Shown here piece by piece: positions 1-64,000 of a stretch of DNA of 64,000 nucleotides. The first letter of the stretch is position 1. Every line of letters starts with the position of its first letter. The stretch comes from Octopus sinensis (lineage: Eukaryota), in contig NC_042998.1 of NCBI RefSeq assembly GCF_006345805.1, forward strand, positions 127,782,001-127,846,000, in the 5' to 3' direction. The notes under the pieces were generated by a model. That model had not been told where the DNA came from, did not search any database, and was given only the letters and a program-made list of their open reading frames with translations. The translations under genes were made by a program, and so were the position numbers.

Positions 1-78
1 CGCCTCAGTTTTCGAATCTATGAAGAACATACGCACACAAACATACACATACACAAACCTTGTTTTATTATATAAAAT
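1..78 (-). mobile_element. Fragment of a putative non-autonomous Helitron-like 5' end; inverted copy of 1160-1225
   Basis: The reverse complement TATATAATAAAACAAGGTTTGTG...TTCATAGATTCGAAAACTGAGGCG matches TATATAACAAAACAAAGTTTTTGTG...TTATGGATTCGAAAACTGAGGTG at 1153-1225. The Helitron call rests only on the TA-rich start and general resemblance to Helitron 5' ends. Confidence 0.4.
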
Positions 79-87
79 ATATATATA

Positions 88-300
88 AGAATGGAGTTAA
101 GAATGTTACCTGGTTCGAGTGAGATTTTACGTTTTGTCCCGTTGATATAGAGGCCTGGAGTTTCGAGGATTTCCCATGAGATCGAGTATGGAATCCCATT
201 GTCTCTTAGCTGCTTGACATGACTGGCAAGCGATGTTACGTATATCCTTTCCGATACATCCGATGTATTTCCCTGGGCGCCTGTTGTCGGTGCTGCACCT
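88..300 (-). mobile_element. Penelope-like element GIY-YIG endonuclease fragment with internal deletions
   Basis: The minus strand reads RCSTDNRRPGKYIGC (YIG motif) and, in another frame, TSLASHVKQLRDNGIPYSISWEILETPGLYINGTKR...PGNILNS. This is typical of the PLE endonuclease C-terminal half and homologous to 641-870. The Asn/Thr-rich stretch 300-640 may be the PLE linker. Confidence 0.75.
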
Positions 301-640
301 GTTGTTGTTGTTGTTGTTGTTATTGTTGTTGTTGTTATTGTTGTTGTTTTTGTTGTCACTGTTGTTGCTGCAGCTGTCACCGATATTGCTATTCCTGGGG
401 CTGGGGCTACTGTTGTTGGCGTCGGTAATGTTATCGCTTCTGCCATTTATGCTAAAGGCGCTGTTGTTGTTAATATTGTTGTTATTGTTGTTGATGTTAT
501 TGCGGTCTTCGCTAGTGGTGGGGGACTTGCTACTGCTGCTAGAGGTGTCATTAGCTGGTGTTGCTGCTTGGGCTGCTGTTACTGCCGTTATAGCTGGTGT
601 TGTCACACTGGATCTGTTACTGCTGCTATAAGAGTTGTCA

Positions 641-1097
641 CGTAACATCGCTGGCCAGCTACGTCTGACAAGTAAAAGACGATAGAATCTTATACTCGAT
701 ATCATGCAAAATCCTTGAGAACCCAGGCCTCTACATCAACGAAATGAAGCGTTGCAAGTTATGCATAGCTGAATGCGCGAGAATCGTAAAAGAGTCGCTA
801 GCACCAGGGAGCATCCTTAACTCCAAAACGGAAATTTTCGGGTCCTGTTTACATTTTAGGAAATTTCTGCTAGTATTTTGGGACCTGCAAGATGGCGGCA
901 CAACCAGAAATCGATACACAATAGCAAAGGGAAATAATCCCCTATTGTTTACTTTTGTAGCGAGGCTTTTCCCCCTCCATATTTTGAAGAGGTTTTAGGC
1001 GAACAGGTGTTGGAATTTGACGATAGACCTTAAAGCTAAACCCTTTAGGGACGGAAAACGCAAGGTAATCCCATAAACCGGCCTTCCCCACTTTTAA
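641..1097 (+). mobile_element. Penelope-like element 3' end: GIY-YIG C-terminus plus pLTR-like tail ending at (TA)n
   Basis: Reads TSLASYV..., then MKRCKLCIAECARIVKESLAPGSILNSKTEIFGSCLHFRKFLL (CxxC...LNxKxE...CxH tail of PLE endonucleases). The non-coding tail 900-1097 is homologous to 41452-41660 (reverse) and 41880-42082. Confidence 0.8.
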
Positions 1098-1098
1098 T

Positions 1099-1158
<60 letters not shown>

Positions 1159-1159
1159 T

Positions 1160-1400
1160 ATTATATAACAAAACAAAGTTTTTGTGTATGTGCGCGTGTT
1201 CCTTATGGATTCGAAAACTGAGGTGCCGATTTTGACGTACGATGTATCAAAACATTCAGTAATCTTACGGCTACCAAATAACGTATGTTTTTTGTTAATA
1301 AGTTCTTTTTTACTACAAAAATAACCTCGAAAACGAGGTCGGATCCCACAATTTTGAACTCCTTCTACTCTGAACGACCTAAAAATACATGGAGTTTCAC
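1160..1400 (+). mobile_element. Putative non-autonomous Helitron-like element, 5' portion
   Basis: Starts directly after (TA)n and has a second copy at 1-78. No 3' hairpin/CTRR end was identified. Confidence 0.4.
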
Positions 1401-1508
1401 CAGGGAATGAAACTTCGAAGATATATCGTCAATATTATTAGTATTAGTATCCCTCTACATCTTAGAGTGTGCTTCTTCTCCGGATTTATATTTCCTACAA
1501 ACGATCCC

Positions 1509-1550
<42 letters not shown>

Positions 1551-1649
1551 TATATATATGGAACAAAAATGCAATAGGGGGCATTAAACCGTTCGGACAG
1601 ATAGACGATACAAAGGCGAACAAGAGAAACAACAATTAGAAGGACAGGC

Positions 1650-1692
1650 AAAAAAAGACGGGACATTCTTGGCTTTCTTTCATCAGTGAAGT
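1650..1692 (-). ncRNA. Degenerate minimal hammerhead-ribozyme-like motif (probably inactive)
   Basis: The minus strand reads CA CTGATGA AAGAAAGCC AAGAATG TCC CGTC. CUGAUGA is intact, but GAAAC is mutated and stem II is imperfect. It lies at the 5' side of a PLE RT relic. Confidence 0.35.
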
Positions 1693-1769
1693 CCTAGAAG
1701 TCACGACCATTTCGGGTAGGGCGAGAGAGAGAGAGCAAGTGAGAGAGAATGTCGACTAAACAGATGATT

Positions 1770-3470
1770 CTTATGAACAGATACAACTTACATCAACATT
1801 TCGAGAAATAGAACAAACCCGTATTTTCGGGGATAAGTGTGAACGATATTCACATTTAAAACACACTGCAAATGCTAATTCTACAAAAGCTTCTAATACG
1901 ATTACCGTGAAAGCAGTAACACCAGAGCACTGCAAAATAAAGGAATGGAATAGAATCCAGTCGAAGAATGAAATGTACAAAAGAAGGAACCAGGTGAAAA
2001 ATACGTGGAATAAATTAAGTTAAGGAAAACTTTCACACCGCAAGTCACTTACGAAGAAACATCTTGCTGATACATACTAAGAATAGAAAACCTATGAGCA
2101 AGTTATTTTTCCGCATAAATTCAGTGTTGAGAATGTAAGATCAAAATCATATGAGGAAACTAAAATAGGAATAACTCTCCCACTTCAAACATTTGATGTG
2201 GAAATCATCATACTATGACCTGGAGTACCTGAATGCCAAAACTTTCTACTCTATAATGTAAGAGGAAGTCATCGAATAAATGGTAGAAAAAACGCAAGAA
2301 AAAAATTAGACTTATGGAAAATCGATATACAAATTGGGGAAACTAAACCAAATATAGAAGCAGAAATTCCAGGAGCATGGGGGCCAATTACGGAACAAAA
2401 TAAGTGAAAACTAAAAATAGAGCATAAAAATCTTTAAAATATACAACTTCACAACAGCACAAAGAACTGTATCTCCTTCCGTAATAATTTACATGTCGGA
2501 TCACGAAATAATTAAAAGGAGACAATCCAAAATTCTTCAGACGTAGACAAAAAAGGCAGAAGTTCAATAATTCATACCAGATTAGATCAATTATGTACTA
2601 CCTAAATAAAGTTTCTAAAACGAGTAAGTAGAGCACTGACCTTGGTCACTTTCAACGTGACTAGCCTCTACACAAACATTGCCTGGGGGATTGAGATTAG
2701 ATACAGTGGAATTCTTATTAGGCAAACACCCGCACATAATTCAGGAGAGATTCTCAAAACAGTTTATACGAGAAGGATTACAATTGGTGCTGGAGAACAG
2801 CTACTTCTACTTGGATAATCAATATTGCTTGTAATGGACACGATATTTGCACCCACATTTATAGCACTAGTGATTGGATTCCTCGTAGGGAAATATCCAT
2901 TCTTCCACGAGCATTTCCAATACTTTTAAAAAGAAAACTGGATAAAAGTTCATAGTTTAGAACTTCATATTTTACTTGAACAGAAGTAGGGAGGACCGTA
3001 CAAAATGCTTTAAGTTAATAAAGTGTTTTCGCTAATCAAAGCAATTCACCGTGGAAATTAATGAAAAACAACTTTCGTTATAGGGAATTTTGGTAATTAA
3101 AAATAATAAAACAATTATAACCTATCCATACAGCAAAGACACGAACACAGACCAATACTTAAATTTTAGATATTTAGATACATCCCATATTAAAAGAAAT
3201 ATTATATATAAGACGGTAAGAAATCTGTACTCAATAGTTATGAATTCACGTAGAGAGAGAAAGAGAAAGAAGACTAATAGGAGAGAGAGAGAGGACTAAG
3301 AATAGTTCTCAGGGAATAAAAATATTAAAAAATAATGCCATAGCCACACCAAAAGAAATCCCAATCCCTAAGTTACAGACAATCCATCTCAATCCCTGCA
3401 AAGATAAAATTGGAAATATTCCATTTGTAGTCACTTACACGCAAAGTCTATTTAATGTAAGGAATGAGGT
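1770..3470 (+). pseudogene. Decayed Penelope-like retroelement reverse transcriptase
   Basis: LVTFNVTSLYTNI at ~2640-2680 (PLE motif FDVxSLYTNIP); VMDTIFAPTFIALVIGFL at ~2830-2885 (AMGTxxAPxYAN); thumb-like NNKTIITYPYSKDTNTDQYLNF...HIKRNIIYKTVRNLYSIV at 3100-3240. Many stops and frameshifts. Confidence 0.8.
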
Positions 3471-4902
3471 GATGTACAGCAGGTAGATTCGATCAATATA
3501 AACGAATAGTTTGTGCAGAGTGCAAAAACTGAACACTCACACATCATCTTCGTCGAGATGTGTGTGTGTATACACATACCATAAATTACTGTTTTCAAAA
3601 AGAAAAGAATTCATTATGGATCGTATTCCAAGATACGTCATGGAAAGACAATAATTGCCATGAATGAAAAGGAACGTATATAACATAGAAAGTAGACGTA
3701 GATAATCTACAACAAATGGATGTCACATCTTCAACTTTGTTGTATGATTAGAGTTGACAAAGGAATTAACAACAAAGATATCCAGGATTGCCCAAATTGA
3801 TAGCGGTAACTATAAATGTGAAAGAATGAGGAGGGAGAGATAGTTATCGTAGTTGGTTTAAAGCTGTTATTGGCATCCTGTTGACTCCATGAGCAGGACA
3901 TTTAACTTCCTTTCTGTGTGAGTAGTAGATGTAGCAATAGCAAGGCCGTAAAATTAATGAGAAAGTTATTGGTTTGCAAATTTGACGTAGTTTTCCCTTG
4001 CAGAAAATATATATATACTAGAGACCAAAATTGTAATGTAAGGGCAACTGATGGTGAACATTAGATAGAAGGATCTTAGCGCTTCAGAACAAAATAAATA
4101 ATTTTTTAATTTACATTCTATTTTCAAATAATAATGAATATTTTACTTCTATGAACCGTTTCCGTGTATGTTAACGTATACACATTTACACATACATAAA
4201 TAGAAATCTATGCGCATGTTTCTGCATATATACCGATATATACCATAAGTGTGCGTGAGTGCGTGCGTGTGTGCGTATGAATATGTATGTATGTGTATGT
4301 ATGCATATTTATCTGTATATGTAATGAAAGTGTTTGTAGGTTGGGTGTGCAGACCTCCATTGTTAAATAGATAATGACGATTCTATCAAATCATACACAA
4401 GATCTTTATTTATATATTGCAGTTGTTTAAATTACAATTTCTTTTCAATATTTTTCATGTGGAAGGTTTCATATTCAATTAATATATCCTTCCTTGCAAG
4501 CGAGAGGGAGAGAGAGAGAGAGTGAGTAACCGCTTACTTTGATTTACATCTTTCTTAACAATGGATGAGTCTAATCCAATACAATTCTACGGTACCAACG
4601 TAAACAACAAAGACAAGCAGCCAAGCTTATATCTCTCAACAACTTATGTACATATGTGTTCATCCTGCGTCCGAATATAAACGTGATATTTCTATTGAAC
4701 CAGCAAACAACTAGTGAATGTCAAACATACAAATATATATATTTTTTCCTTTTACATTTTCCATTCAATTAACATCTCTATATGAGTAGATTTTATTTTT
4801 TGTACTCCATCTATGCATTTAGTGTTTTTACTCTTACTGTTGTTTTTAGCTGCATGTTAGTAATTATCGAGAAGACTAATAATCAAAAATATCTGAATCA
4901 TA

Positions 4903-5076
4903 TAGGCGCTGGCATAGCTGTGTAGGTAAGAACATCGCTTTCCATCTATATGGGTTCGGACTCAGCACACGGCGTAGCATCTTGGATAAGTGTCTTCTAC
5001 TATCGCTCCGGGCCGGCCAATACTTTGTGAGTAAATTTGGAAAATGGTTAGTGATTGGAAGCTCGTTGTAAGTATA

Positions 5077-5126
<50 letters not shown>

Positions 5127-5330
5127 TGAGTGGCTTTACATCTGTTATTGCAACCCATTCCCACCTCTTGACAACTGGCGTTGATTTGTATACGTTCCTG
5201 TAGCTTAGCTTTTCGGCAAAATAGATTAATAGAATAGGTATTAGACTTTTGACAAAAATAAATACAGAGGTCAATTCAAGACGACACACCAGCATGGCCG
5301 CAGACCAAAGGATAAGATAAATTTTTAAAA
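4903..5330 (+). mobile_element. tRNA-derived SINE with an internal (TG)n, family also at 51262 and 51895
   Basis: Pol III-like head (GGCATAGCTGTGTAGGTAAG...GGGTTCGGACTC), then the GGATAAGTGTCTTCTACTAT core, (TG)n and a tail ending CCAGCATGGCCGCAG, all shared with 51262-51850. Confidence 0.75.
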
Positions 5331-8300
5331 TAGATAAAAAAAAACCTTGCCTTTCTTTGCCTTTATGTGCAACTGTAATGACTACTTCTAGCTTTCGCTT
5401 GGCATTGTTCCATCACCGCTCAGGCATTGTCTTTCCACGCCTCTTGTCCTATATTGCGTTTACCCGTAAGTCCTGCAATAACCATTATGTGGAGATTGTG
5501 AACTTTCTGGGATTTCCTCTCTGTCTGTAGTTTTCTTTTAGCCGCCACTTTGCTGATATAGAATAAAAGGGAATGAGGCATTTGGGTTCTACTGTTTTGT
5601 CGCCGCTTTTCTTCGCGTTGCTAACTCAGATGTTTTGATATTTCTATCGTCTCACCATTTGCCCTCCCCATCTCTCTCTCTCCCTAACTTTCCCCCTTCT
5701 TCTCTATCTCCTCCCCTTTCTCTCTTTCTCTCTGTGTTTTTCTACGTTAGCATATAGTTATCTTTGTATGTGTGTGTAATGCCACTGTCTCACTCTGTGT
5801 TTGAATATTTACGCTCGCTTGCTTCAGTGTGCTTGCTTCAAGTGCCAAAATCTATTATCGCCAAAGAAGCTTGAATACACAATCAGCCGCACCTAAACGT
5901 CAACATCCAAATAGCCGCACTTAATCACTTCATTTCGAGAAAGGAGTTTCAAAATCTGCGTCAATCTCACCAGTCCTCGATGTGAGTGTATATAATAATA
6001 GCATAGATTCTTTCTCCAAACCAAATCATTTTATAATTAATATAGAGAAAATCTAAGTACAGTGTACGTACAGGAGTGTTATACACTCCTGCTGTTTGAA
6101 TTTTGGTGATAGTTACTTAATAGCACATCGTTCCAATCGATGAATGCCCTGTGATACAGGAAGATGTCAGATTTATGAACACAAAAGAAAGAAGTTTATA
6201 GCTGTTTAGTCCCAAATCACGCTTCATCTCTCAGATCTGTGATCAAAGGCATTCTATATATGATTATCTCTCTTATTTTCGACAGGCGTCGTTATCTCAG
6301 ACTAAGTTGCACAATATGCCTTTCCTTAAATGGCAGCATTCAGACTTAGGTCAACAATTATTAAGAAGACGTTGACCAAAGATATTCCCACTATGACCAT
6401 CCCGTCCTCGAATGGGTTTAAATCATTAAACAATGGGAAAGAGGTACATGAATGTGTGCCAAACGGGCAATAAACAAAAGATCTCTCTTTTTCTTAAGAA
6501 TAATTTTCATTACTATTTCCACATTAAAGAAATATAAAATTATAGGTGTTAATCTCTCGCACAATAAATTTTACAATCTCATTATTAAAATGTACCGTAA
6601 AACATTCCTTTGTTGATGGCTATATCAATGTATAATTATTGGAACATCAATTGATGATGTCCACCGTTTAAGAGTTTAGACTTTTAATTAATGTTCCTAT
6701 TTTACTTCAACTGAGGTCAGTTGAGTTTGTTAACATTCGTTTCATTACTTTTTCACTTTATCCCTCACTTACACATCTCATATTCTCATCACTTTTTCCA
6801 CTCAACTCCCCAACTACATACATTCAACACCCTCTAAACTCACCCCACTTTTACTGATCCGTTGCTCTACAGTCCATATTGCCAACTCTCCGGATCACTA
6901 CGTTCAGATGAACAACGCATGGTTACACAATTGAATAAACAAGTTATCGTTTTTAGGACAATGACTGTTTTCTCATCTTTTGATATGTTTCTAAAATATA
7001 CAAAAGAATACATTATATTATAATATATTTTAAATAAAATAGCAACGGCAATATTAACAATGCATAGAAACACATTTGTTACAACTTAAAAATGCTAAAA
7101 TTTCATGTCATTTAAATGTTAATGGGATTTCTGTATCACTGTGTGTACGTGTTCTGAATGGCTGTGTGTGTATATGTGTGTGCGCGTGTGTGTGTGCGTG
7201 CGTGCACACACTTACATAGTACCGTATTTCCATACACATAGCCATCATAAATTCAAGTTATTATTGTAAGTACATTTTCCATTGTTAGCACGTTATATAG
7301 AATTCAGTTCCGCGTTTTACTTTAAGTTATTTCTTTAATATTTCCACCTACTATCTCAAAACTCGACATGTGGGAGGAAAACGTGACAAAAAAAAAGTGA
7401 TAACGTTAGAAATAATCAATAATATTTTGAGAACCTTATCGATCTGTAATCTCTTTTACTTCAAATATCAAAATGCAAAAACAAAAATGAATTCCCTTGA
7501 ATAGATATCAAGTAAAATGAAAGTGAAAGAAAACTGCGTCAGTCTTTGCTATCTGGATCTAAAAATATATCGTAGAATATAAGGCTTCGTTCCCTGTCGT
7601 TTATGTATAAAATACACTTCAAATTATATCAGAATATTATATCAGATTATTACATTCGATGTTTTATTACATTTTCTTTTTTGGTAGGAGGTGTTTATGT
7701 TGTATTCCATCATGAAGATGTACTATGAAAATATTCGATATCCATTTGTTTTTGAAATTAAAGTATTGCAACTAATGAATCTAGTTGTCATTTTATAAGT
7801 TGTTACGAGATAAACCAATAAAGCCTGGTCATTAAGAGAAACAATTAAGAGGTTCAGTAATGACCTAGAAATAGAAATAATATAGGATATTTCGTACCAA
7901 GAAGTCGTCACGATATTAAATATATCACTGGACTAAATAACGGTACCATTATGAATCTGAGGAGTGTTCTAATCGTTCGCAGTGTTTCTTATGCATTGAT
8001 TTGAGCCCGGATCATGTTAAAATGTTGATAATTCTAATTCAAATTATGTTTCTATTATTTTGAAGACAGAACGAAAAAGAATTTTACCCGCTAAACTCAT
8101 ATCTGCAACGTAGACATTTAAGTCTACATAGAAGTAGACGTTGTTTTCGTGTTTGTTGTTGTTATGATTTTTCTTTAGCCCAAAGCTGTCCTTGATCTTG
8201 CTGATCTGTGACCAAAGGCATTCTATTCAAATGCATCATGTTTGTTTTTTCCCTATCTTCTTGGCACCTAAATCCTCATTATCCAAAGAAGGAAAATGTT

Positions 8301-8461
8301 GAGTGATATTTCTAACAGTTCGAATGATTATGTAATTTCGAATGCAACACCCAGCTCGAGTTCTGGGCTATCAACGCTCTCAGAATCCAGATTAAAACCG
8401 AAATTCTTCAGGTGTATAAAATTCTGAATGACCCTTGCGTGTGTTTACCGAAAAGTAAAAT

Positions 8462-8848
8462 ATAATCGAATAAGAAGACAAACAAAGATTTTAACACATC
8501 TTTTATGATCAGTTACAATTGTTTTTGCATTATCTATGCTTTCAGTACCGGTTCACGAAAAAGTTCGAAGTGAAAATTTGATATTCGCGGCTTTATTGTT
8601 ATTTGATTTTTGGTTCCTCTCGATTCTAAGCAAAAGATAAAAAATAGCAGGCGCACAACGTAAAAGTACACCTTTGATGCAGGTCTAAGGAATTGCCACT
8701 CTGATGTCTAAAACCGCAAATATTACGTAAAGTTTCTCTTTGAACTTTTGCGGGAAAGATGTTGAAAGCAGATATGGTACAGAAACAATTGTAACTAATC
8801 ATTAAAGATGTGTTTAAAGTCTTTCCCTCTCTTCTTATTTGGATTACA
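8462..8848. repeat. Old fold-back element, ~135-bp inverted arms (8462-8594 / 8710-8848), ~70% identity
   Basis: AATAAGAAGA...AACACATCTTTTATGATCAGTTACAATTGTTT...AAAAGTTCGAAG...TATTCGCGG is mirrored by CCGCAAATA...TTTGAACTTTT...AAACAATTGTAACTAATCATTAAAGATGTGTT...TCTTCTTATT. Confidence 0.75.
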
Positions 8849-8920
8849 TTTGTATTTGTACGTACACACATATATATATGTATGTATGTATGTATATATA
8901 TATGTATGTATGTATATATA

Positions 8921-8966
<46 letters not shown>

Positions 8967-9875
8967 GTATATATATATATTTGTATATGTATGTGTATGT
9001 GTGTTTGTATGTGAGTGTATTTGTGTGTTGTGTGATAGATAGAAAGATAAATAAATAGATAGATAAATAGATGATAGATGAAATTGAATCGTAAGTAAGA
9101 ATATTTGTTTTATTGATCAGGCAAAATGGAACAGAGAAAAATAAATTTATCAACATTATAATTATTGGGAAGATTACCATCAATTTTAGCATCAATTTTA
9201 ACATTAATATTTAATACGAAATTTTAAAATCATTTTTTTTATATAATTATATTCGAATGAGCGAAAACAAAACAAATTAATAAAATTATTTAAACCAGAC
9301 AGTTGGATTTTTATGGAAGCAGATTATAATCGAGTGAATTTATTTGAAAAATATTACAGATGCTTAATGTAATCAACGCTAATTATGTAATCAGAGATTT
9401 CTCTTTATATCTTCCTAGAAAACTACATAGAGTAGGCAAAACCATTACATTACTTAACTGAATTCTTCTTATTGGAATTGAGAAAAACATTCCCATTTGG
9501 ATTTTATTGTAGAACACAGATATGGATTGACAAGTGTGGATGTATCAGCTTGCAGTATTTTTCTGTTTCTGAGTTCCTATCCCATTGGATCTGAACTTTG
9601 CATTTTGTTTATCACACCAATGCTCTCTGTCTTGTGCTGTTTATCTCCCAGATCAAGTAGAAGTTTGGCATTCTAGCTGTTCTAGCTGAAGCTATAATTC
9701 TTTTCAGACATAATTGATTTCAGACAATATTATTCAATATTAGCTTACTTGCCTTTCAACAGGCGATGGGGTGGTAATTGGAAATATTTGGCAGTTGCAT
9801 CTAGCAACCCTATCTATCTATATATATCTATCTATCTATCTACCTACCTATCTATTTATCTGTCTATTTATCAGA

Positions 9876-9919
<44 letters not shown>

Positions 9920-10661
9920 GCACACACACATATTTGAGTGTGTATGTATGAGTTGGTTTGTATGCATACTTGTATATTTGTACATTCACATATATATATT
10001 CGTATTTATTGGTTTCAAATTTTGGCACAAAGCCTGGTCGTTATCAACACATACATACACACATACACGTACACACACATATATATATGTATGTGTATTT
10101 GAGTGAATATGAATACACAGATATGCATACGCACAGGCACATACATACATACATACATAATACATACATACATACATACATACATACATACATAATACAT
10201 ACATACATACATACATGCATACATGTATATACAAATGTATTTATCCATATTCATTCAATATACTCAGTGATATTTCAGCAAAGCGAAAAGTCAAAAAGCA
10301 TCATCATCATCATCAAATAAGGAATGTTTTAGAAACAGTGAATTTGGTCGGTATATATTGGTTTTGAGATAGGTGTTGGAGTGAAAACGCTCCCTTAACA
10401 GGAAAGACTAAGTGGAACATAAGATGCAAGTAAGGAAGTTGATAGAATGGGAGGTGTACAAGGATAAATAAGGGTCAGTTGGAGCAATGGTAAACATGTT
10501 GTATGTATATTAATAAATTTATTTATTGATGCACATACAACAGTCTATGCCAGTTGCTTTATCCAGGAATGTCGTAATCTTATTAATATGCAAACAACAC
10601 ACAAACTTACACATATGTGTGTATATATATATATATATGCATTATGTATATATATATATAT

Positions 10662-10840
10662 AGGGGAGAAATTCACAAAAAAGACGAAGACATGTGGTGT
10701 AGACAACAAACAGATGTATTAGTTTAACGCTCGGGAAGTGAAAACATCTTTAACATTTCGAGCCTACGCTCTTCCACAGAAAGGAACACAGAAAGAAACA
10801 AGGATAGAAAATAAAGAATGTGTAGTGGCTAGCGATCTAT
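10662..10840 (-). mobile_element. Short PLE pLTR-like repeat carrying a hammerhead-like motif (10748-10784)
   Basis: Homologous to 42141-42337. The minus strand contains CTTT CTGTGGA A GAGC GTAG GCTC GAAATGT T AAAG. It abuts a (TA)n run. Confidence 0.6.
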
Positions 10841-11100
10841 AGACGGCAATAGGAAAAAGCAGAAAGTGCAAAAAAAATTTTAGAAAGTAGTAAAATTTAC
10901 GAAAAGTTCAAAGGTTCAAAAGCTTCGAACGTCGTGGTGTATTGGAGCGATTTTTTCATCTACAGAGGAGTCCAGTGTAATCCATGGGCAGCAGAGGTAC
11001 AGCTGAAGTGTAGTAGGAAGTTCAGATAGAGAATCCGTAATAGTTCGCTGAGTGATATATATGTATATACATACGTATAAATATACATGTACAAATATAC

Positions 11101-11184
<84 letters not shown>

Positions 11185-11785
11185 CCAATTAAGGACTGCA
11201 TACGAAAAGTGGACAGTCAACATGCTAGATATAGACGTCAAATCGCCATTCTCCACAAAAAGTTTATGTTCTCAGATCAAACTCAACAAAACCAAAGCAA
11301 TAAACAAGTGAAAAATATACGAAATAAATATTTAACCATGTACTAAATTTAGTTTCAGCTGTTATTTTCCGCAAGGAAAAGTGCAGCATCATCAGCATGG
11401 TCCCATATAAAATGTAATTTGCTGGACTAAATGCCAACACGACACCAAAATATCGCGTGCATGGAGTCCGGCCTATTACATTTGAAATATATATTTCAAA
11501 TGCCTTTACTTTTGGCGCGATGAGACCCGAAAAAACTAGCCTGCAGCTAATAGTTAGCAGCAGTTAATTTATCGGTTAGAGAACAAATATTTATAAAATT
11601 AAATTTAGGGTAAAAATTGATATTTATCAATTAGAACCAGTGGTCTAGCATATTAAAGAAAGAATCCGAAGATTAAAATATTTATATATACCAATTAAGG
11701 ACTGCACACGAAAAGTGGACAGTCAACATGCTAGATATAGACGTCAAATCGCCATTATCCACAAAAAGTTTATGTTCTCAGATCA
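11185..11785. repeat. 95-bp direct repeat (11185-11279 and 11691-11785, 2 mismatches) enclosing ~410 bp
   Basis: CCAATTAAGGACTGCA(T/C)ACGAAAAGTGGACAGTCAACATGCTAGATATAGACGTCAAATCGCCATT(C/A)TCCACAAAAAGTTTATGTTCTCAGATCA occurs twice with an offset of 506. Confidence 0.92.
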
Positions 11786-12325
11786 TATATAATTTTATAA
11801 CACTTTTGGAGTCTCAGCCACAGTGTGTGAAGCTGAATTAAACTGTTATTAAAAAATGTAACAGCAATAAAATTTTTGGAGTGCTTTCCTCCGTGTACTC
11901 ACGCATATACATTGTGCATGTGTGTGTGCCTCTGTGACTGCCTGTATGCGTGTGTGCATGTGCACGCGTGCTTTTACTTGGTGTGTAGACATCAAATGGT
12001 GCATTGCAATATTAAATTATTTTCAGTTTCGATTTATGCTTAGTGATTTGAACATAAAATATGAATACATACATATGCATGTATATACATGCACACGCAT
12101 ATACATACATATATACGTACCTATATATATATATATATATACATGGCAATAAGAAAATGTAGGGGATCAAGAGATGGTATTCATCAATCTTTAAACATTA
12201 TATTATGTATATTTATTTTTAAAAAAACAATTATAACAATATACATACATGTATAACATATTATACTTTACATATATAAAAATACCAGTAATTGTTAAAA
12301 TATATAACGAAGAACATAGGAAGTA

Positions 12326-12380
<55 letters not shown>

Positions 12381-12407
12381 GTATGTATATATGTATGTAT
12401 ATGTATA

Positions 12408-12488
<81 letters not shown>

Positions 12489-12952
12489 TAAATTTTAATA
12501 AAGATGGGTGTATGAAAAATTAATAAAGAAGTCGAATCAGCTTTCATTGCAAGGCAAATGTTCAAGATTTGGAAGGCGGGGAAATAGTTTTTGAAATTGA
12601 GGAAGAGGAAAAAAGAAATTTACAATTTTTTTTTTTAATAATTAATATATACAAAAATTAATAAATAAGTATACCAATACAATGTAGTGTCTTTATGCTT
12701 TTAGAGTTCAATATTTGTCCTTGGAAAAACTTCTTTGGAGGATTAGGATGCTTATGTTTAAATGTATTGTTTTGTTTGAAAAGTTTGGATGCTTATTTGT
12801 CAAAACTGGAAATGGGATAGGAGTTAGTCCCTGTGAATAAGGGGAGAAATTAGTGGATTATATTCTCTTTAATTGGAATGCTCGATTGTTTCTCAAACAG
12901 GATGCTTATATCTATTTTTTTGTCAGACAGGATGTTAGAAAAGGGAATACGG

Positions 12953-13593
12953 TCATCGTGGATTTTGCTTATTAAGACGCATTTGGAATTTTTCAATAAA
13001 AAGATTCTCCTTCTCTTTCTTGTGTAGAGATTCTGTTTTTTACATTGATAGAAAGGGAATATAGGACATTTGGGATTTTTATTTCCAGCACAATCGTCTA
13101 TGTGGTTACTGAGTGGAATTTGACGGTATTGTGGGAGATTTATCTGTTCTTTATGGACTGCTACTCTTCTGCGTAAAGGAGAGCTCGTTTGTCCGATATA
13201 ATTGTGTTGGCAACCGACGCATGTAATAACGTAAATGAGATTCTCGGAGGAACAGGAGAAGTTGGTCTTGATTTTAAACTTTGCTCCTTGTTTGAATGTA
13301 AATTCAGAGCCTTCAATTAGGAAGGCGCAGGTACCACAGTTAGGGCGTGCACATTTTTTAACTGATGGGAATGGATGTGGTGTGTGACATTTGGCATTTG
13401 TTAAGAGGTTTTCAATGATTTATGTTGCCTTTTGCATTTATGGATTTTATGTGTATTGATAATATTAGTCATTTTTTAGTCAGTGGACAATAAGAGGTGA
13501 TTTTGTATGATTGTGGTGCAAACTTCGATATTTTGGGGATTGTGGGTGGAAATATATGGAAATATTTTGAGGTTGGATGTGCTACTGTGTTGG
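12953..13593 (-). pseudogene. Neptune-type Penelope-like element: linker, Cys-rich finger and GIY-YIG endonuclease
   Basis: An ATG-less open frame (13362->13021) is missing from the ORF track: VKKCARPNCGTCAFLIEGSEFTFKQGAKFKIKTNFSCSSENLIYVITCVGCQHNYIGQTSSPLRRRVAVHKEQI...HIDDC. After a frameshift it continues EKENLFIEKFQMRLNK. Upstream linker: PYISTHNPQNIEV...KCKRQHKSLK.LLTNAK. Confidence 0.9.
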
Positions 13594-13782
13594 GTAGTTT
13601 TTCATAAGATTCTTTCCATGTGATGAAACAATCATCTTGGTATCTTTTCCAGTTTTCCATTAAGTAGATGTGGAAAAGGTGTCCAAATTTCTGTCGTGAT
13701 ATCTCATAAAGTGATAGTTCGAAGAAACCTATTATGATGTTCGCAAGGACTGGTGCAGCTTTGGTACCCATCGCGGTACTTC
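13594..13782 (-). pseudogene. PLE reverse transcriptase core segment (motifs B-C)
   Basis: TAMGTKAAPVLANIIIGFFE...WKRYQDDCFITWKESYEKL. Confidence 0.9.
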
Positions 13783-14040
13783 TGGAATTCAAAACCATAC
13801 TTAACAACATACATCCAACATTCAATTCACTATGGAATTCAGCAAACATCACCTCCCTTTTCTTGATACCCTAATTATAAAAACACCTAACAGCCAAATC
13901 ACAACCGACATCCTCCACAAACCTACAGACTCACAACAATACCTCCTCTTCAGTTCATGCCACCCAAAACACACCACCTCTTCAACTTAGCTAAAAGGAT
14001 TTGCACCATTGTCTCGGATCCAAAAACTCGAGAAATATGT
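13783..14040 (+). pseudogene. PLE reverse transcriptase post-YxDD/thumb segment, inverted relative to the rest
   Basis: EFKTILNNIHP / IQFTMEFSKHHLPFLDTLIIKTPNSQITTDILHKPTDSQQYLLFSSCHPKHT / FNLAKRICTIVSDPKTREI, with two frameshifts. Confidence 0.9.
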
Positions 14041-14495
14041 TTTGCGCCACCAGTCCCACGTAACGGCAAGATTTTCAGGAACATAACTCTTCCGTAATGC
14101 TTGGATATTAGATAAATATGTTTAACCTCGTTTCTGCATACAAATTCACGTGCATATATGTATAAGTGTCTATGCTCACACGCCCGTATGTGTGTATGTG
14201 TGTACACTCGTATGCTAGCATATTGTTGAAAGGTTTTTTATTAACAATTCAATATTCCTTCGTCAACGACGGAGTGAAGGAAAATTCTTAAATAAATTGA
14301 ATTCACTCTGCGATTGTTATTCAGTATTAATGACATTTTAATCGTAGCAATAGAAAAGTACCAAGAATATTGGTTTATATGTTTTGTCTTTATTCCTTTC
14401 TATTTTTTTCTTCTTTGTTGCCAGACTTAAATTTTCTGTACCTGGTTTCTATCAGCAATTGGTAAATAGGGTTAGCTATGTGGTCTAGTAGTATA

Positions 14496-14527
<32 letters not shown>

Positions 14528-14806
14528 TGTTGTTGTTGTTGTTGTTGTTTTACCTCAAACCACAAACCAGCGTCGATCGAGGCATTCCAGATGTGATAAG
14601 CGACGTTTTGGCAGAGCCATTTGGCGTCACTATTCCAACGCTGATTTGTTTGACACTAGAAATTTTTAACACCTCTCTCTTTTATTGTTTCTCTCAATTT
14701 ATTCCTTCCACTCTCTCGCTTTAGCTCTCTCTGTCTCTCACACTCTTTCTCTATCTGTTTATCTCTCATTTTCTGTCCCCTTCTCTCTCTCTCTCTCTCT
14801 CTCTCT

Positions 14807-14933
14807 CCCCTACCCATTTGTTTATCTCTCCATACGTACCCGTTTGTGAGCATATTTCTCTGTGTGTGAGAATAGGGAAAGTGTTTTTGTCGATTGTGTA
14901 GAATTAATAAATTGTAACGTTTTTTTCTCTCCG

Positions 14934-14992
<59 letters not shown>

Positions 14993-15121
14993 CCCTACCC
15001 ATTTGTTTATCTCTCCATACGTACCCGTTTGTGAGCATATTTCTCTGTGTGTGAGAATAGGGAAAGTGTTTTTGTCGATTGTGTAGAATTAATAAATTGT
15101 AACGTTTTTTTCTCTCCGTCG

Positions 15122-15126
<5 letters not shown>
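14807..15126. repeat. Perfect tandem duplication, period 185 bp, bounded by (CT)n
   Basis: CCCCTACCCATTTG...TCTCCGTCGCTCT (~134 bp) is identical at 14807 and 14992. Confidence 0.95.
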
Positions 15127-15173
<47 letters not shown>

Positions 15174-15546
15174 TTACATCTCATTTTTCTAACTGTATAC
15201 GTATAATTCTGCGTGGACATGCGTGACCCAGTGTGTGTGAAAAAAGGGAGTGAGAGAGAGAGAGAGAGTATTTCTTTATTCACCATAAGGTTGAGAAAAA
15301 GAGGGGACAAAACAAACGTTGGGGTCAGGGTATCGAATGAGACGAAACATATGAATAAACAAACAATTAAAATATATACAATTAAATGAGAATGAGTGAT
15401 TAACAAAAAATGAAGCGGAGGACGTAGTTGACCCCACAAACCACATACTCACACTGAAGACTTTGCTTTCTCCTTTTCTACATTCCCGATTAAACAAAGA
15501 GAAAGAGAAAGAGAGAGAGAGAGAGTGTGTGTGTGTGTGTGTGTGT

Positions 15547-15587
<41 letters not shown>

Positions 15588-16510
15588 GTATGTGCGTGTG
15601 CATTTGCCTCCAGCACCAAAACGTACGGTCACCAGAACTAGCTGGCTGTCCAGTCAGTCGTGCTATATCATTGGTATCGAAACAGATGCGCCCATTCATT
15701 TCATTCCATACTTTTTTTTTACCAGACATAGCGTAGCCGTGATCACATTATTTTTAGCGTATCTTTTAGAAGCCAGTAAGTTTTAATTTAAGGGAAGTTG
15801 GCTTTTATTTCTAGCAAGACAAATGATATTGTAATGATTTTTTTCTCAGCCTATGATACTTATATGTCCTTTATACATTAATATAAAATTATTCTAATTA
15901 GGTGCGTTTTTGTAATAAAGACGTTTCATTTTGATGAAGTCTTCCTTGTTGTATGAACGGTGACCCTGCGACTCAGTTAGGAGTCGAGTACATACTTATA
16001 CGTGTCTTATGACAGTCGGCTTCTTACAAAGAGAGACAGATAGACAGACAGAGATGAGAGAAAGATGCTAACAGTCGACTATTCTACTGGATTTTTACTC
16101 TATTAACCGACACTGAAACAATGAAAACCAACATTGACTTAGGCTGTCTGAATTCAGAACGTAAACAGCAAGACACTGATTTTATACAACTCTCTAATCA
16201 CTTCGCAAACACGCCAGCTAGTTGCAGTTTACTAGTAGGTAATAATGTATCCGTTAGACATGTTCATATATACATCTGCTTGCACCTGCATAGATATCTC
16301 TGCGCAGAAAAGTCTATATTATAAAACAAGTAATTCTCAGTCGCTTACATCGTTTCAACTAGAAAATAAAATTCTGAACATCATCAAGCTATGATGAAGA
16401 TGGTATAGTTATTTGTTCCAAAGGAAACATAAATGGTTAACAAAACATATGAAGAATCTTTAATGAATCAAAATGTTAAAACTGCTGCATGCTTGTATTT
16501 TCTGTTCCAT

Positions 16511-16544
<34 letters not shown>

Positions 16545-16659
16545 CAAAATAAGTAACAAGGATATCCAGAGATAATGCAGTGCGATCTTTTCATGCGACT
16601 CCAATTCTATATAATACTTGCATTGTTCAATTAAATGGAGTCGCATGAAACGATCGTAC

Positions 16660-16797
16660 TGCATTACCTCTGGATATCCTTGTTGCTTATTTTGATTATA
16701 ATCACCCCCATTTTGAATTTATGGATAACACCATACCCAATCCTGGTGCCTATAACTTAGATACCATATTCAACTGAATCTAAATTTTTACTGAACA
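16660..16797 (-). repeat. Copy of the head of the fold-back element at 52961-53367
   Basis: The reverse complement matches TTCAGTAAAATTTAGATTCAG...GGGGTGATTATAATCAAAATAAGCAACAAG...GAGGTAATG. It is next to a (TA)n run. Confidence 0.75.
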
Positions 16798-16833
16798 TAT
16801 ATATATATATATATATATATATAAACATATAGT

Positions 16834-16864
<31 letters not shown>

Positions 16865-16917
16865 ATAAATAATATATATATTATATATATATCTATACAG
16901 AGAAAGAGAGAGAGAGA

Positions 16918-17097
16918 ATGAGTGAGTGAGTGAATGAGTGAGTGAGTGAGTGAGTGAGTGAGTGAGTGAGTGAGTGAGTGAATGAGTGAGTGAGTGAGTG
17001 AGTGAGTGAGTGAGTGAGTGAGTGAGTGAGTGAGTGAGTGAGTGAATGAGTGAGTGAGTGAGTGAGTGAGTGAGTGAGTGAGTGAGTGAGTGAGTGA
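16918..17097. repeat. (TGAG)n tetranucleotide microsatellite with occasional TGAA units
   Basis: Directly visible, ~45 units. Confidence 0.97.
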
Positions 17098-18337
17098 GAT
17101 TTCTTTCCGTACTCGACTGGTACTATATCGATTCCGAAATGACGGAAGAGAAACTCGACTTTGGTGCATCTGAACTCAGCACGCAAAGAACCGGGACGCA
17201 AGGCACTTCTATTCGACGTTTTAATAACTCTAGAATACATAAACACATACACACATAGGGAGGGAGGAAGAGAGGAATTTACTGTCCAAACACACACACA
17301 CATATATTTATTTATATGTTTGTTCATATGTATGTAAGAAGACAAGTTCACTGTTTTAGTATAATTTTCTCTTGTTACAACAGATGAGGTTGAATCATCA
17401 GTAGTGTCTTTTTTACTTTTAGTGTCGATAAAAGAAAAGGTAAAATATCTTTCCTATATGGATGACTATAATACGATAATGTATTTATATGGATAAGATA
17501 TCGATATATAATATAAAGGGATGTATGGCTTTGTATTGACTCTTCATCATTCTAGGATTCCACAGTTACCTTAATTAAAGTTTTTATTTTATTACTGTCT
17601 ATTATAAAGTTATACATTTATTTTTCCTTATATATAGATGTATTTTAAATATATTTTAGAATTCAAACAGGTATTTCCACAATCAAGTTTATCGATTGTT
17701 TCCTATTTTTTTTCAATGTATTGAAATTGGCAAATTGATTTGGAATAGTTTTCCTGAATTTAATTCCCATTTATACAACTCAAGACATCAAGTTCAAGTG
17801 AAAACGTGGATCACGAATAAATTATATTTTTAATCGGATGTAATTTGTCACGACTCTGAGGAATTCAATTCCACTGCTTCAATAGAAAAACGAAAAGAAA
17901 TAAAACTATCGGACCTAAGTGGATGAGTTCGATATTTCGAATATTTGAACAGCTAGAGTACAAGAATTATGACCATAAAATATTATGTGTAAAGAGAGTG
18001 TTTTAACGCTTCGAATATATGTTTGACGACAAAACTATATTTTACGAATATTATTTTTTTATTATCTTTATACCAATGTATATCATCACTACATTTCTCA
18101 GACTTAAATGATACACTTTTACCGGTAAAACAATAGTATAAGTGTTATCTAAGAGAAAGCTGTATAATGATTCTACAAGTGAACAACTAAAGTACAGGAT
18201 GACTCATTATAATGCGACACATTTTAAATGCAGTTAACTAGGGTTGGAACTAAAAAAGTATATTCATTATGGAAAGTGTATAATACATAACCAAATTACA
18301 AATAAAATATGTCCCTGCGTTACAAGACACTGTATAC

Positions 18338-18726
18338 TCTTTATATATAAAAGTGAGGTTGTCTGTCTCCTACGATTTAGATTCCTAACTACTCCCACAT
18401 TTTGCGGTGCAGTTTAACCAAAACCGGGTATCTTATAGTCGTGATTCATATCGATCCCTTCTGGGTATTAGCGCGCGTCTACGATGAGTCTACGATTAAA
18501 AAAAATTTACCATCAATTTTTCCCATTTTTAATGCCTTTTTGGCATATATAAGGGAAGTAATTCTCTAAAAATGTATTATTAAATCTCAGAACGTAAAAA
18601 GCTACAGTAACACCCCCCCCCTTTGTGGTTAGCCATATTGAGATGGCTATTATACTTTACATCTCTAAAAATGCTTATATAGTTATTTCCCTTACAAACC
18701 CGAGCAACTCCGGGCGATACTTCTAG
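18338..18726 (+). mobile_element. Non-autonomous Helitron
   Basis: 5' TCTTTATATATAAAAG start; 3' GC-rich hairpin CCCGAGCAACTCCGGG (18699-18714), then CTAG (18723-18726) followed by T. Confidence 0.75.
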
Positions 18727-18768
18727 TCACATATAAAATAAATTAAAATTTAGTCGCTTTATAATATT

Positions 18769-18986
18769 CTTTCCTACTCTAGGCACAAGGCCTGAAATTT
18801 TTGTGGAGGGGATCAGTCGACTCCAGTCAGATCGACCCCAGTACGCAATTGGTACTTAATTTATCGACTCCGAAACGATGAAAGGCAAAGTCGACCTCGG
18901 CGGAATTTGAACTCGGTACGTAAAGAAAGACGAAATACTGCTGAGCACCTCGCCCGGCGTGCTAACGTTTCTGCCAGCTCACCGCC
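18769..18986 (-). mobile_element. Full-length tRNA-derived SINE (dominant family) with a 19-bp target-site duplication
   Basis: Head GGCGGTGAGCTGGCAGAAACG and B-box GAGTTCAAATTCC. TSD: TTAGTCGCTTTATAATATT (18750-18768) vs TTAGTCGTTATATAATATT (18987-19005), 17/19 identical. Confidence 0.88.
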
Positions 18987-19198
18987 TTAGTCGTTATATA
19001 ATATTAGATAATGTATGTGTATATAGATTCGCTTGAACCTTCTTTATTAGTAATTATTATGCCAGTGACTCCCTTGAAATTTTTCCTCCCACTCATGTTG
19101 TTGACATTCTTTACGAGCGTTACTATATTCTTTTCTCTCTCCCTCCCCTCTCTCATCTTTCTCTTTCTAATTATCTCTCACTTTTTTTCTCGCTGTAT

Positions 19199-19419
19199 AT
19201 ACAAAGGGTTGCAGAAACGTCCTGGCTTTGGATAAAAGAAAACGCAGGAGAATCAGTTACTTATGATTTTATTCAACATATTTCCCTCTCATATTGGAAC
19301 ACTTATTGCGGTGGACCTCCGGGTTTTCTAAGCCCTGTAAAAGAAGTCGTAAGGTTGACCTTCCAAAAAAGCCTTTTTTGATACGCTTAAAACCAGGAAA
19401 TTTTCAGTATCCCCTCGTG
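19199..19419 (-). mobile_element. Mariner-derived MITE
   Basis: Degenerate ~30-bp TIRs (TACAAAGGGTTGCAGAAACGTCCTGGCTTT / reverse of AAACCAGGAAATTTTCAGTATCCCCTCGTG). The minus strand encodes a mariner C-terminus, LQGLENPEVHRNKCSNMRGKYVE*. Confidence 0.7.
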
Positions 19420-20777
19420 TATGTGTGTAAATATATAAAACTTTTATTTTATTTAGTCACTGCACAGCAGCTATTCTATTTAGTCACTGAACAGCGGCTA
19501 TGCTGGGGCACCGGCATGAAATTTTTTAAACGAATAAATCGCTGCCAGTATTTTCCTTTTTTTTAAGTCTATTGAGTGATTCAATATTTTCTTGTACCGA
19601 ACCTCTAAGTTACAGGTACGTAAACATAAATGTAAACATAGACATAAATGTATGTGTATGTGTATTTATGCATACGTGCGCGCGCACACACACATATACA
19701 CAACGAACTTCCACTCGGTTTTCGCCTATCAAATTCATTCACAAGGCATTTGTTGACCAGGTGCTATTGTTGACCAGAAGTCATGCAATGGGAATGAATC
19801 TGAAATCATGTGGTTGCAAATTGAGTTTCTTAAGCATACAGCCATATCTACACGCATATACATTTATACTTTGATAAGGAACCCTAATAACATGTCTGTA
19901 GCTAACACTAGTTTGGTTTAAAGAGTAGATCCAATCCAACAATTTGTGTTGTCTCTAAACATTTACCCAATTAATGTCTTTGAATTTTCTCCTGTGCTTT
20001 CTGTTTTATATTTTAAAACCTTATAAAAAGTTTTCTCTACTAAATACTTTTATAACCTCAATTAATCATGTTTTAAATAATTAAAATATAAAAGACGATT
20101 GCAATAGGTTATCAGAATCTACGGCGTGTCTTAGAAAATACCTTAGGGGATTTTATAGCGTCCCGGTATTGGTTTTGCTTTTCACCATTCCGCATTCGAT
20201 AAAGTACCCCAGTACCCTGGAATCGATGTAATAATTAACTTAACTCCTTGTCTATCAGCATCCATTTAACCCCAATGTTACAAATGAACATTATAAAATT
20301 TAAAGGAGTTGGATTAGCAGCGTTATTTTGTTCCGTCTCTTTAGTTCTGGGTTCAAATTCCGTCGAGGTCAACTTTATATTTCATATTTCCCGTAGCAAT
20401 AAAATATCTCTCAATTCTTGAGTCACTTAAATAGATTCTATACTCACCTGTAAAATCTGTGGATTTGTGCGTATTTTCAAACTCAATAATTTAAAATCTG
20501 AAGCGTATAGACGCAGTTGCGCGCCTGTAATGTTATAGTCTTCCATACCACTCTGACTTCCAATGTATTATATTCTTCTTTCGCATTACTAAGCTCTTGT
20601 ACTCTGTTTATCTTTCTTTATCTCTCTTGAAAGCACTTATTAAACATGGATGTTTTATAAGGTTGTTTCAGAAAAAGATGCAATGTTTTCAAAATGACAA
20701 TTTCCTTTTCTTCATAAAATGTTCTGGTTTCTATTTCGTTTAACTTAAAACAATTAAGCAATGATTCTTAAAATGGT

Positions 20778-20801
20778 GTTTTTCTTCTTTTCTCCTTACA
20801 G
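20778..20801 (+). promoter_or_regulatory. Splice acceptor (polypyrimidine tract plus CAG) 12 nt upstream of the GPCR ATG
   Basis: TTTTTCTTCTTTTCTCCTTACAG|AAATTCCAGACTATG implies an upstream 5' exon. Confidence 0.75.
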
Positions 20802-20813
20802 AAATTCCAGACT

Positions 20814-22026
20814 ATGGCAATGCACAATTCACCGTATACAACTTGGAGTAGTGCGATGGATCTGAATCAGGCTACATTAGATCTCCAAGATTATCCTCGA
20901 ACAGGAATGAATAGCACTTTTCCTGCTTTCAATGATTCGAATAAATGCGATGAAATTCTATCATATTTGGCAGAACCACCTCTACAACTATGTTTCTGGG
21001 TTAAATTTGCTCTAGGTTTTTTCCTCAGTTGCTTGGCTGGACTAACTATTTCTGGCAACTGTTTAGTAATTGCAGCAGTATTAACACACAATCACTTGAA
21101 AAGTTACACAAATGCCTTTGTTGTCTCCTTAGCCATTTCAGACACGCTTGTCGGCGGCGCCGTTATGCCCTATGCCATCAGACAGTTAATGTGGGATAAC
21201 CACTGGGGACATGGCCTCATTCTGTGTCGTATCATCATCTGCTTAGATGTAACATTCACAACAACATCCATCTTTCATCTGGTCTGTTTAGCTGGAGATC
21301 GCTATCTTGCAATTTGTCGACCATTTCAGCATCAGAAAGTAAAAAAGAGACATGTAGTTATTTCTATAATCCTTTGTTGGACTGTACCACTGCTAATTTC
21401 GTTTGTTCCTATCGCCAACGAATGGAATTTGAAAGGCATAGAGGCAATATATGAATGTATAGCTCCACCTGGTAGTGATACGTGTGTTTTTCTTGTTAAC
21501 AAAGCATTTGCGTTTACGTGCTCAGCTGTAGCCTTTTATATTCCGTCCGCCTTCCTCGTAATGTGCAACGCACAGATTTATACAGCGGCCAAAAGACAGG
21601 CAAAACAAATAAGGACGCTTGAGCAAGCAATCATTCAGAACAAAAACAAACGGAAAGCTTTCAAACACGAAGCAAAAGCTGCTAAAACGTTAGGAATAAT
21701 AATGGGTTGCTTCTGTGTTTGTTGGTGCCCATTTTTCATTATAAACGTTATTGATGCTATTATCCAGTACCAAACCCCCTACTACTTATGGCAGGTGGCA
21801 GTTTGGCTAGGATATAGCAACTCTACAATGAATCCTTTTTTATTTTATTTTTTTAATCGATCATTCCGAATAGCATTCCGTCGGATTCTAAGAATGAAAA
21901 CGAACCACGGAACAGTGGCACAATGTGATGATTTGACCACTGCCGCAGCAGGTTCTCAAGGTTCTGACATCAATTGTAGGTATTTTCCAGCTCAAACAAA
22001 TGGATTTGAATACGAATGTATATATA

Positions 22027-22095
<69 letters not shown>

Positions 22096-22148
22096 CAGTC
22101 ATATTTACAGATGTAGGTTTTGTGAAATCTTTATATTTGGTGCCATGA
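20814..22148 (+). CDS. HTR4-like: Class A aminergic GPCR, serotonin 5-HT4-like; true C-terminus uncertain after ~21979
   Basis: Seven hydrophobic helices with N-glycosylation sites NST and NDS, GN (TM1), SLAISD (TM2), CLDVTFTTTSIFHL with D3.32 = D145, DRY 162-164, VNKAFAFTCSAVAFYIP (TM5), KAAKTLGIIMGCFCVCWCPFFIIN (TM6) and WLGYSNSTMNPFLF (TM7). These blocks closely resemble vertebrate HTR4. Orthology and ligand are not established. Confidence 0.93.
22019..22093. repeat. (TA)n microsatellite inside the unspliced GPCR ORF
   Basis: Translates as [12 protein letters not shown]... There is no stop between TM7 and the tract. Confidence 0.95.
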
Positions 22149-22817
22149 TATTCCATGGTGTTCCTGAAAACAAATGGCTTTGAGAACATGCGATTATATT
22201 CTCTCATTCAATCTAAAGTGGACTCCAACTTTAACTGATTAAAGTATTCTGCTACTAGAATCACGGCTCAGATAGTTAATCTGTTGTATTTCTGAAGGAA
22301 AACAACTGTATTAAACAGAAACTTTTCCCCATTTGTTTCTTTTATCTCAGTCAATGATTTCTGCTTCATCATATACACTACAATGGGAGCAGTATATCCT
22401 ATTTTTTAGCCTTTCTTAGCGTCAATCCAATCAACAGAAATACACAGATTTATCCCACTAAATCACATACACTCTCTGCTCTAATTCTAAAACATCATTC
22501 GAAACAAACTTTGCTTCATTATTATTGGAGAGGGAGGGATTAAATTAAGTTATTTTGATGAGTACTTAACATCTATATTAACGAAATTTCATTTGAGGTT
22601 TGAATTTCTTCACCTTAGAAATTTGACTGGGAAAATCTGGAAACGCAAAATTTGTTGGTAAAAGAGCTGAAATGATTACAAGATGTCTTATAGGACTGGG
22701 TTTCTACATCAGTGAAACAGAAACATTATTGAAAATAATTTCGTGCATTCAGACAGTCCCTTAGTACATTCAAACATGCAACCATTTAATATGCAGAGAC
22801 TGATTTTGATATATATA

Positions 22818-22889
<72 letters not shown>

Positions 22890-23068
22890 ATATATGTGTG
22901 TGTGTATGTGTGTGTGTATATGTATGTATACACATACATACACACATATATATAAACATATATACATACATATACACATACATATATATATCCATGTATA
23001 TATATGAATGTATGTATATATATATACATATATATGCATGTGTATATATATGTATATATATGTATGTA

Positions 23069-23145
<77 letters not shown>

Positions 23146-26100
23146 AGTGTAACAATTCTTTTGTGAGTTAGTTTAAAGACAGAATTAGATATGCTACTTA
23201 AATTTTACTAAATAAACTTCACAGATTTCAACGAAATAATTTCATAGTGCCTCTAACAATTCCCAAGAAAGCTCTCTGTGGGAAATGAACTTGTAGTCGC
23301 ATTATCCTTCTCAGAGACTATAAACAGAATGATTATATGTTAAAATCCTGTCAGGAAATTTAATCAAATTGACACATCCTTTCGGGAGATATTACAAATG
23401 CCTTCCGTGGACTCAGTCATAGAATTGAGTGTCCGTTGCCGCTTGTTATTCGGGAAGAATCACTCATGACTAGTAATTATTTTAGAAAATACAGATGTAA
23501 TACACATTCAAACAACATAAAAACTGTACATAGAAACACACATATACACAGAAACACACATCTGTCTATCTGTCTATTTATAGTGTGTGGAAAGTATTAA
23601 ATTTCAATTGCATGTCTGACGATATTTTCCACCATGGACGATTTTCAGTATATATTGCAGTTTGGTAAACCAATCATATTGCTAATTTACCTACTTTAAT
23701 CTAATACATAAATGATTAATATGTATTTTGAAATATTAGTCACTTTCAAAGTAGTCAGCTTTTCACCTCTAATGCACTTACTTTTCAGAAAAATATGCTC
23801 ATAACACAAATATTCCTGACGTTAATGAGAGGTTACAATCAGAATATATACTCCGACCAGAAAAGAAATAGTCAGAAGCATCAGATGAAATTATTCATTT
23901 CACTTTCCTATGACAGACTTTTCAATATTGTCCATTTTTTCTAGTGATCAGAGGTCAAACAGAAAATTTTTATTTTATGAGTGTTATAAAGACTTCGAAC
24001 GATGATGGCAATAAGCAAATCGATTAATTTTCCTACTGGATATCTATAAAATATCCGAAACAAAGAAAAATATTTCAGGGCCCCAGTACCATTGTCCTAT
24101 GATTTCGGATTGCGATATTTATTGATAAAAAACACTGCAAACAGAAGCGTAATTTCAACGGCATATCTAAGAAATTGTACATCTGATACTCTAACCAAAA
24201 TAAAAATGCAGACCGTATTATCGCAATGTACCGTATGTAAAGAGTACCAATATCATAGCATATCAAAAAAGTGTAATGAACAAAGTTATTCTGAAATATA
24301 TGAAGATGGCATTTTAATGCGGGCTTTTAATTAATGGTTTACATTTTCACTATCCATAAACAATAAATGCTCGCCACTGATGAAATTCAAGCTTTGTGGG
24401 GCCAGAATTACATCTCCTCGATTAATTTCATGTTATGAAATGTATATAGCCAAAGCTACACGTACCTATTTATAAAATTAATTTCTTCTACAACATTCAG
24501 CCTGCAAGGTATATTTTTGCTGTCAGGAATCACATTATTGCAGTCTGAACGTGAATTTCTCCATGATTAATGATCTCATCCATCCTGTTGAATCCAGAAC
24601 CTACTTCAATAAGGAATCTTGTGACGAATGTTTAAATATGAATATTACTTTATAAACGACACCATTTAATGCTATAAGACACGGTTGAAAAAATCTCACG
24701 CACAGACAGACCTTTTTTGCAAACCCGAGTGATAGCCGAATAAAAGTTCCTTGCAAACATCAACAAAACATTGCACTTGATATTTATTTCTCTAAAGGGA
24801 AATAGAATACTTTTGATACGACTAGATAAACAAGAGCTTATTTTATCGTTTTCAATCGTATATAAAAAGAAAAGTTACTTGGAATTTGCAAACAGGTCTG
24901 GTTTCGGTTTACTTAAAATATTTTTCCATCGCACAGACATTTCTCAAGTACAAAATTGGCAGCGAAAAGGGGATGAATGAAGGTTATACCTTTGAGTGGC
25001 ATGGATTATATAAGAGAACTATAGACATGCCTGTGTATATATGTATATATGATTAAAAAATATATGATATAGTTTACCTGGAGCTATTGTATTGACCAAA
25101 ACTATAATATTATATCAAGGATTATGCGGTGACACACAGTAAAGGTCATGGTGTATGACGGATTTGCTCTGGATTGTATTTATTCTTAAACAAAAAGTAC
25201 TTTCAGACATGATATTAAAGACTGGTTGTGAGATATAAATCTAGAATAATCGTTGCTAAATATTACCATTGTTTTAGCTTTAATTTTATACAGGTATAAG
25301 ATATATATCACCTGGTTAATTTCGGATGATTCATTTCAATATCTCGTTCATTTTATAGGTAACCTGTGCGTTGTTAGCGTATCATATGTATATATAATTT
25401 GCATTTTATTTATACACTGTTTGGATAGAACAATCAGATGTCATCTTTATATCATTCCTGTACATTTTGTACATTGTTTAGACAGAGTTTTGTAATCAGT
25501 TGTACATTGTTTAAATATTGTTAGGCTTTCATCTTCACAGCATTTGAAAAACGTATCGAAATTGCTTGGCTGTGTGTCACATATTACTTGTATACTATTT
25601 GTATATAATTTATATATGTTGATATTAGTATGGATGCCAATCATAAGGCCTAACATGAATGTCTACATTGAGAAGACAGAATTCACGTAAGCTAAAATCA
25701 GAGAAACATTCGTTTGGAAGTCCGAATACTCAGAACACCGAATTTTGAAATATTTTTATGGGGGTCAAAACGGTCTTATAAGTCATGTATTTGCCATTTT
25801 AAAAAGAGGTTTAATATAACATATATTTTTATTATGCTTCGTCAGTGTAACAAAGATAGGTGTGATATAATAATAGTTTAATTTAAGGATAGGATATCCA
25901 AGATCTAAGTAAAAACTGGAATAGATTATTAATTACTTCCTTTATATAAATTGTTTCATTATTGAATATTTTCTTCTTTTTTTCTAATATAAACATAAAA
26001 CAATCAAACAATTGAAAGGCTGGATTTTAAATATATTGGCAATGGGAGATATGAAAGCGTAAGGAGTGCATCAAAACTAATGGGGTTTTTTATGTTTATG

Positions 26101-26851
26101 TATGTATTGAAAGAAAAGAAGTAAAATACTTAATACTGAAAGAATTTAAACAATATTTATTAAAGAACGAAGTGTTCCATTAAAAACCTGCTTACGTTTT
26201 CGCTTGCCTTCAACATCGCATCCCAACAATACATTTTTGAGTAATTATTTTGGTGTAAGCAAATGTTCTCACTATACCTGGCTTTCCTTTGTTATTTGGT
26301 TGTTGTATGTTTCACAAATAAACTCCGTTTTAAAACAAGATACATGCATTTAAGAGTGTTTCTCTTTCTAAAATGCTTATTCTGCTGTTGCATAACAGAA
26401 CAGTAAATATGTTACAATATGACCCTCAATAAACTAGCTTTTAAAACTGTAAATAAGTGTTTTTTTTAACTATTTCCCTAAAATGTATATTTCACCAAAA
26501 ATATCAACATTCGGTGTTATAAGAATTCGGTCTCTCAAGTTTTCCGTACGTGGTTTATACTTCATATAAATTCAGCCTTCTCATGTCCGGCCATTTTACG
26601 TTCAGACTTATGACCCAAACTCTATTCGTATATCGTCTAACTACAGCTGTGATTGTATCAGAATATCCATTTGAACAGTAACATAGTTAATTGGAACCAA
26701 TCACCGTTTGTTTGCATCACAATGCTGGCATTACGAATAACTATATCATATGCATGCATGCACACACACGCACACCTGAGTGTTTGTGTGTGTTTGTATG
26801 TAATATGCATATAAATATACATATATGTATATATATATATAAATATATATA

Positions 26852-26890
<39 letters not shown>

Positions 26891-27683
26891 TACATATACG
26901 TGCAAACATATATATATATATATATGCATGTATATGTGTGTAAGTATGTGTGTGCATGCGTGTGCGTGTGTGTCTGAGTGTGTGTGCGTATATGTATGTT
27001 TGTAGAATCCGTATTTTTTTCACGGTTATTTAAGTTACACGAAATAATAATTTGTAATTGATTTATGGAAAAAATTTATTTTATGCATTCTTGATAGTCG
27101 AAAGCCAAAGTCTCATAAATCGTTTATGTTTATATCTGTTCTTTCTTAATGTCTTTTCTTTTCTTTTTGTCATATTTAAATTATATTCCACGAGATACCA
27201 AACTAATATATGTTGAGTAGTCATCTATAGAATTTATTTTATTGAAATGCAAGAAAATTCTGGTGATATGACACAGAAAACAAAGATGAGAAGATTATAC
27301 AAGTAAAGAACAAATAAGCGGTGAAGTGAAAACGAAGTGGAGGCGGATGAAGGAAGGTGACAGACGTTATCTGGTGAAGTCCTAAAGAATTATGAATATT
27401 TTAAACTTGATACGTTTTAGAGCATCGGCTGTGACGTCAAAGCTGCATAATTTTTACTTTAAGCAATTAAGGACCATCTAGTCCTTGCGTGGTGCGTAAT
27501 GGTCTTGTTTTGTTTTTTGTGATGTTGAGATAGATAAACGATTAATATTTCATTTTCACCAATGTATGCCTCTCTAAAAGTCGAAAACTTTCGTAATATA
27601 TATACACATTCAAGCACATACTCATGTAGTAATACAAATATATATTCACACGTATATATACATGAATATATATATATATTGTG

Positions 27684-27754
<71 letters not shown>

Positions 27755-27759
27755 GTATG

Positions 27760-27792
<33 letters not shown>

Positions 27793-30700
27793 GTGTGTAC
27801 GCGTTTGCATATACATATATGTATAAACACGTGTATATATGTATGTATGTGCGTGTTTGTATGTATATAAAACTCTAAAATGTATATTGAGTACTACATT
27901 CTATTTCCGTTCATTAAGTGTAACATTTGGAGGTATATATGCTTGTATATGTGTATGAATGCATATATGCACATACACATATGCAAAATATACTTACATA
28001 TACTTCAAAATTGAATATAGACACGCTTATGTAGTATCATTGGTATTGATGTTGTTTCTGTTGTTATTTTATTTGTTGTTACTGCTATTATTTTTTAAAA
28101 AATGAAGTTGAAGATGAAAATATTCAGAATACTTAAGTACAATATATTTTTATATAAAATATATTTATATTAATTTTATTAGAAGAAATATATTTCGTAC
28201 TGTAAAAAGATAATAATCACAAACAATATTTAATATCTTTAGGATATTGTGGTTTACTTAAACATACGTCAAATATTTGATGGAAAGAGGTTTTGTGAAT
28301 CAAAATGACTTCAGTACATAACAAGTTTCTTTTTTATCGAACTTCAATCATGAAATTGTCGACTTCGGTAGAATTTTAGTTTGAAGCCATTGCTATGCGC
28401 CATTTTAACGCTTTATTCCGAGAAGTAATATCTGATGTAAAAACAGAATTAAAACAAACTACATATGAGCTACCAAGAAATCCTTTATGTATCCATCCGA
28501 CGAGCAAGAATTCGTCGCCAAAGCTTTCTCAGCCTACAGCCTAGTGTCTAAAATGTAAGGAAGCAAAATATTGTAGTTGCCACGGCTTGATCGTGAATCT
28601 TAGTTAACCTGAGAATAAGTAACAATAACATGTACTGATCCAGAAACAAGACGTGATATTTTACTTCTATTTGCTCATATTTTTATTGGCCTTCACTTAG
28701 TTTTGTATATCTGCACAACAAACTTCTGTTTCAAAATTGTGAATTCATATTTACAATTCATGTCGACAGTTCAAATAAAATACAGCGAACATGACACATT
28801 AGCCATTCTTTTGTAGTTTGTTTTAGGTTTCAATGTAGTCACGAGCAGAGATAGATATTCTCTCGGTCTCCCACATATCATCCATAAAAAAAAACTGAGG
28901 ATATGACAGCGGGAATAAATTAGAGCTTCCTTAGCTCTAGATCTGTAGCAATTTCAGATGAGAAGATTGGAACAACATAAAATAAGTGCCTTGCTCATGG
29001 ACACCACACCTAGCATGATCCAGGGACAGAATGTACGCCCATATAATCCCGATTCCAACACTCTAATCACTAGATCATGAAGCTTCACTACGGTTGGTTT
29101 ATTTTTCAGAAAAATGATGTCATTTTTTATTTCAATTGGAAGGATTATAGCTTATTATGAAATATATATCAGAATGTTTTCAAAATGAGATGAAAATCTT
29201 AGAAATATGTCAATGCGCTCAGGACTAGCGAGACAGAAAAAATTGTAAAGGCTGGACCAGCTATAAATATCAGTGAAATGTCCTTAAAAGATCATACCTA
29301 TCTCAAAATAAGAATAGATTCGATAACTTCGTGCAGGGTAAACTCTACTTTAAAAAAGAGGAATATAGTCGGTTTAGGACTTCTATCATAGATTACCTCG
29401 ATCAAGCCTTACAAGGTCCTAAGCAACAACAAAATAACTACTAGGAGATATAACATTCGAATTTCAGCTATAACTGCAATAGAGAGAAAACAAAAGCATG
29501 AATATATGGGAATGCAATGAATTCAAACACGATGCTACTTTTATTGGGTATATGTATAAAATTGTTAATATATTTTTAATCTTGTAGAGGTAAATATATC
29601 GAAATGTAAGCGTTTGATTTCAGCTAATTAGTCCCTTTAAATACCCTTCCATACTTGTTTTTTTTATAACAAAACGGAAGTATCTTGTTTAAAAATATAT
29701 AGATACATATATAGATAAACTATCAAAACAAATACAATCTCAATTAAATTTTATGTCAGTATGTATGTGTACGTGTTTGACTATAAACACAAATATATAT
29801 GCTTTTAGATGTGTGTGTGTGTCTATTATATTATACTATGTTATATTATATTACTACACGCACAGTACATTTATTGAAATAGCACTCAATCCTTGCGAAA
29901 AAGTCGAGTTGTCGAGTTGATATTTATTAGAATCTAGTCAGTGGTTTACTCTCTCTTTTCACAGAGGGACACAGAAGGATGTGTACTTGAGATTCTTCAG
30001 AGAATATTTTGAGATGAGAAATAAAGAAAATTTTATCCGTAAAGGCAACGGTGGGCTAAATTGTCAATACTGGCCACGTGATCAAACTCGCAGTTTTCAG
30101 AATTATTTCTCTTGTTCTACAATGTATTGGAAAGATAGGCAACTCACGGTTGTTATCTTCAAAAGCATTTATTTTTCCAGATTGATTGGAAGATATTTAG
30201 AACTGTTTTGTTCGGATGATTAGTATGAATTTGTCTGAGATTCAGGCCCCTATGGATTTTGGGCGTTACAATGACGTCCAAGCATACATTATGATCAGTG
30301 ATTGTGGTGAATTTTCTTACAAAATCGAGGGATTTTGACGATGTAGACAAAGAAAGACAAAATCCCACAATATTGAATTGTACGCTAAAAGTCTCGTTAT
30401 CTATGGCATAAACCACTCGCTAACGACAGCATTGCATGTCCATTACTCTAGTATCATTATGATCTTAATTTTAAGGTTGATAATAAGAATCTTCTTGCTA
30501 ACAATTCCCATTTCCCTGCAACTATGTTTAGCCTCCAACTTTTAATGAGAATGCTAACCTCTTTGCCTCGCATTTGTGGTACAGAATGTTGTATTCCATT
30601 TTGTTTGTTTCGATTTTTGTTTAAGAAGTTAGTATGTGTGGTTGTGTTTAATTCACATTTATTCCTTATTTTGTCTGCAAGTATATGTATATATGTTGGG

Positions 30701-31559
30701 AGATCGTCTAAATATTTTCATGTGGTTATTTGAGGTTAAAATTTTTCTTTCAAGAGCAACTCTGGCTATCGTTTACATCTAAAATATCAGATGGAACACA
30801 TTCCTCATCTGTGTGTCTGCGTCAAACTAAGTAACAATGTGTGAACCTCTGATTGGTTCCTCTGAATGGTTTCCGAAGTGTGTAATAAAAGTGTGTGCGT
30901 GCACGAATTGCCTATGAGTGTGAGTGGCCACAAATGCGAACTTAACATGAGGCATTTTATTTATAACTGCCGCATGAGATGTGAACCACAAACAGCGCGG
31001 TAATCTATGTGTACATATGTGCATATACGCACATATTAATGCATATAAGCATCGACGACAGCATGTATTTACTTTTGCATGCGATTTTAGGATGAAAGTA
31101 AATCCTCTGAGATTCAGGAAAAACTCCTTCCATTTACATTCTCAAATAAATATGATAAATAAATATCTAAATGAATAAATAAATATAATTAATAAATAAA
31201 TGTAAAAAAATAAATAAATAAAAATAGCTAAATGAAAACAAAATTTAAATTATCAAAATAGACTACAAAATATTTTAAATATAGCCGTAGTTATTGTCTG
31301 AGGCAATTTTTCGTGCTTTGTTACTCATTATGACCGATTCTGATAGCCTTAATTCATTTCCATATCCAGTAGACATCCTATTGCTGAAATCTGATCAACT
31401 GACAGGGTTATTTTTGATCTAATGATGCTAGATTCATAGGAAATAATTAGATTTCTAATCTAACGAAGGGTTAAATTAACGAATATCTAATTCATTGCTA
31501 GATATTGTTATGTTTCACAAGAACTTTGTTTTCTTCGCAATATCTCTTGTTATCATTGT

Positions 31560-31591
<32 letters not shown>

Positions 31592-31659
31592 TAGTAGTAG
31601 TAGTAGTAGTAGTAGTAGTTACATATGAAGACCTACGGGCAGCAACGGAAGACTGTCGA

Positions 31660-32480
31660 ATTAGATTCCCATCCTTGTTCGGTTACATCCAATTACTTTC
31701 TGAATTTAAATTCCGCCGCGATTTAATTTGTCTTTCATCCTTCCAGATCGATAAAATATTATTCCACTCAAGAACCGGGGTCATTTTACGTAGCTATACT
31801 ATCTCCTCAAAGTGTGTTCTTGTGCAGCTTTCGCACAATTATTATTATTATCATCATCATCATTAGTTGCAACTTGGTAAAATCGTTACAGTACTGAACA
31901 CAATTCTTTGCAGTTTTTCTTTTGGCTTTATATATTTTGAGTTCAGTCCCCACCGTGGCTGTCGTTATCTTTCATACCTCCAAGAGTGATAATATAAAAT
32001 AGCATTCAAGTACTGAAGATCAATATAATCGGCCAATCTTCTACCCACTAACACCAAAGCACTCATTTCATTTCGTATCGCTTATTGCAATTATTGAACT
32101 GCTAGAAATGTTATATCGTCAGAGATGCCCTCCAATATTTCTCCAGACTAAATGCTTAGCGGCATTTCATCCGTATTTAAGTTCTGAGTTCAAATTCCAC
32201 CAAAGTCGACTTTGCCTCTCATCCTTTCAGGGTCGATACAATGAGTACCAATTGAGCACTGGAGTCGCTGTAATCGACTTACTCCCTCTCCTGAACTTTC
32301 TGGCCTTGTTAAAATTTGAAGATAATATTTCTCCTGACTCTTCATCTTCTGAGTTCAAATCCTGCCAAGGTCAACCTTACTCTTCATCCTTCAAGAACGA
32401 TAAAATAAAGTACCAAAAACTTGGGTCAATAGCATCAACTAATTCCTCCACTACAAAACTGATGGCATTTCGTTTTAAAC
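31660..32480 (+). mobile_element. Cluster of ~4 degenerate copies of the dominant SINE, some ending in (TAT)n
   Basis: Recurrent CTGAGTTCAAATT...TTTCATCC...GATAAAAT...AGTACC blocks at ~31700, 31930, 32180 and 32350. Confidence 0.7.
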
Positions 32481-32481
32481 C

Positions 32482-32520
<39 letters not shown>

Positions 32521-32542
32521 TATTATTATTATTATTATTATT

Positions 32543-32764
32543 TAGGTTTGGCTTAGGTTCGGTCTTACTGTTTGTAGGATTTATGTGGGTAGCGGATACT
32601 ACCGTAACCTTAAGTATCCACAAGTTTTCAGCAGTCTTTCAAGTGCTCAGATCCCTCATATTAACCCTTGCCTTCCCTAAGAGACATACTTCCTGTAGGA
32701 GCTCCATCGGGCATTCGTTTCAATCATCTTCAGTCATTTGTCTATATCTTTGCTTACTGTTCCC
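32543..32764 (-). mobile_element. 3' end of an RLE-type (Dong/R4-like) non-LTR retrotransposon, copy 1
   Basis: The minus strand reads GTVSKDIDK*LKMI / CPMELLQEVCLLGKARVNMRDLST*, then a short 3' UTR and (TAA)n. Confidence 0.6.
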
Positions 32765-32785
32765 ATATCATCATCATCATCATCA

Positions 32786-32833
<48 letters not shown>

Positions 32834-32846
32834 TATTATTATTATT

Positions 32847-33232
32847 TTATATTTGACTTGTGCTTTACATTTGTACAAGTTGGAAGTTCATGTTGGTATT
32901 ATACCTAGGGTGCCATATATTTGGTTTTGTACATAGTGTTGTTCTAGAGAATATTTAAGAAACCATAAGAAAATTATGTTTGTTTTAAAACTTGAGATTA
33001 CATAGAAAGTATTTTGCGTAGGATATGAGCAGTTCCTATGAGCACTATCTTTTGAATTTCTGCCATTTTGGGGTGGTTTCCTGGTATCTGAGCTAGGTAG
33101 CAATCAGCCCCTTTTGCTATCATTCCCTGGGCACCTATGCCAACAGGTATTGTTTTAGTCTTCAGGTTCCACATTTTGCTAATTTCTATTTCAAGATATT
33201 TATATTTGCTCAGTTTTTGGTAGGTCTTGACA

Positions 33233-33233
<1 letters not shown>
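32847..33233 (-). mobile_element. 3' end of an RLE-type (Dong/R4-like) non-LTR retrotransposon, copy 2
   Basis: The minus frame 33232->32998 reads KTYQKLSKYKYLEIEISKMWNLKTKTIPVGIGAQGMIAKGADCYLAQIPGNHPKMAEIQKIVLIGTAHILRKILSM* (K..KY..L...W...P...G..G...Q...L.GTA.ILR pattern). (TAA)n lies on both sides. Confidence 0.8.
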
Positions 33234-33298
<65 letters not shown>

Positions 33299-33302
33299 CG
33301 AG

Positions 33303-33600
33303 GATGCATGGCCTATTGGTTAGGGTGTTGCACGCACGATCACGTGATGATGGTTTCAATTCCGAGACTGGGTGGTACGTTATGTTCTTGACCAAAACAC
33401 TTCATCTCAAAAAGTTGCTCTGCGATCACTGCGACATCTGACGTGTGGTACAGTGGGCACCCGTTCAGGCAACATCGATTTGATGAAGGGAGTGGGCTAA
33501 TTTACAGCGCATATATCTGGTCACTATAAGCAAATGATTTGTGCAGGTCATTCGGCAAAGGCTGAAAAACTCATATGTCGTCTTCGCCTGGAGAGTCCGT
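33303..33600 (+). mobile_element. tRNA-derived SINE, third family
   Basis: Head GGCCTATTGGTTAGGGTGTTG...GGTTTCAATTCC and core TTGACCAAAACACTT. The tail is similar to the fragment at ~3490-3560. Confidence 0.65.
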
Positions 33601-33823
33601 CATTATTTGAATCTTACTTCTCAGAGCTCTCGGTCTTACTTGCTTTGGTTGATTCTGTGAGAGCGAACAGCAGTTTGTTGCCTGAGGTATCACAGGGTCT
33701 CTTTCCGCAAACTATAAGCTTTCGTATTTGGATGTTAACTACGTGGAAGACTCCCAAAACCCAACCACTAATTTCAAAATCCTAGCTGTCCCTAATAGAA
33801 CAACAAAAACAACAACAACAACA

Positions 33824-33896
<73 letters not shown>

Positions 33897-34079
33897 TCAC
33901 TACTACTACTACTACTACTCTTGTTATTAGTGTTATTGTTATTTCTCTGACGACACTTATGATGATTCACCTCCCTTTACATTCTCAACGGATATTCTTT
34001 CGGGATCCGCTATGACCTTCAGATTTCTTGAAACGATAAAATAGTAACTATAATATCTGCAAATAATGTAGGCATGTGT

Positions 34080-34456
34080 GGAAAGGTGCCAATGTAAAAA
34101 TGATTCAGCGATGAACTAAGGTTTAGCCGTTTATATTCAGAGTCCATATCTGATCGAGATCACCTTTGCCTTTCGATGAAATATAGTACCAATCAAGTCC
34201 TGAGACAATTTAATCCAGCTTTCTGCCTATATAAGATATTTGTAAAAGACCGATGAACTGTCACAATCGTTCTCTTTGGCTCATTATGTTTTGAGTTCAA
34301 ATCCTGGAGAGAGAAACCTTGCTTTTCATGTGGAGGTCGATACAAAATATTGCCAGTGAAACACTGAATCACTGGTCGATGTAATAGACCGGTTAATGTG
34401 ATAGACTGAATTATTCCCCCTCTGGACTAATGTTTAAATTAGAAACAATTATTATG

Positions 34457-34517
<61 letters not shown>

Positions 34518-34740
34518 CATTATTATTACTATAAATTGGCTCTTGCTTGACGGAATGAATACATAGATGAACATGTTTTGCTATATTAAGTTAAATTCTG
34601 AGTTCAAATTCCATCGATGTCAACTTTGCTTTTCCTCCTGTATGGCTCGATAAAATAAGTACCTGTTGAGCACAGAGGTCAATAATATTAACAAAACCCC
34701 TCTCCTCAAAATTTCTGGCTTTGTGCCTATATCAGAGACC
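34080..34740 (+). mobile_element. Three degenerate SINE copies, interspersed with (TAT)n
   Basis: GAGTTCAAAT B-boxes at ~34293 and ~34600, plus a more decayed copy at ~34140. Confidence 0.6.
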
Positions 34741-34777
34741 ATTATTATTATTATTATCATCATTATTGTTATCATTA

Positions 34778-34834
<57 letters not shown>

Positions 34835-34879
34835 CATCATTTTTATTATTATCATTATTATGATTATTATTATTAATGC

Positions 34880-34937
<58 letters not shown>

Positions 34938-35470
34938 TGATGATGATTATAATGCTGTGAACGACGCTCGAGTAGATTTTATAACAAGCAACAATATGTC
35001 ACGACCTTTTAATGATTTGAATTTTAATCTAGTTTGCTTTTCATCTTTACGTACCAGGCATGTGCTGGGACTGATGTTAATCAATTATACTGTTACCTTA
35101 CAAATTGTGAATGCCTTCATTGTACCAATGTAAGAATTTCTTATTTTTATGCCATGGATAATATTATTGTTATCGTTGTTAATAGTTTTGTTTTTGTTGT
35201 TATCTTCAATAATTCCTATATTTTAAATTAGCTCACATTAACCAGAAATGTACATATTTAAGTCATACAGTTTCAAAGATTGCATCATATTTTGAATAGT
35301 GACATTTTTAATACAAATAAAAATCTATGAATTATTGATTGCATATTACTGCTAAAATGTTAATCTCTTTTAATTTCCTTAAGCATCATTTCGAAATAAA
35401 CATTCTGTTATTGTAATAACCATTCCGTTTGCAGGCCAACGACATGTGAGTCAGCAACTCACATATATAC

Positions 35471-35514
<44 letters not shown>

Positions 35515-35630
35515 CGGGAAGCTTTATGAAAATAGACAAAAGACGAAGGCAGGTGGAAAACGGACAATATACACACACGTATATGTACGTATGTATGTAT
35601 GTATGTATTCATATATATACATATATACAT

Positions 35631-35718
<88 letters not shown>

Positions 35719-36515
35719 CATAGAACGTATTTCATCTGTAAATCTTGTATAACAAGTTGTAGTTTATCAGAACACAGAAACACCTAAAGCAGTTTGGAGA
35801 AGCAGCATATTAATTTTGTTTTCTAAAACTGTGACTAATTATTTTATACTTGTTCATTTACTACGGTAGAACAGTATATATTTTTGCTTGCCAAGGATCA
35901 GGCAATGCAGGATTGTTTTGAGTATATTTTTTTTTACTATATTTGCAATCATATACTGATGCTACTAATACCCAAGAGCAAAAAAAAACCATGCACACCA
36001 ATTACACTTTCAGCTAACAACACTAATAGAATTATGATAGTTTATCTGTATAATCATGAAAGGTCAAGCAAATGAGTATGCTTATCAGACTTGCATTGGA
36101 GAGGGACAAAAAATAACCATCCTTTATCATACAAAGTAAATTGCTGGGGAAAACAATATAAATTATCACAACCAGTGTAAGTATGGAATCGCAAAGGAAG
36201 AATAAAAAAGAAACAGGGGTAAAATCAAGATGTACTAACTGATTGTGAAAACATGTTGGGAATAACAATAGATTGGTGATTTGAGTGGGCACACACGCAC
36301 ACACACACACACATACACATACACACACAAGCACAGATATTTGCACACACATGTACGCAGGTAAGTATGACTGTGTGTCTTTCATTAGTTTTAAAGTGAT
36401 AACGTAAGTTCTTGCAACATTGTTCAGCCTATTTTAACTGGATCTCCAGTTTGTATATACACACACACGCAAACATACACAGACATTGGAACATACATAT
36501 ATATGTATATGAGTG

Positions 36516-36554
<39 letters not shown>

Positions 36555-36712
36555 TATATAATTAGGGCTTAGTAAAATAAAATAAATTACTTTGCCAGAA
36601 CACTTGGTGAAATTGATTAATTAATTTTACCCTCAATTGTTGATATATATATGTATATATATATATATGTCTGTGTGTGTGTGTGTGTGTATACATATAT
36701 ATATTTTAGAGA

Positions 36713-36955
36713 TACCTGACAGCAGTTCTGGGACTGACATCAGTGTGTTCTGCTATGTCAGAGGCATTGCAACGAGGATTATCCTCTACGATTCTCTTAA
36801 CAAAGAGAAAGGTCCTGTCAGCGGGCTCTGGTCAACATGGGAGAGATGATGTGAACTCCTTCCCCTCTCTTGTGAATTGCACAATCATTCTATTAACTGT
36901 AGATAACAGGATCGCGAGGTTTTCTGCAATTTTACGCCATGTCCATCTTCAGTTT
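36713..36955 (-). pseudogene. Tc1-family transposase N-terminal HTH fragment
   Basis: The minus frame reads WTWRKIAENLAILLSTVNRMIVQFTREGKEFTSSLPC*PEPADRTFLFVKRIVEDNPRCNASDIAEHTDVSPRTAVRYL. It is not in the ORF track. Confidence 0.75.
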
Positions 36956-37473
36956 AACCAGTGGCAGGCCTAATTTTGGGGTTCGCAGTTAGCTCTTTCT
37001 CCCTTTGAAAGGATACCACTTTTGTATATGTATATTAACAACTGAGAATACATTTGAAAATCTTACAACTATGCACTTGAACTTTACGCTTCTTGATCTC
37101 AAGCAGTCTCTCATGGGACTTTTAGATAACGATGCTAAATGTATCATATTAGAGTTAGACAATAATTCTACTCTATTTGCTAACCGAGACTACACATGTC
37201 GAGTAAATGCAGTATTAGAGGATAGTTTAAGTATACTGGACAATGTAGCTGCTACATAAACGAAAAATGCTATATGTTTCAATAAGTAATATTGAATCAG
37301 CTACAACTACAGATTCGATGGTATACAAGTTCTCTCTACATTTTGCATTATTCCTGCAACAGACTCTGTTGCTCATCATACGATCTTCGATGTGATAACC
37401 AAGGGGAAAACAGCAGAGCACAATCAATGCCACTTCTAAGTCCTCAATACGCCTAGGGTTACATCTGCTTCAT

Positions 37474-37519
<46 letters not shown>

Positions 37520-37610
37520 ACACACACACACAAACACACATACACACACACACAAACACACACACACACACACACATATCTATCTATATATATATATATA
37601 TATATAATAT

Positions 37611-37976
37611 GAGGGAATATTATTCCAAACTTACAGGGAAAAATTCAATTTAGAAATACTAAATCAAATTTCACAAAATATAGTATAATATATATATTAG
37701 AAAAAAACCCCAACATTTTATCAATTCAATGATGAAAAATTAAATTATACCATTAAGAAAAATTAAATATTATAGAAAGATTAAAATATAAGATAAAACA
37801 TATAACAATGAATAAGTAATGTGCAAGTTCTATTTATTATTTTGCACATTACTTAATCATTGTTATATGTTTTATCTTATATTTTAATCTTTCTATAATA
37901 TGTAAGTTTTCTTAATGGCATAATTTAATTTTTCATTATTTAATTGATAAAAGGTGTTTTTTTCTGATTTATATAT
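37611..37976. repeat. Fold-back element: unpaired head plus ~135-bp arms (37691-37826 / 37842-37976, ~90%), 15-nt loop
   Basis: ...AGATAAAACATATAACAATGAATAAGTAATGTGCAA | TTGCACATTACTTAATCATTGTTATATGTTTTATCT... The head contains CCAAACTTACAGGGAAAAATTCAATTTAG. Confidence 0.9.
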
Positions 37977-37997
37977 GTATATATATATATATATATA

Positions 37998-38324
37998 TTT
38001 AAAGAGCTAAAAAACCACTATGTGGTCAGTCATATGGTAGAAATAGATCACCTACGATCAAACTACAAAGAAAAAAGTAATTTTCATCGGTCTTGCCCGC
38101 ATATTGTTCTGGTTACCGGTGAATTATTCTCTAGAGAACATGTTTTTCTTTGTAGTTTGATCGTAGGTGATCTACTTCTAGCATATGGCTGACCACATAG
38201 AGGTTTTTTAGCCCTTTAAATATACACATGTATTAGAATTTTCTCTGATTTTTCAGATTTTTGCATGATAGGCTACTGGTTTTAAATTGATATTAATTAA
38301 ATTAATATTCAATTTATCTCCCTC
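37998..38324. repeat. Fold-back element: ~78-bp arms (37998-38076 / 38143-38220) plus an unpaired tail ending CTCCCTC
   Basis: TTTAAAGAGCTAAAAAACCACTATGTGGTCAG...CACCTACGATCAAACTACAAAGAAAAA is mirrored with ~5 mismatches. Confidence 0.9.
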
Positions 38325-38374
38325 TTTACTTAAATATATATACATATATATATACATATATACATATATATATG

Positions 38375-38437
<63 letters not shown>

Positions 38438-38510
38438 TCGATGTTAATTGAATTAATATCTAATTTCTCACCCTCATTTGAAATATATATATATATATAA
38501 TAATGATATT

Positions 38511-38930
38511 TGGGAGTAAATCCAAACTGACAGGGAAAAATTAGATTTAGGATTAAATCTAATTTTACAGTAGAAATATAAATTAAATTAGATTTAAAAC
38601 CACTATTAGGCAAAGCAAACAGTGAAAAACATAAACCAAAACATAGAAATAAAATTAATTAATATAATATACAAAATATATAAAATCTAAAATTCAAAAT
38701 TTTAATTATTTAAATTTAAAGTTAAAAATTTAAAATTATTAATTTATTAATTTATATTTATAAACTAATAATTTTAAATTTTTAACTTTAAATTTAAATA
38801 ATTTAAATTTTGAATTTTAGATTTTATATATTTTGTATATTATATTAATTAATTTTATTTCTATGTTTTGGTTTATGTTTTTCACTGTTTGATTTGCCTA
38901 ATAGTGGTTTTATCTCTAATTTAATTTTTA
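38511..38930. repeat. Fold-back element: head plus ~170-bp near-perfect arms (38578-38747 / 38760-38930), 12-nt loop
   Basis: AAAACCACTATTAGGCAAA.CAAACAGTGAAAAACATAAACCAAAACATAGAAATAAAATTAATT... is mirrored with ~3 mismatches over the inner ~150 bp. Confidence 0.92.
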
Positions 38931-38960
38931 TATATATATATATATATATGCATATACTAC

Positions 38961-39330
38961 AGAGGGAGAGCGCTAAGCAATGGTAAGTTACATATTAATG
39001 TTATTATTAATCAGAATACGCTTGAGGCACGTTCGAACCGGTGAACAACCTACTCACTGTGTTTTCTCACGGAAGAGCATAAGAGGATTAATTAGCGTTT
39101 TCAATCAGCTCGTAGCGTCGCCTGCCTGGTGTCCGTGACCGAAGAGGAGATAGCTACTCCAAAATGCTTGCATCTCACGGTGTGAGTAGGTGGCGCTACG
39201 AGATGACATAGGTATATACACGCCATTTGTCAACAAACGGGATATATTCTCCGTGACACAAAGAAGTAAATGGCTTGTTCACTGGTTCGAACGTGCCTGA
39301 AGCATATTCAGACAGATAATAGCATTAATA
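38961..39330. repeat. Fold-back or MITE-like element, ~55-bp outer arms (38993-39048 / 39275-39330) with nested inner inverted repeats
   Basis: TATTAATG...GCTTGAGGCACGTTCGAACCGGTGAACAA vs TTGTTCACTGGTTCGAACGTGCCTGAAGC...CATTAATA. Inner pairs: CCTACTCAC/GTGAGTAGG and CTCGTAGCGTCGCCT/AGGTGGCGCTACGAG. Confidence 0.85.
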
Positions 39331-39546
39331 TATATATATATACATATAAAGTGATATAGAGAGATACATACACATATATATATATATTAATGCTATCATC
39401 AGTCTGTATATATATATATATATATACATATATATATACATATACATGTATATATATATATATATACATATACATGTATATATATATATATATGTATGTA
39501 TCTCATATATATATATATATATATATAAAGAGATAGAGAGAGATAC

Positions 39547-39590
<44 letters not shown>

Positions 39591-39609
39591 GTGTGCGTGT
39601 GTATGAATA

Positions 39610-39850
39610 TCATTGTTGGTCACCTTTCGCCGTGGGAACGAGCGTTATCGTGATGAATAAGCACGCCGTGTCGTCGGCCGGGTCGTTTTAGTTTCATCGC
39701 GCATCGAGTGCAGGTGACGGGCGACCGTACTATAAGAGCATCCTACATGCTCGTCTAATTCATACACAACATAAATGCCTCGGGCGGCTTTGGAAGCTTT
39801 GACTAAAAGCGAATAGAAGATGTCGAAAATGTTCATGTTTCACTTCATCG
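39610..39850 (-). pseudogene. Internally deleted mariner transposase relic
   Basis: The minus strand reads IFYSLLVKASKAARGIYVVY | ELDEHVGCSYSTVARHLHSM (two HTH pieces) and RHGVLIHHDNARSH (HDNARPH motif). Confidence 0.75.
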
Positions 39851-40174
39851 CCATATGTCTAAATGTGATGAAATTTATTCAAATTGCAAGTATGATAAAC
39901 AAAAGTTGTTGAAGGAGTATAGAAATAAAAGCGAAAACGTAGAAGACTAAAATAAAACTATTTTTCATATAAGATTAGAAGGAAACGAACGAATTTATCT
40001 GTCAACCGAATATATATATATATATATATATATTTTACAAATATAATTTTAAAGAGTTTATACTGTGACTTAATTCCTTCCATAATCTTCGTTGTACACG
40101 TAGACACGCAGAAGCAGCTGCGCACGCATACATTCAAAGTACTAGTTCGTTTCAAATTTTGCCACAAGGCCAGC

Positions 40175-40340
40175 AATTGTGGGTGACGGGTAAGTCGATT
40201 AGCTCAACTGGTACTTATTTTATCCAACCCAAAGGGATGGAGGGAAAATACTATTTCGGCCAAATTTGAACTCAGAAGGTAAAGACGGACGAAATGCCAC
40301 TGACCTTTTTGTTCGCCGTACTGATGATTCTGCTAGTCTA
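40175..40340 (-). mobile_element. Degenerate copy of the dominant SINE
   Basis: CAACTGGTACTTATTTTATCCAACCC...AATTTGAACTCAGAA...GACGAAATGCC is the reverse of the SINE body. Confidence 0.7.
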
Positions 40341-40717
40341 AGGTGGTCTAGCTGACCACCTTAGACAAAATACTAAGTGAAATTATGGAACAGTTATAAA
40401 TTCGAAGATGAAAACCTACTCCGGGTAAAAAAATAGTCACTTTTGATATTATCAGATCTCGCTCACGCTGAACCTCCCTAACATCTACGTGAAGAGTACA
40501 CGCATATGTGATGCACGTTAATTTCACAAGCAGGCTGTTCCGTTGATCGGATCAACTGGAACCCCCGTTGACGTAACTGACGGAGTGCCAATATATGCAG
40601 ATTGTGTGAAAAGTATGTAGGCATTAAAAATTGGTAATAAAGACCATATTCCTTTTACAAATTTATTGAAACAAATTATACATGTCCTTTATTACAAGGG
40701 AAAATAAAAGTAAATCT

Positions 40718-41441
40718 TCATATTTCAACGTAAGCACCGGTGGCGTCAACCAGTTTCTTTAAACGGCCAGGGATGGAATGAACAACCTAAAGGACGTTGT
40801 CTGTGATATCATTGAGAACCTCCTGAATCCGTGTCTCCAAGTCCTCCAGTGTGCGAGGTTCTGTCTTGTACATCTTTTTTGTATAAAAATCTCATGGAGT
40901 GAGATCTGGACTTGGAGTCCTGGACTTCTGAACTTCTGCGGTCACAGTCTTCAGGTTTTAGCTCCTGCACGTAATGGGGTTTCCACGGACGAAAATTCAA
41001 TTTTTAATGCAACACCGTACATATTGCATGTCTTGATAGTCCACTTTCATGCGCTGCTGTTGATTTTTGCGGGCTACGATTAAACATTTCCTGCACTGTT
41101 GGCATGTTCTCCGCTGATTGGGATATGGTTGGACGAACACTTCTTGCATCGTTCACAGAGCACGTGGTCATCAGCTTTAAATGGCAACATTTTATTGTCT
41201 CCCGACGTAGTGTTGCATGCTTACCTTTCTATGTACGCCACCATCTCTGAACCAAAACAATGTAATTCCACACTTCGTAGTCAAGCAACCGGCCATCTGG
41301 AAAATAAGTAATAAGATAATAAGAAAATAAGAAACCTCCATTAGTGTTGTCTATTTAAAAAATGTTTTCGTCATGACTTCTGTGATATCAAAAATTCTAA
41401 AAGCTAATTCTAATACCTGGTTATTTTCCGCCCACCCTGTA
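40718..41441 (-). mobile_element. Internally deleted Tc1/mariner element with one TIR
   Basis: The right end is TA-CAGGGTGGGCGGAAAATAACC (reverse of 41419-41441). The minus strand reads NFRPWKPHYVQELKPEDCDRR, jumping to SPDLTP*DF...EPRTLEDLETRIQEVL...IPGRLKKLVDATGAYVEI*. Confidence 0.82.
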
Positions 41442-41451
41442 TATATATATA

Positions 41452-42082
41452 TAAAATGGGGAGGGCCGGTTTATAGTATTGCCTTAGGTTTCCCGTTCAT
41501 AAAGGGTTTAACTTTATGGCGTATCGTCAGATCCCAAAGACTTGTTGGCCCATGACCTCTTAGAAATATGAAGAAGGAAATGTCTCACTACTGAAAGGTA
41601 ACAATTGGGGATTATCTCCCTTTCCCAATGGCTATCGACGTCCGGCTAGCGCTGGTATTGCTAGGGTTTACTAATACTTCGACTTCATAGACGACCCCTT
41701 CAGTTTCACCATGGCTTCCTACCGCACATGTGTTGCGGTCCCTGCATGAACATCCAGTTCTTCCTGCGGCTTAGGGGCACTAACTACGATCCTCTTAATA
41801 CTGGGGGCACAACTAAACGGGACTCTAACGTTGTATCTGTTGAATATGAGCCCGTACCTATGAAAGATAATGAAATGCTTGGCACAGCCTGAATTCGATA
41901 GCCATTAGCAAAGGCAAATAATCCCCACTTGTAACCTTTGAGTATTGAGGCATTTCCCCCTCCATATTTTGAAGAGGCCATGAGACAACAGGTTTTGGGG
42001 ATCTGACTATACGCCGTAAAGCTAAACCCGTTGTGGACGGGAAACCCAAGGCAATCCCATAAACCGGCCTGCTCCAATTTTA
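41452..42082. mobile_element. Head-to-head pair of PLE pLTR-like tails (41452-~41715 minus; ~41800-42082 plus)
   Basis: Both are homologous to 900-1097 (…ATAATCCCC…CATATTT…TAAAG.TAAACCC…GGGAAACC.AAGGCAAT..CATAAACCGGCC). The left copy ends at (TA)n and the right copy at TAATATAT. Confidence 0.8.
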
Positions 42083-42140
42083 ATATATTACTGCTTTACA
42101 GAGTGTGCTTCTTCTTTCGAATTTATGTTTTATATATATA

Positions 42141-42336
42141 TAGGAGAGTTTACGAAAAAAAAACAAAAGACGAAGACAGGTGGTGTACAAAACAAACAGA
42201 TGTATTAGTATAACGCTCAGGAATATAAAAAGTCTTTTACGTTTCGAGCCTACGCTCTTCTACAGAAATGGACACAGAAAAAACAAGGAGAGAATCAAGG
42301 AGAGAAAAAAGTGTGTGTAGTGGCTAACGATCTATC

Positions 42337-42337
<1 letters not shown>
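42141..42337 (-). mobile_element. Short PLE pLTR-like repeat with a hammerhead-like motif (42234-42269)
   Basis: Homologous to 10662-10840. The minus strand reads TTT CTGTAGA A GAGC GTAG GCTC GAAACGT A AAAG. It is flanked by (TA)n. Confidence 0.62.
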
Positions 42338-42379
<42 letters not shown>

Positions 42380-42441
42380 TGATGTACGTTTGTGTGCGTG
42401 AATGCATATGTATATGTGTGTAGTGTGTGTGTAAGTATATT

Positions 42442-42825
42442 GAGGGTAAAAATTATTGAAAATAATAATTTACACTAGTGACCAGCATGCAGTGTCCGTA
42501 GACTGCAAATTAATTTTGTATATATGTGTATGACCATAGGCAATTATACACTAAGAGGAAAATCACTAAGTGGCTTTCTTGCTTGCTGAAAGAAGATGTC
42601 AGATCTTCAAACTACGAAAAATACGTTCTCAAACATAGCGCATTGGACGTAAGCGAGCAAGACAATATGAAAAAAAAATTTGAAGACCATATTGTCTTGC
42701 CCGATTACATCCAAGGCGCTATGCATGAGAACATATTTTTCGTGGTTTGAAGATCTGACATCTTCTTTCAGCAAGCAAGAAAGCCACTTAGTGGTTTTCC
42801 TCTTAGTGTATAATTGCCTATGGTT
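42442..42825. repeat. Fold-back element: head plus ~137-bp arms (42533-42669 / 42688-42824, ~90%), 18-nt loop
   Basis: The same peptide (HRQLYTKRK.TKWLSCLLKEDVRSSN.EKYVL.HSALDV..QDNM) appears on both strands in the ORF track (42526+ and 42855-). Confidence 0.93.
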
Positions 42826-42870
42826 ACACACACACACACGTACACGCACACGCACACCTATATATATATA

Positions 42871-42910
<40 letters not shown>

Positions 42911-43632
42911 TATATATATACATATATACACAAACATATACATATATGTATGTATACCTGTGTAAGTATACATAACTAAACGTGCGTGTTTGTGTGTATG
43001 TTTTTATGTATGCAAATATGATACACACACGCGCACACACACACACACACACAAGTACATATGTTGATATCCACGCATATATGTATGTGTTTGTGTTAAA
43101 TGAATTTACTTATGTGAGTTTCCCGGTGTTTGTATACGTATATGTGGTACTTTTCTTCATGTATTGCTATGAACATTTTTCTTACAACCACTATCATACA
43201 CAAATATATTATTTTTTTTTTAGTTTTTGTTTTTTTGTCAAAGCGCTTATTTTTACTGAATACACTCGCTTTGAATACAAAGAGAATCCGTTGGAGTAAG
43301 AGAAAAAATATATATAGCATGAATGATTGGTTAATTGTGTAAAGAACAGAAGGTTCGGGGGGAAAAAGGGAAAAAGTGAATATGAAGAAAGAAGCAACTC
43401 GAATTCTCGATGTAGAATAAATCAATTAAATTTTCAAAGAATTACTGGAAAAATAGATGGGAAATATGAAAGAATGGAATCATGAATGAAACAAAGAAAG
43501 TCAGAAATAATATAAGAATGAAGATAGGTCATAAAAATACTGAAAACCATAAACAAACCTAATTATCGATGATGCTGATGATGATCATAACAATCATGAT
43601 GATAACAGAAATGGATATTCTTTTTTTTTCTG

Positions 43633-44470
43633 CCCTAGGAACAGGGCCCGAAATTTTGGGGGAGGGAGTCATCGATTAGATCAGCCCCAGTACGCAACTG
43701 GTACTTAATTTATCGACCCCGAGAGGATGAAAGACAAAGTTGACCTCGACGGAATTTGAACTCAGAACGTAAAGACAGACGAAATACTGCTAAGCTTTTC
43801 GCCCGGCCTGCTAACGTTTCTGCCAGCTTACCGACGTATAACAGTAATGGATATTATTATATTCAAGCGGGGAGCTTGCAGAATCGTTAGCGCGAAATGC
43901 TCAGCGGTATTTCGTCTGTTTTTACGTTCTGAGTTCAAATTCCGCCGAGGTTGACTTTGCCTTTCATCCTTTCGGAGTTGATAAATTAGATACCAGTGAA
44001 ACACTGGGGTCGATGTAATCAACTAGCTCTTCCCCACAATTTCAGGCCTTGTGCCTGTAGTAGAAACGATTATTAAAGGCGGCGAGCTGGCAGAAACGTT
44101 AGCACGCCGGGCGAAATGCTTTGCCGTAATTCGTCTATCTTTACGTTCTGAGTTCAAATTCCGCTGAGGTCGACTTTGCCTTTCATCATTTAGAGGTCGA
44201 TAGATTAAGTACCAGTTGCGTTCTGGGGTCCATCTAATCAACTTCCCCCTCCCCCAAAACTTCGGGCCTTGTGCCTAGAGTAGAAAAGAATATTATTATA
44301 TTCGCACATATAAGGCGGCGAGCTAGCAGAATCGTTAGCATATCAGACAATGTACTGAGCGGCATTTCTTCAGGCTATTTATGTTCTGAGTTCAAATCTA
44401 GCAGGATTGCCTTTCGGGATCTATGAAATGTAGTACAAGTAAGATACGGGGGTCGATGTAATCGACATGA
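43633..44470. mobile_element. Four copies of the dominant SINE: 43633-43833 (-), 43865-44072 (+), 44077-44295 (+), 44312-44470 (+)
   Basis: Each has a GGCGGCGAGCTGGCAGAA-type head and a CTGAGTTCAAAT B-box. Confidence 0.9.
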
Positions 44471-45370
44471 ACTTCACGGCTGAAAATCGCTGACATTGTA
44501 CCGAAATTTGAAACAATTATATAAGTGCTAATATGAAAACGGATCTAATCTCCATTCCATGTTTATGCATTGTGATGTAATTTGTTCGTATGTTTACACG
44601 CATACCACGGCTACACACACGTGTGTGTATGTGTGTAGGGGCGGCGTGCGCGCGCGTGTCTGTGTATTTATGTGTGCGTGTGTGCGTATATACATATTTC
44701 AGAGCCCAATGTGTATTGGCATTTTACGAAGCACCATGGGGCATTGCTTCCACATCCAGAACGGTACTGCTACTTGGCCTTCAAACATTTTAGACCGCAT
44801 CTACATGTGCCACTCGACCCTTCGTCATTTAATCATTCAGAGACAAACACCAGCCTCTGGATACAGTCGAGAAGCATCCTCTCTCTCTTCGCTCTCTCTC
44901 TTCCTCTCTTTCTCTCTTCTCTCCCTATCTACCTATCTATCTACCTGTTGCTAATGACCTTTGTCCATTCCAGCTGGCTCTTATTGCATATTAGTGATCC
45001 TGAAACACTCGTCATCTCCAGCTCTCGTCACCCTTGTTGCATCCAACTCCCGTGGCTCCACTCTGACTACTGGCCACAATCTTCCATCCTCAAAGCATCA
45101 AAATTTTTGAAATCTCTTCCTTGTTTATGCTTTTCCAGCATATGTTGAGTTGCAACATCTTAAACGAAAACATAAGACTTTGAAGGTTTGCAAAATCCAT
45201 GAGCACTACATCATCCTCCATACCCAGGAAGACAGACAGGCAGGCAGCCAGACAGAAAGACAGATAGATAGATAAATACATACATACATACATACATACA
45301 TACATAAATACATACATACATACATACGTACATACACACATATATATGCATACATACATACATACATACA

Positions 45371-45404
<34 letters not shown>

Positions 45405-45479
45405 CATACATACATACATACATACATACATACATACATACATACATACAAATGTGTGTGATTTGTAGGAGGCAATGCT

Positions 45480-45810
45480 CAAGTCGTGCAGGCCTGGTCG
45501 GCCACCAAAGGAGCCCTTGTAAATTATAATACAGCTATTGTTGACAACGGAATATGTGCAACATGTAAAAAGTGTGGGGGGATTAATTGTTTCAATTAAT
45601 TTTGGGGATTAAAAAGACATGTCAAAAGACTTCATGCTGTGGCAGTGGTTCATTTTGTCAGCCAGTACAACTGTACATAATGCAATAAAATGTGAAAATC
45701 ATTGGTGGGGCTCAAGAGTCATATAAGTGGCTCACGTTGCATAATTTAATGACTAATTTCAATGACTCTTTCTAGCAATGGCTTTGGTCGTATACGAGAA
45801 AGCAGCCACT
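45480..45810 (+). mobile_element. Decayed 3' end of an RTE-like LINE with two C2H2-like fingers
   Basis: CATCKKCGG...GLKRHVKRLH and YNCT*CNKM*KSLVGLKSHISGSRC, then a short UTR (GGTCGTATACGAGAAAGCAGCCACT) running into TA/CATA repeats. Confidence 0.55.
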
Positions 45811-45840
45811 ATACATATACATACATACATATATATATAC

Positions 45841-45902
<62 letters not shown>

Positions 45903-45914
45903 TATATATATATC

Positions 45915-45952
<38 letters not shown>

Positions 45953-45953
<1 letters not shown>

Positions 45954-47962
45954 GGTATTGTATTGGCATCCTTTCTGTCTCGGGAGACAATGGAGTTGCG
46001 CATTTTTTTTTTTTCAGTCTAGTCCGGCTTTTATATTTTATGTCCTGATACATTTCCTGCTGTGGCTGTGTAGTCCTATCCTGGACAAACACTCCCTCTG
46101 GCAGGTACCGCAAATGTAGCGAAGACTGTTCCTCTTGTTTACGTCTCTTCCTTTCTTTCCATTTCTCCTCTCTCTCTCTGTCACTCTTTTGTATTCCCTC
46201 TTTTACTGTACGTCGCCATTCTCCACGGTTGCCGGCGACTGCCTCCCAACCGCTAATATTGATGTTGCAGGCCTTCATATCCCTTTTGCAAACATCCTTG
46301 TAACGTAAGATCGGTCTACCCACAGACCTAGTACCCCTAGCAAGCTCTCCGTAGAGTATGTCCTTGGGGTTTCTGCCATCTTTCATACGGCTAACATGCC
46401 CAAGCCATCTCATACTTGTGTGAGGAGTGCAAACATGCTTGGTATTCCTGCTTGCCTGAGGACATCTTTGTTGGGGATATGATTCTGCCATTTGATGTGG
46501 AGGATTTTTCGGGGGCAGCGCAGGTGAAAGATGTTTAGGCGACGTTCTTGGCGTGTGTATAGCGTCCAGGTCTCGCTTCCATACAGTAGAGTGCTGAGTA
46601 CACATGCCTGGTAGATCTTCATTTTCGTGGTCTTGGTCAGCTTATTGTTGTCCCAAGCCCGTTTGGAGAGTTGGGCCATCGCAGCAGCTGCCTTGCCAAT
46701 GCGTATATTGAGCTCAGCGTCAAGGGATAGGTTGTAGGTGACGGTAGAGCCCAGATAGATAAACTTCTCCACCTCTTGTAATCTGTGGTCTCCAATCTGT
46801 ATGTTTGGGATGTCCGATGTAGCCTGGCCCATGATGTTGGTCTTCTTAAGGCTGATAGCTAAGCCAAAGTCGTTACATGCTTGCTCAAAACAGTTAATGA
46901 GCCTTTGGAGGGCTTCTTCTGTGTGTGTTACCAGAGCGGCATCATCAGCAAATAACATCTCCTTGATCAGGACGTTTCTGATTTTGGTCTTGGCACGCAG
47001 GCGCTAGAGATTGAACAGTTTCCCGTCACTTCTACTGTGCAGAAACACTCCATCATCTGATGTCTGAAAGGCATGTGACAGTAAGAGTGAGAAGAATATG
47101 CCAAACAATGTAGGAGCGAGGACACAGCCTTGCTTTACCCCGTCTTTTATTTGGAAGGCGGCTGATGTTGAACCGTTGTGCTGTATGGTGCCTTGCATGT
47201 CATCATGGAAAGACTTGATGATCCTCAGCAGCTTTGGTGGACATCCGATTTTTTGGAGCAGGAGGAAGAGGCCTGTTCTGCTTACCGAGTCAAAAGCCTT
47301 TGTTAGATCAATGAAGGCCATATATAATGGCATTTTCTGCTCTCTGGACTTCTCCTGAAGTTGGCCTATGGAGAATATCATATCGATAGTTGATCTGCTT
47401 CTTCTAAAGCCACACTGCGATTCTGGATAGATTCGAGAAGCAAGTAGTTGTAGCCTGGCCAGGATAACGCGGGCAAAGGTCTTTCCAACAGTGCTTAGAA
47501 GGGATATACCACGGTAATTGTTACAATCACCACGGTCACCTTTGTTTTTGTAAAGCGTAATGATGTTGGCATCCCGCATATCCTAAGGGACTGTACTCTC
47601 TTCCCAGCACTGACACAGAAGCTCATGAAGGTGCCGAAGCAGGATGGTGTTTTTGTCGGCTTTCATGATCTCTGAGGGGATGCCGTCTTTTCCCGGAGCC
47701 TTATTTCTTGCTAGGGAGTCAACAGCCTTGGTGAGCTCTGCTATAGATGGCGGACTGTCAAGTTCGCACATGACTGGCAAGATCTTGACATTCTCGACTG
47801 CAGCCTCAGCCACTGTGGTCTCCCGTGAGTAGAGATCCTGGTAGTGCTCCACCCATCTATCCATTTGCTTCCCTTGATCCCTGATGAGATCTCCAGTAGT
47901 TGATTTCAGAGGGGCTGACTTGGTTGCGGATGGACCGAGGGCCTTCTTCAAACCGGCATATC
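45953..47962 (-). mobile_element. 5'-truncated RTE-clade (BovB-like) LINE, RT domain to 3' end
   Basis: KAPGKDGIP; NYRGISLLS; ESQCGFR; FIDLTKAFD; GVKQGCVLAP; LFADD; YLGS; LYGSETW; RWLGHVSRM. One frame runs 47960->46410 with TAG at 47583-47585 and 47004-47006 and a frameshift near 46420. The 3' UTR ends in (TA)n. Confidence 0.95.
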
Positions 47963-47966
47963 AAAA

Positions 47967-48013
<47 letters not shown>

Positions 48014-48018
<5 letters not shown>

Positions 48019-48307
48019 AGTCATCGTGTATGCCATCTCCTTGCACCAGGTTTCCTACATGATGGCTTCCTGCAGCTTCGCCTCGTTGCAGACTAGGACG
48101 CGTTTTCCCTTCGACGCCAAATGCAGCGCCTTCTCCTTCTTCTCGTCGATGACGACCCTCGCCCTCATCACACAATGATCGCTGCCGGTGTTGCATGGCG
48201 TCACGACGGAGAAGTCATGTAATCGACCAGGATGTAGTCCATCTCATTTCGGTGCTCAGAGTTCGGAGATATCCAAGTCCATCTCTTCTTCTCCTTCTTA
48301 CTGAATA
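48014..48307 (-). mobile_element. Inverted 5' segment (APE endonuclease C-terminus) of the RTE-1-like element to its right
   Basis: The minus strand reads KKRWTWISPNSEHRNEMDYILVD / SVVTPCNTGSDHCVMRARV. Confidence 0.88.
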
Positions 48308-48323
48308 GGAGACAGCATAGACA

Positions 48324-50005
48324 GCATAGACGATGATTACAGCTCACTGATAGGGAAACTGAAGGAGTGTTTAAGGAAGGCTAAGGGGGTGTGTCTGAGA
48401 GAGAAGAAGTGAAGAGTCTCGGAGGAAACTACGAAGTTACTCGAGAAGAGGAAAATGTGAAGAGGACTCTTGAAGATCACCTTGAATATTCCCTTCTCAG
48501 CAGAGTGATTCATCAGCAACTCAAGAGAGACTTTGAGACATACCGGTTGAGGAAGCTCCTGAAGGCCGCAGAAGAAAAGAAGAGCCTCAAGAAATGCAAG
48601 AGGGACATGACCCTATATAGATCGGAGGTGACGGCCCTGAAGAATGCAGATGGATTACCGGACAACGATAAGAGCAAGATGGAAAAGGTTTGCCAAGACT
48701 TCTACGCCAAACTCTTCAAGTCTACCAGAAATGTCCAGCCGTTACCACCACTCCAACAGGATGAAAATGTGTCACCTATCCTTGTCAGTGAGGTCGAAAG
48801 AGCCATCGGCTTGATGAAAAACGGAAAGGCGCCAGGGAAAGACGGTATAAAATCAGGCAGAGAGCAGCTCTGGAAAATCCTCGACGAGCAATTCACGCAC
48901 TATCTGGACGAGGGAAGAATTCCCTGGCAGTGGAAAGAGTCAAATACCATCCTGTTATATAAGAAGGGCGATAGAGAAGATCTAAAGAACTACCGACCCA
49001 TGTGCCTGCTGTCTCACGTGTACAAGCTGTTCACAAAGATAATTCTGAACAGGTTGTCACGTCATCTCGACGAACAACAACCGAGGGAACAAGCCGGCTT
49101 CCGGAGGAACTACAACACAATGGACCATATATTTACTCTAACACAACTGCTTGCGCAAGCGAATGAGTACAAGCTGCCTCTTTGCGTTGCGTTTGTAGAC
49201 TATGAGAAGGCGTTCGACAGCGTCGAAACCAACGCAGTACTGAACTCGCTGCAGAGGCAAGGAGTCGAGGCGCAATATGTGCAACTGCTCAGGGAGGCAA
49301 ATTCCGGTTGCACCACCGACATAGCTCTGCTGTCATCACCCGTACGAGTGCCGGCCGAGTAGGAAGTGAAGCAAGGAGATGCGATCTCTCCAAAACTTTT
49401 CACCGCATGTGTCGAGCAGATCATCAGAGGCATCGACTGACAAGCGGTGTCAACATCAATGGCGAGCTACTCACCCACCTCCGTTTCGCTGATGACATTG
49501 TAATCATTGCTGAAACCACGGATCAGCTTCAGACCATGCTGACGGAGCTCGACATCAAAAGCTCTGCAGTAGGTCTCATGATGTACTGCATGAAAATGAA
49601 GTTCACACAACGTACCAACAGGTCGAATGGTGGTCGGCAGTGACGAAATAGAGGGAGTGAAAGAATATCTCTACCTGGGACAGGAAGTGAATATGTGCCG
49701 AGACATCGAAAAGGAGATCTCGCGGAGAGTAAGGGCCGGATGGAAGGCGTTTAATGGCATATGGGATGTGCTCAAGGGAAGGTTGGACAGGACCACCCGC
49801 GCCAACCTCATCAATAACACAGTTCTACCTGCAATCTTATATGGTAGTGAAACATAGACTACAACAAAGAGAGAAGAGCAGAGATTGGTTGCGGCCCAAA
49901 AAGCCATGGAGAGGTCAATGCTTAGAATCTCGTTGAGGGAGCACATCAGTAGCGAGGTCATCAGACAGAAGTCCGGCGTGAGGGATAGCATCGTAGAATA
50001 TACAC
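48324..50005 (+). mobile_element. RTE-1-like LINE RT region, pseudogenised and lacking its 3' end
   Basis: KAPGKDG; WKESNTILLYKKGDREDLKNYRP; EQAGFR; FVDYEKAFD; VKQGD; LRFADD; YLYLG; LYGSET. There is a stop at 49360-49362 and there are frameshifts. Confidence 0.93.
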
Positions 50006-50384
50006 CTTCTCTACCGAAAAGGTAACCGCTTCCCACGATTGCTGATCAATTGTTTTTGTCCCATTTTGTCTCAAAGTCGTAAGATGGTGTCATTCATGTT
50101 TTTATTCGTTACTGTTTCCAATTTTATCTTCGTCTCTTGTTTTCCTATTCGTCTCTGTTGTCACATTCTTTCCTTCTACCAAGGAAATCTAATGCCCATA
50201 GCTTAGCTTTTCCTTGGGGCTGGCCGTTTTGGAGCAAATCTCAGAATTAAACAGCCGAAATTTGCCATGATGAATCGGTTTCTGACTGAAGAATGAAGGC
50301 TCTGAATGACTGTCTGTTTTCCGTGTTCGTCAATTCGTGAATTTCACGTTCTTTATATATAAAGTTTTATTCTATATATATATA

Positions 50385-50605
50385 TATAACTCGAAACTTA
50401 CGGGGAAAAATTCAATTTAGTATTAAATAAAATTTCACAATATAAATATATACTATATATAAATGAGAGAAAAACCACTATTATGTAATTATTTGAATTA
50501 AATAATGCTTTTTTTAATTTATATATAGTATATATTTATATTGCGGAATTTGATTTAATACTAAATTGAATTTTTCCCTGTAAGTTTGGAGTTATACTTC
50601 CTAAT
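50385..50605. repeat. Fold-back element, ~80-bp arms (50385-50463 / 50517-50596) of the CCAAACTTACAGGGAAAAATTC family
   Basis: TATAACTCGAAACTTACGGGGAAAAATTCAATTTAGTATTAAAT... is mirrored by ...ATTTAATACTAAATTGAATTTTTCCCTGTAAGTTTGGAGTTATA. The loop contains AAAAACCACTATTATG. Confidence 0.9.
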
Positions 50606-51261
50606 ATTATATATACGTAAGGGGGGGGGGCTAGTTCGGTATAGTCTGCACACTCCGACAATATTATTAGAATATTTAATATCAAGACTACGAGTAGGGG
50701 TATTTGTACCCAATATTTCTGTCTTGTGTGTATGTATATCATATAGAAGCGTATGTCCGCATATGTATGTATGTATATATGTATGTATGTATAAATCAAT
50801 TACGTCATTGTTCCTGGTATACACAGTTCGTTTGATATCGTAGCTATTTAAAACTCACATATATCTTTAGCTTCACTTTTACAATGATATTATATTCTAA
50901 TAACTTTATATATCATTGCGTATCAAAATCTTTTGTCATAGGTCTACGCCCGAGTTACTGTTAACAAAGACCTAATACTGTGTCAGTGAGCAGGCAGAGG
51001 AAATATTTTGATACTTAATAATTATATTACAATATTAAAAATAAAACAAAAGTGAATATACGAACATAGTCGTGTATGAAATGATTATCATCAGTTGACC
51101 ACAATAAGATTGTCTCACACAGTCTCGGATCAAATTACTGTTAGAAAACAAAGTATAAATCCGGTATGTGTGTGTGTGTGTGTCTGTGTGTATATCTGTG
51201 CGTGTGCGAGGAGTGTGTGTATGTTCATATACATATTCTTATATAAGCCATATATGCATCT

Positions 51262-51411
51262 CTGTAGTAGTGGGTGTCTTACTTCCCAACCACAGTGTTC
51301 CAGGTTCAGTCCCACTGCGTGGCACCTTCGGCAAGTGTTTTCTACAATAGCCCCGAGCTGACGAGAGCTGTGTGAGTTGATTTGGCAGACAGAAACTGAA
51401 AGAAGCCCGCC

Positions 51412-51498
<87 letters not shown>

Positions 51499-51546
51499 CA
51501 TACATACATACACACATACATACATACATACATACATACATACTAC

Positions 51547-51615
<69 letters not shown>

Positions 51616-52240
51616 CATTTATGCATACATGTATGTATGTGTGTTTCTGTCAATGTTTCTCGCACCACCACTTCTTGACAACCGGTGATGCTGTGTTTAC
51701 ATCCCCATAACTCAGTTCGTCTCAAGAAAGTGATAAAATAAGTACCAGGATTAAAATAATTACTGGGTCGATTCAGTCGACTAGAAATTCAAGGCGGTGC
51801 CCCAGCATGGCCGCAGTCTAATAACTGAAACAAGCAAAAGTTAAAAGATATTTGTACACACACACACACAAACACACACAGATATGAATGTATGTAAAGG
51901 CGCAGCTATGGGTGTGTGGTTAAAACGCTCGCTTTACAACCATGTGATTTCAGGCTTAGTACTACAGTGAGACATATTGAGCAAGTGTCCTCTACGATAA
52001 CCTCGGACTGACCTATGCTTTCTGCGTGAATTTGGCAAACGGAAAATGTGTTGAAGCCTGTTGTATACATATATGTGTGTCTTTGTTGTTGTGTTTGTTC
52101 CCGATCACCTCTTGACAGCGGGCGATGGTTTGTTTTCGTCCACGTAAATTAGCGATCCGACCAAATAACTAAAACAAAAAAAATGTACAGTTGATTTGTT
52201 TGACTAAACATTTCTGTGCAGTATCCCTGCAGAATAAAAG
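51262..52240 (+). mobile_element. Two tandem SINEs of the family at 4903 (51262-51850 and 51895-52240), each with an internal microsatellite
   Basis: GGTTCAGTCCCACTGCGTGGCACCTTCGGCAAGTGTTTTCTAC head/core and an AAGGCGGTGCCCCAGCATGGCCGCAG tail. Confidence 0.8.
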
Positions 52241-52652
52241 GTGTGTGTATGTGTGTGTGAGTGTGTGCGTTTGTGCTTGTGTTTGTGTGCGTATGTGTGT
52301 GTGAGTGTGTGTGACTAAGTGTAAACGTGTGTGTTTGAACATGGGAATTGTTAAGTGCTCAACATCATCAGTTGGAGTCTTGAACAAATGAATTCAACAT
52401 ATCCCCTCGAGAAGGTTTCGAGAAGACTCACTTGACAGAAATAGGGTAGAAGCCTGTTGACTGGACAGTCCTGTAATTCAAAAGCCTTAGTCTTGTGAAG
52501 CTGATGGCACACTGATTCTAACGGGTAATTACGATAAAGGTACGCGTGTATGTGGTATACTCGGCCACTTGTAACGATGATTCAACGGGAACATTGTGCA
52601 GTTCATGGAATGACTGAACGTTCATATCTTGAAATCGACACGAAAAAGTCCA

Positions 52653-52724
<72 letters not shown>

Positions 52725-52727
<3 letters not shown>

Positions 52728-52849
52728 TAGGGAGTATAACTCCAAACTTACAGGGAAAAATTCAATTTTAGTATTAAATCAAATTTCACAATATAAAAAT
52801 ATAAAATATGTTTGGCTTGCATAATAGTGGTTTTATCTCTAATTTATAT

Positions 52850-52850
<1 letters not shown>
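52725..52850. repeat. Head of the CCAAACTTACAGGG family joined to an inverted distal piece
   Basis: TATTAGGGAGTATAACTCCAAACTTACAGGGAAAAATTC..., then GCATAATAGTGGTTTTATCTCTAATT. The latter is the reverse of the segment that follows the head at 38580-38605 and 50460-50485. Confidence 0.8.
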
Positions 52851-52893
<43 letters not shown>

Positions 52894-52899
52894 ATATGT

Positions 52900-52947
<48 letters not shown>

Positions 52948-52960
52948 TGTGTGTGTGTGT

Positions 52961-53367
52961 TCAGTAAAATTTAGATTCAGATGAATATGGTACTTAAGTC
53001 AAAAACACTAGAATTTTGTACGGTTTATCCGTATAAACCCATGGGGTGATTATAATCAAAATAAGCAACAAGTATATTCGAGGTAATGTGCTACAATCGT
53101 TTCATGCTACTTCATTTTAGTAAACATTAAGTATTACATCAGTTTTAAAATGTCGAGCAATCTTCAGCCACTTATAGAAATTTTCCAATCAAATGGACAA
53201 TGCACATTCTTATGTCTATTTCGTTTGCCAACATTATAAAGAGGATAGATATACAGACAGAGAGGTTAATTTCATTCTTAAGAACATGATAGTGTTTAAT
53301 AAAATGAAGTAGCATGAAACGATTGTACCACATTACCTCGTATATACTTGTTGCTTATTTTGATTAT
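52961..53367. repeat. Fold-back element: head plus ~75-bp arms (53052-53127 / 53292-53367) and a ~165-bp loop
   Basis: ATAATCAAAATAAGCAACAAGTATAT.CGAGGTAATGTG.TACAATCGTTTCATGCTACTTCATTTTA is mirrored with 2 mismatches. Confidence 0.92.
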
Positions 53368-53373
53368 TATTAT

Positions 53374-53443
<70 letters not shown>

Positions 53444-53547
53444 GTGTGTACATATATAGAGCTACACAAGTAGATAGATAGATCAATAGACAGACAGACA
53501 GACACACACACACAGGCACACACACAGACAGACAGACACACAGACAA

Positions 53548-53658
<111 letters not shown>

Positions 53659-53971
53659 TACATATGTATATATCTACATGTTTTCACACATGCACACACA
53701 CATACACACACATACACACAAACACACATACACACACACAGAGGCACAGTAAAGAAACAGCGTATCAAGGTGTAATTATTTCTACCTTGATATATGACAT
53801 TAGTGGAAATAAACCAGATTCCTATGGCTGCACCATTATCAATGAAAGAGACTGCATACGTTTCGCATTAAATTTTCAATTAACTGGAAGGCACACATTT
53901 ATATCTATTTAGAAACCCTTTACAATATAAGATCTTATGAGAATATACATGTATGTGTGAATGTATCTATG

Positions 53972-54013
<42 letters not shown>

Positions 54014-54063
54014 TGTATGTATGTATGGATGGATGTATGTATGTGTGTGTGTATGTATGTATG

Positions 54064-54095
<32 letters not shown>

Positions 54096-54249
54096 TGTAT
54101 GTATGTATGTATGTATGTGTGTATGTATGTATGTATGTATGTGTGCATATATTTCTGAAAGTTGCAGAATTTTCTCAATGTGAGGATATTAGACTCTGAT
54201 ACTCTATAAACAATACTGCTCACTATTTCTCCCTATTAGTCACTAGTCT

Positions 54250-54512
54250 CTTATTATTTCTGTATTTGCTGTTGTTGTCACTGCTGCTGTTGTTGTTGTT
54301 GTTGTTGTTGTCGTTATTGTTGCTGTTGTTGTTGCCGTTGATGCTGCTTTGTATTCAAAATGGCAGAGTGTTGATCGTCGAGGTAGCACAGTCAATGTGG
54401 TGATACTAACGGGGTTTTGTTGCAGATATCTATGACCAGTTATACTGCGAGTGATGGTGGTGTCTTTTTGGGGTTGGAAGAAAACTCATGACATCTCCAT
54501 TACAACTTCCAT

Positions 54513-54548
<36 letters not shown>

Positions 54549-54771
54549 AACTACTGCTACCGTTGATGATGGTCATAATCACCATCATCGTCGTTGTCAT
54601 CATACTCGTCGTCATAACAGGGTTCATTGTATCAATGAGGAAGCTGGTAGCAGGAATGCTTTTTGTATGCATTTTGGATGGCAGCGTTTCTTCGTAATAG
54701 AAGTGATGGCAATATGGCTGGTTGCACTGTTGGTGGCTGCAGCAGCAGCAGCAGTAATAGTAGTATTAGTG

Positions 54772-54832
<61 letters not shown>

Positions 54833-55350
54833 CATGGATGTGTAGCAATGATAATATTCGAATATGTAGTACTGCAAGTACTTATAATGGCATAAGGTCA
54901 TAATGGTAACGGCGGTATCATTTATATTGGTGGTGGTAGTAGTAGTGGTGATGGTAGGGCTGGTGGTTATGGTTGCAGATTGGATGATGTTAGAAACAAG
55001 GATGGCATCGTTGGTTCTCATAGTACTGCTTGGTTGAAAGGGTTTGGTTTGGTTGTTTGATGCCTGGTTGTTTGATGCCTGGTCGTTTATTGGCTGGTTG
55101 ACTAGCTGGCTGGCTGGCTGGCTGGTTGGCTGGTTGCTTGTTTGGTTGGTAGGCTGCTCGTGGTAAACGTCCATGCATGTTTTTGCTAGCAGTGGGTGTG
55201 GTAACGGAAAAACTCGGGGTTACATCAATAGCACTTGTTGAAATAATTATATTGTTGGTTATCTTAATGGAAAAGCGGGTAATAGTTGCTGTTGCTGATA
55301 CTGATTGCTGCTGGTGCTGCTGATGCTACTGATGCTGCTGCCACTGCAGT
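54250..55350. repeat. Trinucleotide mosaic (GTT/CTA/GTA/GGT/GCT) with a short GGCT/GGTT tract
   Basis: Directly visible. ORFs here are homopolymeric amino-acid runs. Confidence 0.85.
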
Positions 55351-56239
55351 CCATGTTGTTGTTGTTCAACCCCTGGTATACTCGGATCGATTAAACCTAT
55401 GATCAAAAGCACTATGTGTATTTTTTTGTATCTATCTTGAGATTATGTTTTTATATCTGAAGTAGTGTATATATGTAGGACTTGATTCACCAACATGTAA
55501 AGATATTGTATTAGCTCTTACTTTTAACTGGCAAAATTATTTCTAGAGCTGCCTCCATTGGTTTTTATTTCAAAATAATTAAGACAACAGCGTGTACTTT
55601 GATGAGGATTTAGCTGCTATTTCTAGCAGGTTTACGACTAAGTGGAGGATCTTCGTTTGGCTTAGATCCAACGAGGTTACCTCTAAGTGGTTGTTCGTCC
55701 AATTTGATATATCACAAGCCACGTTCTGGTTGATGCTGTACATTACTGTATAATATATAGTGTTTTACTGTTAGTTTGGTGGTTCATATTCAATGCAAAT
55801 GTTAACCAGTTTTCTATTTTTCTATGTTTTTTTCCGGTTTGTTGCTGTTGTTGGTATTTTCCTTGTTTAGTATTTGATGTTGAATTTTATTTTGGCTGTG
55901 TGTGGGTTTTCTCTTCTCTATTTGAAGCAGTCTCTGGTTTTTAATGAGACTGGCTATTTCTGGTATGTAACATTTTTGGCCTTGTGAGATACATTTTTAG
56001 ATGTCTAAAATTATTTTCTTGAATGTAGTATTGCTGCGTTTTACGTTGGTGATAGTAGTGTTGTTGAAATCTAAAAACATCATTCTGAATCTTGATGGAA
56101 CTCGTACCATTGTGCTTTTTTGAAAATTTCTAATAAGTGTTTTCGCTTTCATCGTTGATGTGCAACTGTGAACTAATGATAATTGCTAGGTGGTCCGAGG
56201 AAAGCTGGGGAAATCGTTTGCTAAGTGATTACCATTACT

Positions 56240-56304
<65 letters not shown>

Positions 56305-56867
56305 GCAAAAGGTGATGTCTGGAAAAGATATGCTATAGTTAGTTTGGTGATATATGTGTTTGTGTCGATGTAGACTGCATAGGATATAAAGGCAAATTAT
56401 TTGATACTGCTATTGTAATCGGTACTATTAGATTCCAGGGGGTGTTGATTATTAATGAGCTCTTCGTTTAATATTGGTGTTTGTGAAAGTGTTAAAGTAC
56501 TGCAGTTGGGGTGTGTAAATTGAGAGAACAGTTTTTGAAGTCGGTTGTCCTATATGTGTGTACTGTGTTTCTATGTATGTATGTATGTATGTATGTATGT
56601 ATGTATGTATGTATGTATGTATGTACGTACGTGTGTGTCTGTGTGCGCGCATTTGGTATTGGTAATTTTTGTTTGAAAGTCTGTAATTCGATTGTGAAAG
56701 CGCCTGTATTATTTGAGTATAATTTTGAACGGTAACAGAAATTTTGATTCCATGAAGATATTTTAACATCGTTAGTTTTTCGATATTGTAGAATACATAC
56801 ATACATACATACATACATACATACATACATACATACACACACATACATACATACATACATACATACA

Positions 56868-56898
<31 letters not shown>

Positions 56899-56938
56899 TA
56901 ACACACACATATTAACACACACACATACACACATACGC

Positions 56939-57136
<198 letters not shown>

Positions 57137-57579
57137 TCCTTGGTTATTAAGCTTCTTTTTATGTGAGGAAAGTTTTCTTTTAAATATATTCTGATCACAC
57201 CTGAGACATTTGGAACAAGAGCACATACATTTTTTTTTTGTCATCGTTTCAGTCAATGTTATTTTTTTCTGTAAACATGTATTTTTCCAAATGCTGTCTG
57301 AAGGCATTTGTGAGATTATCTGGAAGACTCTTTTAAAGATATTTTCCTTTATAAGTGTTACAGAGACCCCATGACCAAATGTTATTCACTGATGGCATTC
57401 AAACATGTGAGAAATATTTCTGTGTCGAGTACACGACGTCCGACCGACCTTCTAATTGTAATCACCCTGTTTTGGTTTCCAGCATGTTATATTCAGCATT
57501 AGTTTATACTGTATATTTCATTAATGTATATTTACCACTTGAACTGTTTCAAGTCGACGGCCGGCCTGGGCAAAACCAT

Positions 57580-58180
57580 GTAGTGAATTAGAATTCTCGT
57601 GAGCTGTCATTCTTGAGAGGATATACTTGGATAAGTGGCTATCGCACGGCACGGGATGTTGACGTCGGTAGTGAAAGGAAGGAAAGATGAGTCAGGAGGA
57701 CCTGAACGGAGGCACCAAAGAGACACCGAAATCTAAAGTGCAGAAGCTACTGTAGTATCGATAGAAAAGACGGAGAGACTACGCCTCTGGTGTAGATATT
57801 CGAGTGTGTGATTGAATTCACATCAGTCAGTTGAGTAACAGTTCCACTCAATAAGCGATTTAGAGTACATGTGTGTAGTTGAAGCACCATTCCACAATTG
57901 GGAGCAGTTCACTAATTTTGTGAAGGGAGACCGTCAGTGGAGGTAATGCCGCAGCATTTGAAGTGATCGTCATGGTTCTAGTTGGGTGATGTTCATGTTT
58001 AGGAAAGAAGAAGGAATGTATCCTTGATATGTATATTAAGTTTGTGCTTTTGCTGTTGACGACAAAAATGTTATCACCCTATTGGAGGATGTTTTCTAGA
58101 TCTGTGTTCATGAAGTCAGTATAGGCGTGATGTGTCTGGGTTGCCCGTGGAGAACACCTGGACGCGAAAATGTGTAATCA
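57580..58180 (-). mobile_element. Decayed CR1/Jockey-like LINE, 3' part of ORF2
   Basis: Across frameshifts the minus strand reads NTDLENILQ*GD...CSQLWNGAST...LFYRYYSSFC...SLVPP, matching the EYCSxxWxG and FYRYY...PP blocks. Confidence 0.55.
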
Positions 58181-58499
58181 TTGTAGTTATTGGTAACTGT
58201 TGCTGCAAAGGTGGTGAAGATAGTGTTTAACCTACCTCAGCTCAAACCAAAGTCATTTCAGCCATGTTGTCTTTCAGAGAACTCACGACTACATCATCCA
58301 ACGTTCCGCTTAATAAGAGGTTATGATGTGATATCAGGCAAGTATGCATACTGTTTCGAGCAGATGGAGCGACCACGTAGAGATTACAACGTCAGCCCTT
58401 AATATCGTTTGGGGCTGGTTTGAGCCTAGGTGAGAGGATCAATCAAACAAGCGAGGCAACAAAGTGAAGCTTGACTTATTTTTTTAGAAGCTCGAATCA

Positions 58500-59426
58500 A
58501 CATTTCCGTTGTTTTGAAATGAACCACAAGATCTATTATTGCGATTGTAGCGTTGACAGTTGTTGATAGTGGCTGATGTTGGTTGTGGTATTGGTATTGC
58601 CGTTGGGAGTGGCATTGGTAGGTGGCGTTGTGACACTAGTGTTGGTAAGAGTTGAGGTCGTTGTAATGAATGTGTTGGTAGTGGTTGTGATAGATGTACG
58701 AATGGCATTAGTCGTTGTAGTAGTGATAAAGATGATGATGATGATGATGATGGTAGTGGTGGTGGTGGAAGTTGTGGTGGTGATCATCGTCACCCTTCCA
58801 GTTACGGTGGTGGGGGTGGGGTGAGGAGGAGGACGGCGACGGCAACATTGGTGGTGATAATAATATAATATTGAAGGGAGTGATGATGATATTTATGTGG
58901 TGATTTTGATATGATGATGGTGGTGGTAGTGGAGACGACATTGCTGCTGGATTGATAACGATGGTGTTGATGCTATTGATGATGATGATGATGATGAGGA
59001 GGAGGAGGAGGACGACGACGACGACTACTACGATGAAGTCGATGACGACTACGACTACGACGACGATGATGATCGTGTGGATGATAATGATAATGGTGTT
59101 GATAATGATGATGGTGGTGGTGATGATGAAGATGATGATGTTGATGATGATGATAATGACGATGATGATGATGATGATGATGATTGATGATGATGATGAT
59201 GATGATTGTTATCGGTGGCGGCGGTGGTGATACTGATAGTAGGTTTCTCTTTCTAATCTACAACGGATATTATTCATGGCTCGTGCTGGAACAATCAATT
59301 GAAGGTTAGCCAAAAATTCCTTTACGTCTGTGTGTCCCCAGGACATTTATATCTGTGTGGTTTGTATTGTGTTATATGCCTGCGACTATGTGCCTGTGTG
59401 TGTACTTATAGGTATATATATATATA

Positions 59427-59470
<44 letters not shown>

Positions 59471-59604
59471 GTATACATAAATACATACATACATACACAC
59501 ACATATATATATATACATATACATATATATATACATATATATATACACACACGTATATATATACATACATATATATAATATATATATACATATATATATA
59601 CATG

Positions 59605-59674
<70 letters not shown>

Positions 59675-60373
59675 ATGTGCGTGCGGGGTTGCGAGTAGAT
59701 GTATCATTATTATATGTATATTTATCCGATAGTTTATATATAACTGTATGTATATATACATATATACACACAAACTCACACATATATAGGCATAAATATT
59801 CATATATTTATAACTGTGAGTGTGCGTGTGTATTTGTGTCTCTATAGTTTTCATGGGGTTATCAGTTTTAATGTATGTGTGTGTGAGTGTGTCTGTCTGT
59901 CCGTCTGTGTGCTTGCGTGTGTATACGCATGCAAACACATACAGAGACACACACACACAAACATATACAAATGTGTATATAACAAAATGACACCAATTAT
60001 ATGTATGTTTGCGTATGTGTATGTGTATATGTATGCGTACGCGTTAATGTCCGTTTGTATAATGGTTTTCATTTGTTCTTCATTACTTTTGTCGTTGTGG
60101 CTGCTGTTATTGTTGTTGTTATCGTTGTTACTGCTGCAGCTATTGTTGTTGTTGTTGTTGTTTTCGTTCCATTATGGCCGTGTGTGTTGATATGATATGG
60201 TGTGATATAAGAGTAGATGGTATTATGTGTAGGCAAGAATCTATGATGTTTCATTCGGAAGATTATTTATGGATTAGTTGCTACTCACGGGAAGTTATGT
60301 CGGGGCCAGCGTGTGCAACGATATCGACGGTGGCCTTGTTGGTTATTATGGTGGCGGTTGTGGTGGTGTTGAT

Positions 60374-60405
<32 letters not shown>

Positions 60406-61330
60406 TATTGGCGATCGAGGTGGAAATTGTAGTGAATGTGGTCGTGGTAGTTACGGTGATGGCGGTGGTAAGTAAAGGAGAGAAGGTGGTGATCGAAGTG
60501 GTGCGGTGTGGGTTTTTATTGAATGTAGCGATGGTGATGGTGATGATGATGATGATGATGATGATAGCTTTTGTTCTTGTCGATGTTGTTGCTGTCGTTT
60601 ATGGCGGTCGGTGGTGGTGAGGTGCAAGCGGTGGGAAAGTGGTGGGTTAGTGTGGTAGTGGTGGTGGTACTGGTACTGCAACAAGTGTGGCGGCTGCGGC
60701 GGCGGCGGTCGTGGTGGTCGTTCTGGCTGCAATATTTGTGGTGGTGATGGTGGTGTTGGTGGTGGTTGTGGTGGTAGCGGCGGCGGCTGCGGTGGTGGTG
60801 GTTGTGGTGGTGGGTTGCTGGGAAGAATAGGTGATGATATAATTGGTGTGGTGATATTGAATGCAGTGATGATTGTTGTTGCTGTTCTGGTGGATGAGGT
60901 TAGTGGAGTGATGGTGAGTGTTGGTTGGGATTGTCGAGGCATTGTTGTTGTTGTTGTTGTTATTGTTGAGCTGTGGTTAGGAGCAATGTTAATGGTAGTA
61001 GTGGTGATGGTGTAGACAGCGGCGGCGGCGGATTTGATAAATATGCTAATGGTAAAGCTGACAGTGCCAGTCAAGTTGGATGTAGACGTGATGGTGGTGG
61101 TGGTGGTGGTGGTGGTGGTAGTAGGGTACGTGTATATTGTGAAAGTTATAGTAATGGTGGTGGATGCAATAGCGATAATTAGTGGTGCTTGTGGTGTGTG
61201 ATGATGGTGGTGATGGAGATGGTAAAGATGGCGGTGGCAGTAATAAAGATAGAGATCGGAGTAATAGCGTATGATGATTGTGATTATGGTGATGGTGATG
61301 ATGCTGTGTGTGGTGGTAGTGTGTCTACGC
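58500..61330. repeat. Large G/T-skewed trinucleotide mosaic (GGT/GAT/GTT/GGC), interrupted by TA/CA repeats at ~59400-60030
   Basis: Strong 3-nt periodicity and strand asymmetry, with no recognisable domain. Confidence 0.8.
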
Positions 61331-62439
61331 AGCTTGCGAGTCTGAAATATAGTTCGGTGTTAATAGATATAGATATATATGTGCAAATCGAAAGACTTTG
61401 ATCTTCACACCAGTCGCTATAAATACACCATACATTCACCTTGTGTAAGGCCATACTACTAAACACTTTGACGCGAGTTTCCGTATGGAATACGGAATAG
61501 AATCCTGGACGTGTTATTCTGTTTTTCATTGACCAGTCAAGTGTTTGTATGTCAGTGGGTTCTTACAATAGCTCAGCAAGGATAGGCGGGATAGACTCAT
61601 TCGAGCACGACTGTTACTATTTTTCGCATTTTATTGTTTGTGATGTATGTTCCACTACCACCATGCTGGAGCTAATAAGGTTATTATTAATATCGTTTTT
61701 GTGTGCATAGATTTTTTATTCGTTCCATTTTTTTTTTATGGAATGAATGGGTAATATAGTGTTCATAAGATGATGCCTTTATTGTTGCTGTTGCTGCTGT
61801 AGTTTTTGAATCCTAGGTCAACTTGATTGAACAGGTCTATGATAAAAACAGTCCAGTCGTGACCATCTCGTCTTTTTCCGTCAGCAGAAAACCCTGTAGT
61901 GTATTGTTCAAAGTGTCTTTCTTTAAGACGGTGGGATGGGATTTGAGAAAGATTTCAATGCTATTTCCAGCAGTTTGTACCGCCACAAAGAAGTTCCAGA
62001 CCTATGTGGTATCGTAGATATTTCAAATGTGTGGATATGACTGTACGATGAAACGGCTGGAGATGCTAGTTTCATCAAAAAACATCAAAGAGAAAATTAG
62101 TATGTTGCATGTCTACTGAACGGGGAAGCAAAACATAACAACATAACATAAGCTGACAAAGTACTGAATAGATGGACAGTTGATACACATGATCCACTGA
62201 TTTGCTGGGGTCACCTACTTAGAAAATAAGAGGCAAAACTCTCATCATATCAGCAGAAAATTATACATGGATAAAAACCTGATCAATGAAAGAGATGAAT
62301 GCTTTCAAATTTTCATGTTGTGATAGAAAATGTCGATAGAGCAAAAATATAATCAAAAGAATTCTAGAGACATCCATCCCGTTTAATTTTGGTCAGACAT
62401 ACGAAGGTTTTAAATTATGGTAAAAGGCCAGTTATTTCG

Positions 62440-62580
62440 CGGGAGGGAGTAAGACGATTATATCGGCCTTCGAAAATATGAAAGGCAATGTCCACCTCGG
62501 CGGTATTTGAACTCAGAATGTAAAGACGGACGAGTGGCCGCTAAGCATTTTGCCCAATGTGCTAACGATTCTGCCAGCAT
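62440..62580 (-). mobile_element. Degenerate copy of the dominant SINE
   Basis: GAAAGGCAATGTCCACCTCGGCGGTATTTGAACTCAGAATGTAAAGACGGACG...GCTAACGATTCTGCCAGC. Confidence 0.8.
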
Positions 62581-64000
62581 TTAGTTTAGATATATATTGA
62601 GGGTGACATTATCCAGTATGTCCTTTCCCGTGTAAGGTGCCAGGGTGTGAAATGAAGAAGATTTTACTGCTATTTGTAACAACTTGAACGACCATGCAAT
62701 GACACCCTTTGTCGGTTCGGCCGTGACTCCCTCCTCTTTGACTTGGGAGGTTTGTCTTCATTTGGATCGTTAAGGTAATCTCATTGACATGAAAGTTGTT
62801 TTTATTGTTTATTTTGTTATTGTAGTCGTTGTAGATGCTTAGGTCTCTAATTAAGCAAAACGATGACCAAAGAGTTTGCATTAATGATCATTTAGTCTTT
62901 TGTATAACTACGACTAATTTGTCCAACACTTCGTTCCATTTCTAATTTAAGGGTAATTTAAGGGACAATTCAGCTGCTATTTCCAGGCAGCCGAATGACC
63001 AAGTAGAGGCTCACTCAATTGCTTGGAGTGGGAAGTGAAATGCTGAACGCAGATAGAAGTATTTCATTGGTAGAGTGACTACGGCGTTGCTGTTGTTGAT
63101 GCTGGTGTTAATGATGCTGTGGCTGCTTTGCTCGAATTAGCTCAAGTTGCTACTAATCAGCTCGTGTTGCTTCGTCCGTATTTTATAGAACTATGATCAA
63201 AGTCATTCTAGCCACGACCACTCGATCTTGTTTTTTTCTTCCCCCTTTGGATATACTGTACGTAGGTCTATATTATGAACATTAGCTCCACATCGGTTAT
63301 TTAAATCTGATGGTAGGACTGAAGTAGTATTATATTGAGTGACTGGGCATGTTTTAGTAACAGGGCTTCTGGACACTACGTGTACTAAAGAAGTAGCTTT
63401 AGGTACTAAAGCGGTGACCGATGGTAACTGCGGTAGTTCAATATATAAAAGAATACTTAAAGCCTAAACCATATTCATATTTAAAATGTGGAGCTCTATA
63501 ACTTAGAATAATAATAATAATAATATTCGGGTTATAACGACGAGAATTGTCAGCAATTCACATGACTGATAATGTAGCAAATGGTTTCAACATTTACTAG
63601 TGGTCCTCTCTTGTTAATACTTCACTTTTATATGACACGTATATAAAATACTTATTGCCTATATAACCTACAGCAAAGATAAATATTTCGCAGCTGAAAT
63701 TGTTTGACTCAGGATTTCATCTGAGCGTTTGTTGAAATTAAAACATTTGCATTATAGTAGAATCATGATACTCTTTTAAAGCGTACACACATATATCGTA
63801 GCTGTATTACATACTAAAATGTGCCAAAAGATGTTTATTCTCGCTGTTTTTGATTGCGTTCTTGTATTTGTACGTTTTCCTCTGGTAGCTTTTGTTTTCA
63901 GGCGTAATCGCATGTTTAGTTTTCGTCATAGTTGGTGTTGTTGTTGCTGTTATTGTTGCTGCTGTTATGTGTTGGCGGTGGTCTTTCGGGTGTCATTGCA

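What the first reader, a model, noticed from the sequence alone, without database searches (positions are those of the whole stretch)
8462..53367. A family of short fold-back elements whose turning point differs in each copy (likely hairpin products of PLE-type ends, not MITEs)
Seen: 8 hairpins (8462, 37611, 37998, 38511, 38961, 42442, 50385, 52961) and one remnant (52725). Most have an unpaired head beside a TA/CA run, usually starting GAGGG/GGGAG. An arm and loop follow, and the returning arm stops at a TA/CA run before reaching the head. Four copies of one family (CCAAACTTACAGGGAAAAATTC head: 37611, 38511, 50385, 52725) fold back at different points, and several hairpins share AAAACCACTA. 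The PLE pLTR tails and hammerhead-bearing repeats in this window also have a G-rich end at (TA)n. Known: MITE TIRs are fixed and symmetric, whereas PLE insertions often carry a variable inverted 5' pLTR. Inference: the palindrome is made anew at each insertion by hairpin or snap-back priming, which would make these non-autonomous PLE-mobilised hairpin elements seeding long dsRNA/cruciform substrates.
Basis: partly seen in the sequence, partly recalled or inferred. Interest (0 to 1): 0.72.

Follow-up and report, generated by a model that had tools for sequence, protein, structure and literature searches.

The report
Lopsided fold-back transposons in octopus microsatellites
This stretch of an octopus genome holds a real, related set of short hairpin-forming mobile elements that sit inside (TA)n repeats and have one extra unpaired end; how they are built fits the copying style of Penelope-like retroelements, but no sequence link to one was found.

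Summary
The hairpins are real: self-complementarity E-values run from 1e-23 to 1e-165, and two folds give z = -33 and -14.5. The same families occur in an independent Octopus sinensis assembly, so they are not assembly artefacts.

Most copies share one plan: (TA)n, a 30-105 nt unpaired head (G-rich motif, usually a stem-loop), forward arm, variable centre, then a returning arm that ends at a fixed, family-specific point in a TA/CA run. Families A, C and D are related. B, B2 and perhaps E are a second group.

The outer ends are not inverted repeats of each other. In family B, copy-specific substitutions appear on both arms: arms are 88-96% alike within a copy and 73-89% between copies. So arms are re-copied from each other.

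Other variants are a half element ending at another copy's turning point, solo ends, and two-headed forms.

This fits known Penelope-like element (PLE) biochemistry: both target strands primed, two reverse-transcription start sites, and a one-sided tail. However, heads match neither the window's only PLE nor its LINEs, and no hammerhead was found.

The main rival is a (TA)n-targeting fold-back DNA transposon, as in plant SaTar/MuTAnT. Verdict: observation confirmed, interpretation partly supported.

The parts
37609..37986 (+). Family A copy. Head 37609-37677 (GAGGGAATATTATTCCAAACTTACAGGG..), forward arm to 37826, 15-nt loop, returning arm 37842-37986. (TA)n on both sides.
37985..38334 (-). Family C copy in minus orientation. 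Arms 37985-38075 / 38143-38233 (91%), 67-nt loop. Head lies on the right, 38236-38334, ending ..CTCCCTCTTTACTTAAA(TA)n.
38435..38482 (-). Solo family C head of 48 nt. (TG)n on its inner, truncated side and (TA)n on its outer side.
38506..38936 (+). Family A copy and the best-preserved hairpin. Head 38506-38575 contains a 13-bp stem-loop. Arms 38571-38751 / 38756-38936 (95%), 4-nt loop. The returning arm ends ..AATAGTGGTTTTATCTCTAATTTA before (TA)n.
38960..39334 (+). Element E. Head CAGAGGGAGAGCGC.. (38960-38988), arms 38989-39073 / 39250-39334 (79%), 176-nt unpaired interior.
42441..42839 (+). Family D copy. Head 42441-42517 (TGAGGGTAAAAATTATTG.. plus stem-loops), arms 42518-42669 / 42688-42839 (91%). 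The (CA)n(TA)n after the returning arm mirrors the TATATATGTGTAT linker that precedes the forward arm.
50386..50609 (.). Family A, two-headed form. The head is present on both arms (50392+ and 50569-). Short arms around AAAACCACTATTATG.
52725..52848 (+). Family A remnant. An 85-nt head joined to the last 38 nt of the returning arm (52809-52846, 92% to 38886-38923).
52960..53367 (+). Family B copy. Head 52960-53047, forward arm 53048-53126, 166-nt unpaired interior, returning arm 53293-53367. (TG)n on the left, (TA)n on the right.
16540..16796 (-). Head 16704-16796, forward arm 16633-16703, ~26-nt loop, returning arm 16540-16606. Absent from the orthologous O. bimaculoides stretch.
36553..36650 (-). 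Family D mini element of 96 nt. Two G-rich heads face each other between (TA)n runs.
8458..8851 (.). Symmetric inverted-repeat element (arms 76% alike, 113-nt spacer). No unpaired head and no relative found. Probably a different, ordinary MITE-like element.
37476..39602 (.). Modular array of five elements and one solo head laid end to end. Each is separated by (TA)n or (TG)n, and none interrupts another.
12487..13870 (-). Context: the window's only Penelope-like element fragment. RT ORF 13472-13870, GIY-YIG endonuclease ORF 12853-13419 with a CX4CxxC linker, and a 3' UTR running into (TA)n at 12328-12486.

Best explanation

The mobile unit, written in the sense of its presumed RNA, is: body, a short TA-rich linker, then a 30-105 nt 3' module.

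The mechanism I think most likely is retroposition by a Penelope-like (GIY-YIG endonuclease plus reverse transcriptase) machinery:
1. The enzyme cuts both strands of the AT-rich target.
2. Each cut end primes a cDNA from the unit RNA.
3. The two cDNAs enter in opposite orientation, with their variably 5'-truncated ends meeting in the middle. That junction is the turning point.
4. One cDNA starts at the distal start site and keeps the head. The other starts at the proximal site in the linker and lacks it.

Both arms are therefore identical at birth. The outer ends are fixed and unlike each other, and the centre varies.

Shown: the anatomy, family relations, asymmetric ends, concerted arms, variable centres, the truncated and half forms, and the microsatellite setting.

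Inferred: the RNA intermediate and the enzyme.
For: Anatomy: repeated in 10 one-headed copies of families A, B, B2, C, D and E, in the window and in O. sinensis loci L004 and L007.

Asymmetric ends: the outer ends are not inverted repeats.

Concerted arms, family B: of 73 columns, 12 are concerted, 14 are private to one arm and 3 are mixed, and no difference separates all forward from all returning arms. Within-copy identity is 0.96, 0.88 and 0.92; between-copy identity is 0.73-0.89.

Concerted arms, family A: the arms of 38511 are 95.5% alike, yet only about 75% like the L007 copy.

Variants that fit single or paired 5'-truncated cDNAs:
- L007:20549-20820 is a head plus forward arm that stops within about 10 nt of the turning point of 38511 and has no returning arm.
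- Solo head at 38435-38482.
- Solo returning-arm end at L007:4244-4288.
- 52725, with both halves short.
- Two-headed forms at 50386-50609, 36553-36650 and L003:8876-9401.

Family B loops: the loops of the shorter copies are homologous to the head-side interior of the longest copy.

Head structure: stem-loops with z = -2.5 to -6.1 in six copies.

Literature:
- A purified PLE protein cleaves and extends both strands of AT-rich DNA and starts reverse transcription at two internal sites in a stem-loop. The 'tail' is the stretch between them (PMC11167929).
- PLE insertions often carry an inverted 5'-truncated copy and a tail at one end only. Naiad PLEs prefer (TA)n and occur in Octopus (PMC8557442).

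A PLE fragment ending in (TA)n lies in the window.
Against: - No similarity above chance between heads or arm ends and the 3' end of the only PLE copy available, or of the two LINEs. One of 60 tests reached p<0.02.
- No hammerhead motif.
- No partial tandem (pLTR-like) copies seen.
- Heads are 30-105 nt, against 30-40 nt for known PLE tails.
- In family B the returning arm has the same inner boundary in two of three copies. This is unexpected for independent truncations and reads more simply as an inherited inverted repeat with internal deletions.
- Arm homogenisation could also come from gene conversion or repair synthesis.
- The sample is small: about 64 kb plus about 144 kb of O. sinensis DNA.
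- No empty-site pair with clean junctions was available.
Confidence: 0.45

Rival explanations
1. They are non-autonomous class II (DNA) fold-back transposons that target (TA)n, like the plant SaTar / Micron / MuTAnT / TAFT elements (Mutator-like) or a hAT-type relative. On this view the head is a one-sided subterminal region. The long arms are an inherited inverted repeat. The different centres are internal deletions. The arms are kept alike by gene conversion, or by snap-back during gap repair after excision.
For: - Plant SaTar and MuTAnT elements are 200-1700 bp fold-back elements flanked by (TA)n. They are stacked in modular arrays without interrupting one another, often without a visible target-site duplication, have G-rich tips (GGGG), and about 25% of copies lack part of an arm (PMC5907723; PMC4486113). 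The 37.5-39.6 kb array looks the same.
- All family B copies share the same outer ends, and two of three share the inner repeat boundary, with nested interior losses.
- Both ends are conserved across families: heads at p<=0.01, and arm bases AGAG..AAAACCACTA.
- Short 5-7 nt matches between the two ends exist (A: TTAGGG / TTAGAG; C: TAAAGAG). They resemble hAT-type YARNG tips; that consensus is from my own knowledge.
- Mutator, hAT and Tc1-mariner families are reported as recently active in O. vulgaris (PMC13282606).
Against: - No terminal inverted repeat between the two outer ends above chance.
- Flanks of 52960-53367 ((TG)n against (TA)n) and 42441-42839 are incompatible with a simple target-site duplication.
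- The best-preserved copies are all one-headed.
- Concerted change in arms of only 73-85 nt needs an extra process.
- No transposase with matching ends was seen in about 290 kb.
Confidence: 0.33
2. They are SINE-like retroposons driven by a LINE whose 3' end is a stem-loop followed by a (TA)n tail. The returning arm would be added by snap-back self-priming of the first cDNA strand. On this view the (TA)n runs are partly the elements' own tails rather than targets.
For: - Both LINE fragments in the window end in a small stem-loop 25-40 nt before a (TA)n run. This is the same layout as the head read on the opposite strand.
- The solo head and the solo arm end have (TA)n only on their outer side and (TG)n on the truncated side.
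- Loops of short family B copies continue the head-side strand, as snap-back predicts.
Against: - No sequence similarity to either LINE 3' end.
- LINE integration is not known to give two alternative 3' ends or regular inverted pairs. Published work contrasts PLE with R2 and L1 on exactly this point.
- Interiors of 166-700 nt (52960-53367; L004:5300-6605) are long for snap-back loops.
Confidence: 0.12
3. The hairpins are not mobile elements. They are either assembly artefacts or palindromes made in place by replication errors at microsatellites.
For: - Long hairpins next to long (TA)n runs are hard to assemble.
- The O. bimaculoides ortholog has an N gap at one such site.
Against: - Families A, B, C and D recur at unrelated loci.
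- They also recur in a second, independently assembled species with the same head-arm plan and 75-90% identity.
Confidence: 0.03

Closest known systems
Penelope-like element insertions (pLTR, inverted 5'-truncated copy, one-sided 'tail'); PLE-derived non-autonomous elements such as MRC1 of Chlamydomonas and animal retrozymes
   Same: - AT-rich or (TA)n target.
- Inverted pair of copies meeting at truncated 5' ends.
- Two alternative outer ends, so an extension sits on one side only.
- A stem-loop in the region where reverse transcription would start.
(PMC8557442, PMC11167929)
   Different: - No coding capacity.
- No hammerhead.
- No tandem pLTR seen.
- The extension is 30-105 nt rather than 30-40 nt.
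- No sequence similarity to the PLE copy at hand.
- Hairpin-shaped non-autonomous PLE derivatives did not turn up in the papers I searched.
SaTar / Micron / MuTAnT / TAFT: (TA)n-targeting fold-back Mutator-like MITEs of plants
   Same: - Small fold-back elements flanked by (TA)n.
- Modular end-to-end arrays.
- Target-site duplications often not visible.
- G-rich tips.
- Many copies lack part of an arm.
   Different: - Those elements are symmetric, with terminal inverted repeats and G-rich tips at both ends, and have Mutator-like autonomous partners.
- Here one end carries a unique head, the outer ends are not inverted repeats, the host is an animal, and no partner is known.
Foldback elements with concerted arms (Drosophila FB and Galileo; recalled from my own knowledge)
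   Same: Long arms within a copy are more alike than arms of different copies. Centres vary.
   Different: Those are much larger and symmetric, with a known transposase (P superfamily for Galileo), and do not target microsatellites.
Helitron / Helentron non-autonomous elements (e.g. DINE-1)
   Same: - Asymmetric ends.
- No terminal inverted repeat.
- A hairpin near one end.
- Insertion at A/T-rich dinucleotides.
- Association with microsatellites.
   Different: - No 5' TC or 3' CTRR termini in families A, C and D, read directly from the sequence.
- The hairpin here is 150-430 nt and is the bulk of the element, not a 16-20 nt terminator.

Membership tests
MITE (TIR class II non-autonomous element) | Terminal inverted repeats at the two outer ends | tested here: not met
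   Head end against returning-arm end of the same element: mean local score 13.5, against 13.6 for cross-family pairs. Only 1 of 11 reached p<0.05. Repeats of 5-7 nt cannot be excluded. Three two-headed copies are symmetric.
MITE (TIR class II non-autonomous element) | Fixed-length target-site duplication | tested here: inconclusive
   Most flanks are (TA)n, which hides any duplication. The flanks of 52960-53367 and 42441-42839 differ on the two sides.
SaTar / MuTAnT-type microsatellite-targeting fold-back MULE | Flanked by (TA)n and stacked in modular arrays without nesting | tested here: met
   Array at 37476-39602. (TA)n or (TG)n lies at both ends of nearly all copies.
SaTar / MuTAnT-type microsatellite-targeting fold-back MULE | Termini shared with an autonomous Mutator-like element | not tested
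   No octopus MULE sequence was available. No transposase ORF was seen in the window or loci.
PLE-type insertion / PLE-mobilised non-autonomous element | Inverted pair of 5'-truncated copies with an extension (tail) on one side, in AT-rich DNA | tested here: met
   Ten one-headed copies, three two-headed copies, plus a half element and solo ends. This is a structural match only.
PLE-type insertion / PLE-mobilised non-autonomous element | 3'-end sequence similarity to an autonomous PLE | tested here: not met
   Compared with the single PLE 3' end in the window, p>0.04 for all heads. Other octopus PLE families, including Naiads, could not be obtained.
PLE-type insertion / PLE-mobilised non-autonomous element | Hammerhead ribozyme in the repeat (canonical PLEs and retrozymes; absent from Naiads) | tested here: not met
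   No Rfam hammerhead hit at gathering score (whole window), at E<=5 (36-56 kb) or at E<=1 (9-19 kb). The CTGATGA..GAAA pattern is not enriched: 5 hits against 1.3 expected, none in a hairpin.
Helitron / Helentron | 5' TC and 3' CTRR termini with a short subterminal hairpin; insertion at AT or TT | tested here: not met
   Read directly. Heads of A, C and D start TTAGGG / TGAGGG / AAGAGGG, and ends do not read CTRR. Family B does start TCAG after a T.
SINE (LINE-dependent) | 3' tail shared with a partner LINE; internal pol III promoter | tested here: not met
   No similarity to the two LINE 3' ends. No tRNA, 5S or 7SL match in Rfam. No A or B boxes seen by eye.

The most novel reading that the evidence does not exclude
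Octopus genomes carry an undescribed class of hairpin-shaped, non-autonomous retroposons made by Penelope-like enzymes. Each insertion would be a fresh inverted pair of cDNAs primed from both strands of a (TA)n target, with a one-sided tail. The copies would then be a natural in vivo record of the both-strand priming and dual start sites so far seen only in vitro. They would also be a large source of long perfect hairpin RNA and DNA in an animal known for heavy RNA editing.
Probability: 0.35. Interest if true: 0.7.

Novelty: new variant of a known kind. Interest (0 to 1): 0.5.

Why it matters
How Penelope-like elements integrate is poorly understood. The only biochemical study reports priming on both target strands and two internal start sites. 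If these octopus hairpins are products of that machinery, thousands of short genomic copies would let one read start sites, truncation points and junctions directly. They would also define a minimal RNA substrate for experiments.

If instead they are DNA transposons, they would be an animal counterpart of the plant (TA)n-targeting fold-back elements, with an unusual one-sided end.

Either way they help explain three things: why octopus (TA)n microsatellites are crowded with repeats, why such regions assemble badly, and where many long hairpin-forming sequences in this genome come from.

Tried and rejected
- Hammerheads. Rfam at gathering score and at permissive E-values found none, only spurious microRNA-like hits on microsatellites and hairpins. 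A CTGATGA..GAAA pattern scan added nothing.
- More copies. A metagenome scan for the family A head returned 0 hits. O. sinensis loci L003, L005, L006 and L010, and ENA contig L011 (species not identified), held no copy of families A-E.
- The two RT ORFs at 45.7-49.4 kb. They are LINE-type: relatives carry APE endonuclease domains, and the best solved matches are L1 ORF2p and R2.
- PLE relatives. A search with the window's GIY-YIG ORF gave three hits on contigs under 2 kb. The two I read did not show a usable 3' end.
- Head or arm-end similarity to the PLE and LINE 3' ends: none above chance.
- Terminal inverted repeat between the head end and the arm end: none above chance.
- Consensus structure across heads of A, C and D. 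RNAalifold found no pairs because the cross-family alignment is poor. Single-sequence folds were used instead.
- Orthologous empty site. Only 16540-16796 lay in the O. bimaculoides stretch I could fetch. That species has a different ~3-kb insert and an N gap in the same (TA)n, so no clean junction was available.
- Considered and rejected: Helitron (termini do not fit), retrozyme (no ribozyme), and tRNA-type SINE (no promoter boxes, no Rfam hit).

Full report
**Where we are.** The window comes from an Octopus genome. A single-exon 5-HT4-like receptor ORF (20814-22148) is 98% identical in protein to O. bimaculoides. Window positions 14-31.8 kb align to that species at 82-93% DNA identity. The window averages about 35% G+C and is dense with (TA)n, (TG)n and other microsatellites.

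Self-complement BLAST E-values within 3-kb tiles run from 1e-23 to 1e-165. Folding as single-stranded DNA gives z = -33 for 42441-42839 and z = -14.5 for 52960-53367 against dinucleotide shuffles. The shared head 21-mer occurs 5 times against 0.00 expected. AAAACCACTA occurs 6 times against 0.19 expected.

The same families, with the same layout, occur in O. sinensis loci fetched through unrelated LINE genes. Family A is at L007:20549-20820, family B at L007:12943-13231, family C at L004:12282-12650, and family D at L004:7460. So these are not assembly artefacts or local accidents.

**Anatomy.** Read with the head first, a typical copy is:
- a (TA)n or (TG)n run;
- a head of 30-105 nt that does not pair with the rest;
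- a short TA-rich linker;
- the forward arm;
- a loop or unpaired interior of 4 to about 700 nt;
- a returning arm that ends in the next (TA)n or (CA)n run.

The head begins with a G-rich motif (GAGGG, GGGAG, GGGTG). This is usually followed by a stem-loop of 10-15 bp whose sequence differs between families. Folding z-scores are -4.8, -3.8, -6.1, -3.6, -2.9 and -2.5 in six copies; the stem-loop is weak or decayed in the others. G-rich pentamers reading away from (TA)n runs occur at 20 flanks, against 3 for their complement.

- 8462 is a plain symmetric inverted repeat.
- 37998 has its head on the right, at 38236-38334.
- 50385 has heads on both arms.
- There are further members at 16540-16796, 36553-36650 and 38435-38482.

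**Family relations.** Heads of families A, C and D are alike beyond shuffled controls (many pairs at p<=0.01). Their arm bases share AGAG..AAAACCACTA. Family B is related to a 1.3-kb element at L004:5300-6605 (B2), which has 250-nt arms, a 700-nt interior and, again, one head. Its arm base also resembles that of element E at 38960 (p=0.01).

**The ends are fixed and unlike each other.** Within a family the head-side boundary and the arm-side boundary are the same to within a few bases. For family A the arm end reads ..AATAGTGGTTTTATCTCTAATTTA before (TA)n. For family B it reads ..CTTATTTTGATTAT before (AT)n. It stops at a fixed point in the linker.

The head end and the arm end of one element are not inverted repeats. 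The within-element score is 13.5 and the cross-family score is 13.6. Only 5-7 nt resemblances remain, and these are no better than chance. This is why I do not file them as ordinary MITEs.

**The centre varies and the arms are concerted.** In family B the three copies share an arm of about 73-85 nt, but their unpaired centres are about 26, 44 and 166 nt. The shorter centres are homologous to the head-side part of the longest.

Across 73 aligned arm columns:
- 44 are invariant;
- 12 carry a copy-specific base on both arms of a copy;
- 14 are private to one arm;
- 3 are mixed;
- none separates all forward arms from all returning arms (read from the alignment).

Arms are 0.96, 0.88 and 0.92 identical within a copy, against 0.73-0.89 between copies. 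In family A the arms of 38511 are 95.5% alike, yet the copy is only about 75% like its O. sinensis relative. One arm has therefore been re-copied from the other in each copy or lineage.

**Variant forms.**
- L007:20549-20820 is a head plus forward arm that runs to within about 10 nt of the point where 38511 turns, then enters (TA)n with no returning arm.
- 38435-38482 is a 48-nt solo head, with (TG)n on the truncated side.
- L007:4244-4288 is a solo returning-arm end, with (GT)n on the truncated side.
- 52725-52848 is a head joined to the last 38 nt of a returning arm.
- 50386-50609, 36553-36650 and L003:8876-9401 carry the head motif at both ends.
- In 42441-42839, the (CA)n(TA)n after the returning arm mirrors the TATATATGTGTAT linker before the forward arm. 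So the returning arm starts inside the linker.

**What is in the window besides the hairpins.**
- The two reverse-transcriptase ORFs at 45.7-49.4 kb are LINEs, not PLEs.
- A PLE fragment does exist at 12853-13870(-). Its RT is followed by a C-terminal GIY-YIG endonuclease with a CX4CxxC linker, and its 3' UTR ends in (TA)n.
- No hammerhead ribozyme was found anywhere I looked.
- Neither the PLE 3' end nor the two LINE 3' ends resemble the heads or arm ends above chance.
- Attempts to fetch other octopus PLE copies gave only short contigs.

**Mechanism.** Two published facts make a PLE-type origin the best single explanation.

First, PLE insertions often have an inverted 5'-truncated copy next to the main copy and a short 'tail' at one end only. 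Naiad PLEs prefer (TA)n and occur in Octopus (PMC8557442).

Second, a purified PLE protein cuts and extends both strands of AT-rich DNA, unlike R2 or L1. It starts reverse transcription at two adjacent internal sites in a stem-loop, and the tail is the stretch between them (PMC11167929).

Apply this to a short non-coding unit. Two cDNAs primed from the two strands of a (TA)n target would enter head-to-head. Each would be truncated at a different point. One would start beyond the head and the other in the linker. That single process yields:
- arms identical at birth;
- unlike, fixed outer ends;
- variable centres that keep the head-side sequence;
- half elements and solo ends;
- occasional two-headed copies.

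I put this at about 0.45.

**Why not higher.**
- There is no sequence link to any PLE.
- There are no hammerheads and no tandem pLTR-like copies.
- The heads can be up to three times longer than known tails.
- The near-identical inner boundary of the family B repeat in two copies reads more simply as an inherited inverted repeat with internal deletions.

Plants have a close look-alike of the other class. SaTar, Micron and MuTAnT elements are Mutator-like fold-back MITEs that sit in (TA)n and stack in modular arrays. They often lack visible duplications, have G-rich tips, and frequently lose part of an arm (PMC5907723, PMC4486113). The 37.5-39.6 kb array here looks just like that. With gene conversion or snap-back repair synthesis keeping the arms alike, a DNA-transposon origin remains a serious rival (about 0.33). 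Its weak points are the missing terminal repeats and the one-sided head. A LINE-driven, snap-back version is a minor rival (about 0.12).

**Novelty and interest.** Fold-back elements in (TA)n are known in plants, and PLE insertion architecture is known. A recent O. vulgaris repeat annotation (PMC13282606) contains no mention of hairpins or palindromes. I found no description of asymmetric, non-coding hairpin elements of this build in an animal, or of hairpin-shaped PLE dependants. I rate it a new variant of a known kind and of moderate interest. It would be clearly higher if a census and a match to an octopus PLE confirmed the retroposon reading.

Noticed in passing
window 20814-22148 (+): Intact single-exon ORF for a 5-HT4-like G-protein-coupled receptor (Pfam 7tm_1, E=1e-57). 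It is 98% identical in protein to O. bimaculoides. This identifies the window as an Octopus genome close to, but not the same as, that species.
   Followed up: partly
window 45772-47960 (-) and 48385-~50375 (+): Two different LINE fragments (41% protein identity in the RT) lie 5'-end to 5'-end with (AT)23 between them. Each 3' end has a small stem-loop 25-40 nt before a (TA)n run, so (TA)n is also where LINEs end in this genome.
   Followed up: partly
window 12328-13870 (-): Penelope-like element fragment with a C-terminal GIY-YIG endonuclease and a CX4CxxC linker. Only three distant relatives turned up in the protein search, all on short contigs.
   Followed up: partly
window 16527-17075 vs L001:2372-5478: At the (TA)n that holds the family B hairpin, O. 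bimaculoides has a different ~3-kb insert and an assembly gap. The same microsatellite took different insertions in the two lineages.
   Followed up: partly
window 43623-44290: A ~200-nt SINE-like unit is present several times in alternating orientation, forming long inverted repeats. The same unit occurs in L001, L005 and L006.
   Followed up: no
window 14782-15173: A 185-bp unit is duplicated in tandem (2.1 copies, 98% matches), bounded by (TC)n runs.
   Followed up: no
window 54000-62000: Strong strand asymmetry (GC skew +0.26 to +0.48) with many tri- and tetranucleotide arrays and long low-complexity ORFs. Cause unknown.
   Followed up: no
window 41445-42088; L005:14378-14637: Ordinary symmetric inverted-repeat elements with ends TTAAAAATGGGG.., possibly with a TA or TTAA target duplication. 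Classical MITEs coexist with the lopsided ones.
   Followed up: no
L005:15441-16433; L010:3359-3895: O. sinensis loci hold a PIF1-like helicase ORF (a Helitron remnant) and a small GIY-YIG ORF with a CxC motif (weak Pfam hit, E=0.005) that may be a Naiad-type PLE remnant.
   Followed up: no
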